A stretch of DNA of 64,000 nucleotides from Iphione sp. A-MEVVRFRX5. Taxonomy: Eukaryota. Made by a program: the position numbers and the translations under genes. The stretch spans positions 29,698,001 through 29,762,000 of the forward strand of contig OZ320313.1 in NCBI GenBank assembly GCA_976226885.1, read 5' to 3'. Position 1 is the first letter of the stretch. The number at the start of each line of letters is the position of its first letter. Under the pieces are notes generated by a model that was not told where the DNA came from, ran no database searches, and saw only the letters and a program-made list of their open reading frames with translations. Of this stretch, positions 1-64,000 are shown piece after piece.

Positions 1-3000
1 GCGACACTGTGGAAAGGCTCTACCTGCCTGTCCAGCTACGTTCTTATCCAGTACCTCACAGGGCAGCATAGGTCAACTGGGATTATCACCGTTCAGGAGG
101 GCTGAGGACCACAGGGTCTGAGCCTTGGCTTTATTGGAAGTCGGGACTTAGTGCGCATATATTGAAAGCACAGAAAGGTGCCACCACTTTGAGCAACTCA
201 ATAATCTTAAAGCCTTTCAAATACCAAAAACAAAGTTATTGGCCGCACTACATATAGACAAAAAACATACGGAAAATGCTTTCTTCTCCTATTTGGATAA
301 ATCTCTTTTCCAAGGTGTTGTTTGGGGACACCTTTTGTTTTGTACTATATACAGGGCGCAGACGCAGTACGCAGTACGGGGCGCAGTACGCGTTCTGTTA
401 ATGTGTATATTCTTTGGTGGTTTTGAATTCGGCAGTCGGAGCTGTGTCATAGAGATGCTCTAGCCGACGTTACTTTCGGCAGTTATTTACACCTATATTA
501 TATCCAACCTGACAGCGGGGATCCTCTGTCAGCGGAGAGCCTTGCATGGTTGACAACCTGTTTCTTTTCCACCAACGACCGCTTCCATTGTTCTTTCAAT
601 ATTAACTCAAAAGTGTGAAGTGTAGTGTCTGAATATTGATAACAGCGCCTTAGGGGAGGCGGACTCTTCGACAGAGGCAAGCATAGGGCGTGTCTCAATG
701 TATGTGGTTGAAAGCGGAGGTCCTGTGACGGTAGCAGAGCGGAAGACGTCATCTTCGCTATATGGCTGCAGGTAACAGGGAGGGTAGTGAGCAAACAAGG
801 CTAGCCCCCACCCCACCCCACCCCACAATCCAGCTACCGCCCACCCACTCACCTTCCCCCACAGGTGCAGGTGAGATTCAACCTGTGTTATTCGCCAGGC
901 TGTATGCCACTTTTCACCCCAACCCCTCCACCTGTGGAGCTGCGACTGTCTTTAGACATTACCTATAGCATGTATTGATCATCACCCCGGGCTTCTGTTT
1001 GCCCCAGCGGCCTATGCACGCTGGGCTGCGTGCCTGAAGTAGGGTGATCATCGGTGTTTGCTGTGGTTGCTGTTGCGAGCTTATGCGCACCCAGCGTACA
1101 ATCTGCGCTGTGTGCATGCAGCGCGCGCCTACCTACGATATGCACCGAGGTGCGAGCCTGCACGAACAGTCATTGTTCACTACCTCAATGTGTTGGTCGC
1201 AAGATTCTATACGCTGGTCGTAGCTACCATTTCGTTGTTTCCTTTACTAATTCATTCCTATTCATCAACTATTGGTTGAAGAGCACAAGGCAGGCATTTA
1301 TCCCGCTTAAGACAGTCGGAGACCCACCCGTCGCTGCATGCCTATTTACACGTTCTATATGAAACGAGATTTCTGGATTCAGGCACGGTCCAAACCAGTT
1401 AAAGATGCCTTCCACTACCCCCTGATCACGCGTGAAGATTGCGATCCACGAAAACAAACGTACTGGTTTGTCTTCTCTTCTTGCCATCGATTATGGATAT
1501 GCCATGTTGATAAAGAAAAAAAAACACATGCCTTAACTGCGAACACCGCTGCTTCGTGCATTGAAACTGTCGCAAGATTGCTAATTCTTCTCCGGCTTCG
1601 CTAGCGGTGACACATTCCAAGTGAGACGAACGGGCACCTAACCACATCTATCCACTACAAGTCGATCTTCTCATAGGGGAGTACCCCATCAGGTTGCAGT
1701 ACTTGTCATGGGCGTGCCCTATGTGGTCGCCGAGTTTGTGGATTGTCCTTGAGCAGCTGTAGGCTGGGAGGCTTCCCCGAGGTATTGTGTCGGCACAGAC
1801 CGCACGCCAGGGGACAGCACTCTCCTGCCATTCGACTCGTCCGGTCACCGCTGGTACCGTCTCAAGATGTTCCGGCGGAAGAAGTACCTTGTTGAGGAGA
1901 CGCGAGAGCGCAACCAGTCCGACCCGGGTAATTCCCACGTAATTCATACTAGCCTAAGTTAAGTCATGATTACTAGTCACGCGAGCAAAAGTAAGACATC
2001 GCTTAAATTACCACCAGTGGTAAACTAGTTGCCTATATACTATACATGTGTTCTATTACATTTATTTACATATATATATATATATTATACCTTTAGGTCA
2101 TAGTTTGCAGTTTCTAAAATACTCTTGTATTTTTGCGTGTGCATTTGTATGGATAAGGATGGTTATGTTTGTGAATCAGGAATTACGGGGTGAGGATGTT
2201 CAAGGATGAGTGCGTTGAGCCGTCAATGTCATTGTTTTCGTATGCAAACTTTGTGACCGGTTAAAATACGAATAGCTTTAAAACTGAAAACCAAAACTTG
2301 CTTATATATCCAAGTGTTCGAGAAAAAATACCTTTTCCGTGAATCTTCACTTTCCTTTCCATCTGTGGTCAATAGGCCAAAACAATTGTTTTGATTTGAA
2401 GTATTACATTTCACTGGAACTGCCGCATTTCTGTGGCTGCGTTTGGCGGGTACTTCTCGAAAATTTGAAAAGAAGTATTGTACCGAGAGGTGACGGGATA
2501 GAGTAGAAAGGGCCCGTGGTAGGCCGTTTTATTTGATAACCTGTCACGTCACGTCAACACAGTGAGGTGACCCACTAATATAACCCGTTCATCTTCACAC
2601 AACAGATCGGGTGACGGCCCTTGAATGTGTACCAAGATGAGGCTTTTCATATCAGGTGTGTTTTTTTTCTAGCGCACCAATCTTACAGGACATCACCTTT
2701 GAATATTCGTATGTTTTTTCAGTAGAGGTATTGCTGTTGTGGTTTCAGTAAACGTTCACTTTATGTCGACCACAAACCTTCACTGTTGGCATCTGCGTTT
2801 GGGAAATTGCTTGCCAATCTCTGTCTCAACGTTTGGGGTTTGGCAGCCTTGTCATTTGGTTGGGCTGATGGGTGCTGCCTGGGCAGATGGTAAGTTGGAG
2901 GGCATTTGGTAGTTACATGGGATGACATGATGCTCTGGCTGCTGACTTACAGTGTGGTCGGCATAGCTAGATGAAGTCCTGTAAATGAAGAAGATGGCAA

Positions 3001-5299
3001 TGGGGTAGGCTACATTGCTTTCTTTGAAACCTCTCTGGCCTGGAAAAAGTTACAATTCCAGTTATTTATTTCATCGTCATTCATTCTGATTGTGGATTGA
3101 ATTGATAAAATAGAATACATGGTTATTTCATTTGGTGCACCTTTGCGAAAATGCCCCAATAATCCCCCATTCTTGAGTACGGTTGTGGCACAACCCATGC
3201 ATCACTAGGAAGCCACTTGGGCAGGTGAGGGGAGACACCTTGATAGGTTTGTGTGGTGCCGGTGGTGGAGCGGACATTGTCGACTGTGTTAACATACAAA
3301 TACAATATGTATATCACAACCTTGTGATATGACTTTATTTGTTCAGCAAAAGGTCAAATTAATGCAGTGCCAAGTGGGAAATGTACTTGTACGATGGGAG
3401 CCTTGGAAAAGTACTTGTATGAGGTGTGCTGTGGTTAAGTGCGGGTCTTCTGAAACATGTTCGTATGATGTTATAGTATGTTGTGTAGATTAACTATTAT
3501 CAATAGCATAATTGATTATATTTCTTACTGCTTTATATAGGGTATTCATTGAAAAATCAGCATGTTACCCCCGACACTATTATTTGGAACGAGTCCTGCT
3601 TGTGGGGCCTAGTATTCAATAGTTTTCTCCATATATGTGAGTAAATACATGCAACTATTGTTACCACTACCATCACTCCCAAACGGTACGTGCCTATATC
3701 ATCCTAAGTTCTCAGTATTTAGTTTGATTTATGAAACTTAAAATTTCTTTTTCCTAGTCGTCTGTGAATAATCCGTTCCTAAGGAGACCTTTGTCGTGGG
3801 CTTTTAAACAGTATATTAACATGAACAAGCACAAGGGGCTGAAGGTCTCGGCATTCGTGTCCTTTTACTGTACGTGACTGACACGTGCCAACAGTAACTG
3901 GCGGCTGTCTGCAGTTACCGATGGCTACCAATAGTTAAGGACAGCTGTAGTGCATTCCCAGAATTATGCGTGTTTTCCACGGTATTGGAGGTATGGGCAG
4001 TATCATACGACATTTGGCGCAATGTAAAGCTTATTTACAATAGATACAGGTAGGTGTTATCGAGGATTGAACTATAAGGGAGCCATTTATATTAAACTAC
4101 TATCATTAAGGTAATTTCTTTCCCGGTCTTGCTGTGGCATGTTCCCATCTACCCAACGTTGCATGTCAGTTCCAATGCCAGTGCATCTTGCCAAGCATTG
4201 CTATCCCATTGCGGTTGATTGGGAAATCATGTATGTAAACAAACCAGCTATCCGTAGCTTTGGACCCTACCCACCAGAGCCCAGCACTGCACATTTCCAG
4301 GATGAGTAAACACAGAGGCTCTACTGAGCTTACACGTGGCTAAGCAACTCCGAGCCATTTGGCCCCGTTAAAAGGAAGAACCGAGTATATACAACAGGGG
4401 CAGGGCAACTTGACTTCTTCTCCACTTTGTTATCATAGTAATACATGAGCGTTAAGGCTCCGCTCGGCACCTGGCAGCACCTCCTACTGTGACTGATCCA
4501 GCTGAATCGAAGATATAGAAGGATCATATGGATAGAAATGTACAAGTTGTGCACATGAGAGAGCTGGTTCTTTTCTCAAATTACGCAATGTTGTGCCACA
4601 CGTATACACGTAACACCTCCCGCGAACAGGTAAAACGATTCTTCCCTGTGTGAGGAGGGCTGTTATTCTGTCCTCGCCACTAACGCTCTTGCCCATTCAT
4701 ATGAAATATAAGCTAAAAGCACACCGTCTAGCACATACCTGGAATTAGAAATGTAAACGTATAGCATTTGACAGGAAAAATATTAAAGAAGATGGAGAAC
4801 AGTGCCTATCACAACTCCAATGAATTTAAGTACAATTTAGCCTTTGAACAATGGTCATAATCTGGCTGGAGAATAGAGCCAAACCGAAGTTCGAACCTGC
4901 TTAAAACTGCAGCGCTCTAGAGACACATTTATTCATGGTCATACTTGTGTATGCGCCCAAACTACCATTATAGAAGGATGAAAGCAGGTGACTGCCTTGA
5001 ACAGTGTCCAAGTCAATTCCTTCTTCTGCATGCAAATAGTGCTGTCATCAGGGTAAAAGCATTTGTTTAGCGGGAAGCCAAATACCTAACGGAGCGATGA
5101 GGCCTAATTTTTGAAATTATACAGATGGTTCATTGGCGGTGCTAGTTGAACTGGTCTTGAACACCAGGAGCAGCAGCTGCAGCAGTTGGTTACAATATCG
5201 GTGGTTGCGTTGGTGCTGCCGGCATTGGTTTGCGTGTGGGTGGAGTAGGTGGTGGGTGGTGGTAGATTTGGCCATGTGGTCTGCAGATACGGAACTCCC

Positions 5300-6800
5300 A
5301 GCCAGAGCTTGCCCTGCGTGTTAAGCCGACGGGTGCGATGGCCTTTCTCCTTCCCGGTGCACATCCTTCCTAGGGCTGCAAGCCAATGAGTCCATCTTAA
5401 CCGCCCGCACTGAGCATTGCGTACGACTTTCAGAGCCGGGCAGGCAGACCCACCATTAAGTGTCTGCAGAAGAGAGAGCAAGTGCAGGCCCTGATGTGTA
5501 TGGGGGCGGCTTGGTCCTAGCGTGGCGAACAGCTGGTGGCTTACCACACAGAGGCGTGATGCACAGCAGTGTCAGCCAGTGGTCGAGGACTTGGAAAGCG
5601 CACCGTATATCTCGCCCTCCCACTTGACGCCAGCCAGCACACGCCGCACTAAAGCCATCGCAGCCGCCACGTGTGTACTAGACGCAAGTCCGCCAGCGGT
5701 GCGCGCTGGCTCACTGGCTTGCTCGCTGACTGGCTCGCCTGCCTTGCCTGCTCCCCCTATGCCTGATGCGGATGTTGCGGCTCGCCGATAACTGAGAGAT
5801 TTCCGGCGGCGCACGAAGAAGTTGCTCTCACTTACCGGGATACGGTGTTTACTACCAGCCGCCGCCGCGTCTCAAGGTGGGTTGGCTATACAGGTGGACA
5901 TACAGGTGGGCAAAGGCTACGTCACGCTTGCGGCAACCGCCCTTAGGTGTATGCCGCCACCGCCGTCACCCGCTGTTGTTGCTGCTGCTCCGGTGAGCTG
6001 CTGCGGTGGCAGCCGGTGGGTTCTACCCTACCTACTGCCGTGATTGATGCCTCTACATACAGCAGAGCGTCATCCTCCGAGCTGGCCGCTCTCCTCCTGC
6101 TCCCTCTGACGTTCTCCTCCTCCTCCTCCTGCTCCTCCACGGCGGCGACGGGGAAGCAGCAACATTATTTCCGTCATCGTCTAGGCGACAAACAACGGCA
6201 GCGGGCATCAGCTATCGCGCAAAGGCCGTCATACTGTCAGACATACAACCACACACCGCAGGCCACTCACTCAGCACATCAGGATATCAAAAGGAACCAC
6301 CACCCTGGAAGCAGGTAGAGAACAAACGAAGCACCACTGCTAACGGGAAAGTCCGTACCTGCCTGTTGGCTTTCCTCAAGGATTTAGTCGTATGACTATT
6401 GAAAGATCTAGGAGTAGAGGGAGAGAGGAGGCACCGTGACAGCCCGATCACTTTAACATTACTGGCTTTCTTTCCCTTTCTTTTACCATCCAATCGGAGA
6501 ACTGTCGCTGCTCCGCATTTCACCCTGTACGCACACGTCGGCGCACTCAAACGCAGTGGCAGTCGAATGCTTCTCTCCGATTATGAGCGATAGATTTCAG
6601 CTCAATGCCAACCCCTAGGGTCGTCGAAAGCCGCCACGTCTGGACCCTGAGAGGTCCAGGGGTGTTCCTTCCACCCTTTCTCGGCGACGCGCTGCAACCC
6701 TTTCCACACAGGTAAGGTAGTCTCTCACCTGTGCGTTACCTCGCAGCGTTTATCGCCCTGGCGATTAGGAAAAAGCGATTGTAAAGATGGATCTAAAACT
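5300..6800. promoter_or_regulatory. CpG/GC-rich island; probable upstream promoter and 5' UTR region of the DGK locus
   Basis: Dense CG dinucleotides and GCC/GCT/TCC runs against AT-rich flanks, CCAAT near 5382, and splice donors on both strands. No convincing ATG-initiated long ORF. Confidence 0.5.
6605..6711 (+). CDS. Candidate alternative first coding exon of the DGK gene: MPTPRVVESRHVWTLRGPGVFLPPFLGDALQPFPH(R)
   Basis: ATG 6605, open frame, strong donor CAG|GTAAGG (GT at 6712), phase 2, in frame with exon 57153. It lies at the 3' edge of a CpG-rich island. No homology support. Confidence 0.5.
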
Positions 6801-9800
6801 CTCCATTAGAAATACCGTAATCTCCCTATTATCGTGGAGTTATGTAATTCATTCATACGTGATCTCCAAAATTATCATAATCATTAAATGTTCACATAAT
6901 TATTATTGTGAGGATAATCGATGGAATAAATGAATGAAGATGCAAGGGGCTGAAATGTGTGTGTACTGTGCTGTTAATACTAGACTGATGCTAGAATGAA
7001 GAGAGTCGGATATGGGAAAGGCAGCCATGGCTTGTTTTCTTTTTGTCAAGAGAGGGAGTGTGAACTGAACACATGATATTATTGACGTCTTTGCGGTGTA
7101 GTACAAACGATGTGAAATCCTATTCTCAGTTCTGTTTCTACGGGGGAAACAACATTTATTTCCATTTTACACGCACATGTAATTAAATAGACATTTGTGT
7201 CACACAGCTGCAGTGACAATAGATTCTGTCAACGTATTTTCTCTCCTCGCATCCGACTGCTTTTAAATAAAGAGGAAGACATTTTGATTTTATTATCACT
7301 CTCATTAGATCGTAATGTCCCCTTTACTGAAAGCAGAACTGGTCCTAATCATGATTATATCACAAGACGTTTATGACCTGGCCCTCTCTCGGACTGATGT
7401 TCTGAATGTAGGCCATACCCTTCAGTATCTAAACGCAGTTGGGGGCGGGGAGAGGACAGTCAGAGATGTTTTGATCCTTCGTCTGAACCTGCTGCATGCA
7501 CAACGTGCTCTCAAGCAGACACCGCGCGGGAGGACAGGAGGATAGCCTGCAGCAGAACCCTAAAATGAGCCCCTGCTGGGCAGTGGCTCGCGCGGGTGGC
7601 GTTGCGTTTGGATCCCGACTTTATTGGGACATGGTGCGCGCGTTGATCCTTTCTAGCTGAGAGCGTAACATCCTTTACATAATTAACCATCATCCCCGGC
7701 CAATGGGCTAGAATGACCAGAGCGCTCGTTAGTTAACACAGGAGTAGGCCACCAAAGGAGAGGGAGTCCCTTTTGACCCGTGTGCCTGTACCAATCTACA
7801 AGCGGGCTTCCAGCTGGGAGAAGACGACGTGGGTGCTCCTGTGGGAAATATGCCTGAGGGTCAGTGAATGCGTATGGCGCGCCGCTACCACAGAGACCCT
7901 GCGTCTCTCTGTCCGACGGTTCCCCCCCTCTTATAACTGCCGGCAACTGTAACTCTTGAGACATGATTTTTTACGCAAACGTCCGCTAGCAATACTCGAT
8001 AATTTGGGATCGTTCCGTGTGGTTTTGTCTCCTTATTAAGACGGATACCAGTGAAGCAGAACCTTGACAGACGTCATTTCAATGTCACACAGATGAAGTT
8101 AATTTAAGAGACAGGGGGCGGGCGTGATTACTCTGTGGGGAGACGCGATCTGACAGGCTTTGAAAGAGCTTTCAAAGATCCAAGAATGCACCACCACAGA
8201 GGTTTCTGCCGTTATTTGGTCGTCGTGACAAGTGCAGAGTAGCTCTTCCTTTAGAGCTGTAGATTTTCAGAATAGTTGAGGATGTACTATTAGCATTATC
8301 ATCCACACTTCTATATTAAGGCTGAATCTAATTACAAATGTACCTTTCCATTCACATATTCTAAGAAAGCTCTCTTTAGCTGCATGAACTGGTCCGTTGA
8401 AAAAACAATTCTGTGTAATGAACTGTGTGTATATACTTTTAAGTATTAGGATAACCTATCCTATTATATACGATCAGTCATCATACAAGTGAGACTAAAT
8501 AGGATAGATTATACATATGTGCTGATTGCCCGTTTAGTTGTCGTCTGCATGAGAGAAATCACCCGATGTAAATCGTTCGCACTAACAATACAGTATGACG
8601 GGACAGGATCTTTCATCGGAACCTTGTATCATTTTTAACTCGTCTACTGATCTTAAAGCCTTAGGAAGCCGTGCCAACATGTAAAAAAAAGAAAGAAACA
8701 AGAACGGAATTCTCAACGAGATTCGTCTCCTTTCCAGACTAACCGCCTGGCGCAACTTCTACGTGGCCTTTTGGGGCAGTCACGATAGCGTCTAAGTGAC
8801 GTTGCCTGCGCCTTGCAGTTGGAGGATGGCGCGAGCTGTGTTGAGCAGATTAGAGTACTTGCAGGTGCTCATCATTAGAGATGCTGAGGAAACTATTCAG
8901 ACTTCGGAACTTCTAGTCGATAAAGCTTCAGTTGCAGATTGTGCTTTTATTTCCCTTTTCCTCTCCATCCACCAAGTCATCCTAGACTTTCCACTTTAGC
9001 GCTGCTATGTGAACGTTTTTTGCTTTAATCTGTTAGTTCGCTGCCTTTTGTAGTCAAGGTTCTTCCTTCCCAACTTTTAAAAAATTAGCAGTTTGGCAAA
9101 ACACACCGGTATTATTTATCACTGACTGCCTGTTTTGACTATGTGACCTTCAAGACAAAATTCCAGCTCAAATGATATATTATGTCTACTGAGTTGATGC
9201 ATGACATCAAATCAAGAGCAGAGCTTGGGCAAAAATGCCTAATGCTCATTAAGGCACAATTGTTAGACGGCAAAGATGGCCACAATTAAGTTCTTCTGTG
9301 AAATACGATAAACGTTTAGCTGCAGATCTGTGCATCAGGGTTGCCTAAATCAGTGCTTAAATCTGCCTGACTTGTACAGTGCTGGGGATGTTGAATGCAG
9401 AATCTAATATAAGTAAAATAATGACATTTATCGGACCAATACTTTTTTGTTTAAGCTTAAAAGAAACATGATTTCGTCAGCTATTGAATTATTTTGCTCA
9501 ACTGCGATGGGCTCTCTAGCATCTGTGAGCCTCTTGTGAACACCTTGGTTGTAGGTAAATGCTGCAGCAGTATTGTCTAAGCATGCTGTATACAAGCTCT
9601 GGACATCATCTGGACAATGCCATGGGACACCCAGGATCATGGTCAGCCCATCCCCTTGGCTGCATCATATAGAGAGTTCTTTCCTCAGCTGATTGGGCGA
9701 TGTTGACATCATGTGATGACTTTATGTTGATGAGGGGCACGGGGATACATGTACTATGGGATGATTGCGGTGTCAGGACAAGAGCTGCTATAGGGGTCCT

Positions 9801-12800
9801 GACATTCAGTGCCGGTGGCACCCACGTCCAACACTTCGCGGAGGCCACTAAATGTACTCCCACTATCCTGAAAACACTCCTGACTCTGTTCTCCCATACC
9901 CGTCTTGAGCGTGGCCTTCAATAGCATTGTGCCCATGTTGACGTCTATAGTCCTCCTTCTGTGATTATGCAGTCTCTCTCTTGCACAGGCATTTGGCATG
10001 TGCTGACAGTCTCTGTTTCCCTCTCCATATCAGCCCATAACAGCTAGTAGGGGTGGATATCAAACCTTATCAGTGTTGTGATCAAATTAATGTTATCAGT
10101 GTTATGATCACACCAACGTTATCAGCGTCATAACAACCCCAACTATAAAACTTGATGACATGAGTTGTGATCAGACAAGTTGCCACAGACCAACACTGAG
10201 TATGCACATGGCCCGTATGCTCTCTGTATCTGTCCATGGAATAGGCAAAACCAAGAAGTAAACAATGCTGTCGGAACAAGGTATTGTTTTCGATTTCTTG
10301 CGGTTACGTCACAAATCGTAACATTTTAATTTGCTTATGAACATCCTGATGTCGCACATTACTACGATACCTGCACCTCACGGATATTTGCAGCCCCTCA
10401 ACGAAACGTCATTAAAGGGGGACTGTAATGGTGGACGGCAGGACGAAAACATAAAGCCGCACCTTCACCAACCCGCGTGATATTTGAAAAGTCTGCCTTT
10501 GATTTGTTAGAACACTTAACAGGTGCACCAAGCCTATGGCGTGCTCTATTACTGTGAAACTCGTTTGGCTATTACTGCTGCTTGACCTCACTCAGCACGC
10601 AATGTGGTAACACTATACAAGGTCTGGACAACCTCACCCGCATGTCACGAGTAGGGTAGTAAAACCCATGAACAGTTGATCGCGGGATGGCTGGTGTCTT
10701 CTCCCTGCATTATCACAGCCACTGCATAAGCCCTACATAGGCCGGTGTATGCTACTTCCAAGGTGTTGAGGTGGTTCAAATTAGTTCAGATATACATGAA
10801 TATACATTAGAGTGTGCTGTAGTCATGTCATGGAGGACTTCCTTTTAGGCTTGAGCGGTACACTGATAGCCTTGAGTTTGTCTTCCTGGTATGTGTTGCG
10901 CTCTTCCGCCAGTGCCTGCAGTGTATCCCCCATTAGGCCAATCTTTTGCAAGTAGCTTAGAGATGATGGTATTATCCCTGTCTCCTGCTTTACGCTGCAC
11001 TAGTTTGGTTTGGCTTTGGGCACCTTCACTATGCTACGAGCCTTCTATGTTGAAGACATAGCGGTTGTCGTTTTTTGTTTCGGTAACCTGTGCTCATGCA
11101 TCAGACGTTTTTTTTTTGCGTAAAAATGATGAGTGTGTTCCTCGTATACTATGACCAGCAGGGCAGTGGTTATACATGAGGTCACGTCTGCACAACGAAG
11201 CTGCCCGAAGCTTCACACAGTCCAAACAGCTATGTTATGTAGAGCCTCGTTTTCTATCGTTATTAGTTAATACGTCCGTGTAGGCGTTTTACTCACAATA
11301 ATTATGTCCCCCAAAAACTTAAGAAATAAAAAGTCACAAAGGTGGTCACTCGAAAGCACGACTTTGCAATCTTGACTTTCTTGTCGACGCCCACGGGCAG
11401 TATGGAACCCCTAAATGGCCTCAATCTGGCAATAGAAATGGGCCCGACCGGCCATATCCCATGGGCATAAAAGGGGTCTAGATTTCAATCTGAGGAGAAG
11501 GGTATTGTGTCTGGGAAGCGGGGGAACAATGGAGTGACCATGGAAGAGAGCTATTAGTGACAAGTTACAGTGAGGATCATCTTTCCCAATAGAACAATAC
11601 GAAACAAATCAATGACTACGGCCAAAATCGCTACGTGGCCATGATCTCGGAAAACGGGAAAGGTTGGATACTTTAATTCACAAAACACTGTGATTATTGT
11701 CCTATCTCCACTTACAAAACTATCCTGCATAGAGCTGACCTTGAAGATTCATTGAATAGTCAATAATAGGACACCAGAGTACTATTAAGGTTGACTATAG
11801 ATAATCTACTTTATCAAAAAGCAATTTCATTATTTTTTGTTAACATTTCCTCTTCCTATTTGAACTCCGTCGTAAATAATCCTGATCGCGAAAACTTAGA
11901 AAACCACATTTTGTCCCATTTAAATCACACTAAGGCGTCGGTGTACGTATTTAAGGCGAGAGTTTTAAGCAATGGACAAGTCAAAATTGATAACGCAGTC
12001 CTGTAGGTCCTTTGTGGTGAAATCCATCTAGTGCTAGGTAGAATGTGTGTCTCCATTACGTTGTTAATGTGTCACATAGAGCTCCCTACGTTACCTGAAT
12101 TTCGAGGTGTCTGGATGACGGACGGAAAAGTCTTAAAGTGCCTAGCGTTGTGTTTCCGGGACAATCGCGGCCCATTTTCACTTGCCAGAGTGGTGTTCTG
12201 CATAGGTAAGCCTACAAAGCACCGGCTCTCTGTCCTCCCCAGCTTCCAGTCACTGAGAAATCCACTTGGTATCCAGGATGAAAGCAGGCTGCCGACCCGT
12301 TGGGCCCGTCATTATGGTGATCCATCAGGGAGAAGGGAGGGGGATGGTGGGAGGGGGGGCGAGGTGTGAGTGTAAAGGGCCACCGGCTTGTTCCTCATGG
12401 AGCAGGTGAACCCGAGGAAGGGGGCCTGTGCCAGCAGGGAGAGAGCCACCGGTGGTGCAGCGTTGGGGAATGTGTTTGTCTTTCTACAGCAGTTAGCAGA
12501 CGGTAGTCGGACGGCCGCTGGGGACCACCTGACCAGCGCCCGATTTGTCACCATCAGGCCAGGTGACCGATTTATTGATATCCCGCTCGGCTGCGTCCTC
12601 AGGAACCTATTTGGCAACCACTACACACGGGGCACCCACGAGCAGGCGACCTTCTGCCCGGCCCTATATCGTGAGTGTTAGCACTGATGACGTGTGACAA
12701 CATCCCTCATGCAACCCTTCTCCTGGCAGGCTTAATGTTCCTAGCTCAGTAGTCTTGCGGGATTTATGAGACCGTCGCCGAAGACAACGTATCCTCTGTA

Positions 12801-15800
12801 TAATTTTAGCCCAAGATGTGAACGCTTCGCTTAAGCCAGGTAGATGCTTCTCCAGAAAGAGGTAGCTAAGTAGTGGGTTAAGTTCGCCGCCGGAAGCTTT
12901 CCCACGCATCCCCTATTACGTCTTGAGTTTCAATGCTAGGCCGACAAGTCTCAGCTCCTGAGCTGTGATTTTCTGGCATGTATTGAGTAGTGTTCGTTTT
13001 AGATTTAAGACTGCAATGAAGGTAATTTAACATTCGTTCATTGCCTCTTGAATTCTATCAGGCTAGTGTAGGGAGTGAGGAGGAAAATTATAATGTTACA
13101 AGGAAAAGTACTGCTGAAGAGCCCTATAGGCAAGGAGAAGAAAAAGATTGGAAACTATATGCTCATGAATCAGTTAGGACCAGTGCAATTGATCGAGATG
13201 AAAAAATGGAGACATAATCTATTCGATAGAAAAATTATGCCGATGGCCTGTCTGAAAAGGTCAGCAAAGTGATTTAACTGACGTACGTACGCAAAATGAT
13301 GACGTATGCAAAATTCACTGTGACAAGCGCTGACTATTGGACGTTGAGCAGACGACATTTCGGTCAGACCCTCCTGGTTTCCTGCAGCTCGAGAGGCAAA
13401 ATGCCTGACTGGCCTCCCAACGCAGCTTACTAGTCAGACAGATGCACTAAATCATTTGGGTGGTAAGGCGTCTATGGAATCATCTGATGAGCCACAGGTG
13501 GAGGGACGGCTGGTGTAGCTGGTGGTTAACGAACTATACGATAGGGAAGCCATAACCAACGCCCCCGGCTCTCTATGAACTGAAAATTTACCAACGGTGT
13601 CCCTTATATGAGAGACATGAGATGCTTGATTTCCAAGCTTTCACTTCCTGTGTTAATGGAAGAACGAAGAACCTTTAGATATTTTCAGCTAGAGGTAAAG
13701 TAAATTATGTCTGGTTGACAGCGGCTCCCTCTGCAAGGTCCGCTGCTTAGAGGTAAGTACGGGCACATAGCCACAAAGTCAGCGACCTCTCTGAAATCAG
13801 CCAGAACTGATCTAGGATAACGTCTTTCGAAACTACTCCGTAGCTCCAAAGTGGCCACACCCTCCAGACCACCCATCTATTGTCGGGTATCCATTTCTCC
13901 TATCTCCTGCGTAACATGTTTTTTCGGCAGTCTGTCTCATATGATTGTCTGACCGTTCTCCTTGTTGAACCTGAGGTTCCTGGGTCGTTTTCCATGGATG
14001 ACACAATATCTCTTCACCGTCACCGCCTTGTCTACTTGGGCCGGTCTTCCTCTGCCAGCCTAATCTATTAGAAAGGCACTTTTCCTCATTCAGTTCTTTG
14101 GATTATAAAGCCAATAGTAACTGTCCGCCAAGTCCTTTACTAGCTGCCGTGCTATGAGCTGTCACGATCCAGACAACACCTGTGTCTTTCTCCCAAAGTA
14201 GCGAGATGATACGAATGTTAAAAAGAGGGATTACGCTGTGCCTTTAATCTTCTCCCCGTGCTTTGATGTGCTGTCAACCCCTCCCTCTAGGCAGAAACAA
14301 ACACTGTCGTTCTTAATTCAATTGTCTTTTCTTCCTTCCCTCTCTTCCTGTTTGTGTTTGATTCTTTCATCTTCTCTATCTATCTATTTCCTCAGTTCGT
14401 ACCGTACAACTCTGGAGTGCTTTTCTTCAAGCATCTGATATATAATGTATGTATTGGTGGCATCCATGTGTTAGATACTAAAACGCCGAGGGATTGCAGA
14501 CATCAAACCACGTTCCAACCATTTCCACAGGCCTTACATCACTCACCAGATGGTCTGCTTTCGCCTTGAACACTGGCCGTTGGCACGGTCGAAACCTTTC
14601 AAGGAAGACAGCGTGGAAGCCAAGAAAACTGTGGTTTAGGCAAGTGTCTTGCTAATCGTTTTATGTCTGATGCTACTGCAAATGCTATAGTGGTCTTGTC
14701 GGTATGCAAGCAGTAGGCGGCTTCGTGGCAGAGAGGGGGATGTGTGAATTGGCACCTTGAAATATTCTGTAGGCCACAGCTGCAGGATTCCATAATGTCA
14801 CCAGGTGGTTGGTTAATGAAGCTTGGACGACCTTAAAGCACCTGGTGACTGCTGAAGGCAGTAGAAGCCACTTCTAATAAAAATACTTTGGACTTGGCTT
14901 TCTGATAGCCTTTGTTCTCATCATTGGTTCTCAGTGTTTCATTTATATCATGTCCTATATCTTCGGCAGTACCTCTCTGTCTGTATATGTGATAGGCAAT
15001 AAAATCGTTATTTAAAGACCTCATAGCAATGTTTGCTAGAGGAGGACCTTTTATTGAATATTTAAGGTATGCACTGAATATCCCCACGCGGTCTGACCGT
15101 CAGAGGCGGTGGTGTATTTAATGTGTCAGCAGTTTCTAGCCGCATAAAAACACCCCCAGTGTCACCAATAGAGCTCATGTATCACTGCCCAACTTGTCCG
15201 AAAAATCGTATAGATTAGTCTGGACACATTGTAGTTGGTTTTATTTCACACGAAATATTCTTTCCAATAGACTACTTGCTTCATCCTGGTTCTGCAAACT
15301 ACTGATTCATATACACGTACTTCCTAAACAGGCCCTCCAAGTAGCATGTTATTTTCAATGCCTGCTCAGTCTGAATGCCTTGATGTTGATTAGTGCCTAG
15401 AGCTGAAGTACTTAGCCTTCTCTTCCCTCTCCATACTACGCGGGTCGATTAGCATGGGTCCTTCTAGAAAGAGACAAATTTCCCTTGTAAACGGAATGAA
15501 GATGCCAGTATGGCACTCATGAAGATATGTTGGATACTAGAACGGCAACAGGCAGTGAATAATTACACTCTTTTTAACCATTGTCAAAACTTGAGTCAGA
15601 GAAGATAGTTGCTACCATTTTCAGTAGAAGACATATATGAAACGAGGAGCGCTGAACATCGTATCGAGGCGTGGCAATGCAATTTCAGACCTCCGTATTG
15701 TAAGACACGTGATAGCGTTAAGAGCTGCAGCGAGCGTCGTTCTGAGGTAACTGATTCAAGTTGAAATTACGAGTCGGTAGTTGATATTCGACGCGATTCG

Positions 15801-18219
15801 GCAGCTCGTAAGGATGACTGTGTATTGTTAAATGCGAAGGAGCATTATATTAGTCTCCACGCTTTTAGGAACTGCCGACGGACTTTTAACCAACGCACTT
15901 TCGTGGATTTCTTATAAAAATGTACTAAATAGGAAGTTGAAGGATTCAATGTTTAGTTCACTTCAATCCCCTTCCATTTGAAAAAAAAACGAGCAAAATG
16001 ACAGCTAAAAATTCTTATATATAAGATTAAAGATGGAAACACATGGGTTTCCTGTGTTTGACCCAGCTAGGTTGTATCCACGTCCCCTTGTATCGCCGTG
16101 TATGTACGCTGCTCAGCGATTATGCTGTATTTGCCAATTTTGCCGATCTGTAACCTCCGTTGTCCGTTCGGAATTTAAAACTGTGCCCAAACTGCACACC
16201 GCCACGTGTAAACATCCCGCAAAACTATCAGAGGCTATTGATTTAAGTGAGTCTTAACACGGGCAAAACCAACGATTGATTTATTTGCGACCCACCGTTC
16301 GGTTAATATCCTGCAGTAGCAGGGATCTATAATATGTGTTGCCTCGCTGAGCCGTCTCACCCGATATATCGATCGGATATTCCTTGCTATCGACGTTTCC
16401 GTCGATTTCCTTACTGTGCCTCCATTTTCCCTGCGTAAAGACGTGGCGTGCCTTGTAATGGGGCGGTGGGCGTAAGAGTTTACGATGTGAAAATGGACGC
16501 GTAGTCCCCGCAGTAAGTGCACTGCCCTTCGTTTTTAGAGTGTACGCCCCTTCTGTGTTGCAGCCATTAGAGTTTTTCTCTCTTAAAAGACTAACAGACG
16601 TTGTGTGGAGACACTGCATATATATATGGAGGCCCCAGACTTCGCGTCGGGTCGCTCTCAGTGACTTCCCAGACCACACCCGTGCCTCAGTGATTACTGT
16701 GCCGAATTGGCACATGGTAATTAATTATGACTGCGCTGCTACGTCGGCGAAGGTACTGAATAAGAAACCGTAAAAAAAGCGTTCGTCCTTCCATTTCACA
16801 CAGTCCTTTGAACATTGTCTCACATGATAATGTTAAAAAATTGGTCTTTACAGGCATTTTTCAATGCCTCTCTCAAATAAAAGTCACTAAGGAGGCGGGA
16901 CGGCAACAATACATGCCTTGAAATATCTACTTACAGCGCGTTAACGAGCCGGGGCTATTGCCATATACTGACTTTTGTTTAGCAGCCCTCTATGGACGAA
17001 TTGTATTCTAAAAGAGTTCGTAGTTCATGAAATGGCCCTGTTAGATCACGTTTTCCCTCAAGATCTTTCTATGTACAGTGTATACATACTGTTGTTGTTT
17101 AGGGGTACATATAATTACTTTTCCTAGTCCCAAAGTACTGATGAGCCTGCAATGTGGGATTCTTTTCGGGGCATTTATGAGAATAATCCAGTACATACAT
17201 CTTCACATGAGGAGCAGCTCAGAGCTGGTGTGCTCTGGTCAAGCTAGAATCACCAATCGGTACACGGGTGTTAATTTGCATTTCAGCTTTGACAAATTAT
17301 ACTTCCATCGTTGCACAAGTTATCTGTCAATTGCTGCGGCAACAGTAAGATACTGTACCACGATTGTAGTGAAAGCATGCAAGAACTGTAATCCCTCTGG
17401 CCGTCTCTCCCCGGGAACATCTATATACATTATGTACATGTATATATACATGTACATTATTTTGGATCTGACAAATAGACCCTTGAGTCTGATAGGTTTT
17501 TAGTCGTGTGGTAGATCGCATTCTTGTCAGCACACTGGAAGCCATAGACGATAACATCACCGTTTCTCCCAGCCAATCTGTCTGAGCAGCTTACGTCACA
17601 GTAGGCTGTTACTGGGGCAGACATGTCATGCTGGAGGCAGAACGTTTATATAGGCCGTAGCCCCCGTCGTTCCCCTGCGCTTCCAATCTGGTTGAGCTAA
17701 TTTAGTACTAAGGATGATGGGTCAAGACGAATGTAGATGCAGCTAGCCAAATTAATTGTTATTTTTGAAGAAGGGAGGCCCAATGTTTGTTTCTTCTGAA
17801 TCCCGTTTACTTACCACTCCAGCAATGATTATGCACGCTTGAATGTTGTGTGTGCGTGTGTGTGTGTGTGTGGATGTACGCACGCGCATGTGTGAGTGTG
17901 GATACGTTGGGCTGAGCAAATATCACCTTTCATGAAGTGGCCATCGGTGTGTCAATCTTGGCCAGGCTTGTGCTTTCGTACATTGCTCGGAGACTTGTTG
18001 TCTTCGTAGCGTGTGTCACAGATCCTGTGGGTGAGACGGCTGTCATCTAGCATGGCTACTGTAAGATCCAATAGAAAGGTTGTTCCTGTCAGCTTCTCAG
18101 GAAGAGTTGGTCGAGTCGGTATGTTTTTAATAGATTGACTAGGGAAGGATTGGCGATGGTACTTCAGACCCGATATTCAAATATTAGCTTACTTATATGA
18201 GCTGATCGTTATGTACTTA

Positions 18220-18541
18220 GGCCTAAAAAAAGTTCTGTTTCCGATAACAAGCTAAAAATTTAGAGGTTTGATTGGTAGTTGGCATTTTTATATTTTTCTT
18301 TTTTTCCCAATGTTAATTGCCTCTCAGAGTAACAAATGTATATAGTAAGATCAGTTCTACTGCTTAGATTATATACCAAATGAAAGCTAATAATGAGAAC
18401 AACAAAATGATGTATAGTATATGTCTCTATCAGCTTTCATTCCAAAGATACGCACAAAACAAGAAAAAAATTAAACATTTCCATTGGTACTAAAATCAGG
18501 GTTGGTCGGGTTACCGGAGACAAATATTTTTTGTTTACACC
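18220..18541. mobile_element. Degenerate PIF/Harbinger-type MITE
   Basis: Left end GGCCTAAAAAAAGTTCTGTTTCCGATAAC; right end GGGTTACCGGAGACAAATATTTTTTGTTTACACC (imperfect inverted repeat). TTA on both flanks (18217-18219, 18542-18544). Ends resemble those of the 59632 element. Confidence 0.5.
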
Positions 18542-19411
18542 TTAGACAAAACGGGTACAGTCTGCTGGGAGGGAGGGAGATACAAGTTCTGGTACCAAGA
18601 ATCCCGAACGAGCCCAAGAGCATCATATTCAGCCAAACAGAAAGTAAACAAATTCTTATTTTGAGTAAGCATGCTCAGTACTTCCTGGACTGGTACCCAT
18701 GCCCTCACTTCAAATGAGCTTGAGGAGAAGGTACCAGTCTAATTACTGTGTTTTTGCTTTTGTTGTTGATTTTACATAGTTAAATACATTTATAATGGTG
18801 GGAAGAATGTTTCCACATAAAAACTTGTCAGTTCATATTTATTTCTAGCTAGAGCTACCTAAATTTATCTTTAACTCTTGGGAACCACATTCGTTTGCAT
18901 ACCAACAGTGTTGGTACGCACTGATTCACCATCCCCTCCTAGTGGCTAGTAATATTTTCGCACAGGCATGGAATACATAGATATACATGTACATGCACTC
19001 AATCACTGATAGACTGTTAAAACCTCATGTAGGATCGATAAATGTACAGATGTGTTTATGTTACGCATAGGCTGTTCAACCACCCATAGAAACGATGAAT
19101 GTGTGAAGCAGGTACAGGGCACATGAACGCCACGTTATCGGAAGTTGTTGGTCGGATGGCTTTGAGATAAACAATGATGGAAGGAGAGGCCACTGATGAG
19201 GGAGTGTTTGCGCTGAGACAGAAATAGAAAATGGCTTGGAGGCCGACCGAGCCCTTAGAGACCTATACGCCTCGGTGATGGCGGCAGGAAGGCCACATAT
19301 GTCTGATTAGTTTTCTGCTGATGTAAGAGTAATTATATTCAGGAAGGTCTGACAGTTCACTAATGTATCGCGTCTTTCCAAGTTCGGTCGCTTTCCCTAT
19401 GGTTTCAAACA

Positions 19412-19462
19412 GTGTGTGTGTCTTTGTGTGTGTGTGTGTGTGTTTGTATGTGTATGTTTGTG
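19412..19462. repeat. Imperfect (TG)n upstream of the long DGK first exon
   Basis: Directly visible. Confidence 0.9.
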
Positions 19463-19607
19463 TGCCCCCCCACGAGAGGTGTGTGCATTTGTACGGACTT
19501 GATCCGCTTATTGTACCTGCAAGTATCGCTAATCTATACTTATCGACTTTTGAACCTTTTCATTCCCCGCACCTTCTGACTACGGTTCGCTCCACATTCA
19601 AGCATAC

Positions 19608-20884
19608 ATGGTTGCCTCGAACTCCAAGATGAACCTATTCAAGAAAGCCCGCTCGCGCTCACCGTCTTTCGACATTCCGAAGCTGTGTCTGTCCCGACAG
19701 AAGAGGACAGAAGTGCCGCCCACCGAGGCAAGCTCCAGCCAGGTCGACCCAAGTGGTGCGGCTGTCGCGGCAGGCACAGACCCGGGAACGTGCAACGACG
19801 ATGGTGCCGGCACCCTCCATCCTCCCACCTCCCCAGGTGCTGGCGGCAGCGGCGGCGTCGTCGGCGGCGGCGACAGCGATGCCGGGGGCGCCGCAGCTCC
19901 GTCCACTGGGGTCGTGGGCTGCGCCGGCGGCGTCGGTGGCGGAGTCGGTGGCGACGCGTCATCGTCTGGCGCAGGCGCCGGCACCGGCGGCGTGGGATCG
20001 TCGGCGTCGGTGAGCAGTGCCAGCCCAGCCAGTAGCAACGGCTCGGGCGGCCAGCTGGACGAGCGGCAGCGGCGGCGGCGGCGAGTCCCGGCCTCGAACA
20101 GTCTGGAGGTGCCGCACCTGCCGCGTATCCGGTCGTCGAGCTTTGACACGAGCACCTTGCACCACGAGGAGCAGGTCGCGGCCGACAACACTCTAGTCGT
20201 TCCCGAGGCCAGCTCCTACCGCTCCAAGTCGTTCGATGCCTCCTACAGCTCGGAGGAATACGTGTCGGACCGCGAGTCGTCGTCGTCCATCTTTCTAGCG
20301 CTGCCCAAGTATTACCGGCGCCGCTCGCTGGAGATCCCTCGCTTGTGTATCCACTGCGTACACCTTGAGGCGCTCTCTAGCCAGGAGAACACACCCACCT
20401 CGCCAGGCGGCAACAAGTTCGATCTAAACCGCATCAACAATTTCGCCTACGACTCGCTGGATGACTTCAGCAGCGACGACGACGATGACGACGAGGACGA
20501 TGAGGACTACGATGACGGTGGCGGTGCCGGTGGTAGCGGTGCTGGAAGCGGCGGCAGCGGAGGAAGCGGAAGTGCGGGAATGTGCGGCGTGAAGGTGTCG
20601 CTCACCCCGCCGCCCGATCCGTACGGGGCGCTGTCCCTGAGACCGAGCGAGGACCAGGGGTGCAGCGTGGTGACGTTGGCCGTGCCCATGTGGAAGCCGC
20701 GTTCCTCATCCGTCGACGCCGCCTACATGCAGGTCGGCCCCGTTTGCGACGAACGACGCGGCTCCTTTGACCCTGGAATGCTGGACGTGCCCAAACAGCC
20801 GCGCTCCTCATCAGTCGACGTAACGCTGCCCACCCCCGAGTCGTCACACTATAAGGCCATCACGAGTACCAAGGCTGAGGACAG
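19608..20884 (+). CDS. DGKZ/DGKI (rdgA): Diacylglycerol kinase type IV (zeta/iota, rdgA-like): long first coding exon encoding a disordered N-terminal extension
   Basis: 426-codon GC-rich ORF from ATG 19608 ending at donor AG|GTAAAT (GT at 20885), phase 2. It joins exon 57153 in frame (GAC AG+G AAA = D-R-K). Motifs NSLEVP, RSSSFD, RSKSFD, CIHCVHLE, RSSSVD and VTLPTPESSHYKAI parallel the Drosophila rdgA N-terminus as I recall it (NSLEVP, RSASFD, RSHSFD, CIHCHYLE, RSRSVDIVLPT..ARYKAL). Confidence 0.92.
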
Positions 20885-23800
20885 GTAAATCTCACACTCT
20901 TTACTTACACACGCCGGGACACACCTCGTCTCTTACCACCACACCGTGTGTGGTCTCCCTTTACCAGTGGTTTTTCTTCGATAGTGTCGCATACAGGATT
21001 GTTTATAGCACGTGTAGCACCTTCTGATAATCGTATGCCGGCTTCAGTAGATAGCCAGTCAATTTTATAGATGATAGCAGTGGTGACCTTGAGTCCTAGA
21101 CAACGTGCACATTTGTGGCTAAAGCCTTAATGTATTCTGCATAGCATTGCAGTGATAGGTCTACTGAACGATGGCTGGTTGCATTGTGCTACATGTGTTC
21201 CTTTTTAAGCCATATTCTATCAGCAACGATGCATTAGAATTGCCTTTGATCCATTGAAAAAAACACGTACCTGTGTATATTGTATAATTCATTTCCCGAA
21301 ACGAACAACGCTCGTCCCGTCACCACAAGATTGGTCGTTACTGTCATTGTTCTTATATAATAGAGTGGTAATTCAAGTTAGAAGTTAGAAATGTACAGGG
21401 CAGCCAGTCAGACTTCTGTTGTTCTGGTCTCGCATAGTAATTCCTTCTGGTTTTAAATAAACGAACATACGATCGCAATGCTCCTAACAACCTATTTAGC
21501 AAGCTGACATACTTTCTATTCTCGGCGACAAATAACACGAAGAGAGCCAAAAGTTACTACTTCCATGAGATCAACTTTAGTAGTCATTTTGGTATCAAAT
21601 TTTGTTGACCTATAATATTTAAGGAAGGGACCAGCTGGTTTTTATATTTTTAAAAAATTGCATTTCTAGTTTTCATATAATGAGTAAACAAATGCTTCCC
21701 ATCTTGATTTGCCTTGAAGAATGATATCGACCAATTAAGTCTAAAAAGATATTAAGCCATTCAGCGCTGTCGGACCCAGCAGTCAGTTACACGATACTCA
21801 TTTATTCAGTAATATACATCATAATCCTAGTGGGTCAATCCTACGGTAATGGTGGGCGGCGGTTTCTAAAGTGACTGGCGAAATGTGCAGCCATATTCAG
21901 ATAATTGGAAGTAGGGAACATTCTACAGACGTGTCCGGCTAGCGCTCGGCTCAGGACCACATAACTAACCCTTTCCATCACGAGAGTCTCTTCCGTTATC
22001 TTTCCTTCCTTGGCCCTTGGGCCCAAGGTACTCCCCGCTCTACTTTCAGAGTCTGTCAAGGACTCTGGCCAGCTTAAGCAAGTTCTGTACCTGTTAGGAA
22101 GTGCATGGCGTGCTGAGCCAGGAGAACAAGGCCGCCCGTGGTTGTTTGGATCGTATACTCAGTGCCCTTGGGTTTGTGAGTAACATTTAGGCTGTTAATA
22201 CCGACGTCACTCGATTACTAAGGGAGAAAGCGAGGACCGGCGTAAACTAGCAGTGGATGTCTTGCATGGGAAGTGACATTGATACCAGCAGGAAAAAAAA
22301 CAAGAGCGTAGCTGTGCATTGTCCAGCGTAGTACAATTTCTATCGTTAAGATGTATCGTCAATAGAACAGTCAGCAAGTCACCTTCGTCTTCGTTCTTGG
22401 TCAGCAGTTGTTATTCTACCATTTCTTCGCACCAGCCTCAACCATTGTCTGATGTTATATCGCCCTCTGCCTGTTTCAAGTAGAGGCAGTGCTCGTTTAT
22501 GTTGTCGTTTGATCATTGCCTTCCTGATTGGTGTCAATGACAAGACTTGCTAATGAACCTACTCAAAGGCGGGCTGCACTTACGCCGCAGGCCAGTCACT
22601 GGGAGCCACCCCCATCCTCGCAAGGTATTAGATGGCAGGACAAATTATTCTTCACATTTTAGATCGTGTCCTCCTTATCCTCCGTCTCCTCCTCTTCCAA
22701 GACATGCCATGGGTATTTGCTCTCGCTTGCATTTCGCAAATGTGCGTTCGGTGATAATTTATTCCGGAAATCGGAAATGGCTTCCCATCAGGCTTGTTAC
22801 CATTGGCTGTAGAGGTTTAATTGGATTCTAGCAGAGGTAATGGCGGTGGGGGAAGACCATTTGCTGGTAGAATTTTGTCTTTCTTGAACCGATATGCTAA
22901 TTTCATATCCAAATGCGGTTAACAGAACTACACTGAAAAAAGGAGGTCTACACACATTCTGCATTGCATACTTAGTTCCCCTTTCAACTCTAGGGAACAA
23001 TGAGTAAGTTGTGAGTGTCACTGGGTGTTCTTCTCCATGATTACTGCCAAGCACACTCAGAATTTCTACTGGTTGAGTGTTCCAGTGTCACAGAGCACTG
23101 CCTTCCTAGGTTGATGGATATTCCTCTGCCTTTACTTCACCCCTCCGCCAGGATCGTGAAGAAAGATGTCCCACTCCGCGGGTATTGTACATATAGTATA
23201 TGAATCTATACTACATGCTATGCACTTTCATATCCCCAAAAAATTGCGGGCGTTTGGTTGATTTAAAACTCTTACAGAGGATTTTAACCAAAATATGGTA
23301 CATAAGTGTGTGTGGTTATTAGTGGAGTTAAAACAAACTTGCTTTGTGGTTGCCTCCTATAGTACATATATATACTTCATTTTGATTAGTCCTTTAGATT
23401 TCTCGCCCTATTTGTTCATTACACTGCCTATAAAAAATCCCCCCAAACTAATCCATCCACATGAGGTCTTATCTCATAGTGAGGTCAATTCAGAAAAGTA
23501 TATTATTTATATTACTGAAGCGTACCCAGGGATACTTTAATAACCTCTTCCAGACTGACCCTAGGCTTATCGTACATATATGTATGATAATATTCAAGGT
23601 AGTTGTTAGATAATTGATCTTTTATGGACATTGGTCATTTTTAGCACACAGCAAGATCTTACTGTAAGCCACCAGCTTGTCCTTAGCTTTTGTAAAATAC
23701 ACTGGGTCACCATGGTAAAGCAGTCAAATGAACTGTAAGAATTCAGCATGTTTACATATGTTGATAGCATATGTTGACAGCATATTAATATTTCCATCCA

Positions 23801-25431
23801 TTAGGTATGTGCCCCCTTGTATCTGCTCATAAGAATGTATGTATATATTTACGTCTTTTTATTATGATGCGCTCTCTTCAGGGAGGTCATCTGTTTTCAT
23901 TTCTGCTAAGGAATCGAGAATTGCCCCGAGTCCCCAAGAGACTGTGCCGTATCGGAAAGAGGATTGCTGTGGCTTCTACCATGAGGATCTCATCAGGCAC
24001 CATTTGGAGGAATTTGCTTGTCACGGCCACCACCATAGATGGTTTCGGTGTGGCCAGTATTTCAAGCCTTATTCACGTAGATATCCCTCCTGTAAACCCC
24101 CCCAGATCTCGGGGAGATTGAGATTTGAGTGTAATCCCTGACCCAAATGGAACAGTCGACGGACAAGTCGTAGGAGTCTTGTGTTTTTAGTGTACTCAAT
24201 GGAAATCAACTAGGGGTGTATGGTGAACCCTCAGTTCATTCCCAGTTGGCTGTAGTCATGTATGGTATCATTTTAATAGAAATTTGTCCCTTTGAAATAG
24301 TCAATTTCGAAAAATAATCCCTGTCTATCATATTTCAAAGACACAGCTTTCAACCTATACATAACCTAAGGCAGTTTCCAGTAGTGGCACCTTCCAGTTT
24401 TCTGACAGGCAGTGATGTTTGGTATGCTCTCCCAAGGAAACCGGTGCTTCAAGCGCTTCCCTTTCCGCCTCGTGTTGCAACAGACTCTCGCTGAACAGTA
24501 CCGCTTGGGCGCGCAAGGTGGTGAGATTTACAGTGCAGAGCTCGCCATCTGCGAAGCAGAGACAGATATAGGCCCTTTTCCTGCGAAATGGGGCGCCCAT
24601 TTTTCCTGGGAGCTTCGTGGCCGTGAACCAATAACTCAAGTGCTTTTTTAGCTGGTATAAAACAAATTTTGCCGCTGCTCACCTGTCAGCGCTAGACCTA
24701 CCCTTGTTGCCTTTACTGCGCAGTGAATGGCCTGGTGGCGCTCGCAGGCCAGAAGCTTACGAATTAAGGTTTACTGCAGGCTGCCGATTTGGAAATCCCA
24801 GCTCGCTCATGATGAATTCCAAACAGCTGAGACCTACGTAGTCATTATGTGTTTTCAGCTCGAAGCTTGTAGCCTCCCACCCTGTAAAGTGACGTGTATT
24901 CCAAGGCACATAGCTTCCATTCGCAACGTCAGAGACCGTTATGCCATTTCGATAGCGAATATACATGTATATGCACTAGCAATTGACGTTTTTAGCCTGT
25001 GAACGTTGCATGTCACAGCGTCCAGATTATCGTTTCATGTGTAAAAAGCAAGCCTGCTCAGATAATACGAGGCATGGAGAAAACGACACAGTTGCAGCCC
25101 TTCCGAAGACAACTTACAGCTTCCTGGTTCCATATTGATGTACGTTGCAGGGAAATAAATCAATACACATAATTCAGTTACATTGACGACGTTTGAAGTG
25201 AGATAAATGTGGGTCCGTAGTCTTTTAAGAAAGAGCCATTTCTAAACTGCTAACAGCCGCTCCTTCCGGCTCCATATGGTCACATCATTACACTGTCTTT
25301 TTGCCCCTGCTTCTAATGTGGCCGTGCTTGTTTAACATAGCTTTCCCCTCGTTATCAGCTTTTGTTGAAGACTAACTATTCCAACATATTGTACATGTGT
25401 GGTCTGACAAGTTTTCTTATTTGCATTTAGA

Positions 25432-25448
25432 CTCTCTCTCTCTCTTCT

Positions 25449-25496
<48 letters not shown>
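25432..25496. repeat. (CT)n microsatellite
   Basis: Directly visible, slightly interrupted. Confidence 0.98.
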
Positions 25497-25501
<5 letters not shown>

Positions 25502-26399
25502 ATGGTAACATTGAGAACATCATGTAGAAACAGAAGCGCAGTATATATTACGCTGTATTTTCTTTTTTACGCACAGTTTATTTTGCTTTTGTGTGACGTT
25601 CCTTCCCCTAGTAAACGATTTGGGGGAAATACGCCGTTCGTGATAACTTCTGTTTGAATATTTATGTACGGTTGTCTTTCCCTTTCGGACAATTATATCC
25701 TGTAAATCTTCTGGTTGCTTTATTTCCAAATGATTGCACATTGACTATATTGAATTTGTTTTGGGCAAAGAGAGTAGGCCCATTCAGTTTGATTGCCATC
25801 ATTTACCTTAACAGTAACCTTCCTCTCTATAGTATTGGTGCAGCTAAAATCCATGTATTTTAACTGTATAACACAACATACACAGCACACACGGTGTTAG
25901 CAATTTCATTATCATGAAGTGCGTGTATTGGAACAGATGTATCCCAACCTACATTTGATATTGTACATCTGGCTAAGAAATAGGGAACATCTGCATGCTA
26001 TTACTGTACACAACCCTAGCGTAATACATTATGCTAGCGATTCGGTTACGTCATCTGAAATGAGTGTTTATATGAATACATGATGTACCTCGCTCGTAAA
26101 AGATTACGCTATCGCGTGTACGCGAAGGCATGTAGTCCCGATTGTACAATCATATACGTATGTTTGGAACACGTATTTACACTTATAGGACTCGCTATTA
26201 TGAATTGATGCTGCAAACCCCTACATCAATGTAAATGGCGGTACGGCGGTCCCTAACGACTCCCCACAGATTCAGTCATTCAGCGAGTACATTATGAGTA
26301 CTTTGAGATCTTTCACTCATACGTTATCCCCCTTTAGGAGTCAATCTTGGCAGTGATGACGTCATCTATACACATAATCACCATCCAAGATCCGCCTTA

Positions 26400-27540
26400 A
26401 TCCCTAACTGTATAACGACTTTCACGGGTCCGGCACCCTGAGCATAACAAGCCAGCCTGTACGTAACATCACACAATCTAGCCGATCGTTTGACGTACCC
26501 CGGGCATTAATAACGCCCACCACCAATCCGAGGGCTTCAGGTGAACACGTGGAACGTGCTGTCGCCATCTCGGAGTCAGAACGATGGCCGAGGCGTTGGT
26601 AGTGATGATGATGGTTGTTACGGTGGCTGGAATGAAGTCGTTTTGTCATAGAAGTAAGGGTGATACAGAGGTGGAATGGTGATTCGGGAACGGGGTTGCT
26701 AGCGTTCGTTAAAATAACGGTTTTGACACCCAATGACGCAGGTGGTCACGATATACACGTGTAGTTGCTGGTGATGCTGATAGTGGTGTTTGCGCCCATC
26801 GTGCTGATAGTTCTTGGTATTTCAGGGGTGTTTGTTGAAGGGAAGGCAAGCCGGGTTGGGCGATTGGTTTTTAGGAGGGAGGGGACGGGGAGTGGTGTCG
26901 AGGACGGTGGTCCGGAGGGCGTAGATCCGGCTTGGATTTTTCGTCACTTTTAGCCGCCACGCTGGATGCTGATGATCCACCGAGACGCGTTAGATAGATG
27001 ATCGCCGGACCTGACTGGCCGTAGATCAAGCAGCTGCCTCCTCCACACATCCGCCTCGCTTTCTTATCATCGGCTGGCCTCCGCCCAAGCGTTCAGAACT
27101 GAACGCCGTCTACAGGCCCCCCACCACTGAACCCTTTCCAGCCCTGAATTTTACCCCTCCCTCCCTCCCTGCCCCCCACCAACCTTTTGGCTCGGTCCAT
27201 TTAAGTCCGAGCGGTTTCAGGATACGCGTTGGATGCCTATCTCATCGCCCAGCGCCTTATCCGTCAGCATGGTTCCGGTCCATATGCTCCCGGTTGTACC
27301 CGGTCCTTCTTGCTTCCGAGCTGTCTATAACGATTATCCCCATTTTTTTCTCCTCCTTCTTTTTCCACCAACTCATGCCCCCCGCGCCCTCCGCCTGTCT
27401 GCACCCTCTTGCCCACCTACCAACCTATTCACGTCGTATAAGCCACCCGCGACCAGCAGAGGCCTGTGAGCGATATCTTGGATAGGAGGGAGGGGTTGGC
27501 TAACTTAAGGGGCATGACCTGCTCACAAGCGAGCTGCTTC
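26400..27540. promoter_or_regulatory. Intronic CpG-rich island next to GA/GT microsatellites; promoter-like
   Basis: High CG density, C-rich and G-rich tracts, and (AG)n at 27568-27636. No transcript evidence. Confidence 0.35.
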
Positions 27541-27567
27541 GCTCAGATGCTACATGGCCACTAAGAC

Positions 27568-27579
27568 GAGAGAGAGAGG

Positions 27580-27636
<57 letters not shown>
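27568..27636. repeat. (AG)n microsatellite followed by a G-rich tract and (TG)n
   Basis: Directly visible. Confidence 0.98.
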
Positions 27637-27642
<6 letters not shown>

Positions 27643-30600
27643 AGAGGTAGGGAGAGAGGGAGGGAGGGGGACTCTGTGTGTGTGTGTCTGTGTGTGGTAT
27701 ATGTGCGTTTGTGTGTGTCGAGAGGTCTTAGAAGAAGTGCAGCGGTGTGGGGTCATGCTGATCAAGTAAAGGGTGATGAGGGTAGACACGAAAGGAGTAC
27801 TATGCTAAGGATATATGGGTCGATATTTTGCTCTCGATGTTTTTTTCCTTTTCATCCCTTGACTGCCTGTCCTTAATGGGCCCTCAAAAGACACTTTTCA
27901 CCCAAATGTCCTCCCAGATCTACAATGCTACTATGCCTATCGAAATGAAAGTAGCCCCATAGTTTTAGTTACGATATCAGTCCAGCAACCTTGCCAAGGA
28001 TTAGAATAGTCAGGACCGAAGTTCCTGTGAGGGACTGGTCCAATGTTTGTGGGTGTTAAAACACAAGATGATTCACAGGCAGATCTAACGCGATGTGATA
28101 TCGACGGATGTAACCTCAGCGAGGCATGCACCTCCAGTGAGGCGTGTAACGCGGGAAAGCTATGTTCTATATATACGCGCTGCCCCAACGACCGCGTCTA
28201 ATATATCTTTTAAGACCTGCCCACAAAACTTCCTTATCTACCTTCCCGCTAGGGGGGCTTGCTGTTCGGAACCCGCACTAATTAATGTAGGCGGCCTTGC
28301 CGCATGGCCTTGCAGTGAGGCGTTCACCGACGCACCTTCAGAGCATGAGATATTCGCCGTAATTTTCACACATGATGGCCCCAGGCCCTAGGCGGGCTAT
28401 TAACTTGCTTCCAGTGACAGTATTATGGGCACGCCAAGTGAGGCGCCGCCACTTGAGGGGCCACCTCACCATCAGAGAGGTCACACCGGCCTTCGTTTCT
28501 GTATGACCGTGTCGCAGTAGACCAGTTTACCAGGTCTTGATGGTTCTGCGCTGAAAAAAACACCCGCATGCGTTTCGTTTCGCACATCCGCGCCGATTAG
28601 GCCTGGTATGTATCTCCCAAGAAACGCAGTGTGAGCAGCTCCTCTTAGAGTGATGTCTTCATAAATGCTCTGCTGTAGACCAGCTAGGCTTAAAGACCCA
28701 TGCTCACATTAGTGTTTCGCGTAGGCTAGCGCAGTATTGAGTAAAACACGTTATTCGTCTCTGCAGTGAGTCCGTGAGAGTGTACATATACTTTATTTAA
28801 TTGATACTACTGGTAAGTCAGCCATTATTAAGGCGGTTTTTTCCTTGTTCAACTTGATTTCTTTGGTTAAAAGTAGCCGCAACGTGAAATGTACTGGAGC
28901 CTAACCATATGTCCGCTCATAATGCATGCGACTAGATCATGACAGCTAGTGGGTTGATTTCAACACCAGTGGTTCATAGGCTCCTTATTTAGGCTCCACA
29001 AGGCAGATACTGTCATCTGTAATGTGCATTAAGCCTGATATTTCCATGACCCCGTGTTTGCATGTCGGTGGTGCATTTTTGAAACAGAGAGACCATATTT
29101 CTTTGCTTAGAACGTACTCTAATCAAAGCAGTACAGATTCCATGTTGTCAGAGCAGAAAAGGGCGACGAAATGGCGCATACATTGACACTAAAGCTTAGG
29201 CTTCCTTTTTTAGTCAATCAATCTGCCTTTTCAGACCTAAGCATATGGCGTTTCTTTGTAGGATAAACTGATGGTGCCACTGAATAGTTGCAAACACATA
29301 CAAGGGCAGTAAACCTTGAACATTTGAAACGTTCTCCTCTAGAAACTGGAAAGAATGTTTGTATGATCCATTTTAATGTGCATGTATACCAACCTGTCCA
29401 ATGTTCAAAACCACAAAGCCTTTTTATTTATCGAAGTTAAGTCGATGGTATTTCCTGCTTAGGGAGAGCCGAAAAATGTTCATTATACAGCGAAGAGCAT
29501 TTCGTCTACTAGGGAGAAAAGTAAGATATTGGCACTTTGTGTCCGCCGTTCAGTGCTATTGGTAACGTCATCGTTCAACAGGACTATTTTCAGACCGCAG
29601 TTTTATGATACGGTTTACAGTATTGCGCTTAATGTCACGTGCTTTAGTTTCGAGGACCTTTTAGCTTTGTGTACCGTCCTCCAATGGCTGTTCAAGGTGG
29701 TCGTCTATCTTTCAAGCCTGACAAATTCAAATACGCAAAAGCGCTCCTGTTACATGGCCAAGAACCACGCCAAGGCCTCCCTGCAAGGATTATTTATTGA
29801 TTTTACAGAACTTAACAGATAAGACGCGATAACCGCGCCCAAAACATTGCCAGGTCTTAATCAATGGCGTATTTTGGAGAGTCCTAAGCCAACTGAAAGT
29901 CAAATATGCAAAGATTTATTTCGGGAAACCTTGTCGATACTTTTTGTTCGCCTGGAGAGCAACAATATCATGAGTTAAACCGTGACTGTTCTTGTTGTTG
30001 TGCCCGAATATGCCTAACTTGCAGACAAATATGACTCGCGGAGAGAATCCTGTCCCTAATCTAAACCTCAGGAAATGATTTCCAAATGCAGTGCTAATTG
30101 TAGAGACGTTCCTCAGATATTAATGCTGGGCCATTCCCCTCCGGAGGGTGATGGACGTTATTAAGGTGACCTTTCTCAGTCATCGCCATTCCAGACACTG
30201 AGCAGTTTGCACCAGATCCGCAGCAGCTGACGCTGTCGTCGCCGCTTCTATTAACGACAATATTTGAGAGACGGATGAGGAAGGAAGATTGGATAGATGG
30301 CTTCCTGAGTTGGGAAGGGTAGCAGCAAGTATAGTATGTCGTGCTCTAAATTCATGCTTCTTCGATAGTTTGAAATATGTTATATACAATATTCTCCGTG
30401 TCGGGAAGCAGAATGAATTTTTCATTCGGCACAGCCCCCAACTGTTACCTCAGTGATACCCAAGGTAGACTCAGCTAAATAAATGTCCAAACACGAGTCT
30501 TTTGCATAGACTTGCACTTTATCAATTTAGGAAAGGTTCCGTCACCACTTGCTGCCCATTTTGTCGTTACTGGTAGCAACCACAGAATTGTCGATACTGT

Positions 30601-33245
30601 TTATATACATGGTATATGTAAAACTGGATGTGCGAGGACACTCTATGCTTGAAGCCGAGACAGATGACTGAGAGTAACGATTTCAGGTAAATTAATTGCG
30701 TAAGAGTACATCGATTGAAGTCAGTCACATGATGGCCCTTTTATGTTACGCTGCAATTTGTTACAGGTGTTAGTATAAGTTCCTTACCTGATCATTGTTA
30801 CCTCTCTTTCATGTAATCCCTGCCTCCTTCACTGAAGACGTATTTCCGGCTTACCACACCGAGGTTAATTGAAAGACATCGTCACAACCACATTCATGAT
30901 AATGTATTCCTCACCACGAATAACGCCCTTATAAGGGCGAGTGCTGGAATAAAAATGTTTTTAATGTCAATGTCAATAATGGCACAAATATATAATTGCA
31001 CAAATATTAAAATCAGTTGCACTATTACTTCTGTTCTTTGCCTCAGCATAATGGCATTCGATATAATGACAATTTTTCCATGATATTCTTTGTCATTTTA
31101 ACGAGGGAGGACTGTAATGCCGTTTTAGGTTTGCCCTAGCTGCTCAATATGCTCCGTACCACAGCTTTGCATAATGAATGTTGCTTTTCGTCCCGTTCTA
31201 GGGATGGCTAATTATCCGTATACAAGTCATTGAGAAATAGATCTGTTGATACCAAGAGTACGAACCTTTCTTAATGAGCTAAACCATAGGTATTTCCCAC
31301 AGTATTTACAACTGTGCCAGAATCGAGGTAATTGTTTTCTCTGCGATCTGCCTCCCCAAGATCTTACCGTTTCTTTCATGATACTAACACTGCATATTGT
31401 AATATGATTTTTGTAATCTGTTTGTTTGTACCCAAAACTTAGGGGCGTTTTAAAATTTAGTGCTCATAGTGGAGGAGAACTCGAGCTTCAGGTTCTCTTC
31501 AGCAGTGCCATGCCTCACCCTACACTCTACATTTTACCTGTAGCGGCGCGTAAACGATTTCAAGTAAAGGCCGTGTTGTACACGTTGCTTCAGGTGAAAG
31601 ACCAACCTCGATGGAGCTATTGATGCCGTCAGGCCTTTCATACCTTTATACCACTCCACAGGACCTAGACACGGCTATATTCAAAATACTTGTACTAGAG
31701 AGGCATCGATGAATATTTTAGGATCTCAGGGATTTGAGACTCCGCTATACGCCTATCCCCATGAGAAATGGTCGTTATCTGTGTAAATGTCTCTGTCTGT
31801 CTTCATACTTTTGTCAGTTTAAATGACACCTTATGAACCATCAAACCAACTGTTTTCAGAGGGCGCATTTTAGGAATTGAGAGCAACATTTTATGAATAA
31901 CATCTTCTAAAGTCGTATAACTGCCCTGAGATTGTGCTGAGTGTGGCACTAGGTATTTACGAGCCCACCAGCTGCATATTCTTACAGTACCTACCGACTG
32001 CCTGCTATTGTTGTAATTATCAGCTGCATATTCGTAGGCTACCCATCCCCTGCATGGTATTACCTTACCTACCAACTGCGAATTCTTATGCTACATCTTC
32101 CTTTATTTTCACTTTGACAGTGCTGAGAATGAATACAAGTTGAAAAGTATAAACACTCGATATGATTCATTACCTTATATGGTTACGATTATCGTTGGTG
32201 CTTCATCATACTTTTGATATACTACTTATGGCTTGAAACCCTCAGAACTAAGATATCTTGGACACCAGCTACGGAAATGAGATTGATATCTCTGATTGTC
32301 AGAACAGCTGTTTAGGTAGCGTCTTGTTTTGGGGGTTTTTTTTGGCTTTCTGTAAAACATGCCTCCGTAGTCTTTGCTTTGCTCGGTGCCTTGGCTGCCA
32401 CTCACAGAAGTCGGCATGTATCCTGAATGTAAGAAATGCGTTCTTTGCACAGCATTACGCAAGACATTTGTCAAAATGGCTGTCTTCACAAAAGAGAACA
32501 GCCAGCCCGTTTATCATAACATTTTCCTTCACATTTCATTCCTCATGTTTCTCTGGCCTTTTGCTCGAAGGAATATGATGACCAGAAGGCCAAGCGGCCT
32601 TTTTGCTAAAGGAAAAATCTAAAAAATAAGAAAGGTTGGTAGTGCTGGCTGGACAAATAGGCTTCCGTAAATAGACTTGCAGTGATCTTCATCCACCAAT
32701 ACCGCGGCACACTGGATCGGGGAGAGAGTCTGTCGCTGCTGTAGCTTTGATCCAACTTCGCAATAGAATCATATGCTTCCAGGCCCGCGCTAAGATATTG
32801 ATTGGTTTGATTTGGGAGATAGAAGGGGGTGGAGATTTTTCAGCAAGCCAACCGGACGGTGACCGGATGGCCACTGTCGGCCTCCCACTGACGTCTTCAC
32901 CCGCTCCTGCTGCCATCGGCCTTAGGGAACTCTGCCCGGTTTTATAATAAGGTGGTGTTGCCTTACACCAAGCAACCCATGCGGCGAGAGGTCTGTGCGC
33001 AGGCATGCGTGGCCTCCTTGTAACACCCCCTAGAGTGTGTGCAGGACCGGAATCGACAGCGATATAGACAGGCTACATGCCTCCGCAGCCAAGTATTGAC
33101 TTATCAGTAGACACGAAGTGCGGAAAAGGCGCTTCAGACAAGCGCCGACAAACCCCAGGGTCACATCTGCTATGGCCTCCGTCGAGTGCGACGTGCCTGT
33201 GTAAATAGACACCCTCTCTACCGGCTGCACTACGAGGAAATCGCA

Positions 33246-33343
33246 ATGAGTAGACACAGACATGTCAGGCACACGCGGGAAGGTTCACACGATGCTGGAA
33301 GAGAAGGCGGGGCAGAGGGTCAGATGCGTGGGTTTTTGACAAG
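33246..33343 (+). CDS. Candidate alternative first coding exon: MSRHRHVRHTREGSHDAGREGGAEGQMRGFLT(R)
   Basis: ATG 33246 (GCAATGA), donor AAG|GTATGA (GT at 33344), phase 2, in a local GC/CpG-rich patch (about 32700-33340). Confidence 0.45.
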
Positions 33344-35249
33344 GTATGATAACAGAATGATACATTACCATAACGGTCGTAACAACTTTGCATCTACAAA
33401 ATTGCCACCAATAATCTTAAAAGCATTCACCCCTCCCCTCTACAAGCAGAAGCAGAAGTCAATAGAACAGTCTTAGTGATCCCAATTAATCATGGCGGAT
33501 AGTTTACCCAAGTAGCGAGGTTATTGTTCATTCCAGCCTTACGGACAACAATTTATACAAATTCTAGTATTTTGCAGTGGGGGTCTCATTTCCTAGGACC
33601 TTCTTATTTAACCTTGCCCTTCCGGTTAGCTGATGGCTTGTGACATTGGTCGACCGAAATGCTTATTAACTGGAAGATTCTACCGTCCTTGCCCTGCTTG
33701 CAGCCCTGCAATATACGACCTCCTTGACCCATCCGTCAAGCTAAGCTGGTTAATATTGCCGTCGCTTTCTGGTACAGCTATCAGTTTCTCTGATTGTGCT
33801 CTGTAAGAATCATACACCAGTCAATATTGCGACAGATTGTGAAGGAACAGGCATTCCCGGGAGTTAAGCGTGGTCCAGTCGAACCATGAATAGCTCGCGG
33901 TGAAACTGGATGGAAGGGTTTTGACATATTTCACTTTGACTCATAGCTTCCTTTTAGTAATATTCCTCTGTTAACAAATAGAGACGTGTTTAGATCCATT
34001 GGCCAGCGTGCAACATACGAGCGGAACGCTGCAGCATACATTTGGGTTTATATCCAGTAAGAATATTCCTAATGGCCACCTCTCCCAAGCGGACACCTCC
34101 CTGTCATAAAGAAATGGCTTTGGAACAGATGGTCTTCTTCTATACATAAAACCACTTCATCCAGTGGTTACCTCGCTTTATGGTAATTTGTTGGTTTGAA
34201 ACAATGATGACCACTACCGATAGCGCCCCCTTTATTGATTAACATACATTGTATACAGTTACACCAATCACTCATTGCATAAAAAGGTTATTTAGCTCAT
34301 TATATAAACAGAGTGCTCAGGGCGACACAACGTGATCTTTGGGTAAGTTCAATCACATCTAGCCACGGAATGTTTCAAGGAATGTTTAAAGTTACTCCGC
34401 ACGTCAGAATATGACAAAGTGCCGTTGGCACATGTGCATATTGTTATCTGTCATCGGAATACCGGAGAGCAGTGAGCTGTCAAATCAATACGGCTGTTCC
34501 AGACATGATAAAGCGCAGCCATCGTGGGAGAAGATCCAGAAATATACATTCTATTCGGAAACTTAATAAAGCTGAAGGCGGCTTGAATGAGTTATGATGA
34601 TAGTTATTATATATATATATCAAATAGTACAATTTGAAAGATGATGCTAAATGAAATCCATGGATCCATAAGTAAAGCTATGCCGTCATACTTCGTGATT
34701 ATTCCAAGCTGAATGCACCCTTCTAGTCAATGAATGAAGGGAAATAGGGTTCGGGCGTCCTTTTATATTCAGGGGATTCAGTTTATTTGTATACGTAGTA
34801 AGGTTTCATTCAGCAAGTGTCAATGGCATATGGGTCGCAATAAGCAAGCAAGGAGTGGTACCCATTACTTTTTTGTTCATTAGCCGTCTTCTTCATGTGA
34901 GTAAGCTTGTTGGAAAAGTCAGTATTATTCTTTACATAGCCATTCTTCTTTCTTTATCAGGCAACATGAAAAAACATAATTATGAGGCTCTTCTATAAGA
35001 AGAGAGTTCCTCACGTACCACAAGAACACCAAGAATGATTCGCTTAATTACGTACAGTACATGCCAGATATTGTGCAGATGCATGTTATCGCGCGTGGGC
35101 GGGCCTAATAGGGATTACTTTTTAGTATTTTTTCTATTGTACTTTCGATAATCTCACTAATTACAACTTGTTCAGAAATTGCCAAGCCCCCTCTCGTCAC
35201 CTCCCCACTGAAACATTTGCTGCTAGCTGCTTCCTGCCAGTCCTTGGCC

Positions 35250-35434
35250 ATGCCCGCTCCCCACCTCCGCAAGGCTTCCTATCATGCTCTGGACGTTGCC
35301 ATCGACAGGAAGCAGCCATCAGCTACTTCCGGTGATCAGGCGGATGCGGATATGACGGCAGGAACCAGACGACCACCCCGGCTGCTGGACTTTGGCCGAG
35401 GAAAAGAAAGGGGAGCGATCGAAAGAGACATAGA
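35250..35434 (+). CDS. Candidate alternative first coding exon: MPAPHLRKASYHALDVAIDRKQPSATSGDQADADMTAGTRRPPRLLDFGRGKERGAIERDI(E)
   Basis: GCCATGC start, 61 open codons, donor GA|GTAAGT (GT at 35435), phase 2. GC-rich against AT-rich flanks. Confidence 0.5.
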
Positions 35435-37908
35435 GTAAGTGCGTAGGAGAGTATGAAGGAGTATCTGAGTATCGGAGGGACTCAAGGAGTGACAGACAGA
35501 GAAAAGACGCAACGCTGGAAGATTCTGACTCCATTTTCATGCAATGGTTTATTCATATATAGTGGATCACCGGGGATTTAATCCAAATACATGTAATTTG
35601 AATACGCTGTAGTCTCCTTAGTACAATGTACATGTATATGTAACCGGAATGCTGTTGTGTACACAGAGGAAACACTAATGCACAGCACAACAGTGAATAT
35701 AATCGTTGGACTAACCTTGAAGGCGGATGGTTGATATCCTGATATGGTTTGAACGCATTGTAGAGGTCGAAGAAGCTCAATAAAATGTTCTCTTTATGTC
35801 GCCATTCAACAAAACTACTTGTATGTTGTTCATATTGGCAATTGTCATCCCTCGCTTTTCTCACAACTTCCATATCAGAAAAAATGTTCAAATGTGAGGC
35901 TTAATCATGAGCATTGGGGGCCTTGACAGCTCTAAGTGGTCATAAAAACGTCGCCTGGTTAGAGTGTCGATGTTTGTACTCGTCATGGGCCACTGTCCCT
36001 TCGACGTTGATGTCACCCTAACAGATCCAGTTGTATGTTCATGCATCACCACGTACATTAGTGCTTCATACTTTCGCTTTACTAATGGGAGTCGGGTCCA
36101 GATGTTCTGATATCTTGTATGGATTTTGTATATATGTGTGTTCCGTTGACTTGAAGTTTATGTTCGCAAACACAAATATTCGTATAAACAAATATAACTA
36201 TATAAAAACGCAACTGATGACAGATACCTTAGGGTATGGAGGCGGGATGGTAACTGGACGTTTTTCTGAGCCCGGAAGGACTGTATATGAAATTACTTAT
36301 GTAAAATATATGTACCCATTCTTGAGGGGAATGTTTATTTGAATATTTTACTGCAGTCGAGCAAACCCAAACAAGCTTAGGGACATGCAATCCTGTTCCC
36401 TCCCCTACACTTCAAAGATTCAAGCACTTCTGAAAAAACAGTTCCAACTATATAGCTCGTGTAGAGAGGAGCAGACACTCCATGTTTATTCAGCGAGCAG
36501 AAATGTTCAACACACTCCTACCAAACGACGCCATTGTCCTTTTGATATCCTGATACAATTTGAGAAAAGCGAATGCTGCCAGTATATGTTAGCGAGCGCA
36601 GGTCTCATGAGCCTCAAGCCCCTTTCACAGCACTCATGTCACATACGACCGTCTAAAAGTGTTGTTACATAACTGCACTGTTGACTGCATCAATGTGTGG
36701 CGGGCATCGAATATCGTTCTCGCCATCGCTGAAGGGCCACGCGTCTACCACAGTTACCACGGGTCTCATTTATCGTAGTGGTTCATAGTCTGTTGGCATC
36801 GAACGTAACGTTTGTTCAGCCATATAATACAGTAGCCAGCCGTGGGCGATAATAGGTTCATATCGAGCGCTGCAGCTGGAGCTATCGAACATAATGGGTC
36901 ACGAGCGCGCTATGAGCTGCTCATGTCCAGATGTATTCAGTGTTTACCCCGGTCATTTAACCTCGCAGCGTTCTGGCGAGCATGCCATCCATAAAGCTAT
37001 GCCGCAATACGATATCTTGACGTGGAGGTTTTCTTTTACCGAGCTGTCAGATTGCTCTCAGCAGCCATCTGAATATCAGCAGTCATCCGACTTAACCACC
37101 GTGGAAAGCTCGCTCAACTTCAAGCAGTGAATGGTTTATGTGGATGGCGTCCATTAGTCAAAGTTTTGCAGCTGCCCTGCCAGCCTTCATCTACATGAAG
37201 GGTCATATATTTAAGTTGAGTTAGTAACCACAATAAAAAGTTAACAGATATATTGCATTCAGTTAACATACACTCAGTCTAAAGCAGTACCAAGATATAC
37301 CAGATATTTCCCTGTTGTGTGCTTATTGATATCTCTTATTGGTAATGCTTTCTGAATGTCAGTATTTTAAGTCGTCTTCACGATTTGCCTTTTGCCTTTT
37401 GTAGTGACCAAACGCATACATGGAACTGCATGTGAATGTGGCTTGAATTGTAATATGTTAATCGTATTTACCCGTTTACCTGTCTACCCATGCACTTTGT
37501 TTAACCACCAACTACCTAGCCATTGTGAAATGATGTTGATTTTGGATCATGTTTTATCACCATTCAATTGCATGAAGTCTTAAAAGTTTCACACCTTTTA
37601 GACTGAATTACATCCATTTGTTTATGATATCACGGCCTACATAATGCTTGAACCGATTAATTTGCAGTTACCCGCAAGAGTAGCCAGTTCGTTCGATGCA
37701 AAACCATTTAAATTTGCAGCCAATGTTGCCTCATTTCTAGTATTTAAGGTCGATGATATGCTATATATTCACCCCATGGCCCACAAATAATAATAAGAAT
37801 TGAGTCACCTTTACCTAATTGTTTTGTGTTTCCCTTTGCTTTTGACAAAAAAACTTACAGCAATGTAAGAATTTTGATGCCAGTTGCCTGTTGTTGTCCG
37901 TGTTATAG

Positions 37909-37971
37909 TGCTCGTTACCCTACCGGCCGTCGTAACTCCCTCTCGGATTCGACCCGCCTGCTCACCGACGG
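37909..37971 (+). CDS. Candidate 63-nt symmetric (phase 2-2) cassette exon: ARYPTGRRNSLSDSTRLLTD(G)
   Basis: Acceptor TTGCCTGTTGTTGTCCGTGTTATAG (AG 37907-37908), donor GG|GTAAGT (37972). Length 1+60+2, open in the required frame, and codons mostly end in C/G. Confidence 0.55.
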
Positions 37972-40900
37972 GTAAGTAGATAAGCCGCTTGCTGCTGCTT
38001 GGTGGGCGGGGAGTTGCTCGAGGGGTGCACGTGAGGGTTCCACTATCCTTTGCCTACACCCCACAACCTCCCCCCTGTTCTTGTTCCTTCACTGCACGGG
38101 TGATTCTCGCTCGACACTGAACGTTGACGAGGCGATGATTGGCCCACCGGCAGGTCAGCGCCTAAGTGTACTACTTGGAGACCTTAGCTCATATATACCA
38201 CTAATCACTTTGGGGTCTTTTTACCCTCAGGTCACGAAGCCTTTAGGTCGTAAAAGTTAGGTATCTTGTGTCACCTATTGCAAGAGCATGTCTCACGGAA
38301 TCCTATTGAGTAAGATGTTCCAGTTCTGCTCAAATACATTGTCCTGACTTCATCCCATTTTTAATTTCTCTTCACAATGAATGCTGGAAGAGGTCATGAT
38401 AAATGTACATGTACATGTACTTGATTTACGGTGTCCACATCAAACGTTCTGTTATAAGGCTAATAAAAGGGCAACAATGTTTACGTCTGAAATATTATGT
38501 ATGTTTGACAAAGTATTCGCTTTTCGGTTCTCGTAAAAGCAGAATGCCATTACGGTGAATTTATTACTTTGGAAGATTACAAGACTATGATTTCCCCATT
38601 TATAGTGACACTTTACAATGAGTACGAAAGCTTCTAATTTTGAATTCATTCCCCTGGTAGGGAGGTTGAGCCTGGTCCCTGGTAAGAGACGAAGAATTTT
38701 TTCTTTCTGTGTGGAAGAATATTGAATTTAAGGACAACTTCAGATTTTGAGTAGTATATAAATGTGACTTGCATATCATTTTTCCAGAAGTAGATTTGTC
38801 TTAAGTCTCCGAATTACATTTTAAAAGAGAATACTTATATTAGTGAGCTTTGCCTCTGGGTGTGTACATCGGAGCTGAGTGACAATTATAGACTGTGGGA
38901 TGGTGTCTGACATTTCCTTAATTTCTATTGCCTTTGCAATAATTCATCTCTGACCCTTTTTTGAAGTCAGCAGGATGCAAAATATTGGAATTAGTTGTAA
39001 TATTATCGATTGATTTTTAAATTAAATGAGTATAATGTATTCGAAATATGTAATGAGAATAATAATGTGGTAATATGCCTTAATTATAAGTTCGAACGTA
39101 ATCCTGCAAGTGTGATTTCATAGAAAGAGTAAACGTGCTATGTGCACCCTGTCTACTACTATTCATAACCATTAGTTTAACGTCTTCTCACTTCATGTGA
39201 GCAACTAATATTTGTGTGAAAACTAACAAACTTGATCCACATAGTTTTAGAAGTTTCTTTTTCTGAGAATCCACCCACGTTTATGTCATCAAATAATGAA
39301 TACCTCATTTTTCTCATTGACGCAAAAATGCTTTAGATGTATATAGTTATGAATAAACGGAACAGTCAAAGTGCCAATCATATTGGTCAAGATGTTAATG
39401 ATTTGGTGGCGCTTTTGTGTAACTTGATATAGTTCATACAAGCATCATTGTACAATGTACTTCAATGGCTTATACATAATTTATAAATTCTTTGTGACGG
39501 AAATGCCGAACCCAACGCAAGAGACTGGTTGTTATCGTGGACGACAATGATGACAACTCGTGATTTATTTCTTTGGACAGGACCTGTTATTTCTTTAATG
39601 CTTGACGTATTGTTACAGCACAAGACTCAGCAGATTCGGAAAATCACGGAAATCTGTGTACATCCCAAGGTAGGCCCATACCGTATTGAATTAACATTGT
39701 GCTGACTTACCAACGAGGTGGCCGGTTCCTTTTTTTCCCCATGGATCTCTCTGATTACGCCTCATTCGATTCACTCTGTCACGGCATGGTCTTCTACTCC
39801 AGCAGAAAGATCAGAATAATACATAAACACAATTACTTCTCGTCCCCAAGAAACCGCATGTGATTTAGGTAGGTTCGCAATGACTTGTAGTCAGAGACAG
39901 CGGAGTAGTCTCCTGTAATTAACCACTGTGTGGGGTGGGGAGATGCGGGCATTTCCTCAATCGGACGTCTGCAGCAGTTGATGTCCCCTTTTTGCTGCTG
40001 CTGCTGCGCCGCCGCTTACCAGGGAAGGGCCTTTTTTCTTGTACAAGAGAAGGAACACTTGTTTGTCTGTATATTCGCATATGCTAGCAGAGAATCATAA
40101 GATGTTTGTTCTATCTTTCCTGCCTTTCTTGTTATCGGCCGTTTTTCACCTGATTTCCTCATCAACTTACACTTTACCATCACTCAAGTGGATGTCAGAC
40201 GTTGGTCTTACGGTTTTACGTTTTGCTCGTCCAAACTGCTTCGTGTAGTATTCTATATATGTTTGTAATATACATCACGCGTAGCAGATACATGTATATA
40301 CTGCGGTGCGCATTACACTTATAGGAAAACATCTTTCCTTTTACTGTTGAATTCACTTTTTTACCGACCGCTTTATTGTTATAAACCAGCCTAACGGGTT
40401 GTCGTGGGTTCCTGTTATGCAAGAATGATACATTTCCCCAGTGTATACACTGTCATAAGGCCAGCTATATTTTGGACTCTTATTATTGATCGGTAGTGCA
40501 CCAGGTGGCGACCAATTTCCATCGGGGTATACAAGTAAGCTGCGTCTGTAGCCGACACCAGTCAATGCTGGACGCCTTGAGGTCGAAAATTTAATTCGTT
40601 CTCGCTCCATATATTCTGGCCCCAGTTCATGACAGGAAAGCTGTAATAGAAGGTATTCACAATCACTCCCAAAGACGTAATATTCCACAATTTTCTGAAA
40701 TATATGAAATATAGTTGCAAAGCTCCAGGTCATAAGACCTTGGCGATACAAGGATTTGTGAATTATATAGACGAGATTCAGTTTGATCCAGACGTTCTGA
40801 TATTAACAAAGAGAGAGAATATGAATCTCCTTTTCTCCTAGTATCCTCATGGTGTTTTCCCAATATACTAAATTTCAATTTCACGTTTATTTTCCTCAGC

Positions 40901-43671
40901 CATTCCATTGACCTTTTGTGTTGCAGAATACCTAATTATAAAAACCTGTCAGTATCGGAAAATGGGAAGTTATAGCCAAAACCGTATTTTGGAATTCAGT
41001 ATGTAGTATTTGCCCTATATCCAGACCGAAAAACCTCTCTAGCACGGGTCCAAGTCTATAAAAATGACTGTGAAAGAATAAATTGACATGTGAGTAGAAA
41101 GGCGAAAGGTTGCTAGTGGTGACAATAACCTGTCTCGCGGAGGCTCTTGAAATGGAAATTTACGATGCACATGAAAGCTATACAAAAGGCCACGAGTCTT
41201 ACCAAAAAACTGAAAAAAGAGACGAATTGGATTCTATTTATTCATATTGCGTGAGCGATGATTGCATTCAACAAGCTCTTAATAACATTCTGCTGCTGCT
41301 ACTGGTTGAGACCACCATAAGTATGGTACACGTCCATGTGTGATCGGGAAGATCAAAGCAGAATCTAGGGGTATGCGGCGGGAACCCACAAGGCTTTGGG
41401 CCTCTCGGGTTGAAGCCTAATATACAGGACCGTTTGTATTTACCATTGTGGCGCTTTGTGTAGGTGCGAGTAAACGATTTACACCATGCAACTGGTCAGA
41501 GTCCATTCGTTGTCTGGGAAAGGTACCACGCGCTTGCTTCGTATCGTCGGACATTTTGTAGGCTAGATACAAAAAGTTCTTAAAAGAGAGAGTGATATAT
41601 AGTTGGCTTGTAATGTCATTCCTGAATTTCGCAGAGCAGAAACAACTACAAAAAAACCCTGAGAGCCTAGTCGATAGCCAAGGAGATGAATCGGCGTGCA
41701 CGTGTTCGCGCTCTTTCTGTCGGTGCGTGTGGCACCCGTTTGAATCGCCGGCCGTTGGTATCCAATGATCCCTTAAGATCTTATACCGACTACAGCTAAT
41801 CACAGCGGTCTGTCAAAAAAAGAGAGAAAAACAGGTGTAAAGGGACACCGGCCCATCATTGTAATACACCCCACTGCCCCCCATCCCCTTTCAGGTTAGC
41901 CTACAGAAAGAGGACGATGTTGGGGCTTAATGCAGTAGCCATGGGTAATCTCATCGCCTTCTAAGCGGGATTAGATCTGATGGAGACGACCCCCAGGTGC
42001 GCTGGCATCTGGCCTTAGATTCGGCCACCTTATGACTCACGGTGATGGCCAAAGGAAATTGTGTAGACACCAACGCATTGAGCGCAGGCTATGAGAAAGG
42101 CACAGCACGGAATGGGCAAGCAGAAACAGCCGGAAGACTGAGTGGTATCTCGGTGTATACCTCTCGGTTAAGTCACACACTGCTAGAACTTTTATTCTGC
42201 GATGTAGAAAAGGGTAGCACGATGATTATCCAATAGTGAGAACCCCCAGACAATGGTCAGCATGTACATCACGAGAAACAACAATCATTTTCGAGTAGCC
42301 CATATTAATGTTGTATTTGGAGATTGTAGGATAAACTTTAACAATGAGGCTTCACCGGCATGTTGCTGTCTCGAATTTTATTGCCAGGGGTAAATGTATT
42401 AACGGAATTGTAACCAGCCGTCTGGATGAGGGGACGCCTTTTTTCATTCGAGTAGGAACTACAGGGTGGGTACTATTGATTCAGTATTAGAGTTAGTTTG
42501 GACAGTATGTGTAATGGGCATGAAAACTCTTGAATTGCATTATTGACTTTAGATTACTGACGTAGGCTTATATGAAACCTAGCTATCGTGTAGGTGATTA
42601 ACGTGAACTCAGCTACCCCCTCCTCTAATTATCTTCGCGAGAAGCAAGAGGAGGAGGAGTGTTTTGGCGTTCGAGAGAGCCAACTTAGTTATAAAGAAGA
42701 TTCCTTGTTTGGGGATAGACAGCCTAAAATACTTCAAACTGGTTGATTTCAGTAGCAAGTTGCCTGGCCTCATGTTTAAGCCAAGGGCATCGTTTTGGCT
42801 TAGGGCTATAAAAAGAGAAGTGGTAAAAGTCTGTAATATTTTCTCGTCTTTAAATACATGATACGGTTTTTATTAGCCCTTAGGTAAGAAGCATTTATGG
42901 TAATTTACGAATTCCCTTGCCTTTGTTCCATGAATTAGTGCACAAAAATATTTTAAAATCTCTCCGACGTTCCGAAAGTATAGAGACTGATCGCCTAGCT
43001 TTGTTCTATAGTCGATGCCTTGAAACATCGGGTTCTCCCGCTGCTTTCACCTTGCAGTAATACGATGAATTATATTTATATTGAATAATAGATGAGCCTT
43101 TAATGAAGAACCTCTGTGCTATGTCACCTGTCCGTCTTCAGCGGCCTTTTGCTGCCTGAAGGCAGTACAATTAATAACGAAAAATACAGACTTGTAGGGC
43201 ATTTTTTCCTAACTACATAATTTTCGTAGATTTTCCTGTTGAATTGTTTACACTCAAGAAGTGAATGCCACTCTTCTTTTCCATCTACGACATCTCATCG
43301 ACTGTTACGAAGAAAGTGTTCATTAAAGTGTGCTCCTGAAAAGAGTGTGGTGTGCATAATCTACGACGTTTCCTTAAAAATAAGTGGTTGTTTTGGAGGA
43401 GGTGTAACGGGGTAGCGCAAGAATAATTACCTATAGCTTCCAGGTTATAGACCCTCAGACGTTAAAAAGATCTCCTGTATAGCATTGCCTACGGCACACT
43501 TAAAAAACAGACGGTGCCTAGCGTGCGCCATCTGAGTTATGTAGCTGTAGTTCTAGGCAATGTGTCACTTTTTCAGCGGAGACCCTGGGCATCGATCTCC
43601 TGCTTCCCGATTCCTTACCAATCATAAACCGAAGTTTACTCCCTCCGAGAGCTGAGACTATATCTGCAAGC

Positions 43672-43742
43672 ATGGCTGCATATATGCTACTACAAATGGC
43701 TTGCGTAGGCGTGGGTGGCTTCTGGTGGCTTGATGCTGCAGT
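43672..43742 (+). CDS. Candidate alternative first coding exon with hydrophobic peptide: MAAYMLLQMACVGVGGFWWLDAA(V)
   Basis: Strong start context AGCATGG, donor GT|GTAAGT (GT at 43743), phase 2, followed by CpG-rich sequence. Confidence 0.4.
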
Positions 43743-46700
43743 GTAAGTCGTGTTTGCCAGGGCCCCCAGCCTTACGTAAGTGGCGCCAGGTCGCGCCGAT
43801 AAGATAGCCAGCTATATTGACGCAGATGCTTCCCTGCCCCCCATCTCCCCTCCTCTCCACCCTCTCATCTAATATTCAGTGGGTACTACGCTATTCTCCT
43901 GCAACCGCCACACCTCTTGCCTAGCACAGTGGCACAAGAAGCCCCCAATGAGGCACGCCAGGCGACGAGGGGACGTCGTTGACCACGTCATCGTCAGGCT
44001 TTCCCACCGGCTTTGGCACCTTAATGTGTCATCGTCATAATGTGGAAAAAAGATGGGATGGGAAAGCGGACCTGAAGCCAAAGAGCCGACTATGAGCGGG
44101 CCGTAATTTCTGCACTCGAGGAAAGTTTATATAAGAAAAAAAATAAACGAGAAACTCGCCCCATCTCTTATTTGTCTGCGTAATATCATGATAAATACAC
44201 GTACCCTCCATATAGAAACAGCACCAGGTAATACCTCTTTTCATACATGAGCCGTTCGGAAATGTGTGTTTAGCTGACGTGAAGGATATTATACTGTTAA
44301 AAGTGCAATAACATAATCCTTGCTTCTAGGTCAATGAACTTTGAAGGTTAGTAGAAGCTATAGTGAAATCAATTAATTGAAACAAAGTACATGGGGGGGG
44401 GCATCCATTATCAAACAGGTTCAGCGAGGAACCGACCGGTGCTCCATTAGGTTGAATTTCCCTAGGTGTGTGTTTTCAAGGGCGTGCAGGTACATGTTCA
44501 GTATGACAGCATATCATCTGCACCATGATTTCACAGGTGTGAAAATGGCATAATGGGCCAAAAAGCGCTGAATCTGAGGCTCACTTGGCCGAAAAACGGC
44601 GAAACTGATGCGAATTTAGCATATAAACTATGTAACTGGTGTGATTTTGGCTGAAATTGGCAGAACTGTAGCTAATTTGGCAAAAAAAAAATCAAAACTG
44701 ATGAGCAGATGTCAGGAAATGTGAGGACATATGTATTTTTTGCCTGAAGCATGGCTAACAAGGTCATTTCTTTGTTAGTTTTTGTATACTGCTTGGGAAG
44801 CCCTGGCCGTGGGCCATAGAAATTGGGAACTCTCCCTATATGAAAACATGGCCCCATGGTCATGGAAACTTGTCCGTGTTTCTGTGGTGTCAGAAAACAC
44901 TCCTGGTATGAAGCATATTTCCCACAAAATCACGGCCATATAAAAACATATCTGAAAGGGAATTCATCCCTAAACCCCAAAGATATTTTTAATCCAACAA
45001 CTCTGATGTCAGTCTATATCAATTGAATTATAAAGCGTGAACTCTGACACTGGGTCAAAGTTTACATTTAAATGTAACCCTAACCCTGGTCAAGGGTGGC
45101 TCCCACGACTGCTCTCCCTTGTACCACAGTTTCTCCTGGCTTCTGCATGCATTATAGTAGAACCCAGCTGCACTGTGATACATTGTATCCTCCATTATTA
45201 TAACTGTACACCATACAATTTACAATTTTGCTTCTCTAGAAACGTTAGGGCTAGTTATAGGATTAGTTTATTCACATGAAGAAATTATTCAGGTCAACAG
45301 CTGATTATTTGCCCCTCTAAGCATATTACTTATGTGGTATGTAATATACAAACTTATGCACGCAGTGAAGCCTATGTCAGTATGATAAATGCATGATCTA
45401 CTATCGAGTATCAGATTTCATTTTGTATAATGATTTTGGGCCAGTGCAAATACCTACCTGTCCAGAGGGATAACTACTCTGAAGGATAAAATGTCCCTGC
45501 AACTGGTACTTATCCACGTAACACAACTCTGTCAGTATATTACTTTGTTTTATTATGATTAAAATACCGCCAACGAGCTAGAAATATATTAGCTCTAATC
45601 TGGGTGTTTTTCTACATACATGCACACCTTTGTGTGGAAGTAGACACCAGAGGCATTTATGTGTCAGTATGCATGTACGAGATTGAAATTGTCGTCATTT
45701 GACGTGAATTCCAACTGTTATTTCTTCATGTCCTATACGATGATACTAGTAGCTACACTCTATTTGCTTATTTGAGTGTGAGCGTCTATGCTAGAGGATT
45801 CGCCCTACTACCACCGGGCTGCGATAACGTCGTCTAGGCAATACCTCGTGAGATGGAAATCATGATATAGGCCAGAGACATTACTTGATGTGCCCTTTTA
45901 AATAAAAAGATTATATGTGCCGAGGAACCTAATAAGAGCACACACGCCATCTAGTCCCCTGCTGTCACAAACATCCAGATTTTACAGTATGATCAAGCCA
46001 GTGTGATCTAACTGATGGTTAATATATAGGTTCTACATGTTCTTAATGTGCCTAGGTGGACGTTTGTAATGCGGAACTTGAAAGGATAGGAGAGGTCGGT
46101 GTCGAGGCAACCAAAGGAAGTCAGGCGACTTTCTATGAGGGTCTTTGAGAGATCCAGCTGACCATATGGAAGACACGTGGGCGCCACACCCTGGGCTCAC
46201 ACAGGCATTTAGGGCTATGAGGCTAGATCAACAGCCGGCAAGCAGTGGGCTGGGGATCCTCTCTAGCGTCTCCAGAGGACCGGCCGTCCACCATGACGAT
46301 TTGAATTAGAGTATTATAAGATTATGGGATTTAATCCCCTCTCAGCCTACCACTCAAGCAATGGTGAAGAGGGCCACTATCGGCCGGTCTTCGATCAGTC
46401 TACTTTGTCATCCCTGCCACATGGAGGCGCCACCTGATACTACCCCTCTCCCTGCCCCACTCCACCCGCTAGTGATCCACAAGGACCCTTCCAGTAGGAT
46501 GGACCGGGCGACCCTTGTCCCTCAACAAAATATCTGATCAGATATGAGTGATGTGAGGATATGATTGGCATTGGGCTTACGTGGCAGATCCTGTATTTTG
46601 GACACGCAAAAAGGGGTGTGCTTTTTAGCTGTCTTGAAGGGAGGCAAATCAGACACACTCGGCTAATTCCCATCGACACACATTATGGTGAATTCAAATA

Positions 46701-47570
46701 ACCCACACTTAACGGGAAGCTGCCCTGTAATTCACCCATGTTGTCGCCATTTGATTCAAGGCTTCAATCTCTTCGTTATTGATCAGGTGCTCTTTATCGG
46801 CGCGTCGGTTCCCTTTTTTCGCTTTATCTCGAAGTCGTTGAAAAGCAGCTGGTGTGAATAATACAGATCGATACCTGGCGTGGCGTAAACACCGTAAATT
46901 GCCTCTGTTAAGGCTGTGGGCGATGCCAACAGACGGGTTGGGGGTGGGGGGGGGGGGGCAGCCGGTGAAGCCGAAAGAGGGATAGCGTTTCTCAAGATGT
47001 TTGTGATCAGTGGTGCGCGATGTTGGAGACTCGGCGAGGGATGAAGAGGACGGGGACGCGCTGGGTGTGAAGGGACAGTGATAAGGGGCTGTGGGAGAAG
47101 AGTGGGGTAGCAGACAAGAACAACAAAAGGAAACTGGAACGTAAATGTCTCCAAGGTAGAGACGAACAGAGGAGGGGGCGGACTAAGCAGAAAAAAAATC
47201 GACAGAATTAAAGTTACATGTACATGATTGCCCACTACAAGGCAGCACGATAGTTTAAGTTTTAAAAAAACAGGAGTTATGCACGAACTTTGGTGAAGTC
47301 CGAAGGGGTATCCGAGGAAGATAAAACGTAGACACGTAAAGAGGTATTCTAAAGGTACATTCGGGGAGAAGCAGAGTGCTTTAAATATGCAAAGAATTCA
47401 CGCAGATATACATGTATTCCCGTTTATCATCCACTTGGAGCCTTCTACGTAGAAACAACAGCCGGTAAGAAATTCAGCTTGGCATGATAAAAAAAGAAGG
47501 GGGGGAGGCAAAAGAATTTAAGTAATGAGCACTTCGCTTGTGGCACATGCTAACTTTATACTGTGCAGGC

Positions 47571-47701
47571 ATGTTGAACGTGAAAACGTGGACGTTTGGC
47601 ACGCGTCCTGATGACAGATTTGTACGAAGCCCGCCAGACAAGTCGTGTGCCTGTAAACCTCATGTGACGCAAGTGGCGCCGCCCTGCAGTATCCGTCTCT
47701 T
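47571..47701 (+). CDS. Candidate alternative first coding exon: MLNVKTWTFGTRPDDRFVRSPPDKSCACKPHVTQVAPPCSIRL(L)
   Basis: Preceded by a well-formed 104-nt intron (GTAAGA 47465, CTAAC 47550-47554, AG 47567-47568). Ends at TT|GTGAGC (GT at 47702), phase 2. Confidence 0.3.
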
Positions 47702-50700
47702 GTGAGCCGCTGCATGGAACCGCACTCCACACACTGTTTAGTCCCTCGGCCATATATCTAACTTCAGCGGTGGCTCCTATCATATATTACCATGCTTTCG
47801 TTAGTGTGATGAGCAGCCCCATTAGTGCACATTGTGAGCAACTAGCTCCAGGATTGTAAAGCGAGTTGTTGTTGCGGCACCAAGCACTCCCAGAGGGATG
47901 GCTGCGCAAGGCGATAGTGGAAATTTCCATTTGGCGTTGCTTTGGTAGTCATGTACATAGACGCACATCAGGTTGATACTATCACCGATAACAAAAGCAG
48001 GCATTGTATGTGCCAGCTGCGTCTTTTAGCCTAAAAAGGGGGTTTGTCAGCCTTAAAGACAGGCAGAAATGAACTTGCGCACCCATGACCCGGCCTAGGT
48101 ATACACTGTTGTGTTCTTGTCAAGTATTACCGGCTTTGTAGCGTGTTCTATGGAAATTATACACTCAAACAATGATTTCCAGCTCCGAACTTTGGTGTTG
48201 CTTTGGAACATTGTTTTTATCACATGAAGTGAAAGTTGTTGGCAGATTGTGTGTCAGAGGAAACTTGTGTTGTGGGGAGGTCTTGGCATGAATCTTCAAA
48301 GGAATTTCCCTTTTTCACAGAGCTTTACTTGAATGCCCACCAAGCCGAAAAGCGTACATGGGTTTTATGCCTGCACAAAGCACGTGGTCTCATCCAAAGA
48401 CGCAGCTTGTAGACAAATTCCAAGGAACATTGTCAGCTTTATTAACACATGAGGCAGACATTTTCCCGATGCTGAAGTCGTGTACTCAAAAGACACATCT
48501 CTTTGTTTGATATGTGACATATGACTATAATTGTGGATTTCGTCAAAGGATGATCGAAGGCTGTTTCTTCTTTCTCCTTTCACCATTTACTCTTACTTTG
48601 CCCGTCTATCGCTTCTGCAGCGCTGCCAGACTAACCCTAGATCCCAGAGGACCACCAGGAGTCTGCAGCCAGTTGGTTATAGCTGTAATAACGGCCTGTC
48701 TTCTCGAGAGAGACACATGGAGGATGTAGTGTCTGTCTCCTACAACAAAGATTCTCCAGCAGCTACATGTTAAAGGTGCATATTGGTAACCTTAGTGGGT
48801 AGCATATCAGTCAGCTAGAGGCGTGGGTGAGGTGGCAGGCAAACCATGAGGACGCGGGGGAAATGGCAGCCTCTGTCATAGTGCCGCGTTCCCCGGGGGT
48901 AGCAGGAAACATAATTTGTACGTAATATTCATCTCCAAAGCCACTTATTTCTTGTGTCAATTGGCTGTTTCCAGTAACTGCTGCTTCACGTAGCACTGTC
49001 AGTAAATGGCTTGTGACGTCTTCTCGTACATATATCACATGCACAGTAGCTATGATTATCTGTACCGAAGCTACCTGAAGAACGATCCCTAATACCTAGC
49101 TTGTTTGTTGCACAGCTCGCCGAACATAGGACCTTTAGGTATTCTGTTGATGTGTTGCAGTCTACCTCACTGCTGTCTTTACCTTAGGTATACATATTCT
49201 ATTGATGATAATCCATCCTGTTAAAAAAACAATGAATAGAGATTTTTTCAGATAGTTTTCCTTTGTACATAAAAAAAAAGAATTTTTACCATCAGGCCGC
49301 GTCGTTTGCATGACAACACATTGCGCTGGTGGCGTTATGGATTTCGGCCCTGTGCAGTGGCCTCGAGAGGAATTTTATTGTCTTCGCTAGTTCTTGTGTC
49401 GGAAGGCACTGGTACATTATGGTGTGAAACTCTCTTTGTCGGGCACTTTCATCACCGCTCTACATGGACTGGGCGTTCTTATTGTTACCGGGGACATTGC
49501 TGTCATCACCTCGGGGCAAGCCACCCTAGCCTGCTGGCGGGGCTGTTCGGAACCCATCTCGTCCTAACCCGCAGCACAGGATTGCCTCTTGAAGACTAAC
49601 ATCAGAGACAAATTCACGGTTGTATTAGGGAATTCAGTCTGTTCTTTGGTGTTATCCCTTTCGTTTCCTCTGAACTTCTCGGTATCACAATACCTGCAAG
49701 TTATTTTTTTTCACTGTGAAAGTCTGGGTTTTAAAATGTTTCCGAAAAGATCCTAACAAAATATCGAATTACTTTAACTAGTTGCCTTAGGGGGTTCTAC
49801 GTGCAGAATGAAACGGACGGTGCAATTCTTCGGGATCGGGATTTGCCAACTGTATGGATGTCCTCCCATAGCCAAGCTGTATCCTTTCATATGTAACACA
49901 TTTATGTAGCACATATCCTATTTCATTATTTCTAGTGTATCCTAGTGTCAGTAATAATGTAAAGAACAAATGAGCTGTCGTGCAAGAGTAAGAATATATA
50001 GTTTATCCTGTTAAGCAGGTAATTAAATCCTATGGATGCAGATTGGCTTTCTAGCCTCTAATCTAATATAGAGTTTCGAGAACTATCAGCAGGTATATGC
50101 TTATTAAGATGGCAGGGGCCCTGGATCCCTCCTCAATTAACGCAATTACATCAGGTACCGCTGGGGAGTTGCCCAGATGGTGAATCTGTACATATTCATC
50201 TTTAAGCTGTGCATAAGAAAGTACAGATATCGTTTGGAAGAAAAATACTTCACATTATTATTATTCTCCTTGAGTATACAAAAGCATTCCCCGACTGCTC
50301 TCATGTATTTCGTAGTCTTTCGCTGCGCACTTCGTTAGTCTTCCCAAACACTACGACGTAATTGCTTATTGATACAGCGCTGGATACACAATAGCAGTTC
50401 TTGTCGCAGCCAGTTCAGAAATTCCGGTTGCAACGTCGACGGACACGATAAACAGATCAATGAGCGGACGAGAAATACGGGACAGAAGGCGCGAGCACTC
50501 GGACACATTCATATGAAAGCGAACCGACAGCCACGCTCTCCACCGTGAATGGCTCGGGTTAAAGTGGCCGGAAGTGCCACTCGCTGGGGGTCGCCATGTT
50601 GCCCATGTACTCCTTACAATGCTGAGCATGCGCACACAGACCTGCCTGGCGCTCGAAATATGTTGCAGCTGAATGGTCCAACAAAGCGAAGGCTTTAATT

Positions 50701-50983
50701 ATGTTTTGCCTCCCTCCGTGCAGAGGTCGGTTGATTAATCTGTATCTCGACAATATTCGTTGGTCTTCATCGGGTCGTATAGACAGGCACGCACAGATAT
50801 AAAATATACATGTGCATACATATAGGAAAAATATATGAGACGTCTCCACTTAACCTCAGGAAGAACGCGATAGATTCCTTATGTACATGGACATATATTA
50901 CAGAGTCACTAAGAGGGGCACATTTCAATTAGGGACAATGCGACCAAGAACCAAGGGTGCCCCTAATATGGGCTTTCCACTGT

Positions 50984-51008
50984 ATATATATATATATATA
51001 TATATATA
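50984..51008. repeat. (TA)n microsatellite
   Basis: Directly visible. Confidence 0.95.
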
Positions 51009-52345
51009 TGCGACTCTGCTATAACTTGAGTCTCGAACCACGCAATATTGACAGTATGAGGGGAAGACAGAACGTTACAATGATGTGAATCTATTGTATA
51101 TCGGGTTTGCATCATTTATATTACTTTTTCCATTGCCTCTCTTTCTTACTGTTTCTTTTGTTGTCAGAATTCCCCCCCCGACTCTTCTGTAGCTCTGTTT
51201 CGTATTCGTTATTCCACTCTACTTATACCACTTTGTAGATATTTAGTGTTTTCAATCTCGAAAGATGATTTTATTCTGGAATTATATATACAATTAAGGT
51301 ATTTTCTCCAGAATAAGAAAAATGAAAAATAATAACATAATAACATAATAAAAGTGGCTTGATATACAGCTAAAATAGTTCAGATAATACTGCACCTAAT
51401 TTAACATGAATGCTGAATTTGATCTGTTGCAATATATATGTGTCCCTATACAAGTAAAATTAAGCATTGACAACCCTAGACTGCATCCTAAATTTATCAC
51501 TATTGAACGCTACAATTTCAGTCTAGTACAACATAGAACTTATGCAGTGTAGGAGACAATGCATTTAAAACAAACTAGTACAACAAGAAGGGGCAACGTC
51601 CCATGTAAAATACAGAGATTAAATTCATCATTGAATTGAATTGAATTGAAACTGTTTATTCTGAAATCTCGGTCTGGTGTACAAAGCTCTTCTTCAGATG
51701 TACAGGAAGTAAATGGAAGATGAAAAAAGAACAAATATTGATTTCATATCACATGGTACTGGATCCTTTAAATTCGCCAATGATACCGTTTGAGCTTGGA
51801 ACAGAGTGGTGATCGCAAATGGGGTTTTGATTGTATACCATGTTACAGCAGTACTGAGTTGAATTCATAGTATATGAGAGAGATAATAGGTCGACGATCT
51901 GAATTTTTCTTTTCTTGGTGGATCAAAATGGAGTCTACGACGACGCTGTACACGTTCATGATCTATATTTACACCTTCACTATCTTTAAAGTTAGCGATA
52001 TATGACACCCTTAGCAATGAAACATCTGTATTAATATACAGCTTATCCTTAATTACTTCTTGATCTGGTGTTTTGTCTTGCAAAAATAACGTATAAATCC
52101 TATGTATAAGAATAACTAAACGTTCAATCAGTGGTCCTTTTAGCTTTACTGAAATGTAATTACCATAATAAATTACAGGGACGGCCAATGTCATTACCAG
52201 CTTTTGCATATCTTTATTAAAATACCTCTACAATATTATCCTTAAATTGTGTTTATATACAAACACCTAAGTCCTCAATTTCAGTATTACCTACAATTAA
52301 AGGTTCCGGCAATGATATCTGTCCGTAGGACATTCTAATATATTT

Positions 52346-52939
52346 AGTTGTCCCCCGCCTCATAGAGGGGGGGACATTAGGAATGCTGCCAGCTGGTGTC
52401 CCGACCATCCGTCACACTCTTGTGGGTCTTATACGTCTGAAACCCTTCACTCAAAAAAACAGATTTTAATATATGATATTGGTATATATAGCCCCATGGC
52501 ACTGGGTAATTTAGGTAGTAATTCAAATATTTTGAAGGTGAAATTATGCCAATTTTACTCTTTTCCTAACACACCTACAAACATACATACCTGGTTCAGG
52601 AGTTCCTAGGTCTGACAATGCACATACATACACACTCAGTGCTCAGTCATGCAGAACCGAGGGTTTGTGGCAGTCTGGTGCTCAGTGAGGCAGAACCGAG
52701 GGGACTGTGTCTGGTCAGGCAGAACCGAGAGTTGTAAACCTGAAGGACTTAAACAAGTCTAGCCAACTACCCCCAAAACAAGCTGGCAATCAAGGTGGTT
52801 GTAAGGAGAGAGAGACACTACACACACAGACACACACACACACACATTTTCTCTCTCTTTCTCTCCCCTTCTCCCCCCCCCCAATCTTTATGGGCAGTTG
52901 ATGGCGGGGGACAATAGACCTCACAGGTCCACACTCTTG
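52346..52939 (+). mobile_element. HINE/DINE-1-like non-autonomous Helentron element nested in the LINE
   Basis: 5' subterminal repeat TTGTCCCCCGCC (52348-52359) with a nearby inverted copy forming a hairpin (52349-52376), then a degenerate GTCC-type microsatellite. The 3' inverted subTIR GGCGGGGGACAA (52903-52914) is followed by the stem-loop GACCT-CAC-AGGTC (52917-52929) and a T-rich flank. Confidence 0.7.
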
Positions 52940-54129
52940 TTTTCTTTAAATTTCTCTGTATCTGATTAATATTTGCCAGTCCATAACTTTCCACACCTTT
53001 AATAAATTTAGGCAAATCATTTGTAAAAGAAATAGTTCAGGCAAAATCTGGTAAACATTATGAAACACAAATTATTGTTTAAACTGCAAGGTTATCTAAT
53101 AAATTAGTAATTACCAGGTGTACTCCCCCACATTTTCTGATCCCAAATTGCTCATCACAAAGTAATGATTGATTGTCCTTTAGATAATACACAATTACGT
53201 TGTTCCATCACCTTTGCATATACCGATAAGTGAATAATAGGCCTATATTTTTGCAATTCGCCCTTACTTCCACCTTTGTCAATAGGTGTGATTTCATTGT
53301 CAATAAGCTGTCATTATAAATAGGTAATGATTCATACGTCATATCCAATAGTATTTCTTTAACCGTACTCATTGGAATATCTAAGAACTTGGATGATTTA
53401 TTTTTATGCAGGGAAGCCATAGCATTGCAACATTCTTCAATACTGAAAGGTGGTACCGACTAACATTTCAATATCATAACCGTCATAAGAAACTGTTTCA
53501 GTTATTGCTGTTGACCCTGGGAGGCTCTTGAGGACAATGTCAATGAAAACATCGTTGAATTTCTCTACAGTTTCTTTATCGCTGATTTTTTAATTCTCCC
53601 TGTCTGCTAAAATAGGCTTCTCACAATGACTACCAAATCCCAGCTCCTCACCAAGGTGCTGCCAAAAGCGTTTTGGATTACAGACATCCAAGTCTGCTCT
53701 GTTCAGAATGTATGATCTCTTTGCTTTAACAACTGCCTTTTTACTCTGTACCTAGCTGTCTTTGAAATTAATTTATCATATAGGTTTCCTGATTTTTTAT
53801 ATCTAGCCATTACTTCTATCACGTCTTTTAGTCATAAGTGAACCTACGTAACTATACCACCCGGGTGAATTTTTACTAATTATCTTACATGTTCCTGGTT
53901 ATCATCCCAGGCATCATTAGCGTTGATTTGAGATTGACACTGTTATACTTCATCGATATTACCAGCTGCTTCAATCATAGTACATGTTCTATGGTCAATA
54001 CTGAACCTGGCTTTCTCCCACTAATAACATTGTTCATTTCATTTCATTTCATTGTATCTTTTACCAGGAATATATTCACCTATCATATGACAGGGATCTT
54101 CCATATCCTCCTGGGGTAGCATACTACCA

Positions 54130-54380
54130 TCTATTGTTGAGAATTGAGAGACCAGAATACCTGGGGTTGCTCCCTACTCTTATTTCGAATAGGTTTCTAG
54201 GGTCTTTTTGTGTATAGGGGACAGAATTCTATACACCCACAGCCTTTTTACGAGTTGTGGACCACTCTGGGTTGGGGCTACAGTAAATCTGTCTGGTCAT
54301 GATCAGGAGTCCCAGGCCCGGGATTGAACCTGTGACCTCTCAGTCAGTGGACCAGTGCTCTACCACTGAGCTAACTCCCC
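54130..54380 (-). mobile_element. tRNA-derived SINE
   Basis: Pol III A box TAGCTCAGTGG (54363-54373) and B box GGTTCAATCCC (54320-54330) in a tRNA-like head with poor anticodon and T stems, followed by a non-tRNA body. The 3' boundary is approximate. Confidence 0.75.
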
Positions 54381-57152
54381 ACCCTAGCAGCAGAGGAGAA
54401 TACCTTATTCTCCCTCTCAGTCTGACAGAGATGGAGATTAAACAATGAAGATAACAACCATCTAATGTAAATCTGAATTTTATCATCTTTTTTAATCTCA
54501 CGGTTGTCTGCGGAGAGACTTTACTAATATGTCACTTTATCTGAATTAACTCAGATTTTACTCTCCTTTTTCTCATGGACTCATTTTTGTAAATACACAA
54601 ATTTAGACCATTCAACTGTGATTTTTGTTTCAGACTTTCTACGACAAGGTCGTAACGTACCAGCTTCACCATGAGAATCTTTCTTCATTCGATAAATGCT
54701 ATCAATGCCTTCCATTTTCATTGGTACAGCGATTGAACCACAAATCGAGATGATCACCTGCAAAACCATATCTGGCCCATCTTGGAAGCCTGGACCATAA
54801 AAAATAATAGACTTTTGTCTATTTCATGTAGTATTTGAAGACAACACAGGTTTCCTATAATATCGTTCACTCCAACAGAGTTAGTCGAAAATATGCCCAA
54901 AACCACGGTATAAAGGCAACGAGTATCAATTTTATGTAATCTACAACAGTTTAGCCAACATTTCCTATGCTTATTTACCAATACCGACTCATTAAAACGC
55001 AACCCTACCGCAGTGCAGATGCTTTCTTACGCGTGCTGCACTCAATGCATGCCTGCGCAATGTTTCTATAGCATTTCATTTATGTCCATGTCCATATTTT
55101 TTTTAATTTGCTGTTCGTTGTTGCCATGGTCCTTAGGCTTCTGTAGGAGAGCTGAATTGTGATTGGTCAGTCTGGAGGTTTAGTAAAGCGGGCGACATTC
55201 AAAGGCCTGGCGGGGTGCGGACGTAGGCGGGTGGGTGATTGCGAGACTGCGGGGTAGACCTGTGCCTTGTGATTTGCCGTTCTGTAAATAGTCTGGCACG
55301 AGTGTGCATAGCGGTCACCAGACTGCATCATCCTCGCTGCCCCCACGCATTCCATCATCCCTTGTCGCTTCCAATAATCCTGGCACTGGCCCTGACGACC
55401 GCTTGACCTTGTCACCTCCACTGAATACGGCGGTTTGGACACTGCTACCGTACATCTGACCTTGGTCATTGAGCTCATGTTTCCTCCTGTTAGGCTTTAT
55501 TGTGTACGTCCTCAGGTCAGTATATGAGAAATATCTTGTGGCCGAGTTTTCCGATATTGAGCGTCACTTCCGCTGATGGTCGAGATAATACCGCCTCGAT
55601 TTCAACTTTTCAGGGCAGGTAGTTTAACAGTATTTAACCCTGACATCCTAACCCTGAATAATCAGTGAATTTATTGACTCCCTTAAATTAACTTGGGTAT
55701 TTAAAACGAATTTCCGTTCCAAAAAACGCGTTTTTTGCAGGTTTTATAAGGTTACTCAATGTAACGCTGTCATGTAGTGTTCCAAAGACCACTTTTAATG
55801 GGGATTATTACCTCAGTGTCACGCTGTGAAGTGATGGTTAGTCGCCCATCAAGCTGTTCATTGTCACAACATTTCCAAACCGAAATACATGTACATGCAC
55901 TTGCTAGATTCCTCCTGTGACTAACGATATCAATAGAACACCAACATTGGATTGGCACCTATCAGAATATTCTTTTGGTTTTGTTCTAAGTTTATCATAA
56001 TCATAATCATTCGCGATTTAGAGTCTGTAGCGTTTGTAATGTTTGAAATGCCAGTGTTGGTATGTAACTGTTGATGCTGTTATATAGGCCTACATGTGTG
56101 TATGGCCTTGAATTTTGCCTATATTTAATTATCTTTGTATATAGAACCTAATGTTTGAGTAACCCGTTACTTCGAGATTTTATATTATATTCAATGCGTT
56201 ATAGGTGTATGGTCCTGTTAGAGTGTCTTCTTTAGGTAGATTGTACTTTCAGTATTCAGTATATACAGCAATAGAAATATATGTTATAGCAGGTACAGTC
56301 AGAGATCCCCTTGCATGTACAACAGGGACCCATCGCTAAAGGCCTGTACGTGTAAAATTTAGATATTCATTGTAACTATAATGGAAGGCAAAGCCAGGGA
56401 CCGCATTTAACACCACTGTAGCATAGAAAGTGGTAGTGTCAACGATCCTCGTAGTCACAATGAGTAGAGAGCTACATTGGCTGGGAATTAACTGTTTAGA
56501 GCGCTTTTATGATGGCACTCGTCGCACGTTGTTTACCCATTTAAAATTTACATCTTTTTGCGTGTCTGTTCTGTGTATTTTCGTTATTCATATTCCCAGG
56601 GCTGCAACCATTTCATCGAGTGCCAGAATGAAGCTTTGCAATAAAACGCTAGCAACAAATAAAGTCGCTTGGGGAAAAAAACCCACCCTGCTTAAAGTTG
56701 TCAGTTTACCAGATCGGATTTTATAGCGCTCGTCAGTCAGATGTTCGTGGCTTTAATGAAGGGAGACATGACAAGAATTTGCTGCGTTCCCAGTTTGGCC
56801 AATTCGAGCGAGCTGTTGATTCTGTGTACCGTGTCGTACAAATAATGTTTGACAAGCAACTAATCAGGAGCTGACTTTTCATTCCTGTCCGACACATTCA
56901 TCAATTTAATGTATTTTATGATCATAAAATCATATGGTGAGGTTGACATGAACCATTGGGTTAATATGACAGGGGACTGTAACTAACTTAATGACTGGCC
57001 TATACCTCTGGAGCAATTGCATATTCTGAAAGACCACCGGTTGTATAGCCGTGCCCAAAAATACATCCCGCGCCGTCCGAGCTTTTTGTTCTTCATGTTT
57101 AAACAGATCATGAAATCGTTGTAGATTAATGTTTGCCTTTATCTTTTTTCAG

Positions 57153-57261
57153 GAAAGCCATCTCAAAAAGTTGTCAAGACAACAACGACCTGTTACATCC
57201 GCGCCATGCTGAAATCGGCTACACAAAAAAGAAGGAGATTCGATCCACCGTAGATTGGACG
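57153..57261 (+). CDS. DGKZ/DGKI (rdgA): DGK type IV common exon 2: (R)KAISKSCQDNNDLLHPRHAEIGYTKKKEIRSTVDWT
   Basis: Polypyrimidine tract + AG at 57151-57152; donor GTACGT at 57262; 109 nt, phase 2 to 0. RKAISKS...IRSTVDW matches DGKZ RKAITKS...IRSTVDW. Confidence 0.96.
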
Positions 57262-58715
57262 GTACGTCAAATTGTCGTCTGCTTCTGGTCAACTATAAAT
57301 TTTAGTCCCAGAAACGAAAAATGACTTCATTGAAGTTATCCTATCATGGGTATCTATTAAGTAGGTAGTCTCTTCTATGATAGCGTTGTAAGTGCTGATA
57401 TCATCCTTGGCGTGTAAGCAATCTAATTAAAGCTTCTATTTGAAGACGGCATTAAACGAATTCCAGTAGATTAATGGTCTTAACGAACATTGGTGCATTC
57501 TTAGGGTAACTCCCCTGCAACCAACTATGGAGGGCTTTGGAGCTTTTGTATTTATCTAATTACACCCATACGCCACGTCAATACTGGTATAATTTGTTTC
57601 CTGGTGCCTCTCTCGCTTTTCAAATTACGCATTCCCTCAAAATTGGATAGCTGCGTCCCACCGCATTACACGAACAAGGAACGTAGGGAATATAAAATGA
57701 ATTAGTCTTGATATAAGGACGTCTCGCGACAGCATACCGTGAGGAATTGCTATTTAAATACAACAGAATACTCGACCCATGAATATAAGATGCGCCAGCG
57801 AACATTGATATAAATATCACTGGGCAAAAAGCGGGTAAATTTCTTTAGAGGCTGGTGCTACCATGTCAGCCTCTTCAATTTACAATAAATAAAAACGTCG
57901 AGTTTCTCTGAGTGGCAGTTTGATGTTCCCGTTATTCATGTCGCCGCCATTAGGTGGCGTAAACGATGGGATCTGTTAGCGATATTATTAATGCAACCAG
58001 TCAGTTACAGCGCCGATAGAAACTTTGTCGACAGTGGACTACTCAGATATGACCAAATGTGTAGGTACCCAGAAAAAGATAATGATTAATTTGTCATTGC
58101 ACAAATTCTGTCCAACGTAAACCATTAATGAAGATGTTAGTTATGTAATTTAATTTTTTTTTGGGGGGGGGGGAGGAAATAATACGGTGGGGCGAAAACA
58201 CATTGTTAAGTTACTCCTACGTTTTTACATGTAAGGTATATTATCTCTATATTATCCATTTTACGGCCGTGATTATACACGATGTGAGGAAAGAGTTTAA
58301 ATAACTCAAGATGCGGCATTGTCAGAAAAGACGTTTTCCAAACCATTATAAACGCAGTACATACGTCAATACACATGGGGAAAAACTGATGTACGGACAG
58401 GAGATCCTAAGGCAGACGTGCCAATTCGCACTCTTCCACACCATAAGTAGATTATATTACTTTTTTCCATTCAGAACTAAAGGTGCTATTTTGTGCAGTT
58501 TTTTTAAGTGTATCAAGAGTAAAACTTGCGGATGCAAATTATGGAATAAAGACATGCTTTCCACGAGCTGTTGTTAGTATCTCGAATTGATAAGTTCGTG
58601 TGCTAGAGGCAGCTGCTTCATCCTAAGCATGCGTTCCAGACCAAGATAAGATTGGCCGCGGGTAGTGACACATATATCACGCGTGTATAATCTGTTCTCC
58701 CCTTTTATGCTGTAG

Positions 58716-58799
58716 GAAAGTGCCATTAACGGTGACCATATATGGGTGGATACGAATGCATCGGGTGACTTTTGCTACGTCGGAGAATCTCAGTGCTTG
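58716..58799 (+). CDS. DGKZ/DGKI (rdgA): DGK type IV exon 3, start of C1a: [28 protein letters not shown]
   Basis: CCTTTTATGCTGTAG acceptor, GTAAGT donor at 58800, 84 nt phase 0-0. Matches DGKZ [27 protein letters not shown]. Confidence 0.97.
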
Positions 58800-59631
58800 G
58801 TAAGTGTCCCCGTCCCGAGGAGAAAGACGATTGTTTACTGCGATTCTCTATCCGACGAACCTAAGAACCTCGCCCGCTCTGGTTGCGGCCTGATAGTCGG
58901 TTACATGAATAGGCTTTCAGGCCAGCGGCCTGAAAAGACTTGCCTTACCAGGATCTCTGATCGTTTACATGTACGTCGAAGCAAACCCCTGAAGCGGAAA
59001 TGAGAACATCTCAATACTTTCAGCAGAAAACATCTCTCTGTGGGCGGAGTTGTCACTTACCTTGGCCTGCTGTCCACGCCCTGAGATATCCCTACAAGCA
59101 AGAGCAATTCAAACTCTAAGACCTTGTTAACCAAGCATATTTACTTGCGACTCTCTCTAAGATTACAAAAAAGGTCGTGCCGTCCCATAGAAAGTGCAGT
59201 AATAAATGGACACAAGTCTCATTAATACTTGCTATTCTAAACTTGTGCTAGCATGGGTGTTCACACTAGACATTCTCCCAGGCTGTTAGCAACAGCTTGA
59301 GGTCAGCCATAAAATAATATGAAAAATTGGCTTTCAGTGTATGTATCTAGTCTTTGAAGGAAGGGGTAACTGTTAACAGGGTTCCCGCAGTTTATATCAC
59401 TGAAATGTTTATACAGTTTTGATATGGACAATATTTCAAACTCAAATTCAAGTGTTCTTATTAACCACCTCATACACAAACAGAGTTGTTCATGGTTAAC
59501 CATATGATTTCCTCTCAGCAGAGATAGTGCGATTTCAGAGATGATTTCGTTACTGAGCGTGTCTCTGCGTGGGTTGCTACAGTATATGTCAATATATGCA
59601 TGTATTTGGATGGTAATTATATGGTTGTTAA

Positions 59632-59958
59632 GGCCAAAAGAATAGGTGCGTTTCTGGTAACAACCACCCAAAAACATAGGTAGGGACGGGGTATCTTTGA
59701 TTTTCTTTCCACTTTCTTCCTCTGGTTTTCAATAATAATAAAGATAATATGAAGAAATTTGACCAATTTGCAGTTTTTTGCTGAACTTCCATGGATTTTG
59801 TCGTTTTTCTACTGAATTTACCAAAAACATGTGCTGTGAAAACACATATCTAAGAAAATTCAGCCTTGGAAACTCTTCAGGACCAAAAAATGTTTTAGGT
59901 AAGGTGAGGTTTTACTAGGTAGGGGTGGGTTACCAGAAACACACCTATTTTTTTGGCC
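59632..59958. mobile_element. PIF/Harbinger (Tourist-like) MITE
   Basis: About 30-bp terminal inverted repeats (GGCCAAAAGAATAGGTGCGTTTCTGGTAAC / GTTACCAGAAACACACCTATTTTTTTTGGCC) with TAA target-site duplication (59629-59631, 59959-59961). Non-coding interior. Confidence 0.85.
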
Positions 59959-60110
59959 TAAGTAATACTGAAAGAGCATCTCTTACCCATGATTCTCGAA
60001 CTGTGTCTCTTGCAGGCGTAGATGTTAGGCTTAGATTGCTGAGGTAATAGGTACAGTCCCTGTTCCCTTGACATTACGTCGTAACTCAATATTGCCTTAC
60101 TGCATAAAAA

Positions 60111-60340
60111 TTCAATTCAATTCAATTCAAATTATGTTTATTGAGCAATAAGAAACCACCTGTATCCAGGTGTTTTACAACCTATCACTCAGTCTTTACC
60201 ATATACATACATATATTGGCTGGTATTACCATAACCACGTCTGAACACGGAACCGACAGGAATACATTAATAGTATATCCCATTCCCCTATGTACCATGC
60301 GTGATGCATAACTGTTTTCTAGTCTTTATATAATTATGCT
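60111..60340 (-). mobile_element. 3' end fragment of a second LINE (CR1-like)
   Basis: On the minus strand, AATAAA (60137-60142) is followed by a (TTGAA)4 tail (60111-60130). Upstream lies a short RLENSYASRMVH reading reminiscent of a LINE ORF2 C-terminus. Confidence 0.5.
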
Positions 60341-61787
60341 TGCCTCGGAAAGATTTTACATTTTGAAGCTTGCAAAAGACGGTCACCCGGTCTCGTGGTG
60401 TAAGTAGTTTAATGAAGCGTTACTTTGCAGCAGGCTACATTTACGTAGTAGTATATGAATCGACATTTTTGAAAATATTTTTAAAAGGCCGTCCGCATTT
60501 AGATATCGTCAGATATCCCGATGATGGGTCAGTGGTGTAAGCGATATGTTTTCTTAGATTTTATTCTGTACGCTAATGATTTGAGGGGCCGTGGGAGGCC
60601 TTGTTCGCAATCTGCGCATTACATTCATCATAGAAGCAGGTCAACAACAGCGATTTGTAAACGGAATCGTATAGAAATAAACAGAATGTGTGACTGCTTT
60701 CCCATTGCCGTCAACTATTACCTTGCGTGATGAATTAAGTCATGAAATGCCATTTTCTCCCATGAAATTGAATTATTGATTACTGGAATTTTAACGGAAT
60801 GAGATCTTATTAATGGACTTAACAACCCTCAATTGGTTGAATTAACATTAGTGTGAAAAAGGTAGCCGGGTTTCTTTCCCTCGCAAGAACCACTTGTTTA
60901 TCATGAAGAGTCGACGTTTTCATGCGGCTCCCAGAGGGTCTGTTTGCTACGGGCTTCATCCACGAGTGCACAGGTTGATGTGGAACAGGATTGTGGCGCA
61001 TGAGCAGTTCACAGTCATGCCGGAATTATCATAATAGTACTGAGACCATCGTCAGTTCATCGAGTTTCGGATGACTTTGGGGTACGGTGCTCAGCAAAGG
61101 GAGCCTATACCATAACGACGGGATGAAGAGATACCCTAGATGTTTTGTTGAAGGAAATTAGGCTTACAAAATGCCAAAGAGCAAACTGAAAGTCCATTCT
61201 ATGATTAAAATCCTAGCGGAACTTGAGGTATAACCGTGCATATAGGATTTATTTGAGAGGTGGCATTATCATTCATACATGCATATATGTACACTTATAG
61301 GCAGTAGGGACTCTACCCCTATTTCCAATATTATGACGTTGCATTCTCATCTTTCTGACCGTTGTTGGAAAACCTTTTGTAATAATCCAAATGCGATTCA
61401 TTAGTTTTATCTTAAATCATTTTCTGTTAATTGAACCTGTTCCGTAATAACTTTTCTACGTGCTGTAAACCCTATGATGAAAATCTGTTCTATTGGTCGT
61501 TCTCTTCCAGTTCTATTTACATGTAATTATTTAAGAGATATTTTTCTCTATCAGTGCAATATATTGGGAATGCCGATGAAATATTTTCTAGATGCGTAAT
61601 AACCGCGAACATTGGAATGATCGTTTTTATAGTAGCCGTAGAAATTTATTGGAACCAGCAGTTTCTCACAAGTTAAACATTACTCATACATTTCCCTTTT
61701 GTTTCCCCTCCCCCTTTTGAAAACCCTTTCTGCTAATACTGTCCTCTTTCATCTCTCCTCCTCTGCTTTACCTCAATCTTCTGGCAG

Positions 61788-61862
61788 AAGAGCGGACCGA
61801 GGAAGAAGTGCGCCGCATGCAAAATCCTCATCCACACCGGTTGTATGGTGCAGCTCGACTCG
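61788..61862 (+). CDS. DGKZ/DGKI (rdgA): DGK type IV exon 4, C1a core: KSGPRKKCAACKILIHTGCMVQLDS
   Basis: Long pyrimidine tract + CAG (61785-61787), donor GTATGT at 61863, 75 nt phase 0-0. CxxC...HxxC zinc ligands as in DGKZ RRKCAACKIVVHTPC. Confidence 0.97.
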
Positions 61863-62983
61863 GTATGTATGCCATAGCATTCGGCTTTTAGTGATCACCT
61901 AACACCTTCTGGTACTGCACTCTAATGCCTGTATGTATGTATGTATGTACGCGTAAATATGTGTGTATGTATGCTGGGGCAACATAGAAGCATAGAGAAA
62001 GACAATGCGAGAAATATCTATTATCCATCAAAGAGAAATCTTGGGTGCACAACGAACCGGCCTTTGTGGAAGTGTAGCAGATAAGAGAGAAGGCTTTCGT
62101 GAAAGTCTAGATGTAGAATGGATTATTCATGTGTAACTGGCAGATAAAAGATCAAGTATCATATAATGTGTGGCCTGACGTCTTATGTGGTGAAATATAA
62201 AATGTCTTGTAGACTTTGTCTTGTTTGGTCAGTGTCCTTTAAATGTTAAATGTTCCTCTTCAGTTTGCAATATTCTTAAAGGTTTCACCTTACTTGTGGT
62301 ACTTGCATTGCCTTTAGACATTTGTTTTCAGTATTATCCCCTCCCCGTGAATTTGACTGTAGCCTAAGCAGATCTGTGCTGCCGGCATAACAAAGTTTTC
62401 CTCGGGCTAGTTGACGAGCTTAGGTTGATCTGTCAAGTTATATTAAATTAAATGTTTGGCTGTATATGTTATCCTGAAGCTCGTGCTTCGGTTTTCATAA
62501 CCTGCCAAATAATAGGACGTGCACATCGAAGCTCGCGTTTGTTTGAGCCTGCTTTCAACGTAGCATTACCAGAACTAATCTCCGTGTCTCTCTACGCTTC
62601 ACGATTTTACGCATCGTGATAGAAATGGTAACTCTTTGTGACGGTGGCAGGATTAGACGTATTGCCTGGAGGCCCGTCACTAAAGATGATTGGCTTTTTG
62701 ACCGGATAACATAATTAGTTTCCCCGTGGCCAGAGACGGCGTGTCCGTGTGAAATGTCTGGAGATGGATAGGTTAGATGGGTGGCGGCCCAGGCACATTC
62801 CAAGTCCGAAAAATAGGACCTGCCAATTAGCAGCGTGTCGCGCTCATTAAGAGTTGCCAGTCTGTTGGTCGGCAAGGCTGTTTACCAGGCCAACTGGTGA
62901 GTCGCATTTATCCACGCTCCATCAGCTGTCAATTCTTCCTCTAGTCTATCTCTTTTTTTATTTTTCCTTTTCCGCTGGGATAG

Positions 62984-63040
62984 ATCAACTTCAAATGCAA
63001 ACCTACGTTCAGGGAGGCAGGTCCGCGCAACTACCGGGAG
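62984..63040 (+). CDS. DGKZ/DGKI (rdgA): DGK type IV exon 5: INFKCKPTFREAGPRNYRE
   Basis: T-rich tract + TAG (62981-62983), donor GTAAGG at 63041, 57 nt phase 0-0. Matches DGKZ/DGKI INFRCKP(S/T)FRE. Confidence 0.97.
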
Positions 63041-63383
63041 GTAAGGCAGTCATTTTCTCTCCGCCGAGAACAAAGCAACCAGCCATCCAATAAAATGCCC
63101 CATCCATCATTATTCATTTGACTACACCGTCGGTTTCTCATTACAATTATGTATTTGTGACCGTGGGCGAGACAACATTTCCTTGTGTATCGACTGTTTT
63201 ACAGACAAAGGAGTGGATTACTTTTTTTGAAACCACTGTGAAGCTTGCTTTCAAAGAATTAGAATGAAAATAATCAATGTAGTCTGATAAGTACCTGAAG
63301 GTAGTGGAGGTTAGATTGCCTTTTCTGCGTTAACGTCATGAACAATCCTTTAACGACCATTTTTTATCATTGCTCATCCACAG

Positions 63384-63452
63384 CAAACATTCATGCGGCA
63401 TCACTGGGTCCACCGGAGGCGGCAAGATGGGAAATGTAAACAGTGTGGAAAG
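63384..63452 (+). CDS. DGKZ/DGKI (rdgA): DGK type IV exon 6, start of C1b: [23 protein letters not shown]
   Basis: CATCCACAG acceptor, GTGAGT donor at 63453, 69 nt phase 0-0. Near-identical to [20 protein letters not shown](D/E)GKC..CGK. Confidence 0.98.
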
Positions 63453-64000
63453 GTGAGTAGACCTCACTCCCTGCATAGTACCCATGGCTGGTAAACTCCA
63501 GAGGCATAACTGACCTGCAAGCCAAATGTTCTGTGTTACGGTCATACCATTTGCATAGGTTCAGAGTAGCCCAAGTGGGTATGACGTCAAAGGCCATAAA
63601 AACACAGAGTGCCAAGTGCGCACCATGCGGCAGGTTACCTGATAGTTATTCCAGGACAGGAGCGGTGCAGGTGAGCTAATTGTCGTGGTGTCCCAGGTGT
63701 CTGAAAGGAGAGTGGTAATGGCTGTGGTGCGAACTCCTTCCACTTTGTAACGAAAGCGTTTAATGCATGTATGTCCCTTTAACCTTCACATTGCTGTGCA
63801 CCACAATTCTGGTTTTAGCTGCTACATCGGACTTTAAGCCTTTTTGCTAGTAATGCCTTTAGCCTGAGATGATTTTATTTAACATATTTGTGATGCAGAC
63901 AGTGTAAATCTGTATGTGTTATTGCAATACAAGAAAGCTTATACATGTACGTGTATCTCCCTACAGGTCATAGGCAATTTTAAAGTGGATTGAGGTCATG

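What the first reader, a model, noticed from the sequence alone, without database searches (positions are those of the whole stretch)
6605..57261. Array of interchangeable N-terminal exons feeding one DGK core
The common exon at 57153 needs a phase-2 donor. Six ATG-initiated open frames upstream end at GT(A/G)AG/GTATGA-type donors in exactly that phase: 6711, 20884, 33343, 35434, 43742 and 47701. Each sits in a local GC/CpG patch. The predicted N-termini differ sharply: a 426-aa phospho-motif tail, a His/Arg-rich peptide, an RKAS-containing peptide, a hydrophobic peptide and a Cys-containing peptide. Alternative first exons at this junction are known in mammalian DGKZ, but a set this large would be a promoter-choice system for retargeting one lipid kinase. 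Caveat: I searched 50 kb by eye and phase agreement has a 1-in-3 chance, so some candidates are probably spurious.
Basis: partly seen in the sequence, partly recalled or inferred. Interest (0 to 1): 0.75.

Follow-up and report, generated by a model that had tools for sequence, protein, structure and literature searches.

The report
One real DGK N-terminal exon, five chance ORFs
This window holds the front end of an ordinary worm-type diacylglycerol kinase (zeta/iota/rdgA class) gene. Only one of the six proposed alternative first exons is supported, the other five look like chance, and two small conserved cassette exons that this finding did not list sit in the same intron.

Summary
All six ATG-opened frames exist at the stated coordinates and end in phase 2 at GT donors. 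That is not more than chance. Composition-matched random sequence gives 11.5 +/- 3.5 phase-2 candidates.

The long exon 19608-20884 is real. It is conserved in annelids, molluscs and a nemertean, and more weakly in arthropod rdgA. RefSeq and other annotated models join it directly to the KAISKS exon.

I walked 82.8 kb of the orthologous locus in a related annelid. None of the five short candidates is conserved there at DNA or protein level. The same comparison picks out two other intronic exons: 37909-37971 (63 nt) and 39619-39669 (51 nt). Both keep their splice sites and the phase-2 frame.

Alternative N-terminal exons at this junction are already annotated in bivalves and a nemertean, and are known for mammalian DGK zeta. 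No RNA run was listed, so species-specific first exons cannot be excluded.

Verdict: an ordinary gene, with the array unsupported as specified.

The parts
19602..20884 (+). Long N-terminal coding exon of the DGK zeta/iota/rdgA-type gene. The CDS starts at ATG 19608 and gives 425 codons plus 2 nt, ending at donor CAG|GTAAAT in phase 2. The exon probably starts at 19602, after a conserved AG.
   Evidence: It finds 48 homologues, the best at E=7e-118, from annelids and molluscs. Alignment A1 shows invariant LxVP, RSSSFD and IPxxCxHC blocks. Annotated proteins join this region directly to KAISKS. Similarity to arthropod rdgA N-termini is weak. DNA is conserved with two related annelid contigs, starting at 19593-19601, and the AG 5 nt before the ATG is present in all three.
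37909..37971 (+). Conserved 63-nt in-frame internal exon, phase 2 in and phase 2 out, encoding ARYPTGRRNSLSDSTRLLTD. Probably a cassette.
   Evidence: blastn gives 77% identity over 110 nt to the collinear position in the relative's intron, E=2e-15. Acceptor TAG and donor GTAAGTAG are conserved. Codon changes are 10 synonymous against 3 non-synonymous, with 17/20 aa identical. tblastn E=4e-8. The upstream in-frame ATG at 37877 is not conserved.
39619..39669 (+). Conserved 51-nt in-frame internal exon, phase 2 in and phase 2 out, encoding TRLSRFGKSRKSVYIP. Probably a cassette, and faster evolving than the 63-nt exon.
   Evidence: blastn 75% over 69 nt, collinear, E=1e-5. The flanks TATTGTTACAG| and |GTAGGCC are identical in both species, the length is the same, and 8/16 aa are identical. 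tblastn E=5e-7.
57153..57261 (+). Common exon (KAISKS...RSTVDWT). The acceptor needs a phase-2 donor.
   Evidence: Sequence. It is 83% nt and 35/36 aa identical to the relative, with 17 synonymous codon changes. It aligns to DGK zeta-like proteins.
58716..58799 (+). Next coding exon (ESAINGDHIW...GESQCL), the start of the first C1 region.
   Evidence: tblastn to P0069 and P0073. Boundaries read from the sequence.
61788..61862 (+). Coding exon (KSGPRKKCAACKILIHTGC...).
   Evidence: tblastn and in-frame boundary test.
62984..63040 (+). Coding exon (INFKCKPTFREAGPRNYRE).
   Evidence: tblastn and sequence.
63384..63452 (+). Coding exon ([23 protein letters not shown]). The gene continues beyond the window.
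   Evidence: tblastn gives 92% identity to the Owenia protein P0073. Sequence.
6605..6711 (+). It is an unsupported ORF plus GTAAGG donor, 13 kb upstream of the long exon.
   Evidence: The ORF and phase are confirmed. No conservation in 28.7 kb upstream of the relative's long exon, with best tblastn E=0.38. No Pfam match.
33246..33343 (+).
   Evidence: The ORF and phase are confirmed. No collinear DNA or protein match in the relative's intron. CpG o/e is unremarkable.
35250..35434 (+).
   Evidence: The exon side of the donor is AGA|GTAAGT.
43672..43742 (+).
47547..47701 (+).
   Evidence: Best tblastn E=0.17-0.44, not collinear.

Best explanation
The window is the 5' part of a single-copy spiralian (annelid-like) class IV diacylglycerol kinase gene, of the DGK zeta/iota/rdgA type.

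Shown here:
- A long, disordered, phospho-motif-rich N-terminal exon (CDS 19608-20884) is ancient. Orthologues splice it in phase 2 onto the common KAISKS exon (57153-57261).
- The 36-kb intron between these exons holds two small exons under purifying constraint (63 nt at 37909-37971, 51 nt at 39619-39669). Each preserves phase 2, so each can be included or skipped without changing the frame.
- The C1-domain exons follow at 58716-63452.

Inferred:
- The two small exons are cassette (alternative) exons that add Arg/Ser-rich stretches just before the kinase core.
- The long exon is not itself a transcription-start exon. A conserved AG 5 nt before its ATG suggests a 5'UTR or upstream exon splices into it.
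For: Gene identity:
- The exon-2 to exon-6 translations align to DGK zeta-like proteins that carry C1, DAGK_cat, DAGK_acc, DGKI and Ank Pfam domains.

Long exon:
- E=7e-118 to a related annelid, with hits in Capitella, Ridgeia, Lamellibrachia, Lottia and Tegillarca.
- It is joined directly to KAISKS in the Tegillarca, Gigantopelta, Haliotis, Mytilus, Ostrea, Octopus, Patella and Lineus models.

Chance level of the candidates:
-.

Conservation test across an 82.8-kb orthologous stretch:
- Neutral divergence is high, with 17 of 36 exon-2 codons changed synonymously.
- Only the long exon, the two microexons and the common exon are conserved and collinear by blastn and by six-frame tblastn.

Microexons:
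- Both keep their AG and GT sites. The 63-nt exon has 10 synonymous against 3 non-synonymous codon changes.
- An analogous 17-aa insert at the same junction exists in Crassostrea gigas isoform X9.
Against: No transcript data could be obtained, since no RNA run was listed. Neither the junctions nor the alternative status of the microexons is shown for this species.

Only one relative covers the whole intron. The second covers about 20 kb downstream of the long exon.

Some alternative N-termini annotated in bivalves are short and were seen here in only one genus. Lack of conservation therefore does not prove a candidate is unused.

The 51-nt exon has 3 synonymous against 8 non-synonymous codon changes, so its coding constraint is weak.
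Confidence: 0.8

Rival explanations
1. At least one of the five short candidates is a genuine, lineage-specific alternative first exon with its own promoter. In that case the gene would have a small promoter-choice array inside the window.
For: Related phyla have several N-terminal exons at exactly this junction. Some of them are short peptides seen here in only one genus: Mytilus has five or more, oysters four, and Lineus three. All five candidates have a usable ATG, an open frame and a GT donor in the right phase. Candidate 6711 has a good donor (CAG|GTAAGG) and raised CpG.
Against: Their number is what chance gives. None is conserved in the orthologous locus, where real 51- to 109-nt exons are. 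None resembles any of 81 distinct N-termini from the fetched relatives. Four of the five lie in ordinary CpG context. The bivalve Cys-rich N-terminus is shared between Mytilus and another sequence, P0058, so a real exon can be conserved at comparable distances.
Confidence: 0.15
2. The gene does use alternative N-terminal exons, but the partner of the long exon is the canonical short exon ending ...RKQTSYR, shared from vertebrate DGK iota to molluscs. That exon lies outside this window, probably upstream.
For: The ...F(S/T)I(R/K)KQTSYR exon precedes KAISKS in molluscs, echinoderms, hemichordates, amphioxus, a nemertean and fish DGK iota. It also does so in P0069, whose common exon is about 71% identical to this window's. 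In Dreissena isoform X3 the short exon lies 5' of sequence from the long N-terminal region. A conserved AG just before ATG 19608 suggests upstream exons exist.
Against: An HMM of 32 such exons finds nothing in the window, or in 82.8 kb of the relative, which includes 28.7 kb upstream of its long exon. The exon may therefore be far away or lost in this lineage. The conserved AG could also be part of a conserved start-codon context.
Confidence: 0.4
3. The two conserved intronic blocks are constitutive exons or conserved non-coding elements, not alternative cassettes.
For: Their alternative use is inferred only. Annotated models in other phyla mostly join the long exon directly to KAISKS, but gene predictors often miss microexons. 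The 51-nt block has more non-synonymous than synonymous changes.
Against: Both blocks are bounded by a conserved AG and GT, have equal length in both species, have lengths divisible by 3, and are open in the phase-2 frame in both. The 63-nt block shows a clear excess of synonymous changes.
Confidence: 0.2

Closest known systems
Mammalian DGK zeta isoforms zeta1 and zeta2 (alternative exon 1)
   Same: A class IV DGK whose isoforms differ only at the N-terminus, through use or non-use of a first exon upstream of the KAITKS/C1 region. The two isoforms differ functionally: zeta1 but not zeta2 binds RasGRP1 (PMC3850743; PMC7555651).
   Different: The papers read here describe two variants. The long N-terminal exon here belongs to the protostome rdgA/spiralian type. 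I did not test it against the mammalian zeta2 extension.
RefSeq-annotated spiralian 'diacylglycerol kinase zeta-like' genes (Mytilus edulis, M. galloprovincialis, Crassostrea, Ostrea, Lineus longissimus)
   Same: The same long N-terminal exon (MN[IL]FKKSRSRSPSFEIPKLC...HYKAIT) is joined in the same place to KAISKS. Several further N-terminal exons and a 17-aa insert are annotated at that junction.
   Different: Those alternative N-termini have no counterpart in this window. They include MAECASIPS...KQTSYR, the Cys-rich ...CCMPFGCFR, and others. The two microexons found here have no sequence match among the fetched isoforms.
Arthropod retinal degeneration A (rdgA, eye-specific DGK)
   Same: A class IV DGK with a long N-terminal region. 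Weak but significant similarity to the exon here (E=1e-6 to 1e-4), covering the LEVP and RSSS-type blocks.
   Different: Identity is only about 30% over parts of the exon. Gene structure in arthropods was not examined.

Membership tests
Class IV diacylglycerol kinase (zeta/iota/rdgA) | N-terminal KAI(S/T)KS...STVDW segment followed by two C1 domains | tested here: met
   Exons 57153-57261, 58716-58799, 61788-61862, 62984-63040 and 63384-63452 align at 62-92% identity to the annelid-like DGK sequences P0069 and P0073. The second C1 domain lies beyond the window.
Class IV diacylglycerol kinase (zeta/iota/rdgA) | Catalytic DAGK domain, MARCKS-homology site and C-terminal ankyrin repeats (PMC5567653) | not testable with these tools
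   These parts of the gene lie downstream of position 64000. The homologues that match the window's exons carry DAGK_cat, DAGK_acc, DGKI and Ank Pfam domains.
Array of alternative first exons (promoter choice) at the KAISKS junction | Several ATG-containing exons, each ending at a phase-2 donor, in excess of chance | tested here: not met
   There are 15 phase-2 candidates against 10 and 17 in the other phases. Random sequence gives 11.5 +/- 3.5.
Array of alternative first exons (promoter choice) at the KAISKS junction | Each exon conserved in related genomes or matching annotated N-termini | tested here: not met
   Met only for 19608-20884. The other five have no match in the relative's 82.8-kb locus or among 81 N-termini.
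Array of alternative first exons (promoter choice) at the KAISKS junction | Transcripts joining each exon to 57153, with a start site upstream of each | not testable with these tools
   No RNA run was listed for this sequence, so no reads could be laid.
Frame-preserving cassette microexons | Conserved AG and GT, length divisible by 3, open in the host frame, coding-type substitution pattern | tested here: met
   37909-37971 has all four features. 39619-39669 has the first three, but 3 synonymous against 8 non-synonymous changes.
Frame-preserving cassette microexons | Both inclusion and skipping seen in RNA | not testable with these tools
   No RNA run was listed.

The most novel reading that the evidence does not exclude
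This annelid gene, like the Mytilus gene, really runs a multi-promoter array. In that reading one or more of the short unconserved frames (or others like them) would be young, species-specific first exons that give the kinase new N-terminal peptides.
Probability: 0.15. Interest if true: 0.4.

Novelty: new member of a known kind. Interest (0 to 1): 0.2.

Why it matters
It corrects the gene model. The locus has one conserved long N-terminal exon plus two conserved microexons before the common exon, not six interchangeable first exons. The long rdgA-type N-terminus is shared by annelids, molluscs and a nemertean, with weak similarity in arthropods. The microexons add Arg/Ser-rich peptides next to the C1 domains, so they are reasonable targets for isoform studies. 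None of this changes what is known about class IV DGKs, because N-terminal isoform diversity at this junction is already annotated in several phyla.

Tried and rejected
- RNA evidence: the look-up of sequencing runs on the long exon listed no RNA run, so read laying could not be used.
- Family scans: Pfam on all six N-terminal peptides and on ten intronic ORFs of at least 110 aa gave nothing, so no transposon explains the candidates.
- Repeats: only microsatellites were found.
- Window 35853-35882 (RFSHNFHIRK) resembles the canonical ...FTIRKQTSYR exon at E=0.71. It continues NVQ, sits in AT-rich unconserved DNA and was rejected.
- Window 4237 (KQTSY) has no in-frame ATG and a poor donor, and was rejected.
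- Window 2624-2704 against the relative (E=7e-4) is low-complexity noise.
- A weak match of the 51-nt exon in Lamellibrachia is chance.
- The walk along the second relative's contig stopped about 20 kb past its long exon. I did not try to get round that.
- The big representative search was not used. The candidates are 23-61 aa, only one query is allowed, and the verdict does not rest on database-wide absence.
Full report
**What is at the coordinates**

The acceptor at 57153 (ttttcag|G AAA GCC...) opens a 109-nt exon encoding KAISKSCQDNNDLLHPRHAEIGYTKKKEIRSTVDWT, and it needs two bases from the upstream exon. Each has an ATG, an open frame and a GT two bases into a codon: 6605-6711, 19608-20884, 33246-33343, 35250-35434, 43672-43742 and 47547-47701. 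The window has no N runs.

**Is six more than chance?**

It gives 10 candidates in phase 0, 17 in phase 1 and 15 in phase 2.

With GTAAAT added, the + strand gives 10/18/20 and the - strand 16/8/9. One hundred first-order Markov simulations of the same stretch give 11.9, 12.2 and 11.5 per phase, with sd about 3.5. Several of the observed phase-2 cases lie inside the true long exon or at the 63-nt exon described below.

The 'GC/CpG patch' claim holds for the long exon and for 6605-6711. It does not hold for the other four, whose CpG o/e lies at the 33rd to 66th percentile of 400-nt windows.

**Gene identity**

Downstream exons at 58716-58799, 61788-61862, 62984-63040 and 63384-63452 encode the start of the C1 region, including [18 protein letters not shown]. 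They align at 62-92% identity to the annelid-like DGK sequences P0069 and P0073.

The matching full-length proteins carry C1, DAGK_cat, DAGK_acc, DGKI and ankyrin Pfam domains. Their sources name them 'diacylglycerol kinase zeta-like' or 'eye-specific diacylglycerol kinase'. That places the gene in class IV of the family (PMC5567653). The catalytic and ankyrin parts lie beyond the window.

**The long exon is real**

The 425-aa translation has no Pfam match. It does find 48 homologues: the best is at E=7e-118 (66% identity), and others come from Capitella, Ridgeia, Lamellibrachia, Lottia and Tegillarca. Alignment A1 shows invariant LxVP, RSSSFD, IPxxCxHC and RSSS-V-D blocks and a conserved start, MN(I/L)FKK.RSRSPSF.IPKLC.

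In annotated proteins this region runs straight into KAISKS. This is seen in Tegillarca, Gigantopelta, and Haliotis, Mytilus, Ostrea, Crassostrea, Octopus, Patella, Argopecten and Lineus. It also has weak similarity to the long N-termini of arthropod rdgA proteins, at E=1e-6 to 1e-4. The 20884->57153 junction is therefore supported by orthology.

**Test by comparison with a relative**

No protein in the database is identical to this exon, so the species itself is not represented. The best hit, P0001, lies on a 1.08-Mb contig of an ENA assembly. By stepping from one called ORF to the next, I assembled 82.8 kb of that contig. It covers 28.7 kb upstream of its long exon, the whole 51.5-kb intron, and the common exon.

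Neutral divergence is high. In the common exon, 17 of 36 codons differ synonymously and only one differs non-synonymously. Introns do not align.

blastn with word size 9 finds only these collinear blocks:
- the long exon
- 37883-37991 (E=2e-15)
- 39608-39676 (E=1e-5)
- the common exon (E=6e-29)
- two very short elements noted below

A six-frame tblastn of every open stretch of at least 15 aa in the window gives the same four exons and nothing at any of the five short candidates. Direct tblastn of the candidate peptides gives best E-values of 0.17 to about 1, at non-collinear places. The 20-aa peptide of the 63-nt exon gives 1.6e-8 and the common exon 3.6e-22.

A second relative, covered to about 20 kb past its long exon, likewise conserves only the long exon.

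**Two exons this finding did not list**

*37909-37971 (63 nt).* It follows a conserved ...TAG and precedes a conserved GTAAGTAG. In the phase-2 frame it encodes ARYPTGRRNSLSDSTRLLTD, against ARYPTGRRSSISDSTRLLND in the relative. Codon changes are 10 synonymous and 3 non-synonymous. An in-frame ATG at 37877, upstream of the acceptor, is not conserved. This is therefore an internal exon and not a first exon.

*39619-39669 (51 nt).* Its flanks TATTGTTACAG| and |GTAGGCC are identical in both species, and so is its length. It is open in phase 2 in both and encodes TRLSRFGKSRKSVYIP against TRINRFGKTRKTICGQ. Codon changes are 3 synonymous and 8 non-synonymous.

Both lengths are multiples of three, and both exons take and give phase 2. 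Any combination of these two exons with the long exon and the common exon therefore stays in frame. That they are alternative cassettes is an inference. An analogous 17-aa insert sits at the same junction in Crassostrea gigas isoform X9, and Pomacea and Lineus also have inserts there.

**What is known elsewhere**

Mammalian DGK zeta1 and zeta2 differ by use of exon 1 and differ in function (PMC3850743; PMC7555651).

In spiralians, RefSeq lists many isoforms: at least 48 for Mytilus edulis, 17 for Ostrea edulis and 12 for Lineus. Reading their N-termini shows several different peptides joined exactly before KAISKS:
- the long type
- a canonical short type ending ...F(S/T)I(R/K)KQTSYR, which is also the N-terminus of fish DGK iota and of echinoderm, hemichordate and amphioxus proteins
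- a Cys-rich type, ...CCMPFGCFR
- others seen in single genera

None of those peptides has a counterpart in the window. tblastn with 81 distinct N-termini gave only two noise hits. An HMM of 32 canonical short exons gave nothing better than E=1.9 in the window or the relatives. Two look-alikes, at 35853 and 4237, were examined and rejected.

**Start of the long exon**

Conservation with both relatives begins at 19593-19601. All three species have AG five bases before the ATG, behind a pyrimidine-rich stretch. I read this as a 3' splice site at 19601|19602. If so, the long exon is not the transcription-start exon, and at least one upstream exon exists (5'UTR or the canonical short exon). This is inference. 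A conserved start-codon context would give the same picture.

**Limits**

- No RNA run was listed for the long exon. No junction in this species is shown directly.
- Only one relative spans the whole intron.
- Young first exons need not be conserved, so I leave about 15% for at least one of the five being used.
- The large representative search was not run, for the reasons given under Tried and rejected.

**Verdict**

This is an ordinary 5' region of a class IV DGK gene. One of the six proposed first exons is real and ancient. The other five are at chance level and unconserved. Two conserved in-frame microexons are the real extra content of the intron.

Noticed in passing
window 19590-19610: An AG five bases before ATG 19608, behind a pyrimidine-rich stretch, is present in this window and in two related annelid contigs. 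Conservation starts there. It is probably the acceptor of the long exon, which would imply an upstream exon.
   Followed up: partly
window 56692-56710: A 19-nt exact match (part of TTAAAGTTGTCAGTTTACC) to the collinear position in the relative's intron. It lies 0.46 kb upstream of the common exon here and 1.1 kb upstream there. It has no exon features and may be an intronic regulatory element.
   Followed up: partly
window 8846-8881: A 36-nt block 83% identical to a site 21.9 kb upstream of the relative's long exon, with CAGATTAGAGTACTTG identical. E=0.009, so it is marginal.
   Followed up: partly
window 19608-20884, roughly codons 95-165: Alignment A1 shows a Gly/Ala/Ser-rich low-complexity stretch in this species that is much shorter or absent in all relatives. 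This is a lineage-specific expansion inside the conserved exon.
   Followed up: no
whole window and the 82.8-kb relative stretch (rel1): The canonical short N-terminal exon ending ...RKQTSYR was not found in either. It is shared by vertebrate DGK iota, echinoderms, molluscs and the annelid-like P0069. It must lie further upstream or be lost.
   Followed up: partly
L012 (Lamellibrachia satsuma contig JAHXPS010002440.1): The deposited DGK zeta model starts at small exons 5.4 kb upstream of the common exon. The long N-terminal exon is annotated as a separate hypothetical protein (P0020) whose longest contig has the same length, 376,126 bp. The gene is probably split in that annotation.
   Followed up: partly
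L011 305-832 and 1423-2859; L010 1-1042: Genes called on the ENA contig of the second relative contain in-frame TGA codons, some at 15-codon spacing, which marks a tandem repeat. These look like spurious calls made with a TGA-reading code on eukaryotic DNA.
   Followed up: partly
window 25432-25499 and 27568-27666: A (CT)n and a (GA)n microsatellite 2.1 kb apart form the only long inverted repeat in the window.
   Followed up: no
L001 14696-15553: An ORF with a weak reverse-transcriptase (RVT_1) match lies in the relative's intron. It has no counterpart in this window and fits the relative's longer intron (51.5 against 36.3 kb).
   Followed up: no

What the first reader, a model, noticed from the sequence alone, without database searches (positions are those of the whole stretch)
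20103..20819. Tandem LxVP + RxxS modules: a putative calcineurin/kinase phospho-switch array on a DAG kinase
The sequence shows a repeated unit with near-fixed spacing: SLEVP(169)..RSSS(178)FD; TLVVP(199)..RSKS(208)FD; FLALP(233)..RRRS(240)LEIP; TLAVP(360)..RSSS(368)VD; YMQVGP(378)..RRGS(386)FD; MLDVP(395)..RSSS(402)VD, plus RSPSFDIP at the N-terminus. The serine is always 7-9 residues after the proline. Established: LxVP is a calcineurin docking motif, and RxxS/RRxS are PKA/CaMKII-type sites that are often bound by 14-3-3. Inference: the tail is a multisite Ca2+/cAMP-controlled switch coupling calcineurin to DAG-to-PA conversion. I recall similar LxVP...RxxS pairs in rdgA, and I am not aware of this being described as a repeat module.
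Basis: partly seen in the sequence, partly recalled or inferred. Interest (0 to 1): 0.8.

Follow-up and report, generated by a model that had tools for sequence, protein, structure and literature searches.

The report
Conserved phospho-docking array on DAG kinase
The first coding exon of a zeta/iota/rdgA-type diacylglycerol kinase encodes a mostly disordered region with four to five copies of a paired motif (LxVP, then R-S-x-S-hydrophobic-Asp 7-10 residues later) that is kept from molluscs and annelids to fly rdgA, so it is a real regulatory module and a testable candidate link between calcium signalling and lipid signalling; calcineurin binding itself is unproven.

Summary
ORF 19608-20884(+) encodes 426 aa with 7 copies of RxxS[FVL][DE], 6 of L.[VIL]P and 5 LxVP-to-RxxS pairs spaced 7-9 residues. 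Shuffles expect 0.08, 0.24 and 0.01.

The exon belongs to a type IV DGK. Core exons lie at 57153-63452, the splice phase fits, and full-length mollusc "DGK zeta-like" proteins map collinearly across exon and core.

An exhaustive search found 65 relatives, including molluscs, an annelid and a fly rdgA fragment. In a 64-sequence alignment the motif residues are islands of conservation (0.79 against 0.39, p=3e-15). The x of LxVP varies freely. Spacing within a unit is fixed (median 7-9), while spacing between units varies up to 4-fold. AlphaFold2 predicts disorder around most units.

The layout matches proven calcineurin substrates: PKA-RII, TAK1 (spacing 14) and calcimembrin (spacing 8).

Not shown: calcineurin binding, which kinase acts, and whether 14-3-3 binds. 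The region is N-terminal, not a tail. The cAMP link is weak, because most sites are RSxS rather than RRxS.

No paper in the searched library links a DGK with calcineurin and LxVP. Two first-reader notes on this same window (s1-325172, s1-325252) describe the exon array and a cassette exon. The motif array itself was not noted before.

The parts
19608..20884 (+). First coding exon (426 codons, the last one split) of a type IV DGK isoform. The start is ATG at 19608, or more likely the conserved Met8 at 19629. The donor is CAG|GTAAAT, with GT at 20885-20886.
   Evidence: It is by far the longest ORF in the window (426 aa; the next longest is 197 aa, on the opposite strand of the same exon). It has 65 homologues. 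Met8 is conserved in at least 90% of sequences. Mollusc DGK proteins map collinearly across it.
19656..19691 (+). Unit U0 (aa 17-28): R-S-P-S20-F-D-I-P-K-L-C-L. A phosphosite is followed directly by an LxVP-like/PxIxIT-like composite.
   Evidence: It is conserved in lophotrochozoan sequences and absent in fly sequences.
20100..20147 (+). Unit U1 (aa 165-180): S-LEVP-x5-R-S-S-S178-F-D.
   Evidence: Column counts are L 55/61, V 53, P 57, R175 62/63, S178 63/63 and D180 62/63. Both halves are kept in 51/63 sequences. Median spacing is 9.
20190..20237 (+). Unit U2 (aa 195-210): T-LVVP-x5-R-S-K-S208-F-D.
   Evidence: Column counts are L 56/62, V 55, P 57, R 49/53, S208 51/56 and D 55/57. The i-1 residue is K, H or R in 42/56. 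Sequences meeting the strict pi-phi-LxVP rule: 27/64.
20292..20369 (+). Unit U3 (aa 229-254): F-LALP-KYY-RRR-S240-LEIP-R-L-C-I-H-C-V-H-L-E. It is a hybrid unit: LxLP, an RRxS site, a second LxIP/PxIxIT-like stretch, and an invariant C-x-H-C.
   Evidence: S240 is present in 61/64 sequences. C247, H249 and C250 are invariant in 64/64 and H252 is present in 51/64. A helix at 248-260 is predicted with pLDDT 74-86.
20667..20717 (+). Unit U4 (aa 354-370): V-V-T-LAVP-x2-K-x-R-S-S-S368-V-D.
   Evidence: Column counts are L357 62/63, V359 59, P360 59, K363 56/61, R365 59/62, S368 58/62 and D370 59/62. Both halves are kept in 56/63 sequences. Spacing is 8-9 in 54 of 59 sequences. The fly version reads YLAVP.
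20754..20771 (+). Unit U5 (aa 383-388): R-R-G-S386-F-D. A phosphosite without a conserved LxVP.
   Evidence: R383 is present in 44/60, S386 in 48/62, and the full motif is kept in 32/63. It is replaced by acidic residues in flies.
20778..20834 (+). Unit U6 (aa 391-409): M-LDVP-KQP-R-S-S-S402-V-D-V-x-L-P-T.
   Evidence: Column counts are R399 57/61, S402 60/61, V403 51, D404 54, L407 53/59, P408 56 and T409 55. LxVP is kept in 33/63 sequences. Median spacing is 7. pLDDT is above 80 for about aa 395-420.
37909..37971 (+). Candidate 63-nt cassette exon (…G-R-R-N-S-L-S-D…). It has AG/GT borders and keeps the reading phase between exon 1 and the 57153 exon.
Evidence: Sequence and phase were read. 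There is no expression evidence.
57153..57261 (+). First common DGK exon (R-K-A-I-S-K-S … S-T-V-D-W-T). Its first G completes the split codon AG|G of exon 1.
   Evidence: tblastn shows mollusc DGK residues contiguous with those matching the end of exon 1.
58716..58799 (+). DGK core exon, the start of the first C1 domain (…D-H-I-W-V-D-T-N-A-S-G-D-F-C-Y-V-G-E…).
61788..63452 (+). Further C1-domain exon pieces matched by tblastn at 61788-61859, 62987-63040 and 63381-63452. The exon borders were not determined.

Best explanation
The exon encodes the N-terminal regulatory extension of one isoform of a type IV (zeta/iota/rdgA-type) diacylglycerol kinase. Apart from one short helix and a short C-terminal piece, it is disordered.

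It carries an ancient array of short linear motifs. Four units have the form [hydrophobic/polar]-L-x-V-P, then 3-5 residues, then R-S-x-S-hydrophobic-Asp. There is also one hybrid unit and two further R-x-x-S-hydrophobic-acidic sites.

The most likely mechanism has three steps:
1. The serines are phosphorylated by basophilic kinases. R at -3, a hydrophobic residue at +1 and an acidic residue at +2 fit CaMKII best. Units with K/R at -5 also fit RxRxxS-type AGC kinases.
2. Each upstream LxVP docks Ca2+/calmodulin-activated calcineurin at its CNA/CNB pocket. This places the serine 7-10 residues downstream at the catalytic site, as in PKA-RII, TAK1 and calcimembrin.
3. The summed phosphorylation state of the array sets an output of the kinase, such as binding of a phospho-reader like 14-3-3 (the RSxpS core), membrane or contact-site localisation, or activity.

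Shown here: the motifs, their statistical excess, their attachment to a DGK IV, their conservation and fixed internal spacing from molluscs and annelids to flies, and predicted disorder.

Inferred: phosphorylation, the identity of the kinase, calcineurin docking, and the output.
For: - Motifs and excess over chance.
- DGK IV context: C1 exons are in the window. The splice phase is compatible. The full-length Argonauta protein P0031 has C1_1, DAGK_cat, DAGK_acc, DGKI and Ank domains after the homologous N-terminus. Twelve further annotated mollusc DGK zeta-like proteins matched this N-terminal region. tblastn gives a collinear mapping.
- Conservation: 65 homologues. Motif columns score 0.79 against 0.39 for other well-occupied columns, p=3e-15. 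L, V and P are kept while x is free (0.28-0.44).
- Module integrity: P-to-S spacing has medians of 7-9 with a CV of 0.09-0.19 in four of the five units (0.42 in U2). Inter-unit spacing ranges from 72 to 321 residues.
- Fly rdgA-type sequences have an aromatic residue at -1 (FLQVP, FLEVP, YLAVP, FLTVP).
- Disorder: pLDDT is below 50 around the U1, U2 and U4 sites.
- Precedents: RII is an LxVP-containing calcineurin substrate (PMC12612047). Phosphosites lie C-terminal to LxVP in 80% of predicted substrates, as in RII (PMC5156906). A TAK1 co-crystal shows 422-LDVP-425 in the LxVP pocket and 436-RRRpS-439 at the active site at the same time (PMC13022171). In calcimembrin, 33-LDVP-36 directs dephosphorylation of pT44, a spacing of 8 (PMC12612047).
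- Calcineurin counteracts basophilic kinases and favours a basic i-1 residue. U2 and U3 have K/H/R at i-1.
- Curated CaMKII sites favour R at -3, a hydrophobic residue at +1 and D/E at +2 (10.1101/2020.10.25.354241).
Against: - No binding, phosphorylation or expression data could be obtained. No RNA run was listed.
- L.[ILV]P alone is a weak predictor: there are 13,014 unvalidated matches in the human proteome.
- The strict pi-phi-LxVP rule is met by only 4-27 of 64 sequences per unit. That rule does, however, miss 16 of 25 validated motifs.
- The PxIxIT-like stretches (PKLCLS, PRLCIH) are not kept in flies.
- For U6 the phosphosite is kept much more often than its LxVP (55 against 33 of 63), so the two halves are not strictly co-dependent.
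- CaMKII sites normally have a hydrophobic residue at -5 and disfavour extra serines. These units have K/R or polar residues at -5 and a conserved Ser at -2.
- From memory, not checked here: early peptide studies reported that acidic residues just C-terminal to the phosphosite disfavour calcineurin. The conserved +2 Asp would then work against this reading.
Confidence: 0.45

Rival explanations
1. The array is a multisite phospho-switch read by 14-3-3 or another phospho-reader. The conserved L-x-V-P elements serve a partner other than calcineurin, for example a docking site for the kinase that writes the neighbouring serine, or one extended motif of about 16 residues read by a single unknown domain.
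For: The conserved core R-S-x-S, with Ser at -2 kept in 39-59 sequences per unit, matches the 14-3-3 mode-I core RSxpS (the motif definition is from established knowledge). The very tight coupling of the two halves would also be expected for one long composite motif. The flanks at -1/-2 of LxVP deviate from the structure-based calcineurin rule in most lophotrochozoan sequences.
Against: No reader of L-x-V-P other than calcineurin is known to me. The +2 position is Asp/Glu, not the Pro of the canonical 14-3-3 mode I. The LxVP-then-basophilic-site layout is exactly that of RII and TAK1. A 14-3-3 output is compatible with, not exclusive of, calcineurin as the eraser.
Confidence: 0.3
2. The units are structural or intramolecular. 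They fold onto the DGK core or onto membranes, for example as pseudo-substrate-like or autoinhibitory strands or as a metal-bound mini-domain, and their conservation reflects packing rather than docking of signalling enzymes.
For: Invariant C247, H249 and C250 with H252 lie on a confidently predicted helix. Residues about 395-420, which include U6, are predicted with pLDDT above 80.
Against: U1, U2 and U4 lie in segments with pLDDT below 50. Conservation is confined to 3-4 spaced residues per half-unit, with free intervening positions and highly variable inter-unit linkers. This is the signature of linear motifs, not of a fold. No Pfam family matches.
Confidence: 0.1
3. The pattern is a chance or compositional effect in a Ser/Arg/Pro-rich low-complexity ORF, or the ORF is not a coding exon of the DGK.
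For: The exon contains long G/A/S and D/E low-complexity runs built from trinucleotide repeats. No RNA evidence was available.
Against: No shuffle out of 20,000 reached the observed counts. Orthologous units are conserved position by position in 64 sequences from at least three phyla. Annotated full-length DGKs contain the module.
Confidence: 0.02

Closest known systems
PKA regulatory subunit RII (the classic calcineurin substrate, the 'RII peptide')
   Same: An LxVP motif is followed on the C-terminal side by a basophilic R-R-x-S site in a disordered segment. LxVP recruits calcineurin and the downstream serine is dephosphorylated (PMC12612047; PMC5156906; PMC13022171).
   Different: RII has a single unit, an RRxS site and a spacing of about 10 (spacing from my memory of the peptide sequence). 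Here there are four to five units, mostly RSxS with a conserved +2 Asp and a spacing of 7-10, on a lipid kinase. Binding is untested.
TAK1/MAP3K7 C-terminal disordered region (LDVP 422-425 plus RRRpS439; PDB 9NXF)
   Same: One chain occupies the LxVP pocket and the active site together. Basic residues before the serine add affinity. LDVP is followed by a PxIxIT-like stretch, as in the LEIP-R-L-C-I-H stretch here.
   Different: The spacing is 14 with a flexible 6-residue linker. TAK1 has a single unit and an Arg at i-1, which only U2 and U3 here commonly have.
Calcimembrin/C16orf74 composite LxVPxIxIT motif
   Same: The LxVP-to-phosphosite spacing is 8 and dephosphorylation depends on LxVP. A contiguous LxVP and PxIxIT-like sequence shares a proline, compare FDIP-KLCL and LEIP-RLCI here.
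   Different: In calcimembrin the phospho-Thr lies after the composite motif and strengthens PxIxIT binding. Here the serine lies immediately before the composite motif, and the composite is missing in flies.
MARCKS-homology phosphorylation domain of vertebrate DGK zeta
   Same: It is a multisite serine phospho-switch in a disordered part of a type IV DGK (established knowledge, not tested here).
   Different: It has a different position (between the C1 and catalytic domains), a different sequence (a basic K/S-rich PKC site cluster), and no LxVP pairing.
Kinase / 14-3-3 / calcineurin switches such as CRTC, BAD, TFEB and KSR2
   Same: The logic is the same: a basophilic kinase writes RxxS, 14-3-3 reads it, and Ca2+-activated calcineurin erases it (established knowledge).
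   Different: Those proteins have one or two sites and usually dock calcineurin through PxIxIT. Here the array is regular, with a docking motif next to each site.

Membership tests
Type IV diacylglycerol kinase (DGK zeta/iota, Drosophila RDGA) | Two C1 domains, then DAGK catalytic and accessory domains, then C-terminal ankyrin repeats. | tested here: inconclusive
   Only the first C1-region exons lie inside the window (58716-63452). Orthologue P0031, which has the homologous N-terminus, has C1_1, DAGK_cat, DAGK_acc, DGKI and Ank domains. The rest of this gene lies beyond the window.
Type IV diacylglycerol kinase (DGK zeta/iota, Drosophila RDGA) | The N-terminal exon is physically joined to the DGK core in the mRNA. 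| tested here: inconclusive
   The splice phase fits (AG|G gives Arg). Annotated mollusc isoforms are collinear across exon 1 and the core exons. No RNA run was listed for this genome.
Calcineurin LxVP docking motif | Core L-x-[VIL]-P. | tested here: met
   There are six matches in the exon. L, V and P are kept in 53-62 of about 61-63 residues per column at U1, U2 and U4, while x is variable.
Calcineurin LxVP docking motif | Located in an intrinsically disordered, cytosolic region. | tested here: met
   AlphaFold2 with 64 sequences gives a mean pLDDT of 50 and values below 50 next to or between the U1, U2 and U4 motifs. DGK IV is cytosolic or peripheral to membranes (established knowledge).
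Calcineurin LxVP docking motif | Flanks of the structure-based definition: [NQDESRTH]-[YTDFILV]-L-x-[VPL]-[PK]. | tested here: inconclusive
   The rule is met by 28/64 sequences at U2 but only 4-11/64 at the other units. Fly sequences have an aromatic residue at -1. The rule itself misses 16 of 25 validated motifs.
Calcineurin LxVP docking motif | Binds the CNA/CNB hydrophobic pocket, and binding is lost on LxVP mutation or with FK506/CsA. | not testable with these tools
   No complex modelling or binding assay was available.
RII/TAK1-type substrate unit (LxVP with a downstream basophilic phosphosite) | The phosphosite lies C-terminal to LxVP within reach of the active site (8-14 residues in proven cases), with R at -3. 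| tested here: met
   Median spacing is 7-9, mostly within 7-10, and R at -3 is kept in 49-62 sequences. The precedents are 8 for calcimembrin and 14 for TAK1.
Calcineurin PxIxIT docking motif | P-x-[FILV]-x-[FILV]-x, conserved. | tested here: inconclusive
   PKLCLS (aa 24) and PRLCIH (aa 244) match the loose regular expression, and 57/64 sequences have some match. These stretches are replaced in fly sequences, and the Cys/His residues may be conserved for another reason.
14-3-3 mode-I site (R-S-x-pS-x-P) | R at -3 and S at -2. | tested here: met
   R-S-x-S is kept at U1, U2, U4 and U6.
14-3-3 mode-I site (R-S-x-pS-x-P) | Pro at +2. | tested here: not met
   The +2 position is Asp/Glu in all units (D in 54-62 sequences at U1, U2, U4 and U6).
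CaMKII substrate consensus | R at -3, a hydrophobic residue at +1 and D/E at +2. | tested here: met
   All seven sites in the window meet this, and it is conserved. The consensus is taken from 10.1101/2020.10.25.354241.
CaMKII substrate consensus | A hydrophobic residue at -5, with extra serines disfavoured. | tested here: not met
   The -5 position is R/K at U1 and U4, G/S at U2 and Q at U6. Ser at -2 is conserved (compared).

The most novel reading that the evidence does not exclude
Type IV DAG kinases of protostomes, including fly RDGA, are direct multivalent calcineurin substrates. Each of four to five LxVP motifs hands its own neighbouring phosphoserine to the phosphatase. Ca2+ entry would then rewrite the phosphorylation state of the DGK N-terminus and so tune DAG-to-PA conversion. 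This would be an ancient Ca2+ feedback onto PLC signalling, dating at least to the common ancestor of flies and molluscs, that has gone unnoticed in phototransduction.
Probability: 0.4. Interest if true: 0.75.

Novelty: new member of a known kind. Interest (0 to 1): 0.55.

Why it matters
How type IV DGKs are switched is poorly understood. In Drosophila photoreceptors RDGA is needed for normal light responses, and its loss causes excessive TRP-channel activity and retinal degeneration (PMC6559011). That review does not discuss the N-terminal region or any Ca2+-dependent control of RDGA.

This finding offers a concrete handle: a position-by-position conserved array of docking-plus-phosphosite units at the N-terminus. 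Mutating the LxVP motifs or the serines in rdgA rescue constructs would test whether Ca2+/calcineurin, and an opposing basophilic kinase, regulate DAG removal.

It would also add a lipid kinase, and an unusually regular multi-unit layout, to the calcineurin substrate network. It would be a natural test case for how LxVP-to-phosphosite spacing governs dephosphorylation.

Tried and rejected
- Pfam scan of the exon and of ten homologues: no family matched the N-terminal region.
- RNA evidence: the look-up of sequencing runs listed no run, so read laying was not used and the exon 1 to 57153 junction rests on phase and orthologue collinearity only.
- Literature: searches for rdgA or DGK with calcineurin and LxVP, for rdgA phosphoproteomics, and for the CaMKII optimal peptide string all returned nothing. 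A broader rdgA search gave no paper on the N-terminal region.
- A recent DNA tandem duplication as the origin of the units: rejected.
- Chance or composition: rejected.
- Considered by eye and rejected because key positions do not fit: FFAT or phospho-FFAT (VAP-binding), PP1 RVxF, PP2A-B56 LxxIxE, SxIP, MAPK D-motif, SH3 PxxP (not conserved), and the PKD/AMPK requirement for a hydrophobic residue at -5.
- An ORF fragment at 26408-26599 containing RSFDVP was inspected and shows no exon features.
- Cluster name look-ups for 30 homologues gave names for only seven. The taxonomic range beyond molluscs, one annelid and one dipteran, and the species of the window, remain undetermined. Nothing can be said about presence or absence in deuterostomes.
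- Co-loss of LxVP and its serine across homologues is not significant on the counts.
Full report
**1. What is in the sequence**

The + strand ORF 19608-20888 (426 codons) is by far the longest ORF in the 64-kb window; the next longest, 197 aa, lies on the opposite strand of the same exon. It ends in a canonical donor, CAG|GTAAAT, with GT at 20885-20886, so the exon proper is 19608-20884 and its last codon is split after two bases.

- RSPS20-FDIP
- LEVP169 … RSSS178-FD
- LVVP199 … RSKS208-FD
- LALP233 … RRRS240-LEIP
- LAVP360 … RSSS368-VD
- RRGS386-FD
- LDVP395 … RSSS402-VD

The proline-to-serine distances are 7-9.

In 20,000 shuffles of the same residues the expected counts are 0.08 for RxxS[FVL][DE] (7 observed), 0.24 for L.[VIL]P (6 observed) and 0.01 for LxVP followed by RxxS (5 observed). 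No shuffle reached the observed values, even when only the motif-rich segments were shuffled.

Tandem Repeats Finder detects only trinucleotide low-complexity runs, not the units. The repetition is therefore not a recent DNA duplication.

**2. Is it on a DAG kinase?**

Yes, as far as can be told without RNA.

Downstream on the same strand lie exons with clear type IV DGK sequence:
- 57153-57261 (R-K-A-I-S-K-S … S-T-V-D-W-T)
- 58716-58799 (D-H-I-W-V-D-T-N-A-S-G-D-F-C-Y-V-G-E)
- C1-domain pieces at 61788-61859, 62987-63040 and 63381-63452 ([18 protein letters not shown])

The split codon of exon 1 (AG) is completed by the first G of the 57153 exon. A 63-nt candidate cassette at 37909-37971 also keeps the phase.

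An exhaustive phmmer search of 1.84 billion representatives found 65 relatives, with homology over aa ~160-426. One of them, P0031 from Argonauta ("diacylglycerol kinase zeta-like", 1185 aa), has the homologous N-terminus followed by C1_1, DAGK_cat, DAGK_acc, DGKI and ankyrin domains.

A word search seeded with its first 330 residues found 12 more annotated mollusc DGK zeta-like proteins and one unnamed Logan protein; nearly all carry the full type IV domain set, and the match covers the whole region only in Octopus, the oysters and Pinctada. The genera are Octopus, Crassostrea, Ostrea, Saccostrea, Pinctada, Mytilus, Argopecten, Haliotis and Gigantopelta.

tblastn of these proteins on the window gives a collinear path: 19629-20912, then 57151-57261, 58716-58841, 61788-61859, 62987-63040 and 63381-63452.

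No RNA run could be listed for this genome, so the junction itself is inferred.

**3.

Named relatives come from:
- cephalopods, bivalves and gastropods (Lottia, Elysia, Plakobranchus)
- the annelid Capitella
- the fly Stomoxys, whose entry is named "Eye-specific diacylglycerol kinase", the name of RDGA

In a 64-sequence alignment (A1) the mean column identity is 13%. The motif residues stand out against that background:
- R175, S176, S178, D180, S240, L357, V359, P360, R365, S368, D370 and S402 are at least 90% conserved.
- L, V and P of U1, U2 and U4 are kept in 53-62 sequences per column.
- The x of LxVP is free, with a top-residue frequency of 0.28-0.44.

Motif columns average 0.79 top-residue frequency against 0.39 for the other well-occupied columns (Mann-Whitney p=3e-15).

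Both halves of a unit are retained together in 51 (U1), 40 (U2), 32 (U3), 56 (U4) and 32 (U6) of 63 homologues.

Spacing within units is held: the medians are 9, 8, 8, 8 and 7, with a CV of 0.09-0.19 in four of the five units and 0.42 in U2. Linkers between units vary widely. For example, the distance from S240 to L357 ranges from 72 to 321 residues.

In fly rdgA-type sequences the units read SLEVP…RSASFD, FLQVP…RSHSFD, FLEVP…RR-SS, YLAVP…RAASVD and FLTVP…RSRSVD. These have an aromatic residue before the Leu, as in classical calcineurin motifs.

The array dates back at least to the common ancestor of flies and lophotrochozoans.

**4. Structure**

AlphaFold2 with the 64-sequence alignment gives a mean pLDDT of 50. 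Values fall below 50 around the U1, U2 and U4 phosphosites. Only a helix at 248-260 and residues ~395-420 are confident.

This fits linear motifs in a disordered region, with two small possibly ordered elements.

**5. How it most likely works**

The conserved site R-S-x-S-hydrophobic-Asp is a basophilic kinase site.
- Curated CaMKII sites favour R at -3, a hydrophobic residue at +1 and D/E at +2. They also favour a hydrophobic residue at -5 and disfavour extra serines, which these units do not satisfy (one search compared).
- U1, U4 and U0 have K/R at -5, the RxRxxS type preferred by several AGC kinases (established knowledge).
- Only U3 and U5 are RRxS, the PKA-like type.
- The R-S-x-S core is that of 14-3-3 mode I, but the +2 residue is Asp, not Pro.

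For the eraser, calcineurin is the only known reader of LxVP. The layout here is the one proven for its substrates:
- The RII peptide is an LxVP-containing substrate.
- 80% of predicted substrates have the phosphosite C-terminal to LxVP, "similar to RII".
- In the TAK1 co-crystal, 422-LDVP-425 sits in the LxVP pocket while 436-RRRpS-439 sits at the active site. Binding strictly requires LxVP and is strengthened by the basic site.
- In calcimembrin, 33-LDVP-36 promotes dephosphorylation of pT44, eight residues after the proline.
- Calcineurin favours a basic i-1 residue, and U2 and U3 commonly have K/H/R there.

On this basis I give the following estimates:
- about 0.9 that this is a functional, conserved regulatory motif array of a DGK IV isoform
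- about 0.8 that the serines are phosphosites
- about 0.5 that at least some LxVP elements dock calcineurin
- 0.45 for the whole model

**6. Evidence against, and limits**

- L.[ILV]P alone is a weak predictor: there are 13,014 unvalidated human matches.
- The structure-based flank rule is met by a minority of sequences. That rule does miss 16 of 25 validated motifs.
- The PxIxIT-like stretches PKLCLS and PRLCIH are not kept in flies. Joined to the preceding FDIP and LEIP, they resemble the composite LxVPxIxIT of calcimembrin and TAK1.
- At U6 the site is kept more often than its LxVP.
- From memory only: acidic residues just after a phosphosite were reported to disfavour calcineurin.
The cAMP link is weak.

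**7. Novelty**

No paper in the searched library combines DGK or rdgA with calcineurin and LxVP. A review of RDGA biology does not mention the N-terminal region. No Pfam model covers the region.

In kind, this is a new candidate member of the class of LxVP-directed calcineurin substrates. It is notable for the regular, four-to-five-fold, anciently conserved pairing of dock and site on a lipid kinase. The claim is a well-supported prediction, not a demonstration.

**8. Housekeeping**

The window contains no N. No broken toxin or viral sequence is involved. Earlier first-reader notes on this window (exon array s1-325172, cassette s1-325252) agree with what I found. A follow-up note elsewhere in the genome suggested a mollusc-like animal (s1-334824). 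That is compatible with the lophotrochozoan-type U0 and U3 units here, but the species was not identified.

Noticed in passing
window 20346-20363 (aa 247-252): C247, H249 and C250 are invariant in all 64 aligned sequences and H252 is present in 51/64 (C-x-H-C-x-H). They lie at the start of the only confidently predicted helix (248-260). This may be a metal-binding or otherwise structural element inside the otherwise disordered exon. No other explanation was found.
   Followed up: partly
window 19668-19694 and 20328-20354 (aa 21-29 and 241-249): There are two copies of a second unit type: phospho-Ser, then hydrophobic-[DE]-[IV]-P-[KR]-L-C-[LI]. It reads as a contiguous LxVP-like plus PxIxIT-like composite sharing a proline, like calcimembrin LDVPDIIIT and TAK1 LDVPEIVIS. 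It is conserved in molluscs and the annelid but lost in fly sequences.
   Followed up: partly
window 19728-20087 (aa 41-160): A Gly/Ser/Ala-rich insert of about 120 residues, built partly from GGC-type trinucleotide repeats, is absent from essentially all homologues (alignment occupancy near 0). It is a lineage-specific low-complexity expansion inside the exon.
   Followed up: partly
window 20454-20516 (aa 283-303) and about 20244-20279 (aa 213-224): An Asp/Glu run (CGA/GAC repeats) has high alignment occupancy. A conserved acidic Ser cluster (consensus S-S-D-x-x-x-S-D-x-E) lies between U2 and U3. These are possible acidophilic (CK2-type) sites that add to the phospho-array.
   Followed up: no
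window 20811-20870 (aa 402-421): The exon end S-V-D-V-x-L-P-T … Y-K-A is highly conserved and predicted with pLDDT above 80. The 'Y-K-A-I-T-S' here resembles the 'R-K-A-I-S-K-S' at the start of the next common exon (57153).
   Followed up: no
window 37909-37971: A 63-nt candidate cassette exon has AG/GT borders, preserves the phase, and encodes another basophilic site (G-R-R-N-S-L-S-D). There is no expression or orthologue evidence for it. The mollusc isoforms examined join the exon-1 homologue directly to the 57153-exon homologue.
   Followed up: partly
window 19412-19464: A (GT)n microsatellite lies about 150 bp upstream of the start codon, in the putative 5' UTR or promoter region.
   Followed up: no
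window 19598-20191 (- strand) and overlapping + frames: Several long ORFs overlap in other frames and on the opposite strand (up to 197 aa). They are by-products of the GC-rich repeat composition, and none has support.
   Followed up: partly
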